IMG/VR virus record: IMGVR_UViG_3300021512_000003
Span: 17,889-81,888 of that record
DNA from: a virus
Direction: 5' to 3' (one strand)
Length of the DNA stretch: 64,000 nt
Shown one piece after another: positions 1 to 64,000 of the stretch. Made by a program: the position numbers and the translations under genes. Position 1 is the stretch's first letter; every line of letters starts with the position of its first letter. A model generated the notes under the pieces. That model searched no databases, was not told the DNA's origin, and saw nothing but the letters and a program-made list of their open reading frames with translations.

Positions 1-1
1 A

Positions 2-304
2 CTCACAGGCAGTGCTAGCTCTGCTTCTGGTGTTCTAGGTACTTCTGGAAGCCTCACAGAAACTCTTGACGCAACACCACTCAGTGGTTCTGGTGTCATA
101 AGTAACACAGGCTATATTTCAGAGGTTACAGGTAACACAAGTAGTGTGGTGTATGGTCTACTTTCCTCTGTTGGTAATGTTGGAGAGACTCTTAGTAACA
201 CTATAATCAGATCAAGTGGTGTTGTTGGGGTGTTTGTACCTCTTATTCAGAAATCAACTTACATTATAAGTAAGCCTTTATTTACAACTGTGAAGTGCCA
301 CTAG
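2..304 (+). CDS. 3' part of a Ser/Gly/Thr-rich virion-type protein (truncated by the window start)
   Basis: Frame open from base 2 to TAG at 302-304 (LTGSASSASGVLGTSGSLTETLD...). Confidence 0.6.
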   Translation, partial: LTGSASSASGVLGTSGSLTETLDATPLSGSGVISNTGYISEVTGNTSSVVYGLLSSVGNVGETLSNTIIRSSGVVGVFVPLIQKSTYIISKPLFTTVKCH

Positions 305-339
305 GGTTTAACCTCCTTCAACCTTTATAAGGGAATAAT

Positions 340-708
340 ATGAACATAGAGTTTGAAGCTGCCGAGAGCATCACTATTGATGTATCCACATTCCTCTCAG
401 ATAGAGGTGTTCTTGCAGGAGACATAACAGAAGTAGCCTACTTCATAAAAGTGGATGCAACTGATTTAGACGAAGATGCAATCGTAGAGAAGAAGCTAAC
501 TCTTGGAGAAGTGGTCTACATTGATCCAACTGTGGTAGTGAGGTTGGCTGTTACTGATTTTGGTACAACAGCTGACAAGCTACAAGTAGGGGAAATATAT
601 AAGGCAAAGCTTGGCTTTCTTGCTCCATCTAAAGGTTGGAGTAAATATCTGGAAGGCCCACTAGCTGATAACAGAGTTATAATAAAACAAGACTTTATAA
701 GGGCATAG
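340..708 (+). CDS. hypothetical virion-associated protein
   Basis: 122-aa ORF with an RBS, in the structural operon. Confidence 0.6.
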   Translation: MNIEFEAAESITIDVSTFLSDRGVLAGDITEVAYFIKVDATDLDEDAIVEKKLTLGEVVYIDPTVVVRLAVTDFGTTADKLQVGEIYKAKLGFLAPSKGWSKYLEGPLADNRVIIKQDFIRA

Positions 709-713
709 AATAA

Positions 714-1673
714 GTGAAACATCTTAAAGTACTCTCTACACTCTTCTTCTGTTGTGTGCTGTTCTCTAAAACTGTGTCAGCTGGGTGGCAACCTATAGCC
801 TCCCCAGGAAGCATCACAAACATTGAACAGCAAGCTTATACACAGTTCAATGCACCAAAAGACTCGTGGAGTTTTTCAGCACGATGGATGGGGGCCAATA
901 TAATTGGCGCTCCCACAACATTCAACCCACCAACATCACTACAGATACCAAAGCCTGCTTACTGGCAGCTTGGTAGTAACTACAGTAACACCAACCAGAC
1001 TGTTATTCAAGGTAAAGGTATCACTGGTGGTGCTTACATTAATGCAAATGACTCACCACACTCTCAATACAATAAACATATAGCATGGAGTATTAAATAC
1101 TCTAACCCTGTTCCGCTGTGGCAAGAGCAAGGCGAAGAGCTAATGCTACAGGCTGAGGTTGCTGTCCCTACGTTCATTGCCTACAACATGATAGAGCATT
1201 GTCAGTGTGCTGGTGATGGTATAGATGTTCCTGTTGGGCAAGTCTATTTCGCGCTGAACTTGGATGACGGACAGGGTGAAGATGTACAGGTCACTGTTGT
1301 CTTGTTTGATAGTAGGCCAGGGTACTTGTATGAAGTAGCCCATACAGATAAGTTTGGTAGACCCTTTGCTATGACGTACATCGGAGGCATTAAGTACTCT
1401 ACTGTCAAGGCAACAGGTGGCTATAGCTCGAATACACTCTGGCAAGACAGAATCCCATTCCGTATTCATATCACTCAGGATGACATGCTGCAGATAATCA
1501 GGGACATAAACATCAAACGAGGAGAGATAGGTGCATACCTCTTAACTGAAGATGTTAGTGCATACAGTCTTAGAACTTTCGGATTGTTGGTTGAGGTTAG
1601 TTACTCTGAAGGTGACAACGTAGAGCTAGGTGCTAGCTGGTACAACGTAAGCGCCTATAAATGGCTTCCATAG
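714..1673 (+). CDS. hypothetical exported protein with a signal peptide
   Basis: MKHLK, hydrophobic core, then VSA-G cleavage-like motif; 319 aa. Confidence 0.6.
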   Translation: MKHLKVLSTLFFCCVLFSKTVSAGWQPIASPGSITNIEQQAYTQFNAPKDSWSFSARWMGANIIGAPTTFNPPTSLQIPKPAYWQLGSNYSNTNQTVIQGKGITGGAYINANDSPHSQYNKHIAWSIKYSNPVPLWQEQGEELMLQAEVAVPTFIAYNMIEHCQCAGDGIDVPVGQVYFALNLDDGQGEDVQVTVVLFDSRPGYLYEVAHTDKFGRPFAMTYIGGIKYSTVKATGGYSSNTLWQDRIPFRIHITQDDMLQIIRDINIKRGEIGAYLLTEDVSAYSLRTFGLLVEVSYSEGDNVELGASWYNVSAYKWLP

Positions 1674-2161
1674 CATACAAGGAAAACAACTGGGGAAAGG
1701 GCATGACAGAAAATGAGGTTCTTAGGAAGTGTTATGACTTCCTAGAGAAGCACTTTGCTTCAACGAAGAATATAAAAGAGAATGTTGACGTTATCAAAAG
1801 TAAAGATTCAGCCCAAAGACGCGCACTCTTTGTTGTTCTCTCTCCTGACGAAGTAGACGCTCACGGAGATGTTTATTCAGAGGCTGAAGTTGAGAAGGGA
1901 TGTATCTCCTACAACACACACTGCATGAAAGCTAGTATGTTTCATCAGGTAGATGTCTCTAAAGAGAAGGCTCTAGTTGAGCAATCTTTTGTAAACCCTA
2001 CAGACTTTGCTGTAGATGACGGAAGGACAATTAAGAAAGGTGCATGGCTTCAGTGGTGGCACTTCCCAGACGAGGACATGTGGGCTCAAGTAGAGAAGGG
2101 TGTCTTCACTGGCGTCTCTGTTGAGTGTGTTGCAAGAGTAGAGGATCTATCTAATGAGTGA
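1661..2161 (+). CDS. prohead maturation protease (XkdF-like putative serine protease)
   Basis: Motifs VLSPDEVDAHGD, MFH, KKGAW and KGVFTGVSVE; lies upstream of scaffold and capsid; real start probably ATG 1703. Confidence 0.8.
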   Translation: MASIAYKENNWGKGMTENEVLRKCYDFLEKHFASTKNIKENVDVIKSKDSAQRRALFVVLSPDEVDAHGDVYSEAEVEKGCISYNTHCMKASMFHQVDVSKEKALVEQSFVNPTDFAVDDGRTIKKGAWLQWWHFPDEDMWAQVEKGVFTGVSVECVARVEDLSNE

Positions 2162-3101
2162 TGGAGTAAAGGCTAAGCGTAGGCTTAGTAGGTTTAACTT
2201 TGAAGCAAGTGGCTCTAGGGTGAGTCTTGTAGGGCCAGATGTAGGAGGCCCAGCAAATGAGTATGAGGTCTTAGTTACTAAAGCAACTAAAGACATCTCA
2301 AAACTAGACTACATGGATAAAATAATTAAAGCAGCAGACGTTCAAGTGACTCTGAGCATGGAAGACTTCCTAAGCAAGTTCTTCGATATGTGGAGTAGAG
2401 ATGCAGCCGCACTAGCTAGCTTACTGGGTTATGAAGTGCAGGATGAAGAACTCTACTCTTGTTGTGAGTCCATGCAAGAAGTAATTGACAACAGGTTAGA
2501 AGGTGTTGAGTTATTGAAGTCACTACATAAAGGTGATGACTTTTTTAATCTTAACTTAGATGATCAAAAAAGAATTCTAAAAGCTCAAGCAGCTTTTGAA
2601 AAAGGTTTATCTTCTGAAGTATCTTCAGAGGGTGAAGCAAGTAAGACCATAAAGAAAAACTCTGAAGATTCCACAGGAGACACAATGTCAGAAGAAACGA
2701 AAGAAACCTTGGAAGAGGTGTTGAAATCTGTAGCTGATTTAAAAGAAGCTCTTGAAGCAGAAACAGCTGTTCGTAAGTCACTAGAGCAGAAAGAAGATAA
2801 GCGTGTAGAGATGGCCTTTATTGAGAAAGCCAAAGGCTACAGCTTTATTGAAGATTCAGAAGCAGAGGTTTTTGGAAAGATTCTAAAATCACTGTCTGAA
2901 GAAGATTCTTTGAAAGTGCTAACTATTATTGAGAAAGCACATAAGGCTGTTGAAGACAGTAACTCTGAAATGTTCGTACAGAAGAGTATGGGTGGAGAAG
3001 CTAAAGTAGACTTAGTAGCTATTGAAAAGTCTAAAGTAAATGTTCGGAAGGCTTTGGCTAAACTGGGCGTAAACGTAGACACACAAGAAGAAGGAGAATA
3101 A
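2154..3101 (+). CDS. capsid scaffolding protein
   Basis: Acidic and Lys-rich coiled-coil C-terminal half; between protease and capsid genes. Confidence 0.65.
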   Translation: MSDGVKAKRRLSRFNFEASGSRVSLVGPDVGGPANEYEVLVTKATKDISKLDYMDKIIKAADVQVTLSMEDFLSKFFDMWSRDAAALASLLGYEVQDEELYSCCESMQEVIDNRLEGVELLKSLHKGDDFFNLNLDDQKRILKAQAAFEKGLSSEVSSEGEASKTIKKNSEDSTGDTMSEETKETLEEVLKSVADLKEALEAETAVRKSLEQKEDKRVEMAFIEKAKGYSFIEDSEAEVFGKILKSLSEEDSLKVLTIIEKAHKAVEDSNSEMFVQKSMGGEAKVDLVAIEKSKVNVRKALAKLGVNVDTQEEGE

Positions 3102-3104
3102 TAG

Positions 3105-3527
3105 ATGCCTGTTACTTCAAATGAACCTAAACGCCTTTCCGACCTAGTTAAGAAAGAGTTTTGGATTCCACAAGGCTGGTGCCGAAAAGAGGTCACTGTA
3201 AACCAAGCAGTCCAGACTACTTATGTCATGGGAACCACTCTAGGCAAGATCACAGCAAGTGGTAAGTATATCATAGCAAAGGAAACTGCTTCTGATGGCT
3301 CCAAGGTTGTGGATGCTATTTTTATTGGTGGAGATGGTGCAACCATCGGAGAAGATCTGGTGATTGCCGCTGCCACTGACACCACTGTTCTTGTCTTGAT
3401 TCGTGGCCCACTTATTGTTGGTGATGACGTACTGTTGTTTGATGCCACCTACAACAATGCCGCTAAGCTAGGTGTTGCTTATGCAAGCCTAGAAGCAAAA
3501 GACATCAGCATTGAAACACAATTTTAA
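3105..3527 (+). CDS. head decoration protein
   Basis: GTTLGKITASGKY motif of lambda gpD-like proteins; directly before the capsid gene. Confidence 0.8.
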   Translation: MPVTSNEPKRLSDLVKKEFWIPQGWCRKEVTVNQAVQTTYVMGTTLGKITASGKYIIAKETASDGSKVVDAIFIGGDGATIGEDLVIAAATDTTVLVLIRGPLIVGDDVLLFDATYNNAAKLGVAYASLEAKDISIETQF

Positions 3528-3543
3528 AGGAGTTTATTAAGAA

Positions 3544-4575
3544 ATGCCTAATGCAAGATCTAATGGTAACGCCTTCGTTCTTAACGACTACACTGATGAG
3601 CTTCTGCTTATTCCAAACCAGTGGGGTCTGATTAACGAACTAGGTTTGTTTGAAGGACGGGGTGTTTCTAAACACACTGTTGAGTTTGATGAGACTTCTG
3701 GTTCTCTGGTACTTATTGAAGATAAGCCTCGTGGAGAGCGTTCTCAGTACAACAAAGAAGATTACAGCAAGCTGCACTCTGTACCTGTACCTCACTTCCC
3801 TTTTGATGATGCTATCACCCCTGCTGACGTACAAGGTCGCAGACGTAAGGGCTCTGTCAATGAAGATGAGATGCAAGATGAGGTACGTGCTCGCAAGATG
3901 ATGCGTATGCGTAAGAGTTGGGCTGCTACTATGGAGTATGCACGAGCACAAGCCCTACAAGGCATCGTGTACGCCCCTAACAGCACTGTATCCCTTAACT
4001 GGTACACTGAGATGGGTCAGTCTCAGACTACTGTTGACTTTGTTTTAGATACAGCTGGAACTGATTTAGTTGACAAGAATGAGAGTGTTATTGCAGCTGT
4101 GCAAGACAACATTCAGTCTGGTGAAGTTATTACTGACATTGTTGGTCTTTGTTCCCCTGAGTTCTTCTCCTCTTATGTTGGTCACGCCTCTGTAGCTGAA
4201 GCTTATAAATATTACAGCTCAAACACAGAGCCACAACGTAACCGTCTTGGTAGTGGTAGGTTCCGTCAGTTTGAACATGCTGGCTTACGTCTTATTGAGT
4301 ATCGTGGCAGCTTCCTTGATTCTGCTGGGTCTACTCAGAAGAGTATACCAGCCAACGAAGCATACTTTGTACCTATGGGTACTTCTGACATGTTCCTCAC
4401 CTACTACAGTCCTGCTCACAAATTCCAATTTGTTAACACGTTGGGTGAAGAGCAGTATATGTTTGAGTATGAGAACGGTACGGACACTGAGATTACTATT
4501 GAAACAGAGTCTAACTTCTTGAATGCTGTTAAGCGTCCACAAGCAGTTATTAAAGCACTGCGAGATGCACCATAG
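3544..4575 (+). CDS. major capsid protein (lambda gpE-like family)
   Basis: 343 aa; VPHFPFDDAITPADVQG and TMEYARAQALQG; C-terminal ETESNFLNAVKRPQAV. Confidence 0.9.
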   Translation: MPNARSNGNAFVLNDYTDELLLIPNQWGLINELGLFEGRGVSKHTVEFDETSGSLVLIEDKPRGERSQYNKEDYSKLHSVPVPHFPFDDAITPADVQGRRRKGSVNEDEMQDEVRARKMMRMRKSWAATMEYARAQALQGIVYAPNSTVSLNWYTEMGQSQTTVDFVLDTAGTDLVDKNESVIAAVQDNIQSGEVITDIVGLCSPEFFSSYVGHASVAEAYKYYSSNTEPQRNRLGSGRFRQFEHAGLRLIEYRGSFLDSAGSTQKSIPANEAYFVPMGTSDMFLTYYSPAHKFQFVNTLGEEQYMFEYENGTDTEITIETESNFLNAVKRPQAVIKALRDAP

Positions 4576-4582
4576 GTAGTAC

Positions 4583-4611
4583 TGAAGGGGCCGTAACAAG
4601 CCCCTTCATTC
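4583..4611 (+). terminator. putative intrinsic terminator after the capsid gene
   Basis: TGAAGGGGC-loop-GCCCCTTCA hairpin with a weak T tract. Confidence 0.55.
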
Positions 4612-4631
4612 CCTGATCATAGGAGGTAGTA

Positions 4632-4970
4632 GTGGCGAGTTTTAGACTAGCAACAGAGGAAGCCCTTCTTAACGTACAAGGTGATGGAAATATATCTATA
4701 CCTTTAGACAACCAAGCAACTCACTTTCAAGTTACAATTGAACGTGTTGCTTCTGCTACAGGGACGCTAACATTCTCTGTTAAAGGACACCCTGATGCGT
4801 CCTATGAGAACTTGGTGGATGCAGCTACAGACACACAAAAAACAATACTTCTTACCAATGGTACAACTACATTTCCTATTGACAAGTTCTTCTTGAGCTT
4901 CTTGAGGGTAGAGCCTGCAACTGTTGTTGGCCAATATAGTGTATTCGTCCAACAGAGTTACAACACGTGA
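4632..4970 (+). CDS. hypothetical virion protein
   Basis: AGGAGG RBS, GTG start, beta-rich 112 aa. Confidence 0.6.
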   Translation: MASFRLATEEALLNVQGDGNISIPLDNQATHFQVTIERVASATGTLTFSVKGHPDASYENLVDAATDTQKTILLTNGTTTFPIDKFFLSFLRVEPATVVGQYSVFVQQSYNT

Positions 4971-6181
4971 GTATTGTAACAGGTAATGCAATTACAACAG
5001 GGATAGCGGGGGGAGGCGGCGCCCATACACCCACACCTGCAAACGTAGTCATTGTTAATGCTGCTAGTGACCTTCCGGCAGCCACAGCTGGAGAGAGACA
5101 GCTTGTAGCAAACACGGTATACGTCTTTGGCGCAAGTGTAGCCCTGACGGATAAACTAATAATTGCAGACGGAGTTTCAATAACAGGCCAAAACCCATTT
5201 GGCCCTGTACTCTCAACAACAGCCTCAAGTCTTTTTATTGGCGGTGACGCTAACTTTAACCTGTCTGAGATAAATCTTGATGTACCCTCTGGTGAAGTTT
5301 TTACAATAACTGATACAGTTCCAGGGACATCCTTTGTAAACATAAGCACAGTGCAGACAATAAGTTGTCTAAGTTACGGCACGTTTACAGACATAAGTAC
5401 ACTCATAATAAACAACTCAAACTCCCTAGATGGATACACAGGTGTAACTGTTAGTGGGTCTTCTTATACAACCATATCTCTAGTTAAGTTTGTGATGGTC
5501 TCTTCTTCAGCTTCGTTCATAGGTGTTGATTTTGGGACAGCAGTCAGTGCTAATATAGAGCTTGATAACTTAGTTACCTCCTCTCCAGCAGGAGGTATTG
5601 GTGTAAAGGTTGCAGCAGCTTCTGCAAATCTACCAGCAGGTGCTATTGGTACAATTACTAACTCAACACTGAACTTGGGTGGCATGACAGTCCCTGTCTC
5701 TGGCTACACAGCTTCTGACGTAAGATGGGCTTTCAGGGATAATAGTGGTGTCTCTAATACAGTACCAGATGCCATGTTGAGCTTAAATAGTAATGCCACA
5801 GAGACAGTTATTTCAGTAGTAAATACCCCTGTAAAGGTGGCTGGGACTTGGGTTGTAGAGCGGGTAGCTCTTTTCTCAGGAGATACGTCAGGGAGGGTAA
5901 CATCCCTCTCAGAGAGAGGTGTAACTTCACCTATTGACATTACTGCAACAATATCCGCAGCAAGTGGTTCAAATAAAGACATAACGATATACCTCGCCCT
6001 AAACGGCAGCATCATTTCCAACTCAGGGGAGACTAATAAAGTTTCAGCAGGTGATCCTAAAAACACCACAGTCTTTTGGCAAGCGGTGTTGCAGGAAAAT
6101 GATTATCTTGAGGTGTGGGTAGAGAATAACACAGATACACAAAACCTAGTTGCCGAATCAGCAATTCTTCGTGTGAGGTGA
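4967..6181 (+). CDS. putative head fibre or decoration protein
   Basis: 404 aa, Ser/Thr/Gly/Val-rich, beta-helix-like; VNAASDLPA motif. Confidence 0.55.
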   Translation: MSIVTGNAITTGIAGGGGAHTPTPANVVIVNAASDLPAATAGERQLVANTVYVFGASVALTDKLIIADGVSITGQNPFGPVLSTTASSLFIGGDANFNLSEINLDVPSGEVFTITDTVPGTSFVNISTVQTISCLSYGTFTDISTLIINNSNSLDGYTGVTVSGSSYTTISLVKFVMVSSSASFIGVDFGTAVSANIELDNLVTSSPAGGIGVKVAAASANLPAGAIGTITNSTLNLGGMTVPVSGYTASDVRWAFRDNSGVSNTVPDAMLSLNSNATETVISVVNTPVKVAGTWVVERVALFSGDTSGRVTSLSERGVTSPIDITATISAASGSNKDITIYLALNGSIISNSGETNKVSAGDPKNTTVFWQAVLQENDYLEVWVENNTDTQNLVAESAILRVR

Positions 6182-6182
6182 T

Positions 6183-6629
6183 ATGACAGTAACAATTGAT
6201 CCTGCAGATGACCCTATTGCTCAGGTTAGGCTAACTATAGGTGATGCAGAAACAACGTATATTCTGGATGATGTGGTCATCCAATACATCCTAGACAAAC
6301 ATAGTAATGATATAACAGCATCTTCTTTAGAGGCTCTTCGTTATATTGTCTCTACGTTAGGCAAGAAGGTAGACGAAGAGGTGGGGGATGTTAAGGTTAA
6401 GTGGAGTCAACTAAGGGCACACTATAAGCAACTCCTTAGTGACCTACTAAGAGACCCATCTATCACACTAACCCCTGTCCTTCATTTCTTTGGAGGTACA
6501 AGCAAAACTGAGATAAACAGGGTTAGGAATAATTCAGACTCTAACCTACCTCCACTACAAGAAGGGGAGTTTACCACTGTGCCAAAGTCATCTACAAGAG
6601 ATGATGACAATGGCTTTCTCTTAAACTAA
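6183..6629 (+). CDS. head-tail adaptor (connector)
   Basis: QVRLTIGD...ILDD motif; position after the capsid. Confidence 0.7.
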   Translation: MTVTIDPADDPIAQVRLTIGDAETTYILDDVVIQYILDKHSNDITASSLEALRYIVSTLGKKVDEEVGDVKVKWSQLRAHYKQLLSDLLRDPSITLTPVLHFFGGTSKTEINRVRNNSDSNLPPLQEGEFTTVPKSSTRDDDNGFLLN

Positions 6630-6638
6630 GAGGTGTAC

Positions 6639-6797
6639 ATGGGAAGAATTATTACTGAAGAAGAGCTTAAGGCTATTGCAGAAGCAGATGAAGAAGCTCT
6701 ATCTGCAAAACCTACTCTCAAAAGAAAGAGTACAAAGAGGAGCACCAGTGATGCCACAGTTGACAGCGAAGTTGGTGAAGAAGGGAAGGGGTCTTGA
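6639..6797 (+). CDS. small charged hypothetical protein (52 aa)
   Basis: GAGG RBS, then MGRIITEEELKAIAEADEEALS...; below the ORF-track cutoff. Confidence 0.5.
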   Translation: MGRIITEEELKAIAEADEEALSAKPTLKRKSTKRSTSDATVDSEVGEEGKGS

Positions 6798-7272
6798 GAA
6801 CCTATTAAAACAACTTAAAGATTTAGAGAAAGAGTCTGTAGAGATAGGGCACTTCCAAGAGCAAGGCCAGCACACTGGTTCTAAGATGAGTTATCCGGGC
6901 ATAATGAGACTACACCACACAGGTGCAACCATTAAGACAACAGGTGTAGTTATACCTCCTAGACCAATCCTCTCCATACTAGAATTTAGACTTCAAGGTA
7001 GTGGCCCACAGCTCAAGCAGGCTGTGAAGGACTGGGCTAAGAAAAGTCTCTCTAGGGAGAGTAGTCTGAATCTCCTAGAAGACATAGGGAAGTCTGTTGT
7101 TGTGATGGAGAAAGACATCTTTGGAGACCCATCCTTACTAACACCAAACAGTGAAAACACAAGAAAGCGTGTTGGTGTAGATGGCCCTGATGCCCCTCTT
7201 GTTGATACAGGTAGTTTGAGAGATAAGGTGGCTTACAGGACAACAATAGATAATACGGTTAAAGGAGGATAG
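6751..7272 (+). CDS. neck or tail-completion morphogenesis protein
   Basis: IPPRPIL and PLVDTGSLR motifs; start moved to ATG 6751 (GAGGAG RBS). Confidence 0.7.
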   Translation: MPQLTAKLVKKGRGLENLLKQLKDLEKESVEIGHFQEQGQHTGSKMSYPGIMRLHHTGATIKTTGVVIPPRPILSILEFRLQGSGPQLKQAVKDWAKKSLSRESSLNLLEDIGKSVVVMEKDIFGDPSLLTPNSENTRKRVGVDGPDAPLVDTGSLRDKVAYRTTIDNTVKGG

Positions 7273-7275
7273 GGA

Positions 7276-7653
7276 TTGATAACACTATTAAAGACTTCTA
7301 CCCTCTCCTTTACACAACAAGCCTCTGCTGGCTATTATGTCGGTGGAGAGTGGGTAGATCCTCCTAACAGCCCTGCAATATCCGTTGAGGGGAGTCTACA
7401 GCCCTATAAGTCAAAAGGCTCTCTAAGGCAGAGTATTCTTCCAGAAGGGAAGAGTTCTGGTGATGCAAGGATCTTCTACACAAGTGCAGTCCTAAAAACT
7501 GCAACACAGTTTGGAGATACAGAGGCTGACGAGACAACAATAGATGGCAACAGGTATTACGTCTGGTTAGAGCAAGACTGGTCTCTCTACGGATTAACCT
7601 CAGATCATCATACATACGTCTTAATTAGAGAAGACCAGCAGGCAACCTTATGA
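7276..7653 (+). CDS. head-closure (stopper) protein
   Basis: SLQP...LPEG motif; gene order. Confidence 0.6.
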   Translation: MITLLKTSTLSFTQQASAGYYVGGEWVDPPNSPAISVEGSLQPYKSKGSLRQSILPEGKSSGDARIFYTSAVLKTATQFGDTEADETTIDGNRYYVWLEQDWSLYGLTSDHHTYVLIREDQQATL

Positions 7654-8225
7654 TAGACGAACCAGCAATATATGCTAAGTTTGTCTCTGTTGCTCAAGTA
7701 GCAGTAGGTGCTCTCTTATCACAGACTGGGCCTACAGGTAGTCCAGAAGCCGCTGTCATCAGGTTAAGAACAAACGGTGTAAAGCCAGCCTACCCCTATA
7801 TAACTGTAGGTATCCTTGACACAAGAGATGAAAGTGGTTGGCTAACTGGTGAGTATGTAGACACAAACACAGATAACCCAGTGTATGAAACAAACAAACA
7901 ACTCCTGATTAACTTCAGATGTTATGGTGGTGATGCTCTTAGTATTATAAATGAGTTACACGGTAATCTAAGACTCCCCTCTGTAAGAGACAGCGTAAGA
8001 TCCACACTAGGTGGTAGCGTAGTCTCTTTAACTGATCCAGATAATTTGCCAGTGTTACTTGCTGACAAGTATCTTGAGTCTGCTTCTTTTAATCTGGTGT
8101 TCAATATAACAGATTCACTGACAGACAGCAACACAGGCATTATTGATAATGTGCATCTTAATGGTGAACTACACAGGTTTGATGATGACCCTGCTCCCCT
8201 CGATATGACTATTATCGAACCTTAA
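7650..8225 (+). CDS. tail terminator protein
   Basis: KPAYPYITV motif; directly before the sheath gene. Confidence 0.6.
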   Translation: MIDEPAIYAKFVSVAQVAVGALLSQTGPTGSPEAAVIRLRTNGVKPAYPYITVGILDTRDESGWLTGEYVDTNTDNPVYETNKQLLINFRCYGGDALSIINELHGNLRLPSVRDSVRSTLGGSVVSLTDPDNLPVLLADKYLESASFNLVFNITDSLTDSNTGIIDNVHLNGELHRFDDDPAPLDMTIIEP

Positions 8226-8258
8226 TAAAAAATAAATTAAACCTTTCAAGGAGATTAT

Positions 8259-9614
8259 ATGGCTCTTGAAGATATTGTACAGGTATCTATAAGCCTAGAG
8301 ACAAGTGCTGTGAGCAGGGCTGGATTTGGGATTCCCATTTTTATCAGTGCGCACAATTGGTTCACAGAACGAGTTAGAACATACACAAACTTAGTAGGAC
8401 TAGAGGCAGACATCCCTGCTGGCTCTGAAGAGCATACAGCAGCTAGTGCTTTCTTCTCTCAGTCACCAGCTCCTTCTCAGATCAAAGTAGGGCGAAGAGA
8501 GGTAGACTTAATAACCTTCACACCTTCTGCTGCTACGGCTACAGGGCAAGTTTATACTATCACTGTTGTGGGTACAGATGATGTAGCTGTTGTTGCTACC
8601 TTCACAACATCTACAGGATCTGAGACAGCCGCAGACATTGTAACAGACCTTAAGGCAGATTTGAGTGGTATCGTTGGTGTCACTGTTGCAGGTACTACAA
8701 CTCTAACACTTTCTAAGTCAGGTTCCACTGCATTCAGTGTTAACACTTTGAAGCGTCTTGCAGACGCATACACTGTTACAGAGACTGCTGCTGCAGGACT
8801 CTCTGCGATTGAAGCTGTAGATTCCGACTTCTACTTCATCACAGCACACGACCACACAGAGGCCTACATCCTAAGTATGGCAGCTGCAGTAGAGGCAAAA
8901 GAGAAGCTATACTTTGTCTCTAGTCAAGATGTGAATGGGTTGGCTACCTTGGCCGTTCCTGCTACAGATACACTGGGCAAACTCACTGATCTTAACTACT
9001 TCCGAACAGCAAGTATGTTCCACCAGACAGCAGACACTACCTTCCCTGAGTGTGCTTTTGTGGGTAAGGGTGGGCCTTATGAACCAGGAACTATCACTTG
9101 GGCTAATAAGCAATTAGCTGGTGTAGCCTTTGGAATTAACCCAACTTCTCTCAATGTACTCTCAGCAACAGAGCTAAACAACCTTCAAGCAAGGAATGCT
9201 AATGTTGTTATTAGGACAGGCGGCATACCCATTACAAGGGAAGGTCGTGTTGTAGGTGGTGGTAGTGGTCTTGGTGAGTGGATTGATGTTATTCGTAGTA
9301 GGGATTTACTTATTGCAAGGATCAGAGAGGCATACCAGAACAAACTAATCAACGCTCCTAAAGTGTCTTACACGGATAACGGGATAGCGGAGATGCGAGG
9401 GGTTCTAACCACCACTCTTAACCGCTACGTATCTACAGAAGCTTCGCCAAACATCCTGAGAGAGAATGATCCCTACACCACTAATTTCCCACGAGCAGCT
9501 GATGTATCACTTGCTGAGAAAAGTGCTAGTAAGCTTACAGGCTCATTCACAGCTATCTTAGCTGGTGCCATCCACGTTGTTGTCGTCACTGGCACACTTG
9601 CACTTGTAGATTAA
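8259..9614 (+). CDS. tail sheath protein (DUF3383-like)
   Basis: MALEDIVQVSI..AGFGIP, PGTITWANKQLAGV, EWIDVIR, KVSYTDNG and AGAIH motifs. Confidence 0.9.
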   Translation: MALEDIVQVSISLETSAVSRAGFGIPIFISAHNWFTERVRTYTNLVGLEADIPAGSEEHTAASAFFSQSPAPSQIKVGRREVDLITFTPSAATATGQVYTITVVGTDDVAVVATFTTSTGSETAADIVTDLKADLSGIVGVTVAGTTTLTLSKSGSTAFSVNTLKRLADAYTVTETAAAGLSAIEAVDSDFYFITAHDHTEAYILSMAAAVEAKEKLYFVSSQDVNGLATLAVPATDTLGKLTDLNYFRTASMFHQTADTTFPECAFVGKGGPYEPGTITWANKQLAGVAFGINPTSLNVLSATELNNLQARNANVVIRTGGIPITREGRVVGGGSGLGEWIDVIRSRDLLIARIREAYQNKLINAPKVSYTDNGIAEMRGVLTTTLNRYVSTEASPNILRENDPYTTNFPRAADVSLAEKSASKLTGSFTAILAGAIHVVVVTGTLALVD

Positions 9615-9627
9615 TAGGAGATATTTA

Positions 9628-10128
9628 ATGGCTTTACCAGTTTATTCATCAAAAGACGTTAAGGTGATTTGGTCGGGGGCACCTATTGACGGTCTTGCCC
9701 CTGACTCCTTTATCACCTTCTCTCGTAACTCAGACATTACGGACGAAGAGGTAGGTGCAGATGGTCAACTAGCCATCTCTCGCCTTCCTGACAAGACAGG
9801 CACCTGTACCATCTCCTTACAACAGGGAAGCAGGGGTAATTTTATCCTCTCTGGTGTCATGGTAAGTCAAGAGTCAGGTCTAGGCTTCCCTAGAGGGAGT
9901 ATCACTATCACAGACCCGTCAGGGAGTGTTCTAGCACTTCTTAAGAACTGTCACTTGAAGACAGCCCCAGAGATTACTCTTGGGAGCAGTGCAACAGGGC
10001 AGACACGGGACTGGGTGTTCTACTGTGAGGAATTGCAATTCACTTCTTCTCCAGAGGGTGTTGATCCATCTATGGTGGATGCGGCTATCATCGCTGCTCA
10101 CACTGCGACAATTATGACTAACATTTAG
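9628..10128 (+). CDS. tail tube protein (DUF3277-like)
   Basis: VYSSKDV, VGADG and ITDPSG motifs; follows the sheath gene. Confidence 0.8.
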   Translation: MALPVYSSKDVKVIWSGAPIDGLAPDSFITFSRNSDITDEEVGADGQLAISRLPDKTGTCTISLQQGSRGNFILSGVMVSQESGLGFPRGSITITDPSGSVLALLKNCHLKTAPEITLGSSATGQTRDWVFYCEELQFTSSPEGVDPSMVDAAIIAAHTATIMTNI

Positions 10129-10182
10129 ATAAAGAAAGACTGGGGGGGTCACTACAGACCCCTTAGTTCTCTGGGAGGGGAA

Positions 10183-10680
10183 ATGGTAGAACAGAGTGAG
10201 ATACAGAAGATTGCAGAAGAGGTGTCCTTACAACAAGGTATCCTTGACAAGAAGATTGGAGAGGATGTTTATTCAGTTAAGCTATTACCAGCTACAGTGG
10301 GTGCTTCTGTTGGTTTAAAACTAATCAACTTAGCTCTCCCTATTATAGGTGTAATAGTAGATAAGAGTGGAGAGCAAGAATATGTTCTTCCAGAAGATAA
10401 GAGTATGTGGACAGAAGCCTCTATTCTCTTGGTCAGACAAATGGATCAAGTGGATGTGGTAGACACAATGAAACTCTTACTAAACCAGTCCACCTGTAAC
10501 GGTGTTACGATAGACTTTGATCAGCACTTCGCTGCTAAGTATAGCAGGTTGATCTCTCTTGTAGAGTTTGCTTTGGAGGCCAACTTTAAAGATTTTTTTA
10601 CAGAGTATCTCAAGGGAAAAGGCTTAGATTTGAGTTCCTTGAGAGAGAAGATGACGCTGGGCCAAGCACAACAAGGGTAA
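10183..10680 (+). CDS. tail assembly chaperone
   Basis: Between tube and tape measure; C-terminal NFKDFF. Confidence 0.75.
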   Translation: MVEQSEIQKIAEEVSLQQGILDKKIGEDVYSVKLLPATVGASVGLKLINLALPIIGVIVDKSGEQEYVLPEDKSMWTEASILLVRQMDQVDVVDTMKLLLNQSTCNGVTIDFDQHFAAKYSRLISLVEFALEANFKDFFTEYLKGKGLDLSSLREKMTLGQAQQG

Positions 10681-10886
10681 TACAAGAGACTAAAAAGACT
10701 ATTATTGAAGAGGTTGAGTGGTTGTTCTTCAACACAGTGGCCTCTAAGCATTGCCCTGTTAAAGACCCAAACACACTTAAATGGCAGTACACACTCCCTG
10801 ACTTCCTAAGACTACAGGAGTATGTAGAGATAATGAATGCTCTTGACACAGCCTCATACAAAGACTTAGACCTTAAGAATAAATAA
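10593..10886 (+). CDS. -1 frameshift extension of the tail assembly chaperone (gpGT-like)
   Basis: In-frame slippery heptamers T_TTT_TTT (10593-10599) and G_GGA_AAA (10614-10620); the -1 frame is open to TAA at 10884-10886 and fills the gap before the tape measure gene. Confidence 0.7.
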   Translation, partial: FFYRVSQGKRLRFEFLEREDDAGPSTTRVIQETKKTIIEEVEWLFFNTVASKHCPVKDPNTLKWQYTLPDFLRLQEYVEIMNALDTASYKDLDLKNK

Positions 10887-10896
10887 CAGGAGATTT

Positions 10897-12948
10897 ATGC
10901 CAAACGAGATTAAAGACTGGACTATTAAGCTTGGCATGGATCTTTCTGATGTTGAGAAAGGTCTTAAGAGAATAGACGGCCTATTGGACAAACTCAATAG
11001 GAAGTCAGCCAAGATTGCAGGTGGCTCTGTAAGGGGTTCTGGAGCAAGAGCTACTACAAGTGGTGGGGGTTCTGGCACTGTACACAGGGGCTTAGAGGGT
11101 AGACAGTTTAGGGCTGAGACTAGGATAATGTCTACTGAAGAACGGGGTCAAAACATCTTAAGAAGGATTGACCCAAACACAACAGACGCTCGACTGAAAG
11201 CTATCCGTGAAGAAGTAGGTAAGACTGTCTCTGAGCTAGGCTCTCTTAGGGTTGCTGCCAAGAAAGCTACAACAGGTTTACAGTTTGATAAGATCAGTAG
11301 AAGTGTTGGGCAATTAAACAGGGACTTGGGCGGGATAACACAGAGCTTTAATAGAACTACGAGAGCTATGGAGAGGCAGAAAATAGCTGCCAACGGCCTA
11401 AGAGACAGTATGAGAAACCTTGTTAGGACTTATGCCTCTGTATTTGCAATAGTAGGTGTAGGACGCTCTTTCTTTAGGGTAGGGAAGCAATTAGAGTCGT
11501 TAGACGCAACTTTGTTAGCAGCGTCAGGCTCTACTAAGCAAGCAGCAATCGACTTTGAGTTTATAAGAAGAACCTCCCTTGGCTTAGGTATTGAGTTAAG
11601 AGAAGTGGCTGGAGGTTACGCCAAGATAGGCGCTGCATCAAGAGCCGCTAATTTTAGCACAGCACAAACAAGAGAAATCTTCTTGGCAGCTTCTGAGTCT
11701 GCAAGGTCTTTTGGTCTAAATGCCCAGAGAACTAATTTGGTGTTCTTGGCCTTTGGTCAAATCTTATCGAAAGGTAAGGTTAGTATGGAAGAGCTGCGTA
11801 GGCAGTTGGGTGAGCAGATTCCAGGTGCTTTCCAGATAGCAGCTAGATCCATGAACATGACTACCAAAGAACTGGATAAGATGGTCAGTAGTGGTAAGCT
11901 TTCCTCAGAAGAGTTTCTTCCTAAGTTTGCTGCTGAGTTAAGAAAGACTGTGAGAGAGACTGGTGCACTTGCCGCAAGTTTGAAGAAGGTTGAAGCAGAG
12001 CAACAACGTTTCACTTCTCAAATGCAGTTAAATGTTAAGGCTGGGTTTGAAGCAGGTAAGGGTGGATTCGCAAGCTTCTTTCAAGACCTCTCTGGCGTAC
12101 TACACACCCTCACCCCAGCTTTTAAAGCCTTTGGTAGAGTGTTTGGTGGTACTGTAGCAGTAATAGGTACAGCAGTTAGGCTGCTTATGCCCCTTATCAA
12201 CTTTGTTATAACACCGTTTACAAACTTAATCAATCTCATGGGTGCAGGTTTTAGTGCAGAGAAGTCTATTAAAGACTTAACCCTCCTAGACCGCTCTCTC
12301 AGGGTCATAGGGAATACACTTAAGAGTGTTGTTGGTTTGTTCTTTATTGCATTTGGTCTTGTAGAAGAGTTCAATAAGCTAGTAAGTATAGACGGCTCTG
12401 AGATATTTGCAGAGCAAATAAAGAAGATACATGTAACAATACAAGCTTTTGTAGGCTTCTTAAAAATAGTACCTAATACTATAAAGACTCTTTTAGGTAA
12501 GACTTTTTTAGGCAAGGCTATTTCAGCACTTGGTGGCGCCTTTTCAGGAATAGGTAAGTTTATAGTTACTAAGTTACCGCAAGTATTAGGTAAGGCTTTT
12601 AATGCAGTTTTTCAGGTAGTAAATAAATTACCCCTCTTTGGACTCTTATTTAGGATACCTGCACTAATAAGCAGGATGTCCAGTGGAGACTATGTAGGTG
12701 CAGCTATAGAGGTAGGTGCAGGGGTTGCCTCTTTTGTGCCAGGGACAGGAACTGCTGCTGCTGTCACTGCTGATATAGCACTCTTATTGCGGGACAGGGA
12801 GAGAAGAGCTGCCTCTACAAAAGGCACAGCCCCAGTCTCTGTAACTAGCGTAGTAAACGTAGAAGGCTTAACTGTAGAAGGTGCTGCTGATGTAATTTCA
12901 GAGGAAGTTGTTAACAAGATGCTATCAGGTGTAGCTAGAAATAACTAG
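10897..12948 (+). CDS. tape measure protein
   Basis: 683 aa; QILSKGKVSMEELRRQLGEQIPGA tape-measure motif. Confidence 0.9.
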   Translation: MPNEIKDWTIKLGMDLSDVEKGLKRIDGLLDKLNRKSAKIAGGSVRGSGARATTSGGGSGTVHRGLEGRQFRAETRIMSTEERGQNILRRIDPNTTDARLKAIREEVGKTVSELGSLRVAAKKATTGLQFDKISRSVGQLNRDLGGITQSFNRTTRAMERQKIAANGLRDSMRNLVRTYASVFAIVGVGRSFFRVGKQLESLDATLLAASGSTKQAAIDFEFIRRTSLGLGIELREVAGGYAKIGAASRAANFSTAQTREIFLAASESARSFGLNAQRTNLVFLAFGQILSKGKVSMEELRRQLGEQIPGAFQIAARSMNMTTKELDKMVSSGKLSSEEFLPKFAAELRKTVRETGALAASLKKVEAEQQRFTSQMQLNVKAGFEAGKGGFASFFQDLSGVLHTLTPAFKAFGRVFGGTVAVIGTAVRLLMPLINFVITPFTNLINLMGAGFSAEKSIKDLTLLDRSLRVIGNTLKSVVGLFFIAFGLVEEFNKLVSIDGSEIFAEQIKKIHVTIQAFVGFLKIVPNTIKTLLGKTFLGKAISALGGAFSGIGKFIVTKLPQVLGKAFNAVFQVVNKLPLFGLLFRIPALISRMSSGDYVGAAIEVGAGVASFVPGTGTAAAVTADIALLLRDRERRAASTKGTAPVSVTSVVNVEGLTVEGAADVISEEVVNKMLSGVARNN

Positions 12949-12956
12949 GAGGTCTG

Positions 12957-13583
12957 GTGGGGTTATACTATATAAAAACAAAAGAGGGTACTGTATATGA
13001 GCTTGATTCAACAAACTCTATACAAATATCTCTCCCATCACAAGCAACAAGGTTCCCTGTAGAGAGTGGGTCAGTTGTGTCAGATCATTATGTTAATAAG
13101 AACATAACAGCCCAGTTCAGTGGAACTGTCTCCTCTATCAAGAGTGTCAGGTTACAGCCACAGAGAGATAAAACACACAAATTAGTTCATAAATCTCCAC
13201 AAGACTATATTAAAGGTTTGTATGAGATAAGAGACTCTAAGGAGAGTTTTACACTCTACTACAGTAATGATCTCAACCCAATCCTTAATTGTGTTTTTGA
13301 AGTGTTGTCTATTAGCCAAAACCAGAACAGAGGCTCTGTTGGCAAGGACTCTAGCTACACTGTCTCTTTTACGGCAATACAGATAAGGTTTGCTTCTCCT
13401 TCACAGGTTATGTCTGAACCTAGGACTGAGTTTGTAGATCTGTTTTCAAAACAACAGTCAGGGGCAGGAGCAACTGACGAACCAACGGCAGACAAGGAAG
13501 GCACCCTTGATAAGGGTGTTAGGTTGTTCAAAGATCCATTTTTAGACAGTGCAAGAGTAACAGGCTTAGTAGGAGGAAGTTGA
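12957..13583 (+). CDS. baseplate or tail-tube initiator protein
   Basis: TRFPVESGSVVSDH motif; follows the tape measure gene. Confidence 0.7.
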   Translation: MGLYYIKTKEGTVYELDSTNSIQISLPSQATRFPVESGSVVSDHYVNKNITAQFSGTVSSIKSVRLQPQRDKTHKLVHKSPQDYIKGLYEIRDSKESFTLYYSNDLNPILNCVFEVLSISQNQNRGSVGKDSSYTVSFTAIQIRFASPSQVMSEPRTEFVDLFSKQQSGAGATDEPTADKEGTLDKGVRLFKDPFLDSARVTGLVGGS

Positions 13584-13915
13584 TGCCATTAACTCTAAAC
13601 GTACCTAACACAGCACACTCCTTACAGACTGTATCTCTTGGTGGTATAGATTATGACATCACTTACACCTACAACACAAGAGATTCTCGTTGGAGGATGG
13701 ACATAAGTAAGCAAGGTGTTGTTGTTAAGTCAGGGATAAAGATTATGGAGAATCAGTCACTCCTAGGGAGATACCTCCTCAGTAATTTCGAGCATGGGGA
13801 TATATTCTGTGTAAGGGTGGAGAAAGACAGTTCTAATGTAGGACGAGACAACTTAGGTTTAGATAAAGCCTATGAGTTGGTGTATTACACAAACGAAGAA
13901 CTAAGTCAACTCTAG
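13580..13915 (+). CDS. small baseplate protein
   Basis: YTYNTRDSRWRMDI motif; gene order. Confidence 0.65.
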   Translation: MMPLTLNVPNTAHSLQTVSLGGIDYDITYTYNTRDSRWRMDISKQGVVVKSGIKIMENQSLLGRYLLSNFEHGDIFCVRVEKDSSNVGRDNLGLDKAYELVYYTNEELSQL

Positions 13916-13926
13916 GGGAGAGGGAG

Positions 13927-15012
13927 ATGTCTGATGTTTTCATTAGAAGCTATGAGCTAAGTATTGGTAGTAAGCAAAAGATGTTAGAGCTTGCAGTTTC
14001 TCCTTTGCTAATAAGACCCTCTTTACGATCAGGTTTAAGTAAGGGGCGATTAAGCCCAGACAAACCCTCACTCGGTAAGTATAGGGACTACTTAACAGTC
14101 CAGCCTGGGGAAACAACACTAAAGATAAAAGACTTACAGATAACAGCAGACATAAAGTACCTAGGCAGTATGTCTACTAATAATGATCAAACCTCCACTA
14201 TCAAGATATACAACATAGCCCCATCAAGGCTAAAGTATATTGAGGATAACGGAATTGTATTACTGAAGGCTGGCTATGTACAAAATGCTGAACTCCCCCT
14301 TGTCTTCACGGGACAGATTGAAACACACCACACAAGAAAACAAGGGCAAGATCAAGTTACCACTCTTTTCTGTAAAGACCACCACATCACTCTAGGAAAC
14401 TCCCGGGTGAGCCTTCATTGGGGGAAGCCCTCTAAAGGGAAGACGTTGACATACAGAGATGTGTTGGAGGACTTGATAGAGGAAGCTAAGGTTAGAGGAG
14501 TACCTCTAGGAGGATTCTACCCCCATTCAAAACCACTCCAACCAACCCAAGAAGCTCTGGCTTTAAACCTAGATGGCTTCACTGGTGCTGCTCTAACCGT
14601 ACACAAGATAGATGCACCCCTCCCTAATGGATACAATGCCGAAGGAAAGCTCTTAGATGAGATACAAGAGCTTTGTAACGACATTGACTACAGGATGTAC
14701 CTTTCTCTTGGAAGTCTCTATGTAGAGCCTAAAACAGCCCCAGAAAGGGTAGAGGTTATCACCTTAGATAACTCACAGATAAAGAGCATTAAACCCCAGA
14801 ATGATTCTTCTACTAAGAGCCTTTCCTCAAAAGATAAGAAGAAGGGTGTTGTTGTTGACATGCTGTTGAATGGAAGTGTTAGCTTAAAAACTGTTGTGAA
14901 GATAAAAGAAGGTGAGTACAAGGGGAGTTACAAAGTAGACACTGTTACTCACAAGCTGGACTACGAGGGTGGAAGCTGGGATACCAGCATCAAGACCACT
15001 CAGGGAGGTTGA
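13927..15012 (+). CDS. baseplate hub protein
   Basis: IKIYNI, LKAGY, VFTGQI and YKVDTVTHKLD..GGSW motifs. Confidence 0.75.
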   Translation: MSDVFIRSYELSIGSKQKMLELAVSPLLIRPSLRSGLSKGRLSPDKPSLGKYRDYLTVQPGETTLKIKDLQITADIKYLGSMSTNNDQTSTIKIYNIAPSRLKYIEDNGIVLLKAGYVQNAELPLVFTGQIETHHTRKQGQDQVTTLFCKDHHITLGNSRVSLHWGKPSKGKTLTYRDVLEDLIEEAKVRGVPLGGFYPHSKPLQPTQEALALNLDGFTGAALTVHKIDAPLPNGYNAEGKLLDEIQELCNDIDYRMYLSLGSLYVEPKTAPERVEVITLDNSQIKSIKPQNDSSTKSLSSKDKKKGVVVDMLLNGSVSLKTVVKIKEGEYKGSYKVDTVTHKLDYEGGSWDTSIKTTQGG

Positions 15013-15015
15013 GAA

Positions 15016-15687
15016 GTGATTAATCCAAGCGAAGCTTTTGGAACGTTGCTTAAAGACTTTGCAAGACAAAGACTATACACAGCTATCCCTGCTGTAGTAG
15101 AGGCAGTGAATGATTTTGGTAAAGATCAAACAGTAGATGTTAGACCTGTTATTACGAGAGTCTACGATGATGGTGTGATTCAACAGCCTGGTATTGTTGC
15201 AGGTGTCCCTGTTGTATATCCCTCTGGTGGTGGTGGGATGTTGTCCTTCCCTATAGAGAGGGGTGATACAGTATTAGTTGTTTACTCTATGAGGAGTATT
15301 GATGATTGGTTAGAGAGTAGTGGTGGAGCGATAACTCAAATCCCTACAACCAACAGGCATCATAACCCCACAGACGCAATAGCAATACCTGGCCTGTACA
15401 CTAAGAAGAGTAACCTTTCTCCTAACACAAAAGATGTCGAGCTTAAGTTCAATAACCTGTCTTTCAGGTTAGAGAAGAGTAGTGGTGATATGGTGTTAGA
15501 GAATCCAAGTCATTCACTGAAGCTTAAAGCAGATGGCAGTGTGTTGCACTCCTCTGGTGCTCAGATAACAGCAGAAGGTGACTTCATCACTGCTACAGGG
15601 GTGTCTTTAAACTTACACGTACATGCACAAGCAAATGATTCAGATAACAACGTACAAGTGCCTACATTCCCACCTACCGTGATATAG
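15016..15687 (+). CDS. baseplate central spike (Gp138/gpV-like)
   Basis: VPVVYPSGGG, FPIERGD, RHHNPTDAIAIPG and C-terminal HVH metal-binding motif. Confidence 0.85.
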   Translation: MINPSEAFGTLLKDFARQRLYTAIPAVVEAVNDFGKDQTVDVRPVITRVYDDGVIQQPGIVAGVPVVYPSGGGGMLSFPIERGDTVLVVYSMRSIDDWLESSGGAITQIPTTNRHHNPTDAIAIPGLYTKKSNLSPNTKDVELKFNNLSFRLEKSSGDMVLENPSHSLKLKADGSVLHSSGAQITAEGDFITATGVSLNLHVHAQANDSDNNVQVPTFPPTVI

Positions 15688-15703
15688 AGGTGCAGAGAAG
15701 CTT

Positions 15704-16153
15704 ATGGTAGATATATTTATAGACCCTCTTACACACGACATAAGTCTAGAAGATAATCAGATGAGGCTTACAGCGTCTGTTGAAGAGCTTACGAGACAGA
15801 AGGTAGCTGTAACACTTCTTGCCTTTAGGGGAGAGTGGTTTGCTAATCAAACATATGGAGTACCTTACCTACAACAAGGAACTAACACACTCCAACTTCT
15901 TGGGAAGACTAATAAGAATATTGCAGACACAGAGATAAAGGATGCAATCCTTACAAGAGATGGCGTAGTTAGTATTACTAAATATGAATCTTCTTTAGAC
16001 AGTCAAAGAAATCTTATAGTCTCAGCTGAAGTATTAACTGAAACAGGGGAGACAGTGACTATAGTGTTTGACATTACAGAAGGTATTCCAGCATACACAG
16101 GCGCTATTGCTGGTATTGCTATAGCAGGTGTAGCCATTGCAGGGACAATTTGA
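15704..16153 (+). CDS. baseplate wedge protein (gp25-like)
   Basis: FRGEWF...YGVPY motif. Confidence 0.75.
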   Translation: MVDIFIDPLTHDISLEDNQMRLTASVEELTRQKVAVTLLAFRGEWFANQTYGVPYLQQGTNTLQLLGKTNKNIADTEIKDAILTRDGVVSITKYESSLDSQRNLIVSAEVLTETGETVTIVFDITEGIPAYTGAIAGIAIAGVAIAGTI

Positions 16154-16171
16154 TGAAGAGGTACAATAGTT

Positions 16172-16552
16172 GTGATTAGTTATTCCTCTGAACTAGCCCT
16201 TAAAAAGGAGAAGTTAGGGTTGTGGTCTTTAAAACAAGACTTCACATTCTCTTATAACAACAAACAGTACGTTATTAAAAATAATTTTTTAACTGATCTT
16301 GCTAGTGTACCTTTTCCGCTATCGTTGTGGCTGAAGCCTGATGGAGTATATAAAGAGTCTGCTGTTATACATGATTGGTTCTTAAAGGAGATGTACAACG
16401 GTAACTTAAACATCTCTCGTAAGTATGCTTCTAACGCCTTCCTCGCTAGTCTCCGGTATCAAAATATACCAATGTATAAAATAATCATCCTTTACTCTGG
16501 TGTCCGGTTGTACGACTTCTGTAAATATCTACAAAAGGATTTATTAAAATGA
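16172..16552 (+). CDS. DUF1353-family protein
   Basis: FLTDLASVP and AVIHDW motifs. Confidence 0.8.
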   Translation: MISYSSELALKKEKLGLWSLKQDFTFSYNNKQYVIKNNFLTDLASVPFPLSLWLKPDGVYKESAVIHDWFLKEMYNGNLNISRKYASNAFLASLRYQNIPMYKIIILYSGVRLYDFCKYLQKDLLK

Positions 16553-16584
16553 AGGGAAAGACAATGTTATTTAGGGGGCAGTAA

Positions 16585-17478
16585 GTGACAGATACAGTAT
16601 TCCAGAACGGCGTAACAATAGTTGAGGCTGATTGGCTCAATGATGTAAATAGAGTCCAGTATACAATAGCTGGTAATCCAGTAGATTTAGCAGAGATGCA
16701 GGTAAACCTAGGTATTTCTTCTAAAGCTAATATCTCTGGTGACGTGGCGCAGGATTTTGCAGCAAAAGATTTAGTAGCTACTGGAGACATCACGTTAGGC
16801 ACAAATAATACCAGCGCCTTACGGGTGACCGACACCGCGGGGGAACGGATCGATGCTATCCGGATGGACTCGTTCGACAATTTGCGGATTGGCGATTCTT
16901 CTGGCGTCGATTTTCTTCAGATCGACTCACTGTTTGACCAAAAATTTAATATTGCGGGGTCAGAGGGGTTTAGGGTAACCGGCACGGGGTCAAAAACCAC
17001 CGGGGTGCATGAGGTCACTTCCGGTGTTAAGTTCCCCTCAACACAAGTGCCAAGTGCAGACCCTAACACGCTGGATGATTACGAGGAAGGGACATGGACG
17101 CCTTCTTTAAGTGGCTCCGTGACCGCAGGGGACACCACATATATTACTCAAAATGGATGGTACACAAAAAATGGGAATGTCGTAACCGTACAGGGTCGAA
17201 TAACGGTAGACCTAAAAGGCACCTTAGATGGTCTTGTGCAGATAGACAGCCTTCCCTTTACATCATCCAGTATAAGTAACTCTTACGGAACATGCACAAT
17301 CAGCTTTGCGGAGGGTTTGGCTATTACTGCCGGGGAGAGTATAACGGGATTTGTTCAGCAGGGTGCTACTTTTATTCGCTTGCGGATTTGGAACGCTGCT
17401 ACAGGGAGTGTGTACTACGATGACGCTGGGCTAACAGACGGCGCGGACTTTATGTTTGTTGCGGTATACAAGGTATAA
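16585..17478 (+). CDS. tail fibre-like protein
   Basis: ADWLNDVN N-terminus; NTLDDYEEGTWTP and YTKNGNVV C-terminal fibre domain. Confidence 0.7.
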   Translation: MTDTVFQNGVTIVEADWLNDVNRVQYTIAGNPVDLAEMQVNLGISSKANISGDVAQDFAAKDLVATGDITLGTNNTSALRVTDTAGERIDAIRMDSFDNLRIGDSSGVDFLQIDSLFDQKFNIAGSEGFRVTGTGSKTTGVHEVTSGVKFPSTQVPSADPNTLDDYEEGTWTPSLSGSVTAGDTTYITQNGWYTKNGNVVTVQGRITVDLKGTLDGLVQIDSLPFTSSSISNSYGTCTISFAEGLAITAGESITGFVQQGATFIRLRIWNAATGSVYYDDAGLTDGADFMFVAVYKV

Positions 17479-17481
17479 AAT

Positions 17482-18078
17482 ATGATCACTAAACGGTATG
17501 AACAGAAGCTAGAAATTATGGACGATGGCCGGATTCAATGTTTGTTATCTACAATCGTAATCATGGATGGAGTAGAGATGGCTCCGAAGTTCCATCGTCA
17601 TGTTGTTGATGTTGATGATGACCTGACCAATCAATCAGAGCGGGTTAAAGCTATCGCCCCTTTGATCTGGACGCAAGAAGTAAAAGCCGCGAGGTCAACA
17701 TTCAAAGCCAATCCAGAAGCCACAACAGCTATAACCCAAGGCATTGTAGAGAAAACTAAGGCAATCAATCACGTCCTACCAAGCGGGGCAATCGTCCAGC
17801 AAGTGTTCGATATTGTAGAAGAGGACGGGGTAGAGGTTGGGATAGCCGCGCGGCCTAACAAATTGATTGACGTAGAAGCAGACACTACAAACGAATCTGA
17901 GCAAGTTAAAGGTTTGGCGCTTGGCACATGGAATCAAGAAGTAAAGGCCGCAGCTAATGCACGAAGGATCGCCACTATTGCAGAAAAAGGTAAGGCACTT
18001 CCTGAAGTGGTAGCGACAGCGAAAGCCAAGGCTAAGGAAGACACTGATTCTGTAGCAGGGAAAGCAGCAAGGACATAA
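17482..18078 (+). CDS. fibre-associated protein with an internally duplicated domain
   Basis: Two copies of IV.DGVE...DV..D.TN.SE.VK..A...W.QEVKAA. Confidence 0.55.
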   Translation: MITKRYEQKLEIMDDGRIQCLLSTIVIMDGVEMAPKFHRHVVDVDDDLTNQSERVKAIAPLIWTQEVKAARSTFKANPEATTAITQGIVEKTKAINHVLPSGAIVQQVFDIVEEDGVEVGIAARPNKLIDVEADTTNESEQVKGLALGTWNQEVKAAANARRIATIAEKGKALPEVVATAKAKAKEDTDSVAGKAART

Positions 18079-18106
18079 CAGAGTACAACTACTTTAGGGG
18101 GAGAGG

Positions 18107-19558
18107 ATGGCTGGACTGAGTAGTGACGGTTTAACTATAAAAAGATTACCAGAGATTATTGATGAAATAACTACCTCCGAAAGGAATAACATTTCTTCTA
18201 ACATCTCAACAGAAGATGATGAAGTCTTAGGACAACTAAACAACATTATTGGAACGTCTCTTGCAGAGCTTTGGGAGCTAGTTGAGTCAGTTAATGACAA
18301 CTTTAATGTAGATAAGGCAGAAGGTAGAAACTTAGACGACCTTGCAGCCTTAGTAGGTATTTCTCGGATTGCTGCCTTAAAGACAACAGGCTCTGCAAGA
18401 TTTACCGGAGTTGACGGCTCTGTAGTCCCTCTTGGAGCTTTAGCACAGAACCCTGTGAGTCTTGATAGGTTTCTAACAACAGAGGTGGTGAACATACAAG
18501 CAACTGCTTGCTATGCTGCAACTATAACACCAGCACAAGTGTTAGACTCTACCTTGTATCGACTCACTATCAACACAACAGATTACGATTTCACCACCAC
18601 TGGCTCTGCAACGGATGTTCAGATCATACAAGGACTACAGGGGCTTATTGCTGTAGATACAGCAGCAACATGGATAGCAACACTAAACACAGAGAGTACA
18701 CTCCTAACAATAACAACAGATGATCCTAATGACATCTCTATTATAACCACCACGCTATTGACAGCAGATAGCGTTACGGTAGACGGTAGTATAGAGGCAG
18801 AGATTGCAGGGGCTGTTATTGCTCCTCCCAACTCAGTGATCTCTGTAGTGAGTAGTGTTGCTGGATGGGATGAAGTTACTAACCCAGAAGCCTTGACTGC
18901 AGGCAGAGCAGAAGAGTTAGACGAAGAGCTTAGGCTCCGTATAAGGGTGAGTCAGCAGATCAATGGTCTCTCTACAGTAGATGCTATTGAAGATGTAGTG
19001 TCCACTGTAGCAGGGGTGTCTAGTGTTCAGGTGATTGAGAATGTCACTCTCGTAACAGACGCTTTCGGAAGACCCGCTAAGAGCTTTGAGACGCTTGTAG
19101 ACGGCGGTACAGACTTAGACGTAGCTCAGGCTATATGGGTCTCAAAAGCAGCAGGAATAGCCACGTATGGAGGCTTAAGCGTAAGTGTTATTGATAGTAA
19201 GGGAAGACAGCGTGATGTTAACTTCTCAAGACCAGAAGACATCTACCTTGCCTTTAGGATAACCTATAGTTTGTATGATGAGGAAACCTTTCCAACAGAG
19301 GGTGAGCAGGCTATAAAAGATGCTGTTGTTGCTACAACCTCCCTACTACAACTAGACGAGGATGTAATCCCCTCTAGGTATTACGGCCCAATCTACAATG
19401 CTGTATCTGGTATTGATTCCTTAACTGTAGAAGTGCAAGCACTGGTTAACCAAGGTGACACCCCTTCAGGTGGTTCTTGGCAAACTACAAAACTTGCTAT
19501 ATCGTTTAACGGTAGAGGGACTACAGTAGACACAGATATAACAATAGTAGCGGTGTAG
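18107..19558 (+). CDS. baseplate J-like wedge protein
   Basis: AEGRNLDDLAAL, VTNP..LTAGRAEELDEELRLR and KAAGIATYG motifs. Confidence 0.9.
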   Translation: MAGLSSDGLTIKRLPEIIDEITTSERNNISSNISTEDDEVLGQLNNIIGTSLAELWELVESVNDNFNVDKAEGRNLDDLAALVGISRIAALKTTGSARFTGVDGSVVPLGALAQNPVSLDRFLTTEVVNIQATACYAATITPAQVLDSTLYRLTINTTDYDFTTTGSATDVQIIQGLQGLIAVDTAATWIATLNTESTLLTITTDDPNDISIITTTLLTADSVTVDGSIEAEIAGAVIAPPNSVISVVSSVAGWDEVTNPEALTAGRAEELDEELRLRIRVSQQINGLSTVDAIEDVVSTVAGVSSVQVIENVTLVTDAFGRPAKSFETLVDGGTDLDVAQAIWVSKAAGIATYGGLSVSVIDSKGRQRDVNFSRPEDIYLAFRITYSLYDEETFPTEGEQAIKDAVVATTSLLQLDEDVIPSRYYGPIYNAVSGIDSLTVEVQALVNQGDTPSGGSWQTTKLAISFNGRGTTVDTDITIVAV

Positions 19559-19561
19559 CTT

Positions 19562-20332
19562 ATGGCCTTACCTAGAGTTTTTAATCACTTAGAGCAAGGG
19601 TCAGAAAGGCTGCTTTGGCAGTGGAGAAACTCTCCTAATCTAAAGGGACTCCTTCAAAGCTACATGGAGAGTGTACAGGAAGTAGAGACCACACTCTTTC
19701 AAATGCTAAACGCAAGGGGCTTAGATACAGCAACAGGAGAACAGCTAGACATCCTTGGGAAGATTATTGGAGAGCCTAGGACAGGAAGAAGTGATGAAGT
19801 CTACAGAGAAGCCCTTAAGCAGAGGGTGGTGGTTAATAATGCTGATGGGTCTACTGAGGTTGTATTAGAACTTATTCAGCTTGTTACAGGTGCTTCAAGA
19901 GTTACCTTCTTTGAGCACTACCCCGCATCACTAATACCTTTTGCAACAAGTGAACCTTCACTAGAAACCCTCTTACTGATGGTTAAGGCTAAGTCGGCAG
20001 GGGTCAGATTAACACAGATGTTGTTTGACCCAACAGATGCTACAGTGATACCTCAAGAAGTAGGGGATGTCTCCGGAGGCAACCTTGTAACAGATGTAGG
20101 TGACCTTATTGTTGATGACAATGGAAATAATATCTCTGTAACTGTATATGGCACAGTAAGCCCTGGCTTATCCCCACTAGCTTCGACTAATGACCCACCA
20201 GGAACCAGTGCGCTCGCTTCTGTTGTATCTTTTGAGATACCAATTTCTGAGGCTACCATCTTAGTAGATAACAACGGTAATGAGATAGTAGATGATAACA
20301 GCAACCAAATACAAATAGTAATCCCAGACTAA
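19562..20332 (+). CDS. baseplate wedge protein (DUF2612-like)
   Basis: QWRNSPNL and TATGEQLDILGKIIG..R..RSDEVYR motifs. Confidence 0.8.
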   Translation: MALPRVFNHLEQGSERLLWQWRNSPNLKGLLQSYMESVQEVETTLFQMLNARGLDTATGEQLDILGKIIGEPRTGRSDEVYREALKQRVVVNNADGSTEVVLELIQLVTGASRVTFFEHYPASLIPFATSEPSLETLLLMVKAKSAGVRLTQMLFDPTDATVIPQEVGDVSGGNLVTDVGDLIVDDNGNNISVTVYGTVSPGLSPLASTNDPPGTSALASVVSFEIPISEATILVDNNGNEIVDDNSNQIQIVIPD

Positions 20333-20335
20333 GGA

Positions 20336-20680
20336 GTGGATATGGCTACTAGACCAACTGATGATTTTGTGTGGGCCACTGACAGTATCACTGAGCCTGT
20401 CTCAGGCTTACCTAACAAGACGGCCCCAACACCAGAGCTTGCTGCTTCTGGTCTCATAGGTAATGAGAATCTAGGCAGACAACACTACAACTACTTATTG
20501 AATAACCTCGCTGGGTGGGTTGCTCACTTAGACGAGAGGCACTCTACGGGGGACTTTGTGTTGGCAGATAGTAGTGAGACAGCTACAACAATTAATGCAA
20601 GATTAGGCGGTACTTGGAGTGATAAAGGGACGGACACCATAGCAGGTGAGGCAGTCCGTCTATTTAAGAAAACAGCATAA
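20336..20680 (+). CDS. tail fibre attachment or short fibre protein
   Basis: RQHYNYLLNNL N-terminal fibre-type motif. Confidence 0.55.
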   Translation: MDMATRPTDDFVWATDSITEPVSGLPNKTAPTPELAASGLIGNENLGRQHYNYLLNNLAGWVAHLDERHSTGDFVLADSSETATTINARLGGTWSDKGTDTIAGEAVRLFKKTA

Positions 20681-20696
20681 GAGAGGGTAAATAAGA

Positions 20697-21872
20697 ATGA
20701 CAACAATACAAATATCAGGGTTCCCTTCTGCCACTACATTGGCTGATGCTGACATTACACATATTAAGCAAGGGACTACAGACAAGAAGGCTACAATGGC
20801 ACAGATTAAGACTGCTGCTGCTGTTGCTGTAAAGGAAGAAGGCTCTACTGTTGTAGCACAGCCAAAAGCTATTAACTTTTCTGGTGAAGGTGTGTCTGTA
20901 ACAGACGATAGTGGGGTAGCTGATGTTGCTATTATAGCAGGGTCTAGTGAAGACAACCTCATTATTAATGGGAACTTTGATATATGGCAGAGAGGTACTT
21001 CGTTTACTTATACCAACAGCTTCGCTCCTTCTTATGCAGATAGATGGAGAGTGCAAGGTACAGGGGGAGGAACAGTATCTCGTCAAAATCATGTACTCGG
21101 TCAAACAGATGTCCCAGGAGAGCCTGCTCACTTCCTCAGAACAACAGGGGGGAGTGGCGCTATTAGTGTGATACAGCTTGTAGAGGGCGCCCGGTCTCTG
21201 GCAGGTCGGACAATAACAGTAAGCTTTTACTTAAGGACGGCATCTGCGACTTCGGTAAGAACACAAGTCATTCAGAGGTTTGGAATTGGTGGAAGTGGTG
21301 ATGTCACACAAGCTGCCAGTTTTGAATCTGCAACCGTAGGGGCTTTCGCTAAACACTCATTCACATATACCACGGCAGGACTCTCAGGAAAAACGATAGG
21401 TACAGGTAGCCACACGTATATAAGCATAGAGAGTAACAGCACTCCAAACAACTTTGACATATCTCAAGTAAAAGTAGAGATAGGCGACACAGCCACTCCA
21501 TTCAAACGCAGACACCCCTCAGAAGAGTTAGCCCTTTGCCAGAGGTACTACCAGAAAACATACGAGCTTGATGTCTTCCCAGGAGACACTTCTGAAAACA
21601 AAGAGGGGGCTTTCTTTGGTGTAGTTGTTGGTGGGGCTTCCACTATTGGTTCTTATCATGGCCCAGTTAGGATGAGGGACACACCATCTGTCACTTTCTA
21701 CTCTGCAAGGACAGGAGGGGCTTCTGGGACATTCTGGGACGTCCTTTCTAATACTGACAAGGCTGTTACAGCTGTTGCTTCAGGGGAGACTGGTACAGGT
21801 GTTAATCTGAATGTTGCTGCTAGCACTACAACCACAATGGGCGGTCACATTGTCTTAGACGCAGAGCTATAA
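20697..21872 (+). CDS. tail fibre or receptor-binding protein
   Basis: NLIINGNFDIWQRG, YADRW and ATPF..R...EELALCQRYY motifs. Confidence 0.8.
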   Translation: MTTIQISGFPSATTLADADITHIKQGTTDKKATMAQIKTAAAVAVKEEGSTVVAQPKAINFSGEGVSVTDDSGVADVAIIAGSSEDNLIINGNFDIWQRGTSFTYTNSFAPSYADRWRVQGTGGGTVSRQNHVLGQTDVPGEPAHFLRTTGGSGAISVIQLVEGARSLAGRTITVSFYLRTASATSVRTQVIQRFGIGGSGDVTQAASFESATVGAFAKHSFTYTTAGLSGKTIGTGSHTYISIESNSTPNNFDISQVKVEIGDTATPFKRRHPSEELALCQRYYQKTYELDVFPGDTSENKEGAFFGVVVGGASTIGSYHGPVRMRDTPSVTFYSARTGGASGTFWDVLSNTDKAVTAVASGETGTGVNLNVAASTTTTMGGHIVLDAEL

Positions 21873-21886
21873 GGAGCAATAGACTA

Positions 21887-22225
21887 ATGCCAGCAGCAGA
21901 GACTGGAGCTATAACCCTGTCTTGGTCTTTACTTCTCAAATATGTATGGGCACCTTTTATTGGACTTCTGATATGGTTTGGTAAAAGCTTATATGTAAGT
22001 GATAAAGAAAAGACTACTGAGATAATAGAACTACAGGGGAAGGTTAAAGCCTTAGAGGAACACTCTATTAGTGAAGAGCGGATCAGGGTCTTAATAAAAG
22101 AAGCTATGACCCCTTTGTACGAGGATATGTCAGAAGTCAGTTCCAGCATAAAGGCACTGGCAGAGACAGTGGTTCAGCTACGGATAGATCTTGCTAGGGC
22201 AAATGCCTTAAAGGACGGTGTGTAG
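21887..22225 (+). CDS. putative holin or antiholin (one TM helix plus coiled coil)
   Basis: N-terminal hydrophobic helix; first gene of the lysis cluster. Confidence 0.5.
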   Translation: MPAAETGAITLSWSLLLKYVWAPFIGLLIWFGKSLYVSDKEKTTEIIELQGKVKALEEHSISEERIRVLIKEAMTPLYEDMSEVSSSIKALAETVVQLRIDLARANALKDGV

Positions 22226-22695
22226 TGGAGGTAATTAGGAGGTCTTTGAAAGAGGCGTGTTCTAGTAAGGTGGTGTTAGTTAATGATGACGAGGGGGTGC
22301 TAACTAAAACCCTCTCGGCAGAGGGGATTAATACAGTGTTAGTGGGAGGAACACCGAAGTCTATTAGGGGTGTTCTTGGAAAGGTGAAGCCTAACCTAGT
22401 TATCGTAAATGTGGATGGTTGTATAGAGTATGGGAAACACATCTGTAAGGACATAAAAGAAGACAAGACGTTTAGGAATATCCCTGTAATCTTTGTCTCA
22501 TCTAATGAGAAACCAGAGGACAGAAGAGATGCATTCCTCTTTGGCTGTTTAGATTACATAGAGAAGCCCTACGAGGACGATAGGCTCTTAGCTAAGGTTA
22601 GGTCTTACATTAGCTTAGGAAGTGTTGAGCGAAGTATTAAGAGCCTTCTCGTCCACCTAGAGAGTAGGTGCTATTGTAGTGAGAAGGTGGCATGA
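22225..22695 (+). CDS. CheY-like receiver-domain protein (pseudo-receiver)
   Basis: VVLVNDD, PNLVIVNV, IPVIFVSS and GCLDYIEKPY; the phospho-acceptor Asp position appears to be Asn. Confidence 0.8.
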   Translation: MEVIRRSLKEACSSKVVLVNDDEGVLTKTLSAEGINTVLVGGTPKSIRGVLGKVKPNLVIVNVDGCIEYGKHICKDIKEDKTFRNIPVIFVSSNEKPEDRRDAFLFGCLDYIEKPYEDDRLLAKVRSYISLGSVERSIKSLLVHLESRCYCSEKVA

Positions 22696-22943
22696 TGGTG
22701 AAGCCAGATGAGAAGGATGCAATGAAGATTAGAAGACATATTGCACTAACTTCTTTTTATAGTTTGCTAGCAACATTATTCATTTGCCTGCTTACTGCAC
22801 TGTACGGGGATGAAACTTCAGCAAAGAACATAGCAACAATGGCTATAGTACTCAGCCCTATAATTATCAGCCTCACAGGATTAATCGCTGGGTATAAGTG
22901 GCAGTGTGTTCAAGGGGGGAAGAAGGATGTTGGGACTCAGTAA
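22692..22943 (+). CDS. putative holin (two TM helices)
   Basis: Two hydrophobic helices; directly upstream of the spanins. Confidence 0.55.
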   Translation: MMVKPDEKDAMKIRRHIALTSFYSLLATLFICLLTALYGDETSAKNIATMAIVLSPIIISLTGLIAGYKWQCVQGGKKDVGTQ

Positions 22944-23352
22944 GCTGAAAATGATGGTGGTAGGTGTCTTTGTATTTGCCTTGTTGAGCTTGCTTGTAAC
23001 AACTAAAGTGGTCTGGAGTAAGTATCAGAAGCAGGTTGGTATATCTAACAACCTTAGATCACAAGTAGAGCAAACTGTCTCCATCAACCAGACACTTGCA
23101 AACACAATAGCTGAATTAAAAAGACAACAGATTAAGACAGAGGGGATTCTTGCACTAAGAGAGAGAAGAAAGGAAAAAGTAGAGGAAGAACTTCTAAGAA
23201 AGGTAGTAAAAATAAAGGAGGAGAGGGATGCGTGTCTTGATATGCCTGTTCCTGTTAGCATTCTTAACAGCTTGTACACCAACACAGATAGTGAGGGAGG
23301 TAGATATAGTAGAGAGGAAACCCCCAGCACAACTACTGGAGGCTTGCCCTGA
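22927..23352 (+). CDS. i-spanin (Rz-like)
   Basis: N-terminal TM, coiled coil, C-terminal CLDMPVP. Confidence 0.75.
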   Translation: MLGLSKLKMMVVGVFVFALLSLLVTTKVVWSKYQKQVGISNNLRSQVEQTVSINQTLANTIAELKRQQIKTEGILALRERRKEKVEEELLRKVVKIKEERDACLDMPVPVSILNSLYTNTDSEGGRYSREETPSTTTGGLP

Positions 23353-23479
23353 GCCTTCTTTTAGTGGGAGCACTTACAGAGATGTCCTCGTACTGACAGC
23401 TGAGCTACAAGCTGCACTAGAAGACTGTGACTCTAAGCTTTTCTCTATAAGAGAGTTTTACGGAAAAACTCTGAAGTAA
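23228..23479 (+). CDS. o-spanin (Rz1-like lipoprotein)
   Basis: Lipobox LTAC, PPAQLLEACPEP; overlaps the i-spanin in another frame. Confidence 0.85.
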   Translation: MRVLICLFLLAFLTACTPTQIVREVDIVERKPPAQLLEACPEPSFSGSTYRDVLVLTAELQAALEDCDSKLFSIREFYGKTLK

Positions 23480-23483
23480 ACCC

Positions 23484-23969
23484 TTAACAGAAAACCCCTC
23501 CTTGGAGCTTTCTTAGCTCCCGCTCGAATGATGGGTCACTCCTGTTTCGTAGTTGAGCTTCTTCTGAGGCTACCCTCCTCCCCTCTACGACTTTAGTGAC
23601 CCATCCCTTATCTACTCGCTCTTGCCCATACAAATAAGCCCCGAATACAATATCCCCACCAGCACCCCTATGTAAACCTATGTCAAGTCTCCAAGGATAC
23701 ACCTTGGTATCCAGACCCATATCCCAGAGTAAGGCTCGCCTCTTCTCTTCGGGCATACTGCCCCACCCACCCTCAACTACTACTCTGTCCAACTCCTCAA
23801 CACCTTTTAGTGGGTAGTTCAGTCTTAGTGTGATAGGGTCTTCCTCCTTTCTGTACTCTCTGTCTGCTTCCATCTTCTGTATTACAAGGTCTTGGGCTTC
23901 TTTCTTTGAATACCCTGAATCCAAAAGATTATAGAAAACCTCTTCAAAGTTTACCTGCCAATCCTCCAT
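23484..23969 (-). CDS. hypothetical phage protein
   Basis: 161-aa ORF; last gene of the leftward operon. Confidence 0.6.
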   Translation of the reverse strand: MEDWQVNFEEVFYNLLDSGYSKKEAQDLVIQKMEADREYRKEEDPITLRLNYPLKGVEELDRVVVEGGWGSMPEEKRRALLWDMGLDTKVYPWRLDIGLHRGAGGDIVFGAYLYGQERVDKGWVTKVVEGRRVASEEAQLRNRSDPSFERELRKLQGGVFC

Positions 23970-24076
23970 TACCCAACCCCTCTTTGCTTATGAAGAATGC
24001 TCATCATCGTCCCCTGTTGGCATAAACTTGTATACAAGGACACAGATGATAAGTGTTACAACACCAATTATAAAAT

Positions 24077-24664
24077 TCACTCAAACCCCTCTTTACATAT
24101 CTTCTCATCTATGTACTCTGGATACTCCACATTACACAGCAACCACTCAACAAAATCCTGCCACTCAGTAAGCCTGTGATCTTGTCTTTGACTCACTATG
24201 TTCTGAAGAGCTTTGTAGTTTGTACAGACCAACCTCTCCTGTAGCCACCCCTCTGGTAAGTTTTTCTTGATTCGGTTAATATCCTTTTTATCTTTCCTGA
24301 TCACCTCGTTCAGATTATCAATAGCAGCTAGTGTTGTACCTTTATCGAAGTCAAGACAGGTAGTAAGCCTTTTGTTCAATGTGTGGAGGGTGCTGGAGCT
24401 TTGCTTAGTCACCCCTGCACGATAGGTGTCAAACTCTGACCAGAAGTCTCTTGAGCTTTGTATGAAGATCCACACCTGTATAGACTCAAGAAACTTATTA
24501 TGACCACCTCCCTTATGTGCTAGCTTAGAGGCTCTCTTTTTAGCCCTGCTGTACCTCTCTTCAGTCCAGAAGTCTGTTAGTAGGATGTTGTGGTCATAGT
24601 ATGACAAACTCATACCAAGTAATGCCTGCTCATGGCCAGCTTCTTTTAACATAGAACAAATCAA
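24077..24664 (-). CDS. ThyX-like flavin-dependent thymidylate synthase homolog
   Basis: GHNKFLE and FWSEFDTYR..VTKQSSST resemble a divergent RHRx7S; LPEG and NY..L....QR..H.L.EW. Confidence 0.6.
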   Translation of the reverse strand: MICSMLKEAGHEQALLGMSLSYYDHNILLTDFWTEERYSRAKKRASKLAHKGGGHNKFLESIQVWIFIQSSRDFWSEFDTYRAGVTKQSSSTLHTLNKRLTTCLDFDKGTTLAAIDNLNEVIRKDKKDINRIKKNLPEGWLQERLVCTNYKALQNIVSQRQDHRLTEWQDFVEWLLCNVEYPEYIDEKICKEGFE

Positions 24665-25221
24665 GATTTAACCTCTGTCTCAAGAGCTTTAATAATCTGT
24701 GGTAGGGAACACCACTCCCTGAAAGAATGGACTACACAGGACAAAGGGACATCTTGCCTAAACCCAGTCTCGAATCTGAGCTTAGGGGTTTCTGCTGGAA
24801 GGGAGTTTAGGAATACGTTCCTATCGTCTATTGCTATATCACAAGAAACAGCATACTTCTCCTTTGTAGCTGCAAACCCCTCCATGAAAGGAAAATACCT
24901 GTCAAGAAACCTGTACTTGCTCCTGAAGTGATTGCCTTTACAGTGAGATGCAAAGAATATGTTATACTCTTCACTTAAATCTCTCAGAGCTTCAACAGAG
25001 CCTTTTATAGGCACACCCATGTCATACAATCCCTCATTCCTCCAGAAGTCCATAGGGTCTGTTGTTTGTGGGAAGTAGGTAGATAAGTCGTAGTCTACAA
25101 GACCTCGTTCTGGGTACTCCTTTTCTACCTTTGTCTGAAGCTCAAGCCACCTCCACCAAGTTCGAGATAAATCTACAACAGTGAGGTCAACGTCTACAAG
25201 TATTCTCTTCTTAACTGACAT
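24661..25221 (-). CDS. HAD-family 5'(3')-deoxyribonucleotidase
   Basis: ILVDVDLTVVD (DxD) and IAIDDR motifs. Confidence 0.8.
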   Translation of the reverse strand: MSVKKRILVDVDLTVVDLSRTWWRWLELQTKVEKEYPERGLVDYDLSTYFPQTTDPMDFWRNEGLYDMGVPIKGSVEALRDLSEEYNIFFASHCKGNHFRSKYRFLDRYFPFMEGFAATKEKYAVSCDIAIDDRNVFLNSLPAETPKLRFETGFRQDVPLSCVVHSFREWCSLPQIIKALETEVKS

Positions 25222-25882
25222 AGAAATCCTCCGCTAAGTCCATCATCTTCTGTAAGTACTCTTTCTCTGTCCCTGTATTATACACGTCTACTGTGTTCTT
25301 TACAACACCTTCCCTAATATACCCCCTACTGTCTCCTGTAAACTCACCTCTACCTCTTACACGGACTAGGAGAATATCTTCATGCCTCAGTCTCTTGAGT
25401 AATGGGTATATCTCTTCCTCAAAACCTGTAGAGTCATCTATATACCAGTGCTTACTTTGAAGGCTGTTCGCTCTTGTGTCCCCAAAATAAGCTTTACCGA
25501 AAGAAGGCTTTACAATAATCTCAGAAACGTATATCAAAGCTTCTCTAACAGAGAGGTGGATAAAGTCTCTGTCTTGTTTATCAGCTAACCTCTCTCCAGA
25601 ATCCTTTCCTAAGAACGCCATTAGTTTCTTAAAAGCTTGTGTGGTTATGGTAAACTCAGGAACTGGTGTCTCCTTCGTATCCCTCTCATTATACAACGTG
25701 TCAAACTCTTTCTTAGAGAGGCAGAATAACTCTCGTGTAAGAACTATAAGCTTGTCCTTACAACGACAGTCTCTTATGTTGTACCACCTCTGAAGGAAGT
25801 CTACGAAGAAGGTCTTCCCACAGAGACGTGGCCCATTCAGTAAGAGTATCTTACTTGTTAAGAAGCCACTCTGCTCACTCAC
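25211..25882 (-). CDS. dNMP kinase-like P-loop protein
   Basis: LLNGPRLCGKT; REALIYVSE..KP.FG; DSRGY. Confidence 0.7.
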   Translation of the reverse strand: MSEQSGFLTSKILLLNGPRLCGKTFFVDFLQRWYNIRDCRCKDKLIVLTRELFCLSKKEFDTLYNERDTKETPVPEFTITTQAFKKLMAFLGKDSGERLADKQDRDFIHLSVREALIYVSEIIVKPSFGKAYFGDTRANSLQSKHWYIDDSTGFEEEIYPLLKRLRHEDILLVRVRGRGEFTGDSRGYIREGVVKNTVDVYNTGTEKEYLQKMMDLAEDFYVS

Positions 25883-26093
25883 TCGCTACACCGAAGTCCT
25901 TAGACCTTGTGAAAGAGCCTTTATACTCGAACAACACATAAGCAAGGAGACCCTGCTTAAGAACCCAAGGAGCCACCTCTTCCTCTGTAAGCTCAGGGGA
26001 ATAGCCCCTTAGCTCTGAACCTCCTAGAGAATACTTCATCTCGTACCTCACAACATAAGTACGTTCTTTTGGCTGCTGTACTTTCTCACTCAT
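25875..26093 (-). CDS. hypothetical protein
   Basis: 72 aa, tightly packed in the operon. Confidence 0.55.
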   Translation of the reverse strand: MSEKVQQPKERTYVVRYEMKYSLGGSELRGYSPELTEEEVAPWVLKQGLLAYVLFEYKGSFTRSKDFGVASE

Positions 26094-26097
26094 TTTA

Positions 26098-27168
26098 CTA
26101 CTCCTTGTTGTATTTTCTTCTCAGATAGTCGATGTCAACAAACATTGGATTGTAGCTTCCGTCTCTTACGTTGTGCTTTACGATGACACCTCGCCAGTGG
26201 TGGTTTCCTTGGTGCCCTTTGTAGTCCTCTGAGTGTGCGTAGTAGGCCCCTGCTATGACGGCCCACTGTTGCCTACCAGAAGCAGGTAAGAACCTTGTAG
26301 CTACGTCTAATGTTTGCTTGTGCCCCATTGTAAAGGATTCTCCTACGTTTTTCAAGACATTCATAGCAGTTCCTCCGTAGGGTCTTCCTGTCATTGGGTT
26401 AGCCATGTAGTGTACATAGCTGACACCATCTACTATAACAGGTTTTAGGAAATCATGCACCTCCCATCCGAACTCTTTATATTTGAGGTTGTCATAAGAG
26501 AGGAGTCCAGAGAGTTCTGGATTGGCCTCTACGTGACGCTCAATACGAGACTCATGGTTGCCCATGACAAGTATCATTGTGGGTTTATATGGCGCCCCTC
26601 CTGACGTTTTTAGAGCTTCTTGGTACTTGTGTAAGGGTTTTAAGAGAAAGCGCATACCTTCTATTGCTGCCTCTATATCCTTATTCACCCTCTTCCCTTC
26701 TGCTCTTTTCTTACCTTTGTCATAAGAGGATAGTGAGGGCATATCAGCATGATCTCCCAGGTTCACTATAACATCAGGCTTCCTCTCAACAATGTACTCT
26801 CCTAACCAAGAGAGGTATGCCATGTCTATGTCTGGTTTGCATTGAGTGTCTGGGATGACTAAGTGTGTTTTCTCTCTGGTGTCTGTAGGGTTGTGTGGTG
26901 TTGTCTCTATCCTAAAAACACCTTCTTCACTAACCACCTTCTCTTGTTTGTTCTCCGTTGTACCTACCTTCTTTGCATCATTCTCCAAATGCCACAACTG
27001 GTAAGTCTCCTTTCGGAGGAAATCTGTTACAGTACTCTTCCCTATCCCGTATGTTTGGGCAATCTCTCTTGCAAGAAGGCCACTACCATCCAACTCAAGA
27101 ACACCTAGCTTTACTGCCTCTTCTTGTAGACTACCCATCAGCACCCCCTCTGGATTTCTCTTGAACAA
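26098..27168 (-). CDS. calcineurin-like metallophosphoesterase with an N-terminal HTH
   Basis: IPDTQ, LGDHAD, GNHE and GH motifs. Confidence 0.85.
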   Translation of the reverse strand: MFKRNPEGVLMGSLQEEAVKLGVLELDGSGLLAREIAQTYGIGKSTVTDFLRKETYQLWHLENDAKKVGTTENKQEKVVSEEGVFRIETTPHNPTDTREKTHLVIPDTQCKPDIDMAYLSWLGEYIVERKPDVIVNLGDHADMPSLSSYDKGKKRAEGKRVNKDIEAAIEGMRFLLKPLHKYQEALKTSGGAPYKPTMILVMGNHESRIERHVEANPELSGLLSYDNLKYKEFGWEVHDFLKPVIVDGVSYVHYMANPMTGRPYGGTAMNVLKNVGESFTMGHKQTLDVATRFLPASGRQQWAVIAGAYYAHSEDYKGHQGNHHWRGVIVKHNVRDGSYNPMFVDIDYLRRKYNKE

Positions 27169-27694
27169 CCTTCCTCATAATATCTTTCCTCTTCTTTGCA
27201 TTAGAAGTGTCTTCACTGGAGAAGCCTTTCATCCTCAAGTATCGTTTTACAACCTCTTCCCTCTTCATAACAAGGATAACACGTTTTTCTAATCTTGCCT
27301 CTTCAAAAGATATTGTGTGCTTTTCTGAATAAGTTTTGATGTCGTGACAAGGTTTACACAAGAAGGCCAGATCGTCCTCTGTTATAAAGACTAATCCTTC
27401 AATAAAAGCTTGAAGGTCTTTGCTTGACCTTAGAGAGTGTCCTCCCTTTTTATGATCAACTTGTAAGTGTTTCGTTGCCAACTCTAGGTTACAACAAGAG
27501 CAGACACCCCCCCAAACCGTTGGGAACCTCTCACTAGGTTTTGGGTTGGTTATACGCCCTCTGTTCTTCTTAATAAATGTGAGCTTAACAGGGTGCTTCT
27601 CCCACAGCCCCCGCCTTATACCTCCTCTTAAGAAAGAGAAGAACCTACTCTCTGTAGGCCATATCTTCGGGTAATCCTCCCAAGGTTTCTTCAT
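27131..27694 (-). CDS. HNH endonuclease
   Basis: CSCC, QVDH and LCKPCHDIKT motifs. Confidence 0.8.
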   Translation of the reverse strand: MKKPWEDYPKIWPTESRFFSFLRGGIRRGLWEKHPVKLTFIKKNRGRITNPKPSERFPTVWGGVCSCCNLELATKHLQVDHKKGGHSLRSSKDLQAFIEGLVFITEDDLAFLCKPCHDIKTYSEKHTISFEEARLEKRVILVMKREEVVKRYLRMKGFSSEDTSNAKKRKDIMRKVVQEKSRGGADG

Positions 27695-28168
27695 ATCTCT
27701 CCTACCAGCACCTTACAATGAAGCTTCTTACCTCTTTAAAAAATAACACTGCTGCAGTACACACACTACTAATAAGTACTAAAGGCACAACAAGTTGTAA
27801 GAGGATGAGTACAGCAGGTCTTCTTATTCACTTTCTCTCTACTAGGTCTAATGGTGTGGTAAATTCTTCTCTTAGTGGCCTCATATACTCTCCACAAATC
27901 TTTTTATGTGTACTTAGGTAGAAAACTGCTTAACTCAATCCACCGCTATATTGATATTATGGCTTGGTTGCGAGCATGAGTGCTCCCACACAGATAGCCC
28001 AAACAACAAGTGGGTTACTTAAAGTTAAATCCACTCCAACCACTGCGCCTATCGGTAGGAGTATTGTGCAGCCGGTAAAAGCCCCCGTACAAAAAGGGTA
28101 AATCTTGTCCATAATACATCTCCTGACTCTAGGTTACTGTCTCGCCCTATAACACCTCGTGTGTTTAT

Positions 28169-29221
28169 TCACTTCCTACCTCCGGTAGTCTCAACACCAT
28201 GCTTAATGTAAAACTCTTCTACATCTAAAATATCTCCATCCCACCTACGCATTCTTGCTAGGTCGAAATATTCCTGGCTCAAGCTTATCCAGTCTCCTTC
28301 TATTTCTAAATTGTCCCATGTAGTGTAGGCTAGAGGTTCAGGATACCACTCTTTAAACTTAGCAGCAACGGCCTGTATGCACTCCCTGTCCGTCTTTAAG
28401 TCTTTTAGGTAGTGGTAGGCAGCCTTCTTCCCAAAACGCACACCAGCGAGCTTATTGGCCTTATAGTTATCCGCTGTGTCTTCACAAAGCCATTGGAAAT
28501 AAAAGAACTTCCTCCCTACTCCTTTTATGTCTTTATTTGCATTCTCTTTAAGGCCACCTAAGCCATGTACATAGAGAGGTCTTGCCATAAGAGGCACACC
28601 ACTAGAGTCCTTTCTGAAGTCAAATACCCACCCCTCATTACCAAAAGCATCCTTATCGAAAGTGGCAGCTATATACTTCTTATCTTTACTACCCTCACCT
28701 ACCCTCCGTCCCTTCCACTGCCAGTAATTTAGAACATCGTCTGCTTCTACGTCTGTAATCACCTTTGCTTTGTGGTATAACACCATATAATCTTTTACAG
28801 CTTGCAAGTTGAGAGGTTTCTGCTTTCCTAGCCTGTTCCCCTTATACTGCTGTACCGTAGCAAGGTGGTGCCGGAATGTCAACCCCTCATCTAAGTACAC
28901 CTCATATGCAGAAGCATCACAAGCTTTAAGAATGTAGCTTAATATGCTCTTAACATTCTTATATGCCTGTTCTACAGGGGGAGCTTCTATCTTATCCTCT
29001 ATCTCGAAATCTGTGATATGGAAAGGAAGTAGCCTAGCCTCTGTTCTTGTCACGTTTGTCTCTGTAATAAACTCCTTAAAGGCTGTCCTGTGAGCAAAGG
29101 GTTTAGCCTTCCCTGTCTTCCTGTGTGTTACAACTATGGTTCTCTTTTCTCCAGCAGCAGAAGCTCTGAAGGCAAGAAGACTACCATCTATTGCTACGAA
29201 GTTACCCATCAGTGTCACCAC
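28169..29221 (-). CDS. 5'-3' exonuclease (T7 gp6 / FEN-like)
   Basis: IDG, YKGNR, EADD, DKD and DTADNY motifs. Confidence 0.85.
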   Translation of the reverse strand: MVTLMGNFVAIDGSLLAFRASAAGEKRTIVVTHRKTGKAKPFAHRTAFKEFITETNVTRTEARLLPFHITDFEIEDKIEAPPVEQAYKNVKSILSYILKACDASAYEVYLDEGLTFRHHLATVQQYKGNRLGKQKPLNLQAVKDYMVLYHKAKVITDVEADDVLNYWQWKGRRVGEGSKDKKYIAATFDKDAFGNEGWVFDFRKDSSGVPLMARPLYVHGLGGLKENANKDIKGVGRKFFYFQWLCEDTADNYKANKLAGVRFGKKAAYHYLKDLKTDRECIQAVAAKFKEWYPEPLAYTTWDNLEIEGDWISLSQEYFDLARMRRWDGDILDVEEFYIKHGVETTGGRK

Positions 29222-29510
29222 CTATGAACTTGTCAACCATAATCTCATCAAACAAGTCATTGAAAGACTCTTCCCCGTGATCTCCAGAATAAAGCCACTC
29301 AACTTCTTTTGCTAGTCTCCCTGCTAAACCAATGATCTGAAGAGATGTCTTTAACCTAGAGATTGTAGGTTCTTCGAACCTATTTCCCAGTGTATCTCCC
29401 CAATCATCTACTGTTGTGTCATCGTTTGCTTGGATCTCCCGGTCTAACTCCTCAGCAAACAAAACAATCTCAAAGCACTTATATTCAAAATGTCCACCGC
29501 TCATACACAC
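29202..29510 (-). CDS. hypothetical phage protein
   Basis: MSGGHFEY...VEWLYSGDHGEE. Confidence 0.65.
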   Translation of the reverse strand: MCMSGGHFEYKCFEIVLFAEELDREIQANDDTTVDDWGDTLGNRFEEPTISRLKTSLQIIGLAGRLAKEVEWLYSGDHGEESFNDLFDEIMVDKFIGGDTDG

Positions 29511-29559
29511 CTCGTCTCTTGTTAAGGAGGGAGAGGGAAAACCCCCTCCCTAGACACAA

Positions 29560-30408
29560 CTACCAAGGGGTGTCGGACTCTGAGTCATCTGTTGGAGGAG
29601 CTTCCTGTAGTGTTCCTGAAGAACCTTCCTCCTCTAGGACATCTTGCACCACTACCTCTTCTTTAGGTGTTGCCTTTTCCTCTAACTCTTCCCCTTTAAT
29701 GAAGGCTGAGAGAGGGACAGTGAGGGCCAACACATCTTGGACGTAAGTTTTAATTTGATCTGTGGTTAAGTCTGGATCAGCTTTCTTGGTCTTTAGTGCC
29801 ATATTAGCCTTACAAGCATTCCTTACAGCATGACCTACAGAGGCACCTACATCCCGCTTGCTCATGCCTGGATTCTTCCCCTGACACCACGCTTCGGCAG
29901 CAATACCTAGTGTGTGAAGCTCTTTAGCCAACTCTTCTACTTTAGGGTTGTCTGGTTTAAACTTATGCCCATAATACTCCAAAGCAGCATTAATTGCATG
30001 ACCAACCTTAATACCTGTTAGATCAAAAGGTGTAGCTGGAGTGTTACCTTGGCCTCCTCCTGTAGCCTCTTTTGATTCGTAAGCCTTCCCTTCTACAAGG
30101 TTCATAATAGTTAGGCCAGACTTCTTGGCGTTCTTGAAGTCTCCGTTTTGTATGTATTGGAGAAGCACCTTACTACCTGCACCAAGAATAGCATACCCCT
30201 CACCATCTAATCGCTTTACAAAGAAGTTATCTTTGTCCGTACTCCCTAAGCCATACCATGCCTCCACTCCATCAGTATCATTCTTTATTAGCATAGAGAG
30301 TCGGTGTGTGTTTGTTATGCTCTTTCCTTCCCACACAAATGTGTCAGGCTCTTTAAGTTGGTAAGCACCGCACTTCATAACTGTTCCAATTACATTCTGT
30401 AAACTCAT
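29560..30408 (-). CDS. putative single-stranded DNA-binding protein
   Basis: Beta-rich N-terminus, acidic tail ending in DTPW, replication context (inference). Confidence 0.5.
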   Translation of the reverse strand: MSLQNVIGTVMKCGAYQLKEPDTFVWEGKSITNTHRLSMLIKNDTDGVEAWYGLGSTDKDNFFVKRLDGEGYAILGAGSKVLLQYIQNGDFKNAKKSGLTIMNLVEGKAYESKEATGGGQGNTPATPFDLTGIKVGHAINAALEYYGHKFKPDNPKVEELAKELHTLGIAAEAWCQGKNPGMSKRDVGASVGHAVRNACKANMALKTKKADPDLTTDQIKTYVQDVLALTVPLSAFIKGEELEEKATPKEEVVVQDVLEEEGSSGTLQEAPPTDDSESDTPW

Positions 30409-30468
30409 AACCTTGCTCTCTCTTATGTTAGGTTTCTAAATATTTCGCTTGAATATCTCTGAGACACT

Positions 30469-30903
30469 CTATACTGCACCTTGTTTTTGCATCCACTTCT
30501 TTATTGCAGCTGGTTGTTTGATGTGTTCTGGTACTTCAAAGTTATGCGCCTTTGCATACTCCAGAAGCTCTACTTTCTTAGTAAGGGTTTCTAAAGTGGC
30601 CATGGTATCAGAACTCTCCTCTACCTGTAAAGGAGTTTCTTCCACAATAACTGCATCTTCCCCTAAAGGAGCTTCCTCTTCAGAAGCATCTACCTCGATA
30701 CCTTGTGAAACACCTTCTTCACCTTTTACAAGAGTAATACTGTAGTAGCCAGCACCATACCGCTTACCACAGAACTCATTCTTCCCACCCCTGTCTACAA
30801 AGAATCCCTCTTTGTTGGCGTCCTCTAAGGCAGTGAGGAAGTTAGTTATACCAAGGTGGTCATACCCAGCTTGTGCAGTTATCGTTTTCTTTTCAATAGT
30901 CAT
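30469..30903 (-). CDS. hypothetical phage protein
   Basis: 144 aa; C-terminal TKKVELLEYAK helical module. Confidence 0.6.
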   Translation of the reverse strand: MTIEKKTITAQAGYDHLGITNFLTALEDANKEGFFVDRGGKNEFCGKRYGAGYYSITLVKGEEGVSQGIEVDASEEEAPLGEDAVIVEETPLQVEESSDTMATLETLTKKVELLEYAKAHNFEVPEHIKQPAAIKKWMQKQGAV

Positions 30904-30961
30904 ATATATTCTCTTTTTGTTAAAATTTGTTTGTGTGGAGATAAACTTCTATCGTAATGCC

Positions 30962-31018
30962 TAACCTTTTGATTTCATCAGTATGACTTTGTGTAGTCTG
31001 TATAGTCCAGTGTTATAA
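30962..31018 (+). other. attI-like site A (IHF box plus simple site ending G/TTATAA)
   Basis: 30968-31016 is identical to 57401-57449 (49 bp); GTT at 31012 heads array 1; IHF consensus at 30962-30974. Confidence 0.7.
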
Positions 31019-31218
31019 ATAATAACCAAGAACCTAGGAGGTTCTAAATACGAAACCAATAAACCACCTAAACTATAAAACGATTGAGAAAGACCTCAAC
31101 CAAGCACTACAATCCCACATCTCTTACGAAGATTGGATGGAGTTTATTGTAAGACTTGTAGGCGGCTCGGAAGACATCTACCAGATCAACTACATACTTC
31201 CAACCAGTGCTGGTATTA

Positions 31219-31431
31219 CTACAGAAGTTCCGCTTGCAGAAGCAACTTCTTTATACGTGGGTATAATTCGTCTTGTTGCTCCTCCGCAAGTGTGAGTACA
31301 TCCCTGAAAACTTGCTTATCCTCACTACCGTCTGCAAGGAGGATTTTGGGGACGAGGAGGTAATCTACCTCTCCATTGATATGCCTCTTTATGTTGTCCA
31401 GAACTCCTTGAAGTAAAAGTGTATCTATCAT
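31219..31431 (-). CDS. cassette gene, hypothetical
   Basis: 70 aa with a GAGG RBS, between site A and attC 31458. Confidence 0.55.
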   Translation of the reverse strand: MIDTLLLQGVLDNIKRHINGEVDYLLVPKILLADGSEDKQVFRDVLTLAEEQQDELYPRIKKLLLQAELL

Positions 31432-31457
31432 ATCTCTGTCCTCTTATCTAAAATTAT

Positions 31458-31515
31458 TTCTAACAAGTTAATGTTGTCGGAATTGCTACGCAATCCGCAA
31501 ATTAAGACGTTATGT
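31458..31515 (+). repeat. attC-like site
   Basis: TTCTAAC AAGTTAATGTTG..ATTGC TAC GCAAT..CAAATTAAGAC GTTATGT hairpin. Confidence 0.8.
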
Positions 31516-31516
31516 G

Positions 31517-31891
31517 TCAGTACTGCTCTCTCATTTGCTGTCGAAGTTGCACAATTTCATTCTTCAGCTTCTCATTTTCCTCCACCAAATCTTGATTCAA
31601 GTCTTTAACTACCTCATCCTTATGGTTGGAGTAAATAGCTTGGCGCAACTCCTTGTAATCATACGTGTGGTTAGCCCTCCCCCCACGGTATCCTTTAAAT
31701 CCATCCATCAAGGCGTTTCGGTAATTTGTCCAGTGATCAGAGTCAACGTAATAACTGACATCAGTATATAAATCGCCCAATACCTCATTCATCAAAGCTA
31801 CAAGTTTGGGTTTAAAGCTGTCCATTATTTTCTGTGCTTCTTCTTTCCCTTGCTCTGTAAGTTCTGGGTATAAAGGATAATCTTCACTCAT
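31517..31891 (-). CDS. cassette gene, hypothetical phage protein
   Basis: 124 aa; unit bounded by GTTATGTG and CACATAAC. Confidence 0.7.
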   Translation of the reverse strand: MSEDYPLYPELTEQGKEEAQKIMDSFKPKLVALMNEVLGDLYTDVSYYVDSDHWTNYRNALMDGFKGYRGGRANHTYDYKELRQAIYSNHKDEVVKDLNQDLVEENEKLKNEIVQLRQQMREQY

Positions 31892-31914
31892 TTTAATCTC
31901 TCCCGTTTAATCGC

Positions 31915-31978
31915 ACATAACAAAGCACTGAAAAATCGGACTGGCAGAAGAGCCAGCCACTTACAATAGGCGCTATAC
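31915..31978 (+). repeat. degenerate attC-like site (R' GTT changed to GCT)
   Basis: ACATAAC AAAGC...CTGGC..GCCAG...AGGC GCTATAC. Confidence 0.6.
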
Positions 31979-31997
31979 AGCCGCCTGTTACTAACAC

Positions 31998-32207
31998 TTA
32001 TGTATTTGACGGTTCAACTTCTTCGCTAAACTGTAACCCGTATGTAGCACATTCTGTGCAAATTTCAGTTTGAATGTACTCACCTTCTCGGTCGTTAGTT
32101 GTGTTCAGCCCATATCTGCTTACCCTAAAAACTGAGTCGCAGTTGATGCACTTTGCTATATAAGCTCTTTTGTGCTTATTACTATGCCTAATTAACTCCA
32201 CTATCAA
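31998..32207 (-). CDS. small zinc-ribbon protein
   Basis: CINC...CTEC. Confidence 0.55.
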   Translation of the reverse strand: MIVELIRHSNKHKRAYIAKCINCDSVFRVSRYGLNTTNDREGEYIQTEICTECATYGLQFSEEVEPSNT

Positions 32208-32769
32208 AACCTCTACTGGTAATATAACAACGGGCTGTTTTGTCTCTCACTTCATACCCCTCACATAACAAAGCGGCTCTTAGCATCTTGATAGTGTCTT
32301 TAATCCTCCTGATAGAGGGGAGCTTCCTGTATTGTGTAAATTTGTGAACCTCTCCAACAGACTCGTATATCCAACCATCACATCTAATTTTAAAACAATC
32401 ACCAACCTTTATACATTGTACCACAAGGTCTGGCTTTTGTGTTATGTGTTTTCTTGCTTTCTTCTTCAGAGTCACCACCGTCAAGAAACATGTTATCGTA
32501 GTGTTGATGAGGTAAAACAACCACAGAATCACAGGCATTACAGACACCAACCAGTCTTACAAGTCCAGAGCCATCACTAAAAGGTGTATTTCTTAATTGA
32601 AATGTTACATTTTGAAATGACTTGCAAGGACTACAAGCTGCTCTTTTAGTGTCTCCAACCTTCAATGTTTGCTGCATATCTTTGTTGTTAAAACTCAAAC
32701 CCACCCCTCTACTTGTACCATTGTTGTTTGACGTATCTTCATAAAACAAGAGTATAGCACACTTAAAAA

Positions 32770-35280
32770 TTAATGACAATCCTTCCAGCTTCCTCCAATA
32801 ACGTATCCTGCTGTTAGTGGTACGTTTAGATTAAAATGCTTCCCAGCCTCATTTACAGATTGTGCTGCAAGCTCTCCTGTTGGAGAATAAGCAATATAGT
32901 AATCATCTTTCTTCCCTTTTTTTATGTCACTCCACATAATACCACCTTTCTCCTCTATTGTCTTGAAATTAATTGCTTCTTTTTCTGTAGGAAATGTCCT
33001 TATGTCTACTAATTCTTTACTTACACTATTCTGCCCTTCATCGTGATAAGCAATAGACTGCATGGAACACTTCTTCTTTGTTACATCCTCTTTAAATGGA
33101 TTACCAGAGTAGCCTAGTGCTTTATATTTCCTGTCTAGCCACACCATAGCCCACTTCATGCAGATAACACCTGCTGACTGGAACTTCACATTCAAAAGTG
33201 AGTGTTGACTCCTCGTAGGTAGTTGTCTACCATCTATTGCTGTAAGGAATTTCTTATTATTTGTACTCCACTCTGATTCAACTTGTTGTTTGTATATCGC
33301 AAGAGGTAGTGCATCTTCCCAGAAACTCTCGACCTCTTTCTTCCCTTTTGCCAAGCTCCAGTTCATTTGCTTTGCAGCCCCTGCTGCTGAAGAGCCGTAA
33401 GTTAGTGAGTATTTTAATGTCTTACTGTCATCTCTACTAATACCTTTACTCTCTGCTCTTCTCGAATGAAGGTCCTGTGGCTTCTTAGCTATGAGGGATG
33501 TACAATATGGGTGGCCTTCTGTATCACAGTTCCAAACGTAGTGCCCCTCTATCCTAGCCTCTAGACCATCAGCATCGTACCCCTCTAAGAAAGCGTACCT
33601 TGGGTCTGCCATGAAGAGTGCTCTCATGTGTTCTCCGTACAGACTACTGCTTCGAGGTACGTTAGCTACCCCCTTATGCTGGAATCTTGAGGTAGCACAA
33701 CCACAGGGGTCTGCTGGGGTGGGTATGCGTCCGTCTATGGCTAACCTGCCATGTGAGAGCCACCCTGTAATCCTCTTCTTCTTTTCACTGGCAGGGGAGT
33801 AGATAGAGTTCTTCCTGTGTCTGTATGTAAGCCACTCTACGATGTGCTTTACATACCACACTTTCCTACCTAGCCTTACGAGGTTATCACACAACTCTTT
33901 GTCTGCATTCTTAGTGAAGACAGGGAGGCCAACAACCTTTAATGGTTTGTTGAGTTTATGCTTCAGAAGCTTCTCTCTAAGGCCACTAGGTCTCACTCTC
34001 AAATTAGCACACCTCTCTTTCTCGAAAGGTGTACCTATTGTGGCCTCAATATACCTATCTACAGCAGCTTCAAACTTCTCTTGTGTCAGCTTCTTCTTCT
34101 TACTATCCAGTGTTAGGTCTTTGTCTTTCCAGTTCAGAGGGTTCCACCCCAGTGTTATTAGGTATGCCTTAATGTCTTCTTGGTGAGACAGTAGCATTGG
34201 CTCTGTAGTAACAAGAGACTCTCCCTCTGGTAAGGGGAGATCCCACATCTTATTAAAGATCTCAACCTTTCTTGGAAGGATAAGGGTTTTCTTTACTCTC
34301 TTGCCTACCTCTCTTTCTTCGTGAGCTACAACCCTACCTCCGTGCTTTTCTAAGAATTTAGCTAGATTAGCAGACATAGTACCGTCCCCAACAAATTGTC
34401 CTTTTGGAGGTATGAACTTTTTAGCTTCTGTCTTCCCTATCTTTTTTGGTGGTAGGAGGTGTTCTACATCTTGCTCTATCTTATCCATTTTCTGTGTAAG
34501 ATCTTTTACGCACCACTCAGCAAGCTTAATATTGAACTTAAAGCCGAAGTGTTCTTGTCTTGTTATAACCTCTGCTACAGCCTTCTCTAACTTGTAAGCC
34601 TCACCCCAAGACCACGTACCCCACTCCTTCTGGAGCATCTTGTACACTGCTAGGTTAGCTATACAGTCTTGGATGTTGTAGTAGAGCATGTCTGCACCAA
34701 ACCACGTAAACCTGTCCTCGTCCCACTCTTTTCCATGTCTGAACTCAACCTTAAAAGAGCCTGCTGCTTGAGACATCTTTGCAAGGGAATGTCCACACCA
34801 CCTATCTGGGTTTAACACTTTAGACATAACAAGTGTGTCGTGAATGTATACGTCTTTACCACCTACCGTGTCAGACTCTTCTTTATTGAAGCCAACAGTG
34901 TATGGTTGGTCATAAAGTAGGTCCATTAAGAGAAGGTCGTAGTTAATAATGTTATGACCTATAAGCATCTTTGCCTCGTCTTTGATGAAGGCAGGCACCT
35001 CGCTTAGTGGGTAGTGTGTGTATTCATACTGTGTGTAGTGCTCTAGTGGCACAGTGAGTCCATTCGGGTATGTTGTGGTGTGAGATCTACCGTCAAACAG
35101 TATCTTGTCACCATCACAAAATGCAAACAACTCAGAAGTGGTTGTGTCAAGAAATACAAAGCAATGTGCCTTAAAAGAGGGAAGAAGCTTATATGGCATT
35201 TTGCTGTAGTCAATAGACTCATAATTGAGTAGGTTATTAGCTTCTGCATCAAATATTAACTTCCTTCCTGACATATTCAT
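32770..35280 (-). CDS. DNA polymerase, family A (T7-like) with a 3'-5' exonuclease domain
   Basis: FDAE, GHNIINYD, YNIQD; motif A DADGLEARI; motif B RDDSKTLKYSLTYG; motif C YHDE. Confidence 0.95.
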   Translation of the reverse strand: MNMSGRKLIFDAEANNLLNYESIDYSKMPYKLLPSFKAHCFVFLDTTTSELFAFCDGDKILFDGRSHTTTYPNGLTVPLEHYTQYEYTHYPLSEVPAFIKDEAKMLIGHNIINYDLLLMDLLYDQPYTVGFNKEESDTVGGKDVYIHDTLVMSKVLNPDRWCGHSLAKMSQAAGSFKVEFRHGKEWDEDRFTWFGADMLYYNIQDCIANLAVYKMLQKEWGTWSWGEAYKLEKAVAEVITRQEHFGFKFNIKLAEWCVKDLTQKMDKIEQDVEHLLPPKKIGKTEAKKFIPPKGQFVGDGTMSANLAKFLEKHGGRVVAHEEREVGKRVKKTLILPRKVEIFNKMWDLPLPEGESLVTTEPMLLSHQEDIKAYLITLGWNPLNWKDKDLTLDSKKKKLTQEKFEAAVDRYIEATIGTPFEKERCANLRVRPSGLREKLLKHKLNKPLKVVGLPVFTKNADKELCDNLVRLGRKVWYVKHIVEWLTYRHRKNSIYSPASEKKKRITGWLSHGRLAIDGRIPTPADPCGCATSRFQHKGVANVPRSSSLYGEHMRALFMADPRYAFLEGYDADGLEARIEGHYVWNCDTEGHPYCTSLIAKKPQDLHSRRAESKGISRDDSKTLKYSLTYGSSAAGAAKQMNWSLAKGKKEVESFWEDALPLAIYKQQVESEWSTNNKKFLTAIDGRQLPTRSQHSLLNVKFQSAGVICMKWAMVWLDRKYKALGYSGNPFKEDVTKKKCSMQSIAYHDEGQNSVSKELVDIRTFPTEKEAINFKTIEEKGGIMWSDIKKGKKDDYYIAYSPTGELAAQSVNEAGKHFNLNVPLTAGYVIGGSWKDCH

Positions 35281-35330
35281 AACCTATAGTTAAAGTAACA
35301 AGCTCCTGCACTGTTTTGCAACTTGTGCAT

Positions 35331-35672
35331 TTAGTCGTGCTTTGCCTCTTCCAAGTTAGCCAAGGCTGCTGCCAACTCATCTTCAAAGTAATGCTTACCT
35401 CCAATCAACACTGTACTTCGCAAGTCTTCTCCACACAACCACCCTATGTCAATGTCTGCACCAATGTCTTCACTAAAGACAACTCCACTGTTACTAGAAA
35501 GGATTTTTCCAGTAACACCTGTAAATAAAAAACATTTATCCGTATGACGGAAACGCTTACCACCCATAGACCACCTATACCCAAGGACAAATAAGCGCTC
35601 TTGTATAACCTTACTCACTTCCTTGTCGTAACCAATGTTAAACTTCATATTTTTAAATTCAAACATATACAC
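35331..35672 (-). CDS. hypothetical phage protein
   Basis: IQERLFVLGYRW; GAGG RBS. Confidence 0.6.
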   Translation of the reverse strand: MYMFEFKNMKFNIGYDKEVSKVIQERLFVLGYRWSMGGKRFRHTDKCFLFTGVTGKILSSNSGVVFSEDIGADIDIGWLCGEDLRSTVLIGGKHYFEDELAAALANLEEAKHD

Positions 35673-35973
35673 CTCTTATTTTATGTGATCTGTTGTACTG
35701 TGGGTACAAGCATAGCATACAGTACTGTGCGACACAAGTACGTTCCTTTTTCCTTACCTTTGGTAACCCGTTGTGCCATCTCTTAACTCTCTTATTAACC
35801 TGATAGCTTTATTTAACTTTAGGAAGACATCGGCAGCTACCTCTACATCGCACAACAAGTAGATAGATTGCTGCGTCTCCCTTAGCTCTGCAATAAAATC
35901 ATCTATCTCATTTTGTTGTTTTGTCATCACACTGCCTCTTGTTAAGTGTTAGTTGGTTTCACTCTAACCGGTG

Positions 35974-36735
35974 TTAAGCATACTGACTAATTCCCTCTTC
36001 ACACCACACATCACTCGACCCATCAAGACTAGCATGAGCAACCTTGTCAATAAAACTGTACTCCTCCTCACCCTGAAACTCTGAGACAAACTTGTACTTT
36101 CTTATAGCCATATACTTTGCTTCGTTCTTCATCATTGTAAAAAGTAGACCTTCCGATGTGTCTTCATTCTCAATGAAGCCTAAAGGTACTCTCTGAATAA
36201 ACTTTGTGGCAGCAAGCCAGTACGCTTCACTTACCTCTACCTCAGACAGATTAAACCTTCTAGTAACCATGTGCGGCATAGACAGTGCCCATCTTCCAAT
36301 TTCTTTTTCTAAAGGGGTTTTATTTAATAGACAATGCTGGTAACAGGCTTTCCCTAGAACACTCTTGAACTTACTGTAGTGCTGTAATGTCCTGTGATCA
36401 GCTACAGTGTTAAAATCATACAGCCCCGCCAAATTCTCAGCCCGACAGTTCAGCGTATCCTTATCTCTAAAAACTATCTTACTGCAATCTGAGTCAGGTA
36501 GGAAGTGTTTTGCAACAAGAGTGTGTACGAACACATTAAACACTCTCCCTTGTGTTGTTTTGCGGCTTAAAAACACCCTAAGCCTTGGGCTAGAGTTCTT
36601 GCGCCTTTTGCTTATATAAGGTTTCAACACCTTCTCTCCAAACTTCTTTGTCCAACTCATAACTCTACCAAGACTGCTGATATAGGCGTTATCTATTCCG
36701 TTAATAGCTTTCCACTCTTCACTACTCATAGTCAC
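35974..36735 (-). CDS. NUMOD4/HNH-like protein with a degenerate active site and helical C-terminal domain
   Basis: EEWKAI, YISSLGRV, VHTLVAKHFL; VFRDKDTLNCRAENL where VNH.DG...NN...NL is expected. Confidence 0.7.
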   Translation of the reverse strand: MTMSSEEWKAINGIDNAYISSLGRVMSWTKKFGEKVLKPYISKRRKNSSPRLRVFLSRKTTQGRVFNVFVHTLVAKHFLPDSDCSKIVFRDKDTLNCRAENLAGLYDFNTVADHRTLQHYSKFKSVLGKACYQHCLLNKTPLEKEIGRWALSMPHMVTRRFNLSEVEVSEAYWLAATKFIQRVPLGFIENEDTSEGLLFTMMKNEAKYMAIRKYKFVSEFQGEEEYSFIDKVAHASLDGSSDVWCEEGISQYA

Positions 36736-36744
36736 CTCTTACAA

Positions 36745-37020
36745 TTAAAACTCTGGTCTACACCCTTCACCATCACTCTCTTGTGCAGATGTATGCTTGT
36801 TCCTTGCTTCCCACTCTTGTATTGTATCACAATGTACGTCCTCAAGGAAGCCCTCTGGTGGTTCTATAAAGTCTCCTGTTGAGTTATCGTAGAACAAAGG
36901 AACCTTCCCAGTACGCCCATACTTCCTGTCGTCAAGGACTACCAAAGAACGTGTGTTCTTTTCTTTAGTGGTTTGGTCTGGGTCTTTATTCCCCTCTAAG
37001 CCAATCATGTAGTGACAACA
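36745..37020 (-). CDS. primase-helicase exon 2
   Basis: CCHYMIGLEGNKD...LDDRKYGRTG completes the SF4 helicase motif H4 and Arg-finger region. Confidence 0.85.
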   Translation of the reverse strand, partial: CCHYMIGLEGNKDPDQTTKEKNTRSLVVLDDRKYGRTGKVPLFYDNSTGDFIEPPEGFLEDVHCDTIQEWEARNKHTSAQESDGEGCRPEF

Positions 37021-37734
37021 CAAATATGTTCAAGGAGGTTCGCTACTACCTCCCCCGCACCACCTCTTAGGTGCTGCTGCTCTAGCTTTCACTAGAAGTT
37101 CAGACTATATCACCATCTCCTTATAAGAGATGCCTTCCATTTCCACCACCAATAGCTTGTGGTGTACGAGCTTACGCTCTAGTCGTTGAGGTTTACTAAC
37201 TTCTTTGTAGTACCCCTAGCCTTGTACCAAGCATCACCTGAGCAATACAGTGAGTTGGTTACAGCATGTTGTACGTTTTCTTGTTGGGATACTACCTCAA
37301 GATTACTTAAAGAGTTATTTACTGTGTTACCATCTATATGGTTTACAACTTCATTTTTATTAAGTTGTCTACCTATATGTACTGAAGCAATTAACCTATG
37401 TAGCATATAAAGCTTATCTTTTAGCCTTACACGCATATAGGGGTTTTTACTTCTTCCCCAGTGCTTGTAAGGTTTTAACCTCTTAATTTGAGGTTTTCTT
37501 GCTATACTATATATGTTACCTTTTAAGTCTACAAAGTATTTATCCATTTCTGGTACTTGCAGTAAATCTTGTTTTGTTAGTCTTACCTGCTGATTGCCCA
37601 TTGTAACATCCTTTTATTGTTCATCATTGTATCACACATAACTACCAAGCTCTACAACTATAAAAAGGCTTTAGGGGTTTCCAGCAATTAAAAAGGTTTG
37701 CAAAGAGAGTCACCTCTCTAGGGCGCTATTGTTA
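37021..37734 (-). mobile_element. group I intron (714 nt, IA-like) in the primase-helicase gene
   Basis: P1 GCGU/UAACAAUAGCGC with a U-G pair; P AAUUGCUGGAAA; Q AAUCAGCAGG; R UCAACGACUA; S GAUAGUC; terminal G; splicing restores SRSMMR-CCHYMIGLEGN in frame. Confidence 0.9.
37179..37601 (-). CDS. intron-encoded HNH homing endonuclease
   Basis: HRLIA...VNHIDGNTVNNSLSNLEVVSQQENVQHA. Confidence 0.9.
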   Translation of the reverse strand: MGNQQVRLTKQDLLQVPEMDKYFVDLKGNIYSIARKPQIKRLKPYKHWGRSKNPYMRVRLKDKLYMLHRLIASVHIGRQLNKNEVVNHIDGNTVNNSLSNLEVVSQQENVQHAVTNSLYCSGDAWYKARGTTKKLVNLND

Positions 37735-39231
37735 ACGCATCATAGACCTACTACCAGTGAACTGAGAACTATAAACCTTCCCTCCAAACTCATGTGGCTG
37801 GCCTTTATCTGGTGCTTTAAGATGACAGAAGCAATAATAAGTAAAACCTAAATCTATACTCATCTTACTAATCTCATCAGCAAACCTATCAAGCTCCGTG
37901 TTTGCCTCGGAGGGAGTCATCCCTGTTGTAAGCCTGGTTATCGGGTCAATAATGATGTCTTCGCAATGCTCAATAAGAACTGCATGACGTATAGCCCCTT
38001 TCAGCTCATCCCAACTACACCTACCATAGTTATTATACAGGCAAAGACGTGGGCCTGTCTTGTCCGAGGCTGCTATTAAGTCTTCTTGAGTGAAGTAGTT
38101 TGACCTGTCAACAGGAGGGGCTTTCTCTTGGAACTCACCACAATCATCAACATAGAGGACAACCTCCTCTCCTTTCTCATTAAAGAAGATAGCCTTCTCT
38201 GGATTAGTGAAGTCCTTCTTAGACTCCTTACCAGCTACACGGTGAATCGTCTCCGTTGTCGGTTCCTCGAATTTAAACACAGCAACCTTCTGAGGCTTAC
38301 CTAGTGAGTTCTTATCTCGCGCCAATATGTGACTAATTAGTTTATCTGCTAGACAACTCTTGCCCTGCTTCACACCTGCCCCAAAGTAATACCCCTCCCC
38401 CAACCTACGTCCTAATGTAAGTCTTGTTAAAGACCTCCAAGGCCACGTCTTACCTACCACAGGTAACTTATGTGTCTCCTCTCTAATCTCCTCGTAGAGA
38501 GTAAAACCTTCTGGTGTGTACTGGGAAGGCTTCATCAGCATCCAGTAAAGAGCTGTACTCCCCTCTTTCAAGTAGACATCACAAGGGTCACTATCTTCTG
38601 GTAGTTTTGCCACAAGCATATCTGGGAATAGTCCATATACGTCAGCAGTGGCCTCATTGCCTCTCTTTATCTTCTTTAGTCTCTCTTGTGGTGTTGCACT
38701 ATCGTTATCAAAAGCAAACACCTTCTCACTAAATTTATTCAGGTAACGTGTATTTGCTTTCTGTCCTAAGTTCTGAACAGCGTTAGCTGTCCCACAACCA
38801 ATACTTAGTGTGGTGGGATTACCTTTACCTTTGTAACCTTCCTTTAGGCATTGCCACATAAGCATACAATCTATCTCACCCTCACTAACAAATACTTTCT
38901 TCCCCCCAGTCTTATTACCAGATACCAGCCCAAACAAATCGCACTTAACACCGTGATACCCTATAGAGGTGAAGTGGAAGTTACCTTGCTTTGGCTTAGT
39001 CAAGTCTCGCTTCTTATAACCTACAATCCTATCTTCTATTGTGTAGGGGAAGTAGTGAGCTATAGGTGTACGGCCATCACTACTGCTAAGCTCAGTTCTA
39101 ACACCAAAATGCTCTGCTGTCTTTTGTGTGATCTTCCTTTCTTCTATAGGAAGGATAGGAAAGGTGAGTACGTCTGCTAACGTCTGCTCCTTCACTCTCC
39201 CATAGCTTACTCCTGCTGTAGCTTTATTCAT
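37735..39231 (-). CDS. primase-helicase exon 1 (TOPRIM plus SF4 helicase)
   Basis: SEGEID, FDND, Walker A GAGVKQGKS, IIDPIT and CHL; start placed at ATG 39231 (GGAGAG RBS). Confidence 0.92.
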
Positions 39232-39427
39232 CTTCTCTCCTGTTTGGTATGTCATAGTCTCACCTATCCATTAAAGCCTTTTAATTATCTGGTGTGTGTA
39301 TACATAGTTAATACCTTATCGTTAATACCTCATCTTTTTATAATGTACATACTAAGACGTTCTCTAAAACCGTACAGTATTCTTGTTCCTCTGTTAGCCT
39401 TACCACAGGCTTACTACTACTGGTTTG

Positions 39428-39484
39428 TAAGTGCTTGATTTTACTCCTACGACCTTGCGTAGTCTGTATAGTCCAGTGTTATAA
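39428..39484 (+). other. attI-like site B
   Basis: Ungapped match to sites A and C with identical core GTAGTCTGTATAGTCCAGTGTTAT; GTT at 39478; IHF consensus at 39428-39440. Confidence 0.7.
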
Positions 39485-39486
39485 AC

Positions 39487-39687
39487 CTAATCATTGTTAG
39501 GTTTTGGCTTAAAGTCACCATCAGCATCGCAATGCTCAGGTGGCCACCCATGCTTTCTAATATTCATCGCTCTAAGCGGATACTTTATTAAATACCTATA
39601 GAGCGTCTCAAGCATTAACCCAATACCCACAATAATAAAAAATGTAAGAACTGGACTGTCGCTCATAAATTCATAAATTGTTGTCAT
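39487..39687 (-). CDS. cassette gene, small membrane protein
   Basis: One TM helix, then HGWPPEHCDADGDF; unit ends GTTATAAACC and GGTTTATAAC. Confidence 0.7.
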   Translation of the reverse strand: MTTIYEFMSDSPVLTFFIIVGIGLMLETLYRYLIKYPLRAMNIRKHGWPPEHCDADGDFKPKPNND

Positions 39688-39709
39688 ATCTATGGCCTGT
39701 TAAGTCGGT

Positions 39710-39781
39710 TTATAACAAAGCAGTCAAGCTGACAGTCTCTACGCTGCGCTTCGTTCCTGCCGCTTACTTATTGCGTTATGT
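39710..39781 (+). repeat. attC-like site
   Basis: TTATAAC AAAGC AGTCAAGC...GCTTACT TATTGC GTTATGT; extra C in L''. Confidence 0.9.
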
Positions 39782-40468
39782 TGCACTAATTCTATCTTGT
39801 GCAATCTTAAAGTATTCTTCATCTAGCTCAATGCCAATAAACTTACGACCAAGGTTTTTACAAGCTACGCCTGTGCTACCGCTACCTAAAAACGGGTCGA
39901 GTATTGTTGCACCTTTATCACTAAACTTTATCAATAGGTATTCCAATAAATCAACTGGCTTTTGTGTTGGGTGTAATTTATTGCCAGTTCTATTGAACTT
40001 TAAAATATTAGGATCACGCTTACCGTTTATAAGTCTACGTCCTTTCTGTATAAAAATAATCATTTCATACTTTGGTGCAAAGTCGGCTTTTAAATCACCC
40101 ATACTAGTGTTGTTCTTTTCCCATATAAGTATATTCTTTATTTTAAATTTTTGCTCTAGTGCTTGCTTGAATTTATCAATATTATGAAAGCTACAAAAAA
40201 CATAATGCGCCGTATTGTCCGCAGCAACTCTAAATAATTCATCAATCCAAACATCAAGCCATCTTAAGTCTTTATCGTTTTTTATCTTACTGTATTTCTC
40301 AATCCTATAGTTACTCTGAAACTCCATACCATATGGCGGGTCGGTCAATATCATATCAACTGAACCATCAGGTATTTCTTTCATTCTTTCTAAGCAGTCT
40401 CCTTGCATCAACCAAGGATTTAGATCTTCTTTTTCTATATCTGCTAGTCGTTCATTTTTGTAGTGCAT
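39776..40468 (-). CDS. cassette-borne DNA adenine methyltransferase (N6/N4 family, beta class)
   Basis: TDPPY, HPTQKP and LDPFLGSGST; stop codon lies inside the attC GTTA. Confidence 0.92.
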   Translation of the reverse strand: MHYKNERLADIEKEDLNPWLMQGDCLERMKEIPDGSVDMILTDPPYGMEFQSNYRIEKYSKIKNDKDLRWLDVWIDELFRVAADNTAHYVFCSFHNIDKFKQALEQKFKIKNILIWEKNNTSMGDLKADFAPKYEMIIFIQKGRRLINGKRDPNILKFNRTGNKLHPTQKPVDLLEYLLIKFSDKGATILDPFLGSGSTGVACKNLGRKFIGIELDEEYFKIAQDRISAT

Positions 40469-40493
40469 TTTAATCTTTCCTTTAGTTCGTGCA

Positions 40494-40569
40494 ATATAAC
40501 AACAATTTCAAAAAGACACGTACAGTTTGTTCCAAACGTGCCCTTAGCATTTTAAATTAAGGGTTATGT
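40494..40569 (+). repeat. attC-like site
   Basis: ATATAAC AACAA TTTCAAAA..CACGT..ACGTG..TTTTAAA TTAAGG GTTATGT. Confidence 0.75.
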
Positions 40570-40584
40570 TACTAAACCAAGCGT

Positions 40585-40973
40585 TTACCAACTACATAAA
40601 TCATGCTGTTTATTTAGAGAGTGCATCTCTACATCTTCGCACGTCTCAATATCAAACATTCCAATATGGCAATCACTTGGCTCAATATTTAAAGTCTCAG
40701 CTAGCCATTTGTATGCTTCTTTTCTTTTCATATCTCCAAATTTCCATAATGGATCAAAGGCTCTATGCGCTGCGCTTTTTGCTTTTCTTAGCTCTTTATT
40801 TGCCAACCTACCTAATGGCTTTGTTGTTCCTTTGTGTGTACCAACGTAGGCATCACAACCAACACAAGAGTAAAAACTCAAGCTAAATAAATCCTTTCGG
40901 TGTGGGTAAACTTCCTTTCCTGTAACTGCCTTTGAGAATTGTTTGCAGTATGGGCATGTTGGTGTCAAATTCA
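40585..40973 (-). CDS. cassette gene, zinc-finger protein (DUF3268-like)
   Basis: CPYC, C..CDAYVGTH, PLGRLA, AH.AFDPLW and CHIGMFD; start MNLTPTCPYC. Confidence 0.8.
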
Positions 40974-41000
40974 TTCTATCAATCCTTTTTAGTGGTGGTA

Positions 41001-41073
41001 ACATAACAAGGTTTTCAAAGCGGACACATTACAGCGTACCGCTTTCATTTAGCCGTTTAAAACGAGGTTAGGT
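41001..41073 (+). repeat. attC-like site
   Basis: ACATAAC AAGGT TTTCAAAG CGGAC...GCCG TTTAAAA CGAG GTTAGGT. Confidence 0.8.
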
Positions 41074-41099
41074 TGCAAAAACAACATTTAAGTTGTCCA

Positions 41100-41297
41100 T
41101 TAAGTGACTGAACGAATATCCAGACTTTTCATGCTTTTTATGTAAAGAACTCTCATACCAGTCGCCATCTCCATTGCAACCTTTAATTCTGCATTATTAG
41201 GCTCGAATCTTGAGTATAAGATAGTATAATCACCATTCAATTCAGGAGAACTCTTACTATTGAGTATAACTTTCTCGCCTGCTTTAAATTTAGCCAT
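41100..41297 (-). CDS. cassette gene, hypothetical
   Basis: MAKFKAGEKVIL; 65 aa. Confidence 0.6.
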   Translation of the reverse strand: MAKFKAGEKVILNSKSSPELNGDYTILYSRFEPNNAELKVAMEMATGMRVLYIKSMKSLDIRSVT

Positions 41298-41323
41298 AGA
41301 ATAACCCCTTTAATTTAACAGCA

Positions 41324-41382
41324 GCCTAACAAGGCTGCTGTTTTGGAAGCGCTGAAGCGCTCCACAAAGCTTTACGTTATAT
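41324..41382 (+). repeat. attC-like site
   Basis: GCCTAAC...TGGAAGCGC TGAA GCGCTCCA...GTTATAT; near-identical to 57689-57747. Confidence 0.85.
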
Positions 41383-41609
41383 GTAATAAGTGTCCACACA
41401 AACTTCAGCATGAATGTGTATCTGGTCTTTTCCACATCTCTATCTAAACCATCTTAAACAGTCGTATACTTAAACCCCCTCACAACAAACCGGACACCCT
41501 TGTGAGGTTAAGCGGTAGCCCACCAAGGAGGAGGGCAAGCACTCAAACTTTACTTACGATTAACACTCAGTTCTGTGGTGGCAATAACTGACCAACCACA
41601 GGAAAGCAT

Positions 41610-41708
41610 ATGGACCCAATTAGCATCATCCTCACCCTTAAAGTCGCAACCCTATCCGTTGCGCTAGTTACTGAACTCGTCAAGCTGTATAAAGAACTTA
41701 GTAAGTAA
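41610..41708 (+). CDS. 32-aa hydrophobic peptide, candidate type I toxin (TisB-like pattern)
   Basis: MDPISIILTLKVATLSVALVTELVKLYKELSK; AGGA RBS inside a stem; structured leader. Confidence 0.55.
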   Translation: MDPISIILTLKVATLSVALVTELVKLYKELSK

Positions 41709-41843
41709 CTAACAATTAGAGTGCAGTACCAAAGATAATCTATAAAACGGTTTCAGAATCCAACTGAATAAAATGGAGTTTAAAATAAATCTTAAATCAG
41801 TAGCGTCTTATCCTCCTTGAGTTTGGCGCTCATTAAATATTAC

Positions 41844-41915
41844 ATCTAACAATCACATTAAGTCACTTCGTTCGGACTGTCGCTGACGCGTCAGCCGCTT
41901 ATGTGGGCGTTATAT
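41844..41915 (+). repeat. attC-like site
   Basis: ATCTAAC AATCACATTAAG..CGGACTG..CAGCCG CTTATGTG GGC GTTATAT. Confidence 0.8.
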
Positions 41916-42172
41916 CACTCATCCACCCATAAAAGCTTTTTAGTTATTCTGGTTTCAGTCACTTCTTTAGAGGTCTCAATGATCTCTGATTTTGTTTTGA
42001 ACATCACGAACAGCCTCTCAAGCTCTGCGTCGAGTGCTGCATCAAAAATATCACTCATCCCATGATCGGTGGCGTAGTCGCGCATACAAAGGAGTTCTAT
42101 GGTGTAATCTCCCAGCTCACACCCGTCAAGGTGCGCGTATTCGGTCAGAATGTTGTATCTATCTTCGTTCAA
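41915..42172 (-). CDS. cassette gene, hypothetical
   Basis: GGAGG RBS, TTG start, 85 aa. Confidence 0.65.
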   Translation of the reverse strand: MNEDRYNILTEYAHLDGCELGDYTIELLCMRDYATDHGMSDIFDAALDAELERLFVMFKTKSEIIETSKEVTETRITKKLLWVDE

Positions 42173-42185
42173 AATAACCTCCGTA

Positions 42186-42241
42186 ATCTAACAATCAATT
42201 TAAACCGGATTGCTACGCAACCGCTTAATTGAGCGTTATAA
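42186..42241 (+). repeat. attC-like site
   Basis: ATCTAAC AATCAATTTAAACCGGATTGC TAC GCAACCGCTTAATTGAGC GTTATAA; near-identical to 58787-58842. Confidence 0.9.
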
Positions 42242-42250
42242 GGCTTAGCC

Positions 42251-42502
42251 CTAATTCTCTTTCTCCCAATTCCTTTCGCCTTTTTCAAAGGCAACAGCGA
42301 TGTCCAGCACCTCTCTCACGGTTTTTCCGTACTGGTGCTGCGAAGGAAGGCTGAATATCTCAACAGGTACTTTTTCCATACCTGGTTGGCTTCCAATCAA
42401 AGAGTTTTGTTGTATTTTAACGCCACATCCCTCACCTGTGCCGTCTTCCACTAGCATACGCTCTATAAAGTCGATGCGGTCTTTGTCTGTAATTTCGCTC
42501 AT
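42251..42502 (-). CDS. cassette gene, hypothetical phage protein
   Basis: ITDKDRIDFIE...TVREVLDIA; unit ends GTTATAAGGC and GCCTTATAAC. Confidence 0.7.
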   Translation of the reverse strand: MSEITDKDRIDFIERMLVEDGTGEGCGVKIQQNSLIGSQPGMEKVPVEIFSLPSQHQYGKTVREVLDIAVAFEKGERNWEKEN

Positions 42503-42529
42503 GTTTATATCCTTGGTAGGTAAATCGCC

Positions 42530-42586
42530 TTATAACAAGGCATTGCAGCGGACGCGCTCTGCGCGCCGCATAGTTTTGCGTTAGCT
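42530..42586 (+). repeat. attC-like site
   Basis: TTATAAC AAGGC ATTGCAGCGGACGCGC TCT GCGCGCCGCATAGTTTTGC GTTAGCT. Confidence 0.85.
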
Positions 42587-42780
42587 ATCATTAATTACTC
42601 TACGCACTGCACACAATTTATCCCCGACAACGATGTAGCCCGCTTTTATCCGTTGTGTAAACTGGGCGCGTTGCACTCCGATTGCTCGCGCAAATGCGCT
42701 TTGATTCCTTTGAAAGTTTCGGCTATAAAGTCGGCCAGCCTTTTCAGCCCGTCCGCTTTGCATTTTTCGCTAGGTTTCAT
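42581..42780 (-). pseudogene. Cro-like HTH gene, apparently frameshifted
   Basis: MKPSEK..LADFIAETFKG in one frame continues as NQSAFARAIGVQRAQ..GYIVVGDKL in another. Confidence 0.5.
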
Positions 42781-42986
42781 AGTAGATTAGAGTCGATATA
42801 TTCCTGCGCTTCATCCTTGGAAGCGAAGGTGAGCGCACCTTTTTCATCGCTCACATCAGCTCGCGCAATCGAATCATATATTAAAAACGGCCCTGCAAAA
42901 TCAAACCGCCAAAGCCGAGTTGGGTGAAACCTGCATTCCATAACCCAACCCCCTATGTTGTCTGCGTTGCAAATTTCGTGACTCAT
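42777..42986 (-). CDS. cassette gene, hypothetical
   Basis: GAGGAG RBS; C-terminal FASKDEAQEYID. Confidence 0.6.
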   Translation of the reverse strand: MSHEICNADNIGGWVMECRFHPTRLWRFDFAGPFLIYDSIARADVSDEKGALTFASKDEAQEYIDSNLL

Positions 42987-43034
42987 GTTGTTTCTCCTCA
43001 GCGCCTTCGGGTCACTCCCTTAGCTCATGTATGT

Positions 43035-43063
43035 ATAGTAATATACACCCCACACACTGTCAA
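43035..43063 (-). promoter_or_regulatory. sigma70-type promoter inside a cassette
   Basis: TTGACA-17 bp-TACTAT on the minus strand. Confidence 0.7.
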
Positions 43064-43093
43064 CGAAATGCTATACAAATAATCAAATAAAAT

Positions 43094-43155
43094 AGCTAAC
43101 AAAGCAACTCAAATCCGACTCCGCTGGCGCTTGCGGTTTAGCTGAGGCGTTATGT
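43094..43155 (+). repeat. attC-like site
   Basis: AGCTAAC AAAGC AACTCAAATCCGAC...GCGGTTTAGCTGAGGC GTTATGT; extra C and extra A on the left arm. Confidence 0.9.
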
Positions 43156-43350
43156 GGAAAAACAGGCCTCAAGGGCATCTAAATACTGTGGTAAATTCTC
43201 ATAGTTTCCCGTAAGCTCAGCCGTCTTCCTTTCACTAGCGACTGCTCTTGCTGATGAGAGAACGCGGAGCACTTGATGGCTGGTTCCGCCCTGCCAGCTT
43301 AGTGCTTTTATAGCCTCTTCCAAAAACGGATCTTGTTTATTATTTGTCAT
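43150..43350 (-). CDS. cassette gene, hypothetical
   Basis: 66 aa (ALSWQGGT); stop codon inside the attC GTTA. Confidence 0.65.
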   Translation of the reverse strand: MTNNKQDPFLEEAIKALSWQGGTSHQVLRVLSSARAVASERKTAELTGNYENLPQYLDALEACFST

Positions 43351-43387
43351 ATAGATATACCTATAGTTTATTTGTGGTTATAAATTC

Positions 43388-43428
43388 ACATAACAAGGCA
43401 GTCAAGCAGACTGCTGAAAGCGTTGCTT
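43388..43428 (+). repeat. truncated attC-like site (left arm only) ending array 2
   Basis: ACATAAC AAGGC AGTCAAGC AGAC matches the left arm of 39710; no L' partner. Confidence 0.65.
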
Positions 43429-43488
43429 TTTTCAAGTTCTTTGGGGATTTCATGTTTCATTCCTCTTAGTGTAAAGATGTATTTTACC

Positions 43489-43926
43489 TTATGACCAAAG
43501 CCCTGTAAAGTATTTAGCAAACAATCGTAAACCCTCTTTACACTTCTCTTCGTAGACAGACACATCTTCTTTGTATCTTGTATATTCTTGTGGGTTGTCG
43601 GGAGCTAAGCTCAGGACTCCGTTGCCTACAAGATCAGGGAAGGTGAAATTATAATCTTCCATACAAGGCTCACCATAGGGGTCAAAAGCTTCCACCATAC
43701 GATCAAGCACGTACAGCCAAGCCTCCAGCCCACCTAACCCACTCAAAGCATCTCCCTCTTCCACCTCACAATAAGAGGATAGCTCTTTCTTGAATAGAAT
43801 AAGAAGTGGGTGGATGATTAGTTTTAATGTTTCATCTACACTCCATATGTCCCACTCATCAACCTTTATCTTAACCTCTCTCTCTCCACCACAAGTTCTT
43901 GGGTAGTTCCCTATCTGTACTTCCAT
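43489..43926 (-). CDS. hypothetical phage protein
   Basis: DIWSVDETL..IIHPLL...EGLRLFAKYFTGLW. Confidence 0.7.
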   Translation of the reverse strand: MEVQIGNYPRTCGGEREVKIKVDEWDIWSVDETLKLIIHPLLILFKKELSSYCEVEEGDALSGLGGLEAWLYVLDRMVEAFDPYGEPCMEDYNFTFPDLVGNGVLSLAPDNPQEYTRYKEDVSVYEEKCKEGLRLFAKYFTGLWS

Positions 43927-44429
43927 ATTAAACCTCTAGTATGTTGGTGTTCAGTTAAATACTAAACAGCCTCTCTACGTGTAAAAAACATGTATCTGGT
44001 AGGGTAGCCTACCTTTTCACAGAAAACCCCCTACACAGGGGCTTAGGAGGCTTCTCGCTTACAATACACTCCCCTAATAGGTGCACTTCTGAGAAAAGGA
44101 GGGCACACCTTGAAGTGTATCCGCATCCTTAGCAGTTTTCCCACAACTAACCGTACATTGTGTGCCGTTATTCTCTACTTCCAGTTTAGCCTTTGCAAAG
44201 AGTCCTTTTGTAACCCCATACTCCCAAGCATAGTTTTGATATGTTTGAGCCTTGAAGGGACTTTCATTCTCTGTTGAGGTGTACCCTCTTTCGTAAGCAT
44301 CGCAAACACTTCTTACAAGGTTGTCCAAAGCTTTATCCTTTTGTGTGGTTGAAGTTGGGAGGTTATAGGAAAATATATCCATTGTCAAATAAAATAATAT
44401 TGACTTGGAGTAGTTGCAAGCGAGTCTTT

Positions 44430-44570
44430 GGTAGTACTGTACAGTATTACAGTGTAGTACTACACTAACTAACTATATTACTTATAACACTACTTATTAT
44501 ATTACTTATAATACTTCTCTTATATTACTTACTATATTAATTCAGTATTACTATATAGTATTACTTCTTT
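44430..44570. repeat. AT-rich TATTACTT repeats and palindromes at the divergent strand switch
   Basis: Several TATTAC(TT) copies; palindromes TACTGTACAGTA and AGTGTAGTACTACACT. Confidence 0.6.
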
Positions 44571-45195
44571 AGGGTATCACACCTTTTTCAGAAACACAAC
44601 ACTACAGCTCGATTTTGTTCACTAAGCAAATAAAAGAGGTGTAGAAAATAGAGTAAAGAGTGCTTAAAGAGAGAGAAAAATGGTGTTTTATTACACTTCT
44701 CTTGCTATTTATTTCTCTCTCCACTATACTCCTTATCTCATTATTTCGGAGAGGTAATACAGTGAAACTAAGTGAATGTAGTGTAGGTAGAGTGGTGCTA
44801 ATACAAGAGGATGGTCGCCCAACAGAGGTTGGTCATGTTGTAGGGTTTTCTCGACTGTATCAGACAGCTCCACTAGAGAGCACGAAAGTAGAAGTTATGA
44901 TCCCTAGTGGGAAGACTATTGTTACTTCAGTTGGTGATTTGGAGGTGTATTGTGGGTGATCCTAGAAAGTGTATTTCTGCTATGGGTGGGCACATTAAAT
45001 GGCAACTAATAACAAAACCCAACAACTCTACCTTTTTATGTGTTATCTTCACAGGGGAGGATTATGAGTTTGGATATTGGGATGAATCTGTGTGTTGCTG
45101 GGATTGTCCAGAGAAGGGGTGGGTAGAGGATTCTGAGGTGTTAGGGTGGTTTGAGCTACCCCTACCACCAGAACCTAATCAAGAGGCACTAAAAG

Positions 45196-45492
45196 GTGTG
45201 TAGTGTTAGAGCTAATGTAGTGTTCTCTGCCTACATCGCTGTAGGGGATTATGACTCTCTTGCAGTGTGGGGCTTAGAAGAGTCTGGTGCGGGTGGTTAC
45301 GAGTCACTGGATGGACTCCCTACAGTGTGTGTTGAGACAGAGTTAGAGAACCTTGGGGCACAAGACTGGTATGACTGTCTACCAAAAAAGGCTACAGAGC
45401 AAGGCGTGTACTTCTTAACAGGGTCTGCTTCTTTTGAGGAAGACGATGTTGAATACTTGACAGCAGATTACCAAAGTATTAAGGTGTGTTAA
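45196..45492 (+). CDS. acidic hypothetical protein
   Basis: 98-aa ORF in a run of small plus-strand genes. Confidence 0.5.
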   Translation: MCSVRANVVFSAYIAVGDYDSLAVWGLEESGAGGYESLDGLPTVCVETELENLGAQDWYDCLPKKATEQGVYFLTGSASFEEDDVEYLTADYQSIKVC

Positions 45493-45577
45493 TGGGGTAG
45501 CTATTGCTAGCCACACAACTCAAGAGACTTTTCATTCACTATTTCAATTTCACTAATAAGCACAAGAGGGTAAAACA

Positions 45578-45814
45578 ATGAAAGAAGTTATCTTAGTAGA
45601 AGAAAATAAGAACACTATTGACTTATGGAGAGTGGACACCTCCAGACCCATCTTTGCCAAGAAAGGTGGTAAGCTTGTTGGTATGCTTTTGAGAGAGTCT
45701 GATGGGTGGGTCGTAAGGTATGGTGACGGGAGGGGTGTAACAGGGCACTACAGTACAAAAAAAGAGTGCCTCGCATCGACTACAGATTTTAGCTACACCT
45801 TCCGCACAAAATAG
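45578..45814 (+). CDS. hypothetical protein, paralog of 53130..53387
   Basis: Shared PI.A.K.GK.VGML..E..GW..R.G...G.TGH. Confidence 0.65.
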   Translation: MKEVILVEENKNTIDLWRVDTSRPIFAKKGGKLVGMLLRESDGWVVRYGDGRGVTGHYSTKKECLASTTDFSYTFRTK

Positions 45815-45882
45815 TAACAAACAAGGCTGTCCTTTGTTCCAGTACTTAGGACAGCCCCTCTAATCACTCTGCCAGTAGTAAC

Positions 45883-46044
45883 CCACTCAAGCGACTTCTC
45901 ACCTCACCTTTCAATTTTCCCGCAGTAAACTTATCCACTCAAGCAATTCCTCATTCAGCTGTTCAGTTTCACTAGCACAGGTTGATCCACTCGAGCGATT
46001 TCTCGTTCCACTCAAGAGAGTTTTCATCTCAGGTTTCAATTTCG
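45883..46044 (+). repeat. degenerate direct repeats CCACTCAAG...TTTCAATTT
   Basis: Copies start at 45883, 45935, 45987 and 46008; one further copy near 45518. Confidence 0.75.
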
Positions 46045-47005
46045 CCAGAGAATTTTTATTCAGGCGTATTAGGAAAAACTAATATAAAGATTTTATTATA
46101 TAAGGGAACACTAATATTAGGCTTTCCTGATATACATTTTGTTGTTGCTTTATACTGGTTATTCCTTTAGTCTAAAAACCAACATTTACAAAAAGGAGAG
46201 GTGATTATGCTTATTGATGCAGATTGTGTGCAGGATGCCTGCAAACAGTTAAGAAATTTTCGGGCCTGGAGCCCGTATAGATATGGGGGCGTGTGGTTTT
46301 TAGCGCAAATTAACGAAACAGAAGTGGTCTGTTTTCGAACAAAACAGACGGTAGTGAAACACCTACTAGCTGCAAACGTAGTAAATATTGAAATTTGGAA
46401 AGCAGGGGGTTAAATTATGGGGTTATTAGATTTATTGATGCCACGGACGGAGCCACAAGAAAACCTTGCACAGGATGACGGGGTTTTTCTTGATTTATTA
46501 ATAGTATCAGCAAGAGATTTTGCGAGAATACACGAACAAACACGGCTAGAGATAGACACACTAAATAGACTGTTTTTGCGTTATAATCGTATGCGCTACT
46601 ATATGCAGCAAACACAACGTAATGAGATAAACATCACGCACAACATAGACGCGCACTATATAAAGCGGGATAACAATATTATTTTAAAAAGTAGTTGACA
46701 AGCTAAAACAAATGAGTAAGGATAGCTGCATCTTTTATGAAAACAGAGGGCTTAAAAATGAAACTGGCTAATGAGTATGCGGTGATAGCTAGCAATTTAG
46801 AGAGAGGTGAGCGGTACAGCTTCATTAATATAGCGCACTGGGATAGAATGCTAAGGGAGATAGCAGGAATACTACAGGTGGCAGACTATGACACAAAGCA
46901 GGCGGCTGTAGCTGTACTGGTTACACTAGCGAGTGACTACAGAAACAAGGGCTTGTATAGCAACATAGTATTATCAATCACAAAAGAAATAGAGGGATTA
47001 ACAGC

Positions 47006-47428
47006 ATGAATATTAAACGAATTGAAGAATATTTGAAAAAGCATAATAGCGGTAAAACTGGCTATGACATCGTTGAATTTTACACTTTCGTTGACAACGC
47101 GCAGCAGTATATAAAAGCAACAAAGCAGGCAAGAATGATTTGCTCAATTGACACTGTATCAAAAAGCGGAATGTCTCGAAAAATGAAGTTTTTAGAGCTG
47201 AAAAAGAACACAAGGACAAGCCAACATCAGCTGTTAAATTTTAACGTATTTTTTAGGGCAATGGGGTACAGACCGGTACGCGATAGCGATTATTTTAGAA
47301 TTAGTGGCTGTGGAATGGATATGGTTTTTCATACTAATTATGAGATAATTCACCGACTACACCACCTGGGTTTCATCACTAAAAAGACGTGCGAAACACT
47401 GGCACAGAGAACACCACACATAATCTAA
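47006..47428 (+). CDS. hypothetical early-region phage protein
   Basis: VSKSGMSR...GCGMDMVFH. Confidence 0.7.
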   Translation: MNIKRIEEYLKKHNSGKTGYDIVEFYTFVDNAQQYIKATKQARMICSIDTVSKSGMSRKMKFLELKKNTRTSQHQLLNFNVFFRAMGYRPVRDSDYFRISGCGMDMVFHTNYEIIHRLHHLGFITKKTCETLAQRTPHII

Positions 47429-47441
47429 AAAGGGTAGAGAA

Positions 47442-47726
47442 ATGAGTGATTATTTGAAATGCACATTATTGAGCATTGACGCATGGGCCGATGGTAACGG
47501 TGGATGGGATTGGAACGATTGGCACACAATAGAGGAAGACATCTACATTGACCCAGACCTATCCAATCGAGAACTAATTAAATTTTTTAGGGATGATCTA
47601 AATTTGATAAATGATAAATCAAAAGGTTTTGTGAGCATTGAGGATGACGATTATAACATACTATTGAAAATTAGGCAGACTGGCGAGCCTATTTATGCCC
47701 TCTGCTATGGGATGCACTCTACATAA
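47442..47726 (+). CDS. hypothetical early-region phage protein
   Basis: IDAWADGNGGWDWNDW. Confidence 0.65.
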   Translation: MSDYLKCTLLSIDAWADGNGGWDWNDWHTIEEDIYIDPDLSNRELIKFFRDDLNLINDKSKGFVSIEDDDYNILLKIRQTGEPIYALCYGMHST

Positions 47727-48153
47727 CGTCTAAAAGAGGAGTACAGAAAATGAACACAAGAAGAGAAAATATCACAACAGCTAAAACACAACTAATCATT
47801 GATTGTATGCAAACCAGAGGTAGTGACAATACAAAAATTGAACACCTGGGAGAATGTTTAAAAGACAAAACACAGGAGGGCATTATTGAGTATTTACAAT
47901 CGGATGATTGTTGCTGTAAACTCCCTCTGTCATTCTGTAGTATTTTAGAGAGTGCGGAAATAATCGGAATAATACAGACAGGGGCAACACAGCAACAGGA
48001 GGATGTTGTTGCAGCAAACTGGCTGTACATGATGTCTAGACACATTCTGCTATTAGTTAATCAGCCTGTGTTACAAATAAGCTAATTATTTTCTTGCATT
48101 ATGTACAATAATCATTAATATAGCGCATATCAAAACAAAACAGGGATTAAGAA

Positions 48154-48462
48154 ATGCAAAAAACATTATCAGTGAATGATTTTATAGCAGAATTTGAGGC
48201 TTATGGTCGAGAATATAATTTCACACGAGAAAGCCTTGTTTCTCTTTTTGAGTTTTTCGAGGAATTTGAGGGTTTCGAGTTAGATGTTATAGGTATTTGT
48301 TGCCAGTTTACAGAGTATGATTATGAGGATCTGCCAGCCGCATTTGATCATGTGCTAGATGAGAGTGAAGAGTATAGTAACGAGGAATGGCTCGAGGCTT
48401 TAAACGAACTAACTATAGCTATACCTGTTAGTGCTGATCTGTTAGTTATTTCTGAATTTTAA
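48154..48462 (+). CDS. highly acidic early protein
   Basis: Glu/Asp-rich 102 aa; ELDVIGICCQFTEY; downstream of a sigma70-like promoter. Confidence 0.7.
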   Translation: MQKTLSVNDFIAEFEAYGREYNFTRESLVSLFEFFEEFEGFELDVIGICCQFTEYDYEDLPAAFDHVLDESEEYSNEEWLEALNELTIAIPVSADLLVISEF

Positions 48463-48474
48463 GAGGCGCTCACT

Positions 48475-49035
48475 ATGACCCCTAAAAAGCAAAAATGGTT
48501 AGTTCAACACAAGGAATGCGACAGGCGGGTAAGAGTAGACACAGCTGTTAGGCGCGATACGCTCTACAGCATAGATCTGGAACTGTTTCGCCTACGCTCG
48601 TACAAACTACAGCACGAACAATTAGGGGGGATAATAGCTGGCGCTTGCGTATATACGGGCGAGGCGGCAAGGAGGTACAGACACACGGCTACCAATAGGC
48701 TGGTTAATGTAAAATCCATACCTAAATATACGAGCGCTAGCAATATTGCATATGATCGGGCCTGTGTTGCTATGACATCTAATTTTACAGAATGGGGCAC
48801 GTTGTGCAAACACTACGAGAGAGCATTAAGCATATTTTCCGAATTAGCTGACACAAAACAGCACCTAGCAGATTGTAGGCAAGCGTTAAAATGCAAACCG
48901 ATCAAGTGCGCAGAGGATCTTTTAGCGTTACGTGTACGTGCCGGTAAGTTAAGGGCAAGCATGCGCGAACCACACGACACAACTATCACTGCATTTTTGC
49001 GACTGATTAAACGATTGAACAAAAACAGGAATTAA
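48475..49035 (+). CDS. basic hypothetical early protein
   Basis: 186 aa with a GAGG RBS. Confidence 0.55.
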   Translation: MTPKKQKWLVQHKECDRRVRVDTAVRRDTLYSIDLELFRLRSYKLQHEQLGGIIAGACVYTGEAARRYRHTATNRLVNVKSIPKYTSASNIAYDRACVAMTSNFTEWGTLCKHYERALSIFSELADTKQHLADCRQALKCKPIKCAEDLLALRVRAGKLRASMREPHDTTITAFLRLIKRLNKNRN

Positions 49036-50250
49036 GAAAATGAATACACACAACATGGTTAAAGTCATTAAATTAAATAATGATCTGTTAAGGTTTGCAC
49101 AATCTAAAATTGCACTAGAGCTGGATCGTAAGTTTATCTCGTCGAATATACTGAGGGCGGGTAATGAATTAAAATGTAATCAGCTAAAAAGCGCGGCTCT
49201 TCGGCGATTTAATAAACACAAATCTGTTATAGCAAAGTGTAATCGCGATACTGCGCGGATACACGATAGAATAGTATCAGCTAAGTTTCAATACACAGGC
49301 AAAGAAGTAATTCAATAAAAGGGGTTGCAATGGGTTGTATTAGGGTATATATTTAATCCATCAAAACAAAACAGAGAGAGAGACACACATTATGAATATA
49401 ACAATAGCTACCCTACTATCACGCAACGAAGAAAACAGCATCCAAGTAACTACCCGAGCCAGTACGGAAGATGGCCAGCTCTGGCTGGCGATGTCAGAAG
49501 GTGAGCTAGACAGGGCAGAGATGTTCTTAGATGGCAACGGCTTGTCCGGTGTGTATTTTGACCCCTCAATCACTCCAGTAAACTACCGCACATGGGTGAG
49601 CGATGAAAATGGTATAACATTTTATAACTAAGCTCACACTATGTTATATGATGATCAATAGAACAGAGGACAGGACAATGTACAGAACGTATTACGCATG
49701 GGTAGGCCAAGGAGCCACCACGGGCACACCTAACAAAAACACGGGGTTTTACAGTATGTGTGGTGATGTTATCGCATTTGATAGTAGGAAGGCGCGTGAT
49801 AACTACTGTGAGCAATACAGCGAGCGGCATAATAGTTACCCAGTGCCCACAAGCCGCAGGGATGCCAGGCAGTATCACCTGGGCATGAGTGTATATGACT
49901 ATAATGAATATATTGATACGCTAGTGGTTAATTTTTATTAAATTAACGAAAGTTTTAAAAAAAGGTTGCTCTTGTCTCTGTAGGGTGTATAGTGTGGATA
50001 TACCAACTAAGGGGCACTATCGATGAAAACACTAAACTTGAATATAGAAAAAACTACTACTGGTTTTGCAGTAATCAGTCAAGCATTTAATAATGGATCG
50101 GCTTTATGTTCTCTCAATAAGGGCTCTGTTATTACTACAGTGAGCTCGCTACAGCAAGCAAGCGAAATAAGAGACAAACTCATCAGTGCACACAATAACT
50201 CTGTATCTGATCGTACGGCAATAATCGGCTAAGCAAGATCGTAATACAAT

Positions 50251-50276
50251 AAAAGGCCCTTGTGGGCCTTTATTTT
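50251..50276 (+). terminator. intrinsic terminator closing the early-gene block
   Basis: AAAGGCCC-TTGT-GGGCCTTT followed by ATTTT. Confidence 0.75.
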
Positions 50277-51442
50277 GCCTGTCTTTCCTAGACACTATAT
50301 AAGGCCGCCTACCGGCCAGATACACTACACCAAACCTGACACACCTCTAAGCCCCTAAAACCTCTTACACACTCTCTACAGGCTCTCTTTAATCACATGC
50401 CTTGGCATGGCTCCCAGCCTGTGTATCTTTTGTAGCTGTATATGTGCAGGCTGTATCACTATTTGTCCCTGGCGCGTATCACTGTGTGTACTACAGGCGG
50501 GTTACTGCAGGTAGTACTAGGTGAGTAGTACATACTGTAGGTAGTACTAGAGGTGAGACTGGGGTGTTATATAGTGGAATACGTTTTACTAGGCGCGTAT
50601 ATGATGGGTTATTACAGGTGGCGTTTATTGTTGTGGGTTATAGGGTAGGGTTGTAGTGTGGGTTTTACTAGTAGCGTTTATTAGTAGCGTTTAACAATTA
50701 TTATCATCACAAAGCACCCACTACAGCATCCTCTCACGTAAAAGACAGGGCTAGGCTACTGGCGCAAGGACATCACACTACAGCGTGTAATTCCTCTGGT
50801 TATTACCTGATTACTGCTAGTTAGTTCCTGTAATGACTATTACAGGAAATAGTGAATCCTTGTAATACAATCACTTACGTCATATTGGCTTGGTAGTATT
50901 TCAATACAGGAAATAGGCCTGATATTTGAGAATTACTAGGGGTTACAGGGGGACAGGTTCCTTGGCGTTAAATACCTCTATATCAGGTACAGATACCAGT
51001 ACTTCAAATACAGATACCCATGTATCGAGTACAAATACCTATATACTAGGACTAGAAGCCCATATACCACAACATATACAGGTACTCCTGTAAGGTGACC
51101 ATGTATCACCCTTGGTCACAACACCTCCGTGTAATTCATACAGCACTACACAGAGGGGTATTACGCCCCTAATGTATGTCCTTATCACACAGTATTACTG
51201 GCTTGGTATACACACGATATTTCCTCCCAGTGGGTATTACAGATGTCGGTAATACAGCCCCAGAGGTAGGGGAAAAATGGGGCTGGTATATCAGCTACAG
51301 AGGGCAGGATATTTGTAGCTGGACATACAAAAGAGAGAAGGGCTGTTGGCCCTTTGTTGGTAAGAGAATAAGTAAGAAAGAGATAAAAGCTCTTTATGAT
51401 CACAGGTGATATTTGCCCATGAAGATATTTCCAAGGCTTGTA

Positions 51443-51470
51443 TTGACATGGGCAGTAATACGAGTATAAT
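51443..51470 (+). promoter_or_regulatory. sigma70-type promoter
   Basis: TTGACA-16 bp-TATAAT upstream of the GGAGG RBS and MSDAQMG start. Confidence 0.7.
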
Positions 51471-52390
51471 TCTCCACATGATAAATAAAACAGGAGGTTA
51501 CAAGATGTCAGATGCTCAAATGGGTTTACTACTTGGCCTAATGATAGGACTTATGTTTGGGGTTGTTGTTACTATGGTGATTGTAGATAGCCCCTCAGGC
51601 CAAGCGCTTCTGAGAGAGCGCACTTCCATCGTCTCAGAGTGTGAGAAAGCACTCCCAAGAAACCAACACTGTGAAGTGAGAATGGAAGCATTCGTAGGAG
51701 AGGAAGGACAATGAAAACACTACAAAGCCTTGCAGCACTCTTTACATTTCTTTGTCTTGCAATTGTAGTTGCAGCGGTCTGCTCACACAGCTTACAACTC
51801 CTTATCCAAGAAGACCACTACAAGGAGGTAAACAGACAAGAGATGATAGACGGACTAAAGAATTGTGAAGAGGTGTTTGGGAGAGAATGTACGTTATCTT
51901 ATTCTATAGCTCCTATCAAAATAACAAACAACACGTCTAAGAAAGGCGTAGAGAAGCGTTCTCTCTGAAGATGTACATTGATAAGGGTAGAATAACAGGA
52001 GGCTTAGAGAGCCTCTAAGGAGCTTTAATGGCAATACTCCTTAGTATTAAGGATATGTCAACATATTGACACATATACAGAAGAGAGGTTTTAGGCTACT
52101 TCGTAAGTGTCAAATAATTGACAGTGTTAGGTACAGGGTGATATTGTTTGTTAATGATATTTTATTATTAGAGGATAAGGGGTATTTATGCTAGTTAGTA
52201 TTACATTGGAAGGTATTTTAGAGGTTACACCAGAGAGTAGTTTAGAGGGGTATGCTTTAGGTGTATGGGCGAGAGATAATCTGAAAGAGGGTGGTAATCT
52301 CTTCCTTAATATCTATGAAGACCCAGAAGAGATGGGTGAAGGTGAAACTCAATAGTGGATGCACTTATATGTTTGACAGGAGAGTAACAA

Positions 52391-53113
52391 ATGAGTAAAG
52401 TAACACTGATGCAGGGCGATTGCCTTGAGCGGATGAAGGAGATTGAGAGCGGGTCGGTTGATATGGTATTGACTAGCCCTCCGTATAATATGAACTTGCG
52501 GATACGGAACGGTAGGTACTGCTCCCGCCAAATAGTAAAAGAACTCAGCACGAAATATACTAACTTCCCCGACAATCTCCCCATGAAGGAATACTTCGAG
52601 TTTAATAGAAAAGTTATAAACGAGTGTCTGCGGGTTTCGGATCTTGTCTTTTACAACGTGCAGTTTTTAACCGGAAATAAGCCAGCGTTATTCAAGTTAC
52701 TAGGAGAGTTCAACGAAAAGGTGAAAGAGTTTATCATCTGGGATAAGGGTAACGCGCAGCCTGCAATAGGCAAGGGTGTAATGAACAGTCAGTTTGAGGT
52801 TTTAATTGTGCTACAAAACTCTAAGCCAGAAAGCAGGGCGTTCCAAACTGCGCAGTTTGACCGAGGGACGTTATCAAATGTGTTTGCTATTAAAAGGGGG
52901 AAGAAGGTAGAGAAAACACACGGAGCCACATTCCCGCAGACACTTGCAGAAAAAGTTATATCCTGCTTTTCTGCAAGCGGTTCGACTATTCTTGACCCGT
53001 TCATGGGCAGTGGTACGACTATACTGGCTGCTCAGAATCTCAATCGTAATGGTATAGGGATAGAGCTAGACGAGGGATATTTCAAGATAGCACAGGAGAG
53101 GGTGGGGCAATGA
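52391..53113 (+). CDS. DNA methyltransferase (N4/N6 family, beta class, SPPY)
   Basis: TSPPY, HGATFP and LDPFMGSGTT motifs. Confidence 0.92.
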   Translation: MSKVTLMQGDCLERMKEIESGSVDMVLTSPPYNMNLRIRNGRYCSRQIVKELSTKYTNFPDNLPMKEYFEFNRKVINECLRVSDLVFYNVQFLTGNKPALFKLLGEFNEKVKEFIIWDKGNAQPAIGKGVMNSQFEVLIVLQNSKPESRAFQTAQFDRGTLSNVFAIKRGKKVEKTHGATFPQTLAEKVISCFSASGSTILDPFMGSGTTILAAQNLNRNGIGIELDEGYFKIAQERVGQ

Positions 53114-53129
53114 ACAGGGAGCTAATAGT

Positions 53130-53387
53130 ATGATTAGTGCTGTACCAAGTTCAGAAGGCAAGGCAGTCATAGAAGCTAAGAATGTAAACGAGTACGAACC
53201 TATCCTTGCTATTAAAGAGGGAAAAGTTGTAGGTATGTTGGTTAAAGAGGTAGAGGGGTGGATACTCAGAACAGGAGGAAGGTGTGGATCAACAGGTCAC
53301 TTTGAAGACCTCTCTGATTGTATAGAATCTGGGGAGGAGTGTGGGTACACCTTCCACCAAGATGTAGAAGTGAAGGATGCTAAATGA
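53130..53387 (+). CDS. hypothetical protein, paralog of 45578..45814
   Basis: Shared motif as listed for 45578..45814. Confidence 0.65.
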   Translation: MISAVPSSEGKAVIEAKNVNEYEPILAIKEGKVVGMLVKEVEGWILRTGGRCGSTGHFEDLSDCIESGEECGYTFHQDVEVKDAK

Positions 53388-53845
53388 CCTATTTGATGTT
53401 GTGTATTCACAAGCAAACTAAACTGAAATTAGTCTCATGGGCTACAGTTTGTAAGGGGCAGCATGAGCAGGGCTTTGTCTACAAGAAGTGCTGCGTAGTG
53501 TGTGGTGGAGAGGTAATCAGACAGAGACTACCTATATGAAAATATCTGATGAAGGTACAGCTTTGTTATTAAGAGAGGAGCTTGCAGATGATGGGGTTGT
53601 TACTACCTACTACACAATAACCCTTGCCTCTATTTTATCTGAAGCTTCTTATATGAAGATCAGTAGAGAAGATATTATGAATGGATGTTTCTTTTTTAAG
53701 GTGTTCCTTACTACAGAAGATGGTGAAGAGATTGCCGAGATTGTGTTAGCAGAGCCTAAGAGGGTTTCTGATAGCTTCAAAGCTCTGCTTGCTGACATCG
53801 GTTTTAAGACACTACAATCTAAACTTAGTTAATAGGAGGTTTTAT

Positions 53846-54835
53846 ATGAGGCTTGAGGATATTGGTTTTTATACGTTGAGCGATGAGAGGGCTAAGAGCA
53901 CATCTCCAACATCACAAATGAAGCGTTGTGAGATGATTATTAATGAGTACTGTAATTTCAAGTGCCCCTACTGCAGAGGTTTGGCTGAGATGGTGTTCGA
54001 TAATAGAATAAAAAAGGAACTCTCGATAGAGGAGATTAAGAGAAATATTGATCTCTGGTGTGACGGACTCCCCTTGGAGAATATTAGGTTTTCTGGTGGG
54101 GAGCCTACTTTCCATAAACACATTGTCCAAGCTGTTGAGTATGCCAGACAAAGTGGGGTTAAGAGGGTGGCGATTTCCACCAATGGTTCCAACAAGAGAA
54201 AAATATATGAAAGGTTGCTTGCCGCAGGGTGTAATGACTTTTCAATATCTCTTGACGCAGCAGATGCAGAAACAGGTGACAGGATGGCTGGTAACATCTC
54301 TGGTGCATGGGCAAAGGTGGTCAGAAATATCGAGTGGATTTCACAAAGAACTTATGTTACTGTAGGTGTGGTGTTGGAGCCAGAAAATATTGAAGGGTTT
54401 ATTCAGATTGTTGAGTATGCAAGCTCACTTGGGGTTTCTGACATACGAGTTATCCCCTCTGCACAGTGGGATCAGCCACTACCAGGATTGGCAAACATCA
54501 ACCAAAGTATACTAGACAGACACCCTATTCTGAGGTATAGAGTAAACAACTTCATACTAGGAAAGAGAATCAGAGGTTTAACTGAAACTTCAGCAAAAAG
54601 TTGTCCACTAGTATTGGATGATTCAGTCATTGCCGGAGAAGACCACTACCCATGTGTAATCTATATGCGAGAGCAAGGACAACCCATAGGCAAAGTAAGT
54701 GAAACAATGAGGCAGGAGCGCGTTGATTGGCTCAAGCGTACTAATACCCACCAAGAACTGATATGCAAAAATAATTGCCTTGACGTGTGTGTGGATTACA
54801 ATAAGAGAAGTGTAGGGTTTTCAATAAAGGGGTAA
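53846..54835 (+). CDS. radical SAM enzyme
   Basis: CNFKCPYC (CxxxCxxC), FSGGEPT, STNG, ISLD; C-terminal Cys cluster; AGGAGG RBS before ATG 53846. Confidence 0.9.
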   Translation: MRLEDIGFYTLSDERAKSTSPTSQMKRCEMIINEYCNFKCPYCRGLAEMVFDNRIKKELSIEEIKRNIDLWCDGLPLENIRFSGGEPTFHKHIVQAVEYARQSGVKRVAISTNGSNKRKIYERLLAAGCNDFSISLDAADAETGDRMAGNISGAWAKVVRNIEWISQRTYVTVGVVLEPENIEGFIQIVEYASSLGVSDIRVIPSAQWDQPLPGLANINQSILDRHPILRYRVNNFILGKRIRGLTETSAKSCPLVLDDSVIAGEDHYPCVIYMREQGQPIGKVSETMRQERVDWLKRTNTHQELICKNNCLDVCVDYNKRSVGFSIKG

Positions 54836-54838
54836 GTT

Positions 54839-55282
54839 ATGACAAAAGATGACGCAGTAACTTACGCAACAGAAGCACACAGGGGTCAGATGTATGGCGA
54901 TAAACCTTACGTTTACCATTTAGAGCAAGTGGCAAAGGAGTACCTCTCGTTTTTCAGAGGGAGTGCAGTAGAGGATGGTGTAGTTGTAGCCTACCTCCAC
55001 GATGTCTTAGAGGACACAGATAAGACAGAAGAAAACTTACTACAGGCAGGCTTCTCTCAAGGAGTTGTTTCTTGTGTTAGCAAGCTCACCTTTTGGAACA
55101 AGTTATCACGGGAGCAGTACATAGAGGACATTAGAGTGTTGCGTCATAGTCCGACAATACTACGTGTTGCTTGGGAGGTTAAGGTGGCAGACACAATGTC
55201 AAACTTGAGACACAGTGTAAAGGAGGGTAACGTAAGGAGAATATCTAAATACATGGAGCAAGTGAGGAGACTTTATGCTTAA
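54839..55282 (+). CDS. HD-domain hydrolase (RelA/SpoT hydrolase or Mesh1-like)
   Basis: AHRGQ..PYVYHL, LHDVLEDT and VKVADTMSNL motifs. Confidence 0.85.
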   Translation: MTKDDAVTYATEAHRGQMYGDKPYVYHLEQVAKEYLSFFRGSAVEDGVVVAYLHDVLEDTDKTEENLLQAGFSQGVVSCVSKLTFWNKLSREQYIEDIRVLRHSPTILRVAWEVKVADTMSNLRHSVKEGNVRRISKYMEQVRRLYA

Positions 55283-55349
55283 GACAACTCTGATAGGTTA
55301 GAGAGGGCACGTTAGTGGTGTGCATATATTTATTTCACAGGAGAAGAGT

Positions 55350-56039
55350 ATGATTGTATTGAACAGAATAGAGACACCAGATGGTACACAAATTACAAGT
55401 CACTACAGGCACGACTATGTGAGCCACGAAGATGCAAATGGGTTCGTTTACAGTGTAGATGGTGGTTTGGACTACATTAAGCGTAGTGCCCATAGAGACG
55501 CTCCTTCGTGTAAAGAGCTTTCAGTGTACTCTGAAGATCCTTTTGAAGAAGTTCGGGAGGCATTCCTCTGGGGTACTTATGGGAAAGATGGTGGAGAGGC
55601 TCTTAAGCACGTAGCTCTTTGTGAGCTGACAGATGAACACATACAGGCTATACTTGACACACAGGGTCACTTATCTGTAGACGTGTGTGAGCTGTTCCTC
55701 TTAGAGCAGAAGTGGAGAGAGAGTCACCAAGAGAGGCCTAGAGAGCAATCTGAACTAGGGGTACAAGAAGAGCACATTAGGTGGGGTAAGGCACTTGCTG
55801 AGATGCTCCTTGGTGCTGAGGAGTACAATAGTCATAAGGTGACAGAGTTCTCTACCTTTCCAAAGAAGATGCTTCTGTTGTTGTGTAAGGAGTTGGAGAA
55901 AGTGGAGGTTTCTTGTACATACATCCAACTCTGCACGGATATGTCAGGAAGTGTTTACCAACAGGACTATTGGGGAGAAGGGGATCACCCGCTGGGGCAC
56001 AGAGACAGGCTACTGTTAGGTGTTGGAGAGATAACTTAG
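55350..56039 (+). CDS. hypothetical phage protein
   Basis: TPDGTQITSHYRHDY, VDGGLDY and WGTYGKDG. Confidence 0.7.
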   Translation: MIVLNRIETPDGTQITSHYRHDYVSHEDANGFVYSVDGGLDYIKRSAHRDAPSCKELSVYSEDPFEEVREAFLWGTYGKDGGEALKHVALCELTDEHIQAILDTQGHLSVDVCELFLLEQKWRESHQERPREQSELGVQEEHIRWGKALAEMLLGAEEYNSHKVTEFSTFPKKMLLLLCKELEKVEVSCTYIQLCTDMSGSVYQQDYWGEGDHPLGHRDRLLLGVGEIT

Positions 56040-56048
56040 TATACAGTG

Positions 56049-56072
56049 AAGGGGCACAAAGCCCCTTTTTTT
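56049..56072 (+). terminator. intrinsic terminator at the convergent junction
   Basis: AAGGGGC-ACAAA-GCCCCTT followed by a T run. Confidence 0.8.
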
Positions 56073-56080
56073 ATTACCGA

Positions 56081-56752
56081 TTATTCAGACTCTAGGACAA
56101 GCTCTCCATTATCAACGTACAACCTATACACCTGACCATTAACTCTATCTGTTACTCGAAGAACAGCAAAACCCTTCTTACCCATCTTAGCCATATCTAT
56201 GGCTACAGGCTCACTTCCCTGCATACCTGCAAGTGCGTTCTCTCTGAAGTCAATACCTGTGTTCCAACCTAGTGCCTCTCCAAGAGGTGAAGCTGGTAGA
56301 GAGTTAATCTGTATAGCTCTTGAGTTCCAATTATACTTATTAGACCCAACACCGCCTAGAGGCTCTGCAACACCGTCACGTCTATTCTTGATGTTGACAG
56401 CAATACCTACCTTAGCTCCTTCATTCTCAGAGTTAAGAGAGATTACAGAAGACTCCAGTCCAATTTGGTGTATTGTTGCCACACCTTCATGTGAGTTCCA
56501 GGCTTCTGTAGCCACACCAAAGGAGTGACCTATGCCATAGAGGGCTGTGTTGTGAGAGTTTAGTTGAGCAGCTACAGACAAGTTCCTGTTTGCTGTGAGG
56601 GAGGTGGCTCTGTTATCAGCAGTTATGCCGTAGGTGATGTGATCAGTGCTGGACTGGTACTTTACGTGGAGAGGCTCTTTGACTACCTCTGCTGTAAGAA
56701 AACCACAAGAAAATGTAGTTGTGAGGGTTAGTGCTAGTATTGTCTTTTTCAT
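56081..56752 (-). CDS. hypothetical exported protein
   Basis: MKKTILALTL signal-peptide-like start; beta-rich body. Confidence 0.6.
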   Translation of the reverse strand: MKKTILALTLTTTFSCGFLTAEVVKEPLHVKYQSSTDHITYGITADNRATSLTANRNLSVAAQLNSHNTALYGIGHSFGVATEAWNSHEGVATIHQIGLESSVISLNSENEGAKVGIAVNIKNRRDGVAEPLGGVGSNKYNWNSRAIQINSLPASPLGEALGWNTGIDFRENALAGMQGSEPVAIDMAKMGKKGFAVLRVTDRVNGQVYRLYVDNGELVLESE

Positions 56753-56834
56753 GGTAAGCCTCTTAGTTATGTGTCTTAGTAGGCACACTATAACTTAAGA
56801 GGCTCGTAATTGCAAATGTTGGTCAGCTAATAGT

Positions 56835-57383
56835 CTACTCTTTGTCTTCCAGACGTGTTTGGATCTGCTCTGCACACAAATATAAATCCCTTCCCATAAG
56901 AACTTCCTCAATCTCGTCTTTTGATAAAAACCCTTTGTAGATATTCCTCAAGGCTTCGTCGTAGTGCTTCACTTTGAAATCACCACCAGCGATAAACTCA
57001 TTTCTCTTACCACACTCTCCCCCTGACCAAGCATGGATGAGCATCTGTGCATAAGGAGAGATACTAAAGCTAGAACACCCCAACACAAGAATACTGCCTG
57101 CACTATAGATCTTCCCGTGCAAGCAGGCTGTTGTCTTTGCAGGTGTGTTCTGTAGGGCTTGGTATATGAGGAGGGCTGTGTCCGTATCTCCTCCATTTGT
57201 GTCCAAAAGTATTTCTATTTGGTCATCAACTGTAGCATTGTAGATTAAGTCTATAAGGGAGTGATATTGTGAAGATCCTTGAATGTCGTCTTTGAAGTAC
57301 AAACTATAAGAGGTCCCTATAGGAGAAGCTTTTATTGTGTAAGGCAGGTCTTCGTAACTCTCTTCTACTTCCATTGGAGGCAC
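56835..57383 (-). CDS. ClpP-like (S14) serine protease
   Basis: LDTNGGD, YSAGS and MLIH motifs; DLYLCAEQ. Confidence 0.85.
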   Translation of the reverse strand: MPPMEVEESYEDLPYTIKASPIGTSYSLYFKDDIQGSSQYHSLIDLIYNATVDDQIEILLDTNGGDTDTALLIYQALQNTPAKTTACLHGKIYSAGSILVLGCSSFSISPYAQMLIHAWSGGECGKRNEFIAGGDFKVKHYDEALRNIYKGFLSKDEIEEVLMGRDLYLCAEQIQTRLEDKE

Positions 57384-57394
57384 CCTGTTGTGTG

Positions 57395-57451
57395 TAAGTG
57401 TTTGATTTCATCAGTATGACTTTGTGTAGTCTGTATAGTCCAGTGTTATGT
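57395..57451 (+). other. attI-like site C
   Basis: 49 bp identical to site A; GTT at 57445 heads array 3; IHF consensus at 57395-57407. Confidence 0.7.
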
Positions 57452-57454
57452 GGC

Positions 57455-57664
57455 TTATTGGTTATCCACTTTCACAGTAATAGCGCCATCCAGTGTTATG
57501 CAGTATCTTTCAAGCCCAAGGGAGACTCTGTATTCTGGGTAGCCTTTTCTTAGGCACTCAGCCTCTGTGTAAATTGCTACTGGCGGAATAATGAAGGCGC
57601 AATACAATATGAGTAAGACGGCTGGTGTAACGACAGCTAGTATTATCTTTTCGATTAAAATCAT
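57455..57664 (-). CDS. cassette gene, small membrane protein
   Basis: TM helix, then ECLRKGYPE..YC. Confidence 0.65.
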   Translation of the reverse strand: MILIEKIILAVVTPAVLLILYCAFIIPPVAIYTEAECLRKGYPEYRVSLGLERYCITLDGAITVKVDNQ

Positions 57665-57688
57665 ATCTTTCTCCGGAGATAAAGCACC

Positions 57689-57747
57689 TCATAACAAGGT
57701 GCTGTTTTGGAAGCGCTGAAGCGCTCCACAAAGCTTTAGTGTTATAA
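57689..57747 (+). repeat. attC-like site
   Basis: TCATAAC...GCGC TGAA GCGC...GTTATAA; near-identical to 41324-41382. Confidence 0.85.
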
Positions 57748-58095
57748 AACTCGATAGGCATGGTAGTAACCAGCCGCGCGTCTTTTAAATGTGCCGATCG
57801 TGGTAATATGCAGTTTTCCAGCGTTAAATTCATTACCATCTGGATCAACCCAGCGGCGAGTATAAAAAACTCGCTCTAGGTACCTCCCTGGCTTGTGTAT
57901 GTCGACCACCTTTAAAATCATTTCCCCGATTCCTTCAGCAACAAGCTCATGATCTCCTGAAGCGGTCGGCTCACTTTTGCACCCTGGAATCCATACGTAA
58001 TCCGAGTAATATTCACCAGTAACGGCATACCATTCATGGGTTCCCGTATAAAACGGGAATTTAACTCTAATATGCTGCCCATTGTGCAATTCCAT
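57742..58095 (-). CDS. cassette gene, hypothetical phage protein
   Basis: GGAGGAG RBS before MELHNGQ; RVFYTRRWVDPDG; stop codon inside GTTA. Confidence 0.7.
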   Translation of the reverse strand: MELHNGQHIRVKFPFYTGTHEWYAVTGEYYSDYVWIPGCKSEPTASGDHELVAEGIGEMILKVVDIHKPGRYLERVFYTRRWVDPDGNEFNAGKLHITTIGTFKRRAAGYYHAYRVL

Positions 58096-58112
58096 AACTC
58101 CTCCAAATCGTT

Positions 58113-58178
58113 TTATAACAAGGCGTTTCACGCAGACCGCGCAAAGTGACGCGCGACTGGTGAACTTAGTCGTTAGTT
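58113..58178 (+). repeat. attC-like site
   Basis: TTATAAC AAGGC GTTTCACGCAGACCGCGC...GCGCGACTGGTGAAC TTAGTC GTTAGTT. Confidence 0.85.
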
Positions 58179-58373
58179 TGCTTCGTTATCTATTTGAATT
58201 TTCATTTTTACCCCCCTATACGTAAATTCCGATGGCTCGGTATCTTTGCCTTTTGCAGCGGTGAAGGACTCAAGAAATAAATCCAGACCAAAAACATTAA
58301 GCCCAGCATCCAATATTGCCTGCCCAGTTATACCGGTATTTTTATTGCTCCTTGTGAATTTATTTTGTGACAT
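58173..58373 (-). CDS. cassette gene, hypothetical
   Basis: 66 aa; stop codon inside GTTA. Confidence 0.6.
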   Translation of the reverse strand: MSQNKFTRSNKNTGITGQAILDAGLNVFGLDLFLESFTAAKGKDTEPSEFTYRGVKMKIQIDNEAN

Positions 58374-58402
58374 TTGGTGTTACTCCGTAGGTATTACTGG
58401 CA

Positions 58403-58464
58403 ACCTAACAGTCGCATTAAAATCTAACTTCGCTGGCGCTTCGCAGTTTATGCGAGCGTTAGAG
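58403..58464 (+). repeat. attC-like site
   Basis: ACCTAAC AGTCGCATTAAAA...GTTTATGCGAGC GTTAGAG. Confidence 0.8.
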
Positions 58465-58761
58465 TGCTAAACAGTCTCTTATTTGCTTAGCCTTGCTTTC
58501 CTGCCCTTTTGTGAATGCTCTTCCTTTTTGAACCTCAATGACCCCTAGTATTTCTTCGGCTGTGAATTGCTCTATGCACTCGTCGTCTGATCGGAAGGCG
58601 CATTCTCCATCGAAGGAGATTTTAAGAAATTTGGTAAGATGACATTGTATCGTCGTCATCGCCCCCTCCGCTAAACTCCACACCACCACACTGAAACTGT
58701 CGCTGCTGTAAGCAGTTCGCCCTCCGCCACCGGGTTTTTTAGCGGTTCGTTCTAATCTCAT
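58459..58761 (-). CDS. cassette gene, hypothetical
   Basis: 100 aa with a GGAG RBS; stop codon inside GTTA. Confidence 0.65.
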   Translation of the reverse strand: MRLERTAKKPGGGGRTAYSSDSFSVVVWSLAEGAMTTIQCHLTKFLKISFDGECAFRSDDECIEQFTAEEILGVIEVQKGRAFTKGQESKAKQIRDCLAL

Positions 58762-58786
58762 AATCCCTGCTCCTTGTTTAGCCGTA

Positions 58787-58842
58787 ATCTAACAATCAAT
58801 TTAATTCGGATTGCTACGCAACCATTTAGTTGAGCGTTATAA
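58787..58842 (+). repeat. attC-like site
   Basis: Near-identical to 42186-42241. Confidence 0.85.
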
Positions 58843-59040
58843 GCTTGGTTCCGGCTTGCTATTAGCTTTCATCTCCTCTCGCTTAACGCAGTGTGCCGGA
58901 ACGTTAATCTCTATCTGCACCATCTGCTCATTGAAATCCACGCCGACTATCTTCCCGACCACACCATTAACTATTACGCGCTCGTGGTGCTTAACGCCTT
59001 CGTCTAAAATGTTTTTGGCTCTAATTGTTTGGCCTATCAT
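58837..59040 (-). CDS. cassette gene, hypothetical
   Basis: 67 aa with an AGGAG RBS; stop codon inside GTTA. Confidence 0.6.
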   Translation of the reverse strand: MIGQTIRAKNILDEGVKHHERVIVNGVVGKIVGVDFNEQMVQIEINVPAHCVKREEMKANSKPEPSL

Positions 59041-59064
59041 TTCGTTCTCCTGTCTCTGCGAGGG

Positions 59065-59286
59065 TTATGTTCTAAATGTTAGCCCACAAATAATTGCGAT
59101 AATAGAACTAATAATTACAACATTTACAACACGGTTGTTCCTCTCCCGACGATTTTTTTTTGCGAAGTCCTGTGCGTAGCTTAATTCCTGTTTAGTTACA
59201 GGTGTGCCAAGTTTTATGGCTTGGCGTATAGAGAAAAAACTTTTCACTACTGCCACTCCAATATTAAAATAAACATAACAAAGCAC
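59065..59286 (-). CDS. cassette gene, small membrane protein (start uncertain)
   Basis: Unit bounded by GTTATGTT (59064) and AACATAAC (59272-59279). Confidence 0.5.
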   Translation of the reverse strand: MLCYVYFNIGVAVVKSFFSIRQAIKLGTPVTKQELSYAQDFAKKNRRERNNRVVNVVIISSIIAIICGLTFRT

Positions 59287-59305
59287 TTAAAAATCAGACT
59301 GTCTT
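59273..59305 (+). repeat. truncated attC-like site ending array 3
   Basis: ACATAACAAAGCACTTAAAAATCAGACTG matches the left arm of 31915; no right arm. Confidence 0.6.
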
Positions 59306-59323
59306 CAACTACAAACTACACAG

Positions 59324-59542
59324 TCACTTCCTCGCAACACGCTTATAGTGTGCATTGGTTTTGTTAGTTTTTACCTTCTTCTTTGAAGTTAAGTGCCACA
59401 ACCCACACGCAGTACACGCATACGGTGCTAGGTTTTTTGCTTCCCAACGATAAGACCTTGACTTAAACTTCACAGAGACACAAAGGATCTTTACATAAAA
59501 CCTCGCATCTTTCTTTGTTTGAAAGACTATCTTATTGCACAT
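59324..59542 (-). CDS. small basic zinc-binding protein
   Basis: MCNK..F.TK..A and PYACTACGLWHLTS. Confidence 0.65.
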   Translation of the reverse strand: MCNKIVFQTKKDARFYVKILCVSVKFKSRSYRWEAKNLAPYACTACGLWHLTSKKKVKTNKTNAHYKRVARK

Positions 59543-59601
59543 AAGCCTCCAACTTGACTAGCACTCCCATTAAAAACCAGGCTCCTTCTGGGCAGCACTG
59601 C

Positions 59602-60201
59602 TCAACCACACTTACTGTTCCCACAACTGGTACATACCAAACAACCTTCGCTGAAGTGTAGCACCCCACCACATTCTGTGCAAGCCTTTCCTTCAGCCAC
59701 TTGTCCGTTCTTAATATATGCAGAGAGGAATTTCTTTAAGTGAAATATAAAACTCCCTACAAACACATCCTCAACATCATCAAGACAGGTTACAATATTC
59801 CGAACAAGAACGCCGTGTCGAAGTAATAAGCTAATACTTCGTGTTAGCTTGTCTACGTTGTTACCCTTAGCAATCTTTGCCTCTGTAGAGAGTATATGCT
59901 CTTCTAAGATGCCTTTTGACCTAGCTAAGGCAAACACCCTCTCTACGGCATCACTGGTTGTCACCGTCTTCTCTGGACTATTAGTTTGGCAGAAGAGAGC
60001 AAATGGTTGGTCGTAATTGTCTTTGTGGTAAACTGTAGTTAAATACCACTTCTTACCTTCAAACCTGAGAGTCTTCATCCTTGCAGGAGAGTCTTCAGGT
60101 AGTATTACGTTCTCTTTTATTATCTCTTCCTGTTGTGTTTCTTCTATGTCTTTGTTTATGGACACACTGGTGATCTTACCTGTTATCTGATAATTAGCCA
60201 T
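59602..60201 (-). CDS. class II ribonucleotide reductase C-terminal module (TSCPD/NrdJb-like plus zinc ribbon)
   Basis: PFALF, LTRSISLLLRHGV and CTECG...SEGCLVCTSCGNSKCG. Confidence 0.8.
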   Translation of the reverse strand: MANYQITGKITSVSINKDIEETQQEEIIKENVILPEDSPARMKTLRFEGKKWYLTTVYHKDNYDQPFALFCQTNSPEKTVTTSDAVERVFALARSKGILEEHILSTEAKIAKGNNVDKLTRSISLLLRHGVLVRNIVTCLDDVEDVFVGSFIFHLKKFLSAYIKNGQVAEGKACTECGGVLHFSEGCLVCTSCGNSKCG

Positions 60202-60520
60202 TATTCTCTCTTTTGTTGTTATGGTGTTCTAAGATTTGCTGTGCCCTCCCTAGGATAGCTGGGTGTCTTAGTGGGAGGTTAAAGCCACTAGAGCCATCCC
60301 ACCCCTCAAAGTCTTCATCGTAATACCCAATACCTTCTTTATGTTCACACTGGAGGTCACAAAGCTCATCAGCCCACCGCTGCCATGTATGGTCAGACAC
60401 TATAGAATCATCTAGGTGGTAATAGATACAAGAGTGTATCAGCATCTGTGCCCTTCTTTGCCTTATCTTCTCTTGTCTTGTTTGGTCTACATTGATAACA
60501 CACCCGCCTAAACACAACAT
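60194..60520 (-). CDS. stand-alone NAD-dependent DNA ligase domain Ia-like protein
   Basis: HSCIYYHLDDSIVSDHTW resembles the LigA YY..D.P.VSD.EYD motif. Confidence 0.65.
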   Translation of the reverse strand: MLCLGGCVINVDQTRQEKIRQRRAQMLIHSCIYYHLDDSIVSDHTWQRWADELCDLQCEHKEGIGYYDEDFEGWDGSSGFNLPLRHPAILGRAQQILEHHNNKRENNG

Positions 60521-60771
60521 TCAGTGAGGTACTTACTTTGTAGCGTAAGCCTGCACCATCTGCTCAACGTATGTTGTGTTTGTCCCTGTCATAGCTGCAA
60601 CTACATTAATAAACGCTAAAAACTTAACATCACCACTGTCCCTAGCTTCAATTAGAGTTTTTGCCATTTGCTTCAATTCTTCTGGTTTGTATTTGTCCAT
60701 AGACACACCGCTTAGTGTAGAATAAATAGGTCGCTGTTATAATGAAAAGGTATCATACTTAGTTAGAGGTT

Positions 60772-61221
60772 TTACTGTTGTATCTTAATAATCTGTTTAG
60801 GGATATGCACACCCCCGTACTCAGTAACACCTACTAACTCGAACACCTCTCCGACTAAATCCTTACCCTCACCACTAAAACCAACTAATCCGTTGACAGC
60901 ATTGCTTATAAAAGGGTCTACTGTGATAGTATTTCCTAGAATAGTGCGACAAACTAAGGTGTTCTCTTTTGTGTAGTTCTCAACAAATACTTGCAGCTTC
61001 ACACCAGTAGTGTATCTGGTCTGCTGGCTTGATAGTTCTTTACTTACCTCAGACACCTCTTCACGTAAGCTTACTACCATATCTATAGTCCCCAAAAGAA
61101 AGATAGTATTAGAGCCTCTGTAATCGCCACTACCTGCACAACGAACTCCACGCTCCTCAACCTCCAGTAAAAGATCTTTACACTTACTTGCAGGTAAGCT
61201 AGATATAGATGTTGTAGTCAT
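60772..61221 (-). CDS. hypothetical protein
   Basis: 149 aa with a GAGGA RBS. Confidence 0.55.
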   Translation of the reverse strand: MTTTSISSLPASKCKDLLLEVEERGVRCAGSGDYRGSNTIFLLGTIDMVVSLREEVSEVSKELSSQQTRYTTGVKLQVFVENYTKENTLVCRTILGNTITVDPFISNAVNGLVGFSGEGKDLVGEVFELVGVTEYGGVHIPKQIIKIQQ

Positions 61222-62256
61222 ACATCTTTCCTCTTAGTTATTAAGACATATAAGTACCAATACTCCAAACACTGTATACGGCAACAACCCGCATGTTGCT
61301 AAATCTCTTTGTGAACAAAAAGCAGATTACACAGTCGGCGCGATAGTTCTTTTGTTGTCATTCTTTCTCCAACTGTTTGCTGCTGTAGTTCCACAAGCAA
61401 CTCTTCAATTAGTACCCTCTTCCTACAAAGGAATTGTTGCTGGTACTCTTCTATGTTTTTTAGTTCCTCTGCTTCTCTCTGTGATGTTCCGTGGAATGCT
61501 ACAAAAAAGAACACAACCACAGAGATTGTGACAACCACCATAAACAGATTAAGAAAAGTCTGGACTTCCATAATAAACCTATACATCAGATTAAAGTTTG
61601 TTGTCAAGCTCACGCTGAGAACTCTGCCCTTCTGGTTGGTGCGAATCCTCCTCAAAAGTAAACTTAGTAGGAGCCTTAACTTTTATTGTAAGTGTGGCAA
61701 ATACCTCGTTACCTACAACGTAAAAATCTTCACATACACTACTCAGTAGTTCCATAATGAGCCTCTAACAAGTTAATGTTGGTGGGAGAGATGCACCTAC
61801 GTCAGCCTCTGAGTGCAGAGGAACGTCTCTCCACTCAGTTAAGATTGGGTTTTCGGCTCTTAACTCGTGGACGCTTATAACCGTCCTGTATTGTAAGATA
61901 GTCTTCCCAGTACTCTCTAACCTATAACGTAATTCAAACATAATAAGTAACTCCATGCGACACCGTACCCAAGGCGTCTACAGTTAAACCTAAACTCTAG
62001 AGGTGTGTGGTACGGCACACCTCAGCACAGTCAGCTGACTGTGGCCCGAGTCACCCTACAAAATTTAAGTAAGCTCTTTGAGTAAGGATTCTATCTTGTC
62101 TGTCTTATTTAAGAATAAAGTGAATTCTTGCTCAAAGCATTTTAATTTATCCAACATACCTAAAGCGTCCTTAACACATTGCCTTTCTGCCATTAATTGC
62201 TGTATTAGTTTAATACCTTCTTTGTCCATAATCTTTAACCTTACGTAAGTAAATGC

Positions 62257-62315
62257 TTATAACAGACTATTAAAACCGACTGCGCTGACGCTTGCGGTTT
62301 ATGGCTACGTTATAT
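62257..62315 (+). repeat. attC-like site (isolated)
   Basis: TTATAAC AGACT ATTAAAACCGACTGCG..CGCTTGCGGTTTATGGCTAC GTTATAT. Confidence 0.8.
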
Positions 62316-62443
62316 TTCTTCTAAATAAACTCTTCAATGCCATACCAGTCCAACTAAAGTACTGCTTGTGTACATATAGTGTGATTGAAAGCACACCCAG
62401 CAAGAGTATTTACTAATCACGCCTGACTTCTCTTTAAAAACCC

Positions 62444-62662
62444 TCACCAACGTCTCCAGTCAGCATAGTCACTCATCTCCACAGACACCTCTACATGCTT
62501 ACCACAATATAAGACGTATACAAACCTTATACAGGTGCTTGTAAAACTGACTTCTTGCAAGTCCCACCAAGCATCTTCACCAAAGGTGTCCAAAAAAGAC
62601 TCCTCGTTGTCAAAGATATAGTGGATCTCTTTCTCTAGTTCAGTAAGGAAGGTCGACATCAC
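62444..62662 (-). CDS. hypothetical acidic protein
   Basis: 72 aa, coupled to the endolysin stop codon. Confidence 0.55.
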   Translation of the reverse strand: MMSTFLTELEKEIHYIFDNEESFLDTFGEDAWWDLQEVSFTSTCIRFVYVLYCGKHVEVSVEMSDYADWRRW

Positions 62663-63000
62663 ATAGCACCCCAGTGAGTCATTGAGTAGTGGTTCCCGTC
62701 ATTAAAGCGACCTCCCCACCTATTATCTTCATGCTGCTCTTCCCACCAAGCACCTATTAAGGCGTGGTCTGATGTCTGCTTCAGCAAGACACCATTCTTC
62801 ATTAGGTTGATGTCTTGGGCTAGTTTAAGTTTATGGCAAGAGTTCTTATGACCGTAGCCCATCTTCTCCCCAAACTCACCGTGTACTCGCCTGTCCCTGA
62901 AGGAATCTCCTAGCCTTACATCATACCCTAGTGAGTGTATGTAGTCAAGTAAGCAAGGGAGTTGTTGTGCAAAGAGTTCTTGCTTCTTTCCTAATTTCAT
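62659..63000 (-). CDS. endolysin, peptidase M15 family (L-Ala-D-Glu peptidase-like)
   Basis: SCHKLKLAQDINL and RWGGRFNDGNHYS zinc-ligand motifs. Confidence 0.85.
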   Translation of the reverse strand: MKLGKKQELFAQQLPCLLDYIHSLGYDVRLGDSFRDRRVHGEFGEKMGYGHKNSCHKLKLAQDINLMKNGVLLKQTSDHALIGAWWEEQHEDNRWGGRFNDGNHYSMTHWGAM

Positions 63001-63001
63001 A

Positions 63002-63325
63002 TTAAGTGCCCCCTCCTTTTGAAAGGAGAAGTTCAGAAAGAATCTCTACAAGAGCCTCACTTGTTTTAATAAGACTTTCCTCCACCACTTTTTGTGTAGT
63101 CACGAAGTTAGTCAGGGCAGGCTCTCCTAGCGTAGTGAGTCTGTGGTAAAACTCATTCCAATACTTATCTGTGTCTACCCTCTTTGTGAGTTTTTTTGTT
63201 TGCTCTTGCATCTCAGCACCAGTAACACCTTTGAAGTTTAAAGCTAGGTAGATACTGTCCTCTACAAAAGTATCAAACTGAAGGACTTCTCTCAGAAGCT
63301 TCTCTGTACTTGTCACATCTTTCAT
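63002..63325 (-). CDS. hypothetical protein
   Basis: 107-aa ORF upstream of the endolysin. Confidence 0.55.
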   Translation of the reverse strand: MKDVTSTEKLLREVLQFDTFVEDSIYLALNFKGVTGAEMQEQTKKLTKRVDTDKYWNEFYHRLTTLGEPALTNFVTTQKVVEESLIKTSEALVEILSELLLSKGGGT

Positions 63326-63946
63326 AAACCCACCCTGTTACCCTTAGCCCTACCCCTTGTAAGGCTTTATCTGTAGTTGTTCTTTGGAACAGTATTGTAA
63401 CGCCTACGCGCCCTGTGTGGCGCGAGTAGAGAGGCTTGGCAAATCATTGTCGGCCCATTTGAGCATCTACTTATTTCGCTTGCCTGCGCAGACGGTGGCA
63501 AGGCTCCGATTGCACACCACCAGGAACCCCCAGCGATCGACCCCTACGCTGGGTCATGCAATTCTGTATATTCTCTGCTATATTGCTTGCACAGAATGTA
63601 TAGTTTGAGCGTGTGCTCCGTTCCACTTAAAAGAGTATGCAGTCAAACCTTGTTCACTGGCAGCTCTCACTGCAGGTGATTTGTCCTCGTACAAAATGTC
63701 AGTGCAAAGATCATCAAAACGTCTCATCCCTTCTATCCAGAAAAATAGAACATAGGAAATACATTACAACAGTATCTATCTCGTTCTTAACCCTTGCTGT
63801 TCTAACACTGACATTAGGTCATAGAGTTCAACATACGTCCAAACAGCATGTATCCCCAGAATAATTATGCAGCCAAGAAAAATCAACTGCTGTAAGTAGT
63901 AATAATCTTTCACCTGTAAGCACCCCACCAATTAATATATAAACGA

Positions 63947-64000
63947 ACATAACAAGGCCATTAAATCCGACAGCGTAGCTGCGGTTTATGGCTACGTTAT
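63947..64000 (+). repeat. attC-like site at the window edge
   Basis: ACATAAC AAGGCCATTAAATCCGACAGC GTA GCTGCGGTTTATGGCTAC GTTAT; right arm identical to that of 62257. Confidence 0.85.

Follow-up and report, generated by a model that had tools for sequence, protein, structure and literature searches.

Arrays of attC sites without an integron integrase (CALINs) are known from phage genomes, and IntI1 has been shown to recombine attC sites of phages (Qi et al. 2023, Front Microbiol, PMC9892861). According to the available part of that paper, such integrase-free arrays occur in a virulent marine Pseudoalteromonas phage among others, count DNA methyltransferases among their cassettes and carry GTTRRRY motifs at their boundaries. 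The part available does not treat attC families across arrays, an antisense gene layout or the origin of the cargo. In bacteria, related attC sites on unrelated cassettes are a hallmark of sedentary chromosomal integrons; as far as the accessible text goes, attC homogeneity is read there as pointing to cassette production in the place where the attC family resides, and how cassettes arise is said to be largely unknown (Loot et al. 2017, mBio, PMC5371416). The main clue to it so far is that the attC sites of one chromosomal integron are alike and the genes are not, and the same clue is present in the phage analysed here. The sources available in part further indicate that attC sequence and structure bear a signature of their source, which could name a donor or host (Ghaly et al. 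2021, Commun Biol, PMC8352920), and that insertion of cassettes by the integron integrase can also take place away from attI and attC, at non-classical genomic sites termed attG (bioRxiv 10.1101/2022.09.11.507474).

The phage is marine and has a circular genome of 81,888 bp (~82 kb), most of which is covered by the 64,000-nt stretch of DNA referred to below as the window. The genome ends overlap by 127 nt, and the last site listed in Table 1 (63947; genome position 74-129) lies within the overlap. Many small accessory genes are held as integron-type gene cassettes. By eye and with regular expressions, 22 attC-type sites were recognised in this single genome, distributed over about six arrays of 2 to 9 sites each. 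A covariance model (R1) built from 12 of the sites recovered 16 of the 22 at E≤0.01, 12 of these 16 being the training sites; five other viral records scanned whole with R1 gave 2-4 sites per record at the same threshold. The complete phage genome gave no match to the integron integrase model TIGR02249 and no first-look candidates. The arrays are therefore CALINs, that is, at least two clustered attC sites with no integron integrase nearby, rather than complete integrons (intI, attI and cassette array). Unlike the CALINs of Qi et al., four of the arrays each begin at a conserved entry-site repeat of ~50 nt; in an alignment of its four copies, identity ends at GTTAT.

Table 1. Entry-site repeats, attC sites and cassette genes in the window. 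E-values are from searches with R1 unless a family is named.
Feature	Position	Strand	Evidence
Entry-site repeat, low-coordinate edge of array A, ends CCAGTG/TTAT	30957..31016	+	repeat alignment
attC, mosaic make-up	31458..31515	+	E 2.6e-08 (training site)
Degenerate terminal attC of array A, R' = GCTATAC	31915..31978	+	left arm 93% identical to 59273
Entry-site repeat, edge of array B	39423..39482	+	repeat alignment
attC	39710..39781	+	E 0.0078
N6_N4 DNA methyltransferase cassette gene, antisense to own attC	39776..40468	-	PF01555 8.4e-42; phrog_67
attC-like site, by eye only	40494..40569	+	no R1 match at E≤10
DUF3268 zinc-finger protein cassette gene	40585..41004	-	DUF3268 7.1e-38; phrog_1934
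attC	41001..41073	+	E 2.2e-05 (not a training site)
attC, family with 57689 (90% global identity)	41324..41382	+	weak, E 0.47
attC	41844..41915	+	E 2e-07; 91% over 69 nt to attC of contig L160
attC, family with 58787 (91%)	42186..42241	+	R1 and sequence match
attC	42530..42586	+	E 0.26
attC	43094..43155	+	E 1.2e-10 (training site)
Truncated attC, left arm only, far end of array B	43388..43420	+	91% to 39710 left arm
Entry-site repeat, edge of array C	57390..57449	+	repeat alignment
attC, family with 41324	57689..57747	+	weak, E 6.5
Cassette gene, 117 aa, no assigned function	57742..58095	-	relatives in metagenomes
attC	58113..58178	+	E 0.013
attC	58403..58464	+	R1 match; 91% over 57 nt to attC of contig L160
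Cassette gene, 100 aa	58459..58761	-	family of ~100-aa proteins also matching WD40-repeat proteins
attC, family with 42186	58787..58842	+	R1 and sequence match
Truncated attC left arm, far end of array C	59273..59301	+	matches 31915 left arm
attC, mosaic	62257..62315	+	right arm common with 63947, left arm different
attC, extends 2 nt beyond window end	63947..64000	+	R1; terminal overlap

The sites are imperfect hairpins of 56-76 nt with RYYYAAC and GTTRRRY boxes, whereas the published set consists largely of Vibrio sites of 120-129 bp. When all 22 were aligned, the TAAC core of R'' was present in every one and the GTTA of R' in 21, the exception being 31915 with GCTA. Base pairing was evaluated in 12 sites: 79.9% of the cells are paired, a share that drops to 28-43% once the partners are slid; in 15 of the 25 modelled base pairs both sides have changed, and the covariation score was matched by none of 500 shuffles. 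Single-base bulges lie mainly on the plus-strand 5' arm (for example, 5 versus 2 unpaired bases in several sites). Scanning bacterial DNA, R1 recovers 158 sites in 80 loci; an integron integrase scoring above the curated cut-off is present in four of the five source genomes tested. R1 also recovers the aadA1 attC of plasmid R100 (E 1.8e-09) on the aadA1 coding strand, in agreement with the orientation assigned here. Within the window, R1 scores are weak or absent for 41324, 57689, 42530, 40494 and 31915 (no match at E≤10 for the last two), and the poor scores of 41324 and 57689 mark these two as atypical attC sites. Altogether, sequence and covariance modelling identify the repeated elements as genuine integron attC sites, which are predicted to be recombined by integrase.

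The original prediction, made from the sequence alone, listed six matches among these sites, and all six are present at the coordinates given there, beyond chance. Sites 41324-41382 and 57689-57747 are 94.6% identical over 56 nt by blastn and have in common an exact 39-nt core (41336-41374 and 57700-57738), found twice in the window and in none of 100 shuffles. The same holds for an exact 23-nt stretch in 42186-42241 and 58787-58842, which match, upstream CCGTA included, at 92% over 62 nt (42181-42242 and 58782-58843). The left arms of 31915 and 59273 are 93% identical over 29 nt (24 of 26 positions), those of 39710 and 43388 are 91% identical over 22 nt, and the apex of 31458 is that of 42186, a 12-nt sequence (ATTGCTACGCAA) also found in 58787. 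The right arms of 62257 and 63947, described as identical, agree at 22 of the last 24 nt. Since the left arms of this pair agree at only 11 of 26 positions, 62257 is a mosaic.

As a separate observation, irregular sites in these arrays are of two kinds: mosaics (31458, and 62257 relative to 63947) and half sites (43388 and 59273). The first 21 nt of 31458, with its flank, are 100% identical to a family located outside the window (1291/7731).

Clustering of the attC sequences, proposed in the original prediction, resolves five families with within-family identities of 95, 91, 90, 83-87 and 80%, while the median over all 231 attC pairs is 59%. This may differ from a sedentary chromosomal integron, where a single dominant family at ~80% is the rule. 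Within a family, identity begins 0-9 nt from R'' and ends at the GTTA of R'; the bases that follow GTTA differ in every family except 42186/58787, which shares TTATAA. The conserved span, from outside R'' to the GTTA of R', is exactly the part of attC that stays with the cassette in integrase recombination, which makes each family one attC lineage. The flanks of 41324 and 57689 form a small local hairpin around R'', the pairing of which is preserved by compensatory changes between the two copies. Three cassettes in three arrays have in common the first ~39 nt past the crossover and the attC end, and their left neighbours differ, an arrangement that fits units bounded by R' crossovers. Exact-pattern scans of other IMG/VR contigs with two of the attC families and the entry site found none of them. 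A viral contig (L160) carries the same small gene and entry site as this phage; its attC sites are 91% identical to 41844 and 58403 but are associated with different genes.

The genes attached to matching sites are unrelated, as had been proposed. An all-against-all blastp comparison of 91 ORFs of at least 40 aa from the array regions produced a single match, a 25-aa overlap of frames crossing attC, and 16 Smith-Waterman comparisons between genes flanking same-family attC sites gave z values of 2.1 or less. Their resemblance to phage accessory genes, also proposed, is borne out for the methyltransferase and DUF3268 genes, the only two with a Pfam family, but most of the others have no family match: PHROGs families were matched at E≤0.001 by 7 of the 30 cassette proteins scanned and by none of the other 23. 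The methyltransferase is 74% identical to a methylase encoded in the morphogenesis module of Vibrio phage 1.168.O, and its C-terminus aligns through the last residue of this non-cassette relative. The DUF3268 protein has relatives of 84% and 73% identity in viral contigs, in tight ordinary gene contexts. An R1 scan of the loci of both sets of relatives found no attC site. Thus, the expectation that the nearest homologs would be phage genes free of attC was borne out for these two, although for most cassette proteins the searches returned no relatives. Two cargo genes can thereby be followed back to ordinary phage genes that lack attC, with 74-84% identity at the protein level, which gives concrete pairs of genes without and with attC for comparison. 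As judged from sequence similarity, the cargo is phage-type wherever relatives exist. The data suggest that phage accessory genes are traded as cassettes, with anti-restriction methylases probably among them.

Phage and bacterial cassettes can be told apart by a mirror-image orientation of the gene. Of 15 phage cassettes, 3 have the longest ORF on the attC strand, versus 50 of 55 bacterial cassettes, and 12 have it antisense to attC, versus 5 of the bacterial 55; the canonical layout (ORF co-directional and followed at its 3' end by attC) is thus confined to 3 of the 15. In 20 other viral contigs, 22 of 26 upstream ORFs were found to be antisense. Stop codons within the attC boxes follow the same pattern: 9 of 22 phage sites have an opposite-strand stop codon at R', and 31 of 80 bacterial sites have a same-strand stop codon at R''. 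The TTA of R' is the stop of a minus-strand ORF of at least 45 codons in 8 of the 22 attC sites, as opposed to 22 of all 382 TTA triplets in the array regions. The methyltransferase gene, ending in the R' box of 39710, is one of the eight; the 117-aa gene takes its stop codon from the TTA of the 57689 R'. Since attC-box stop codons are common in bacterial cassettes, the phage figure may reflect compaction rather than capture.

We lean, with moderate confidence, towards a phage-resident cassette pool whose few attC lineages came, time and again, to be linked with new phage genes. The original inference, a small attC set placed on unrelated phage genes, stands insofar as the lineages do carry unrelated genes, those that can be placed being of phage type; that the pattern is special is not supported, since the combination of shared attC and unrelated cargo is already on record for chromosomal integrons (PMC5371416, available part) and is not new in itself. 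Two points favour the phage pool over simple capture from a host array, namely the attC-free phage relatives of two genes and the antisense layout. Against it, an identical pattern would equally be expected from capture out of one bacterial integron with homogeneous attC sites. The poor R1 scores of 41324 and 57689, the large share of cassette proteins lacking relatives and the negative exact-pattern scans of other IMG/VR contigs also count against it.

Under simple capture, cassettes would have been made in a bacterial sedentary chromosomal integron and a host integrase would have inserted each of them at the phage entry sites; shared attC would then reflect donor homogeneity only, and the antisense excess would arise since a cassette is expressed and retained only if it points the way that phage transcription runs. 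We consider this rather unlikely. A cassette-length match, the kind of result named in advance as indicating capture, was found in 0 of 401, 0 of 401 and 0 of 400 sampled genomes (~1,200 of roughly 200,000 species genomes, two candidates scored per genome), and the plasmid library gave no cassette-length match. The site type is generic and widespread in marine Gammaproteobacteria that encode integron integrases, and bacterial attC sites with 76-82% identity to some phage sites do occur, albeit as short matches; yet none of the 158 bacterial attC sites sampled came nearer than a 16-20-nt match, and none is close to a phage family. Taxon-specific attC sites, which would be in line with capture, are on record (PMC8352920, part available). 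Similarly, the rule of ~80% relatedness among the attC sites of unrelated cassettes in chromosomal integrons (PMC5371416, part available) would suit capture, but the median identity of just 59% makes a single homogeneous donor unlikely. The two placeable genes, phage-type and with non-cassette phage relatives, and the rarity of antisense cassettes in the bacterial sample also speak against it. The phage differs from a sedentary chromosomal integron in having no integrase, genes antisense to attC and phage-type cargo; the first of these differences is compatible with capture, as a host enzyme would be required anyway. Should the cassettes prove to be plain captures from host arrays, the phage would be an ordinary, though unusually large, phage CALIN.

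Rearrangement within the genome seems to us improbable. One cassette per family would have been copied between arrays, and the same attC would later have come to lie beside a different gene, either because the cargo was replaced or because adjacent attC sites recombined through their similar left arms, by homology or strand slippage; no new way of making cassettes would be needed. Integrase-independent slippage at 83% attC identity has been reported (PMC5371416, available part), and the mosaic and half sites show exchange inside attC. Furthermore, a 1.7-kb cassette outside the window, containing three internal copies of a ~35-nt cassette-start element, looks like a fusion of neighbours after attC loss. 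However, no pair of arrays retains a common cargo gene, no intermediate was seen, and L160 bears the same attC lineages with yet other genes. Rearrangement would also only reshuffle gene-attC pairs, leaving the first placing of phage-type genes between attC sites unexplained. Finally, it is highly improbable that the hairpins are attC look-alikes that spread as repeats and serve between genes as RNA or transcription elements (terminators, processing sites, translational controls). Their position between co-transcribed genes, which would have them transcribed, the terminator-like flag on one half site and the compensatory changes around R'' of 41324 and 57689 could be read this way. However, R1 picks up accepted attC sites, the aadA1 site among them, family identity ends at the canonical crossover, the units are cassette-sized with conserved ends behind different neighbours, no Rfam family is matched, and the counts of promoter-like and terminator-like signals are no higher than in shuffles.

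Returning to the phage pool, the lack of an integrase in the genome implies that any cassette movement would need a host integrase in trans, presumably with crossover at G/TT of the R' box. Each attC lineage is now on different cargo in different arrays, with two of the attC sites also in L160; this would be the same phenomenon as the attC homogeneity of sedentary chromosomal integrons, transferred to phages. The claim that attC types are being joined to phage genes went further than the data, in which no junction event was caught. Two joining routes are hinted at. The mosaic and half sites could be products of recombination within attC or at its edge; alternatively, the integrase might cross over at secondary GTTA sites arising from TAA-C stop codons of phage genes. 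Insertion at attG is the kind of reaction needed to seed the phage arrays or to join an attC to a gene end. Cassette insertion at such non-classical genomic sites was reportedly described by Loot et al. in 2024. It uses scattered sites, whereas the phage has a conserved entry site, and no attG-type event was seen here. A more far-reaching proposal, tentative and somewhat doubtful at present, is that phages have a cassette economy of their own, with a few attC lineages repeatedly attached antisense to ordinary phage genes, so that a host integrase could move any accessory gene from one phage genome to another, the first crossover perhaps occurring at a TAA-C GTTA. If true, the cassettes would be young enough for non-cassette parent genes to be found, and the question of cassette origin would become testable.

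Twenty-seven relatives of the 117-aa cassette protein were found in metagenomes, few of them beside attC sites. Among 50 metagenome loci encoding relatives, two gave attC matches: in one (L187), attC sites flank the relative, again antisense, and in the other (L185) the match is ~450 nt upstream. In a further locus (L173), attC-like flanks around the relative were recognised by eye.

The 22 repeated hairpins of the phage genome are attC sites. Their TAAC core is invariant and their GTTA core nearly so, and each forms a single imperfect hairpin whose plus-strand 5' arm carries single-base bulges. RNAalifold returned no structure from a MAFFT alignment of all 22 sites; the structure was then set by hand on a 12-site alignment, in which 79.9% of the cells of 25 modelled pairs are paired, versus 28-43% when partners are slid, and 15 of the 25 pairs carry changes on both sides. 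A covariance model built from 12 phage sites (R1) detects 16 distinct sites in the phage genome at E<=0.01, all on the plus strand and four of them outside its training set. On its E-values, which are rough by construction, four further sites score weakly (58113, 0.013; 42530, 0.26; 41324, 0.47; 57689, 6.5), while sites 40494 and 31915 give no match. Two minimum-free-energy scans for attC proved too strict or too loose, and a list of sites found by regular expression was used instead, together with the covariance model.

R1 also finds the aadA1 attC of plasmid R100 (E 1.8e-09), on the coding strand just past the aadA1 stop; its plus orientation is thus the canonical attC top strand. Among the matches listed by a degenerate attC pattern scan of bacteria, it scored at least 158 sites (E<=0.01) in at least 80 loci, mostly of marine Gammaproteobacteria, and in four of five source genomes tested an integron integrase scores above the curated cut-off. 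The DNA beside four bacterial intI genes gave one weak match, on the strand opposite intI, as expected.

The original prediction held that near-identical attC sites recur in different arrays, and every match it named was located. Segments 41324-41382 and 57689-57747 align over 56 nt at 94.6% identity and have an exact core of 39 nt in common; 42181-42242 and 58782-58843, upstream CCGTA included, are 92% identical over 62 nt. The exact core of either pair is present in two copies in the window and was absent from all of 100 dinucleotide-preserving shuffles. Left arms are alike in 31915 and 59273 (93%) and in 39710 and 43388 (91%), and the 12-nt apex of 31458 is found again in 42186 and 58787. 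The right arms of 62257 and 63947, originally described as identical, share 22 of their last 24 nt; the left arms of the same sites share 11 of 26. Elsewhere in the genome, outside the window, 98.5% identity over 66 nt links sites 1291 and 7731, and sites 829, 5231 and 5776 form a group at 88-93%. Among the 22 sites are five families with global identities of 95, 91, 90, 83-87 and 80%; the median over all 231 pairs is 59%.

Identity within a family spans from 0-9 nt outside the R'' box (RYYYAAC) up to the GTTA of the R' box (GTTRRRY), the point at which the integron integrase crosses over, and in four of the five families the bases past GTTA vary among members. In the 41324/57689 family, the R'' box lies in the loop of a small local hairpin made with the flank (41320-41345; 57684-57709), and pairing in its stem is kept by compensatory changes between the two copies. 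Between-array DNA similarity is limited to the attC sites, a repeat of about 50-60 nt at the array edge and an element of about 35 nt at the start of some cassettes. The edge repeat, or entry site, marks the low-coordinate edge of four arrays and has CCAGTG/TTAT as its final bases. An exact 24-nt pattern scan found no other copy of it in IMG/VR, and exact-pattern scans for two attC families found no match there.

Coordinates of repeated elements and of one cassette gene (genome coordinates refer to the complete phage genome)
Feature	Location	Strand	Remark
Entry-site repeat	window 30957-31016, 39423-39482, 57390-57449; genome 4825-4896		CCAGTG/TTA exactly at array start
Diverged entry-site copy	viral record L160, about 4520-4462	minus	adjoins 80-90% homologue of a small 97-aa gene
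Element of about 35 nt	window 31013-31050; genome 883-925, 6505-6537, 6862-6897, 7192-7215
Gene for 100-aa cassette protein	window 58459-58761	minus	99 cluster representatives at E<=0.001, mostly about 100 aa

Three cassettes in three arrays have in common their first 39 nt or so after the crossover and their attC end; the shorter element, with a perfect 7-bp hairpin, directly follows the crossover in all three. Their left neighbours differ, being two different attC sites and one entry site, which argues that units bounded by plus-strand R' crossovers behave as cassettes. Elsewhere, a single 1.7-kb cassette holds three copies of the element, as if adjacent cassettes had fused after loss of attC. 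Mosaic sites (31458; 62257 versus 63947) and, at far array ends, half sites (43388, 59273) and a decayed site near genome position 8207 show what appears to be exchange inside attC sites. The decayed site, at genome positions 8205-8260, belongs to the 42186/58787 family, has mutated R boxes and lies at the far end of an array outside the window. A lone right arm at the same end (genome positions 7962-8000) gives the next gene its stop codon through GTTAGGT.

The attached genes are unrelated, as had been claimed. An all-against-all blastp of 91 ORFs gave one match, between overlapping frames running through attC, and z did not exceed 2.1 in 16 Smith-Waterman comparisons of genes flanking same-family sites. 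Their resemblance to phage genes stood in part: seven of 30 cassette proteins match a PHROGs family (E<=0.001) and the other 23 do not. Two of 29 match Pfam, an N6_N4 DNA methyltransferase and a DUF3268 protein, both among the seven, and the nearest relatives of these two are phage or viral-contig genes that have no attC. The methyltransferase gene is 72-74% identical in DNA to those of Vibrio phages 1.168.O, K359 and K360 and Pseudoalteromonas phages HS5 and HS1; its protein is 74% identical to the 1.168.O enzyme, in an alignment that reaches the last residue of the latter. In 1.168.O and HS5 the gene sits within the head-morphogenesis module, overlapping its neighbours in 1.168.O, and R1 detects no attC at either locus. 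The DUF3268 gene has relatives (84% and 73%) in two viral contigs, in tight, ordinary gene contexts with no attC; homology stops at the ends of the coding region.

Other cargo is less readily placed. A 117-aa cassette protein has 27 relatives, nearly all metagenomic, and no match in a single-protein scan of IMG/VR. Of 52 metagenome loci encoding relatives, 50 (all but the two weakest, L221 and L222) were scanned for attC, and two of the 50 gave matches: those at L187 lie on either side of the gene, in antisense orientation; that at L185 lies about 450 nt upstream. A third locus, L173, has attC-like flanks by eye only, and the closest relatives (70% and 68%) have no attC. The family of the 100-aa cassette protein (Table), made up of proteins of about 100 aa, also matches WD40-repeat proteins, in some cases as repeats within large ones; the cassette protein may be a two-blade WD40-like mini-protein. 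No relative of a 217-aa cassette protein was found in the word-indexed protein library. At 41383-41843, a cassette-sized unit between two attC sites lacks any minus-strand ORF of at least 50 aa; the only ORF seen there by eye is on the plus strand, roughly 32 aa long and apparently hydrophobic.

Two references served to calibrate cassette polarity: the aadA1 site of R100, and ORF orientation in 55 bacterial cassettes from 19 loci with at least three R1 matches. The bacterial count took in cassettes of 120 to 2,600 nt with an ORF of at least 40 aa. Of the 55 bacterial cassettes, 50 have their longest ORF on the attC-model strand; of 15 phage cassettes, three have it there and 12 on the opposite strand. 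Twenty other IMG/VR contigs contain 30 sites of the same type; an ORF immediately preceding R'' was identified at 26, and 22 of these ORFs are antisense. Stop codons, too, mirror the bacterial arrangement: 31 of 80 bacterial sites and one of 22 phage sites have an upstream ORF on their own strand that ends in or at R'', and an ORF on the other strand ends at R' at six of 80 and nine of 22, respectively. Under stricter counting, restricted to the 22 attC sites, the R' TTA terminates a minus-strand ORF of at least 45 codons at eight of 22 sites, versus 22 of all 382 TTA triplets in the array regions.

The same architecture occurs in other viruses. A 41.7-kb viral contig estimated to be 45% complete (L160) has an 80-90% homologue of the small gene beside one entry site, together with a recognisable entry site. 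It carries four R1-detected attC sites, a fifth found by eye and one terminal half site, and every gene is antisense. Against window sites 41844 and 58403, attC sites of this contig show 91% identity, and the half site matches the left arm of 41844 in 34 of 34 nt; its cassette genes have nothing detectable in common with those of this phage. A complete 36-kb virus (L164) has the same layout with three sites; at positions 6400-8200, a methyltransferase gene adjoins a small array of antisense cassettes that includes a terminal half site, a miniature of the same arrangement. Apart from this genome, five viral records were scanned whole, and each has at most four sites at E<=0.01, versus 16 here. 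Relatives (44-64% identity) of the 507-aa gene beside array B are encoded at 20 viral loci, none with attC, and no syntenic relative emerged by that route. In the phage library, megablast found no close DNA-level relative of the window, and 'distant' blastn found none of array C or of the arrays outside the window.

The window covers bases 17889-81888 of an IMG/VR virus record. This 81,888-bp record has a terminal repeat of 127 nt and is therefore a circular assembly, in which the window end joins genome position 1. An integron integrase is absent from this complete genome by the curated model TIGR02249 (0 matches) and by first-look candidates (0). Bacterial searches covered samples of genomes, with two candidates scored per genome. 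In the GTDB order that contains Pseudoalteromonas, eight of 401 sampled genomes matched array B, over 81 nt at most, and about half of these matches overlap attC sites; array C had matches of at most 49 nt in two of 401, and the arrays outside the window matched none of 400 genomes of the class. A plasmid library gave two weak methylase matches and nothing else. Among the at least 158 bacterial sites sampled, the best match to a phage site was 16-20 nt.

Shared attC lineages, phage-type cargo, antisense layout and the lack of a cassette-length match in the bacterial genomes searched together favour a cassette pool resident in phages, whose few attC lineages go on taking up new phage genes; we lean towards this reading, with restrained confidence. 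Simple capture of cassettes from a host array, co-oriented genes being kept by selection, seems to us unlikely: the end-to-end match to bacterial cassettes by which it would be recognised did not appear, no match of cassette length being present in the genomes and plasmids searched. Reshuffling within the phage genome, to which the mosaic and half sites could belong, is less probable still, attC lineages being common to another phage. These three readings are compatible with one another. A role of the hairpins outside recombination is very improbable, given units that behave as cassettes.

In sedentary chromosomal integrons, according to PMC5371416 (see also PMC8352920), unrelated cassettes carry attC sites that are about 80% alike, which is read there as a sign that those hosts make the cassettes; how they do so is called largely unknown. 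The pattern described here is the phage counterpart of that homogeneity. Phage attC clusters without integrase, with methyltransferase cargo and working attC sites, were reported in 2023 (PMC9892861), and this genome shares the lack of integrase and the methyltransferase cargo. To this, the present analysis adds attC lineages common to several arrays of one phage and to another phage, cargo that is of phage type where placeable, with attC-free, parent-like genes still recognisable, an antisense layout and, so far, no bacterial match.

The proposal that attC lineages are joined to new phage genes holds as regards lineages common to unrelated, partly phage-type cargo; the joining step itself we infer. 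A gene may join attC by integrase crossover at a GTTA secondary site. The methyltransferase, whose stop codon lies exactly at the crossover and whose C-terminus is native, would fit such an event; box-supplied stops are equally frequent in bacterial cassettes, which weakens the argument.

Promoter-like and terminator-like signals in array B are no more numerous than in shuffled sequence, and no Rfam family matched anywhere in the window. Phage-like genes and the last attC sites are separated by a G+C-rich stretch (63384-63630) that contains several short inverted repeats and lacks a convincing ORF. Outside the window, between an attC site and an entry-site repeat, sits the gene for the large subunit of ribonucleotide reductase (1039 aa; genome positions 1398-4517, minus strand), interrupted by an intein with a LAGLIDADG domain.
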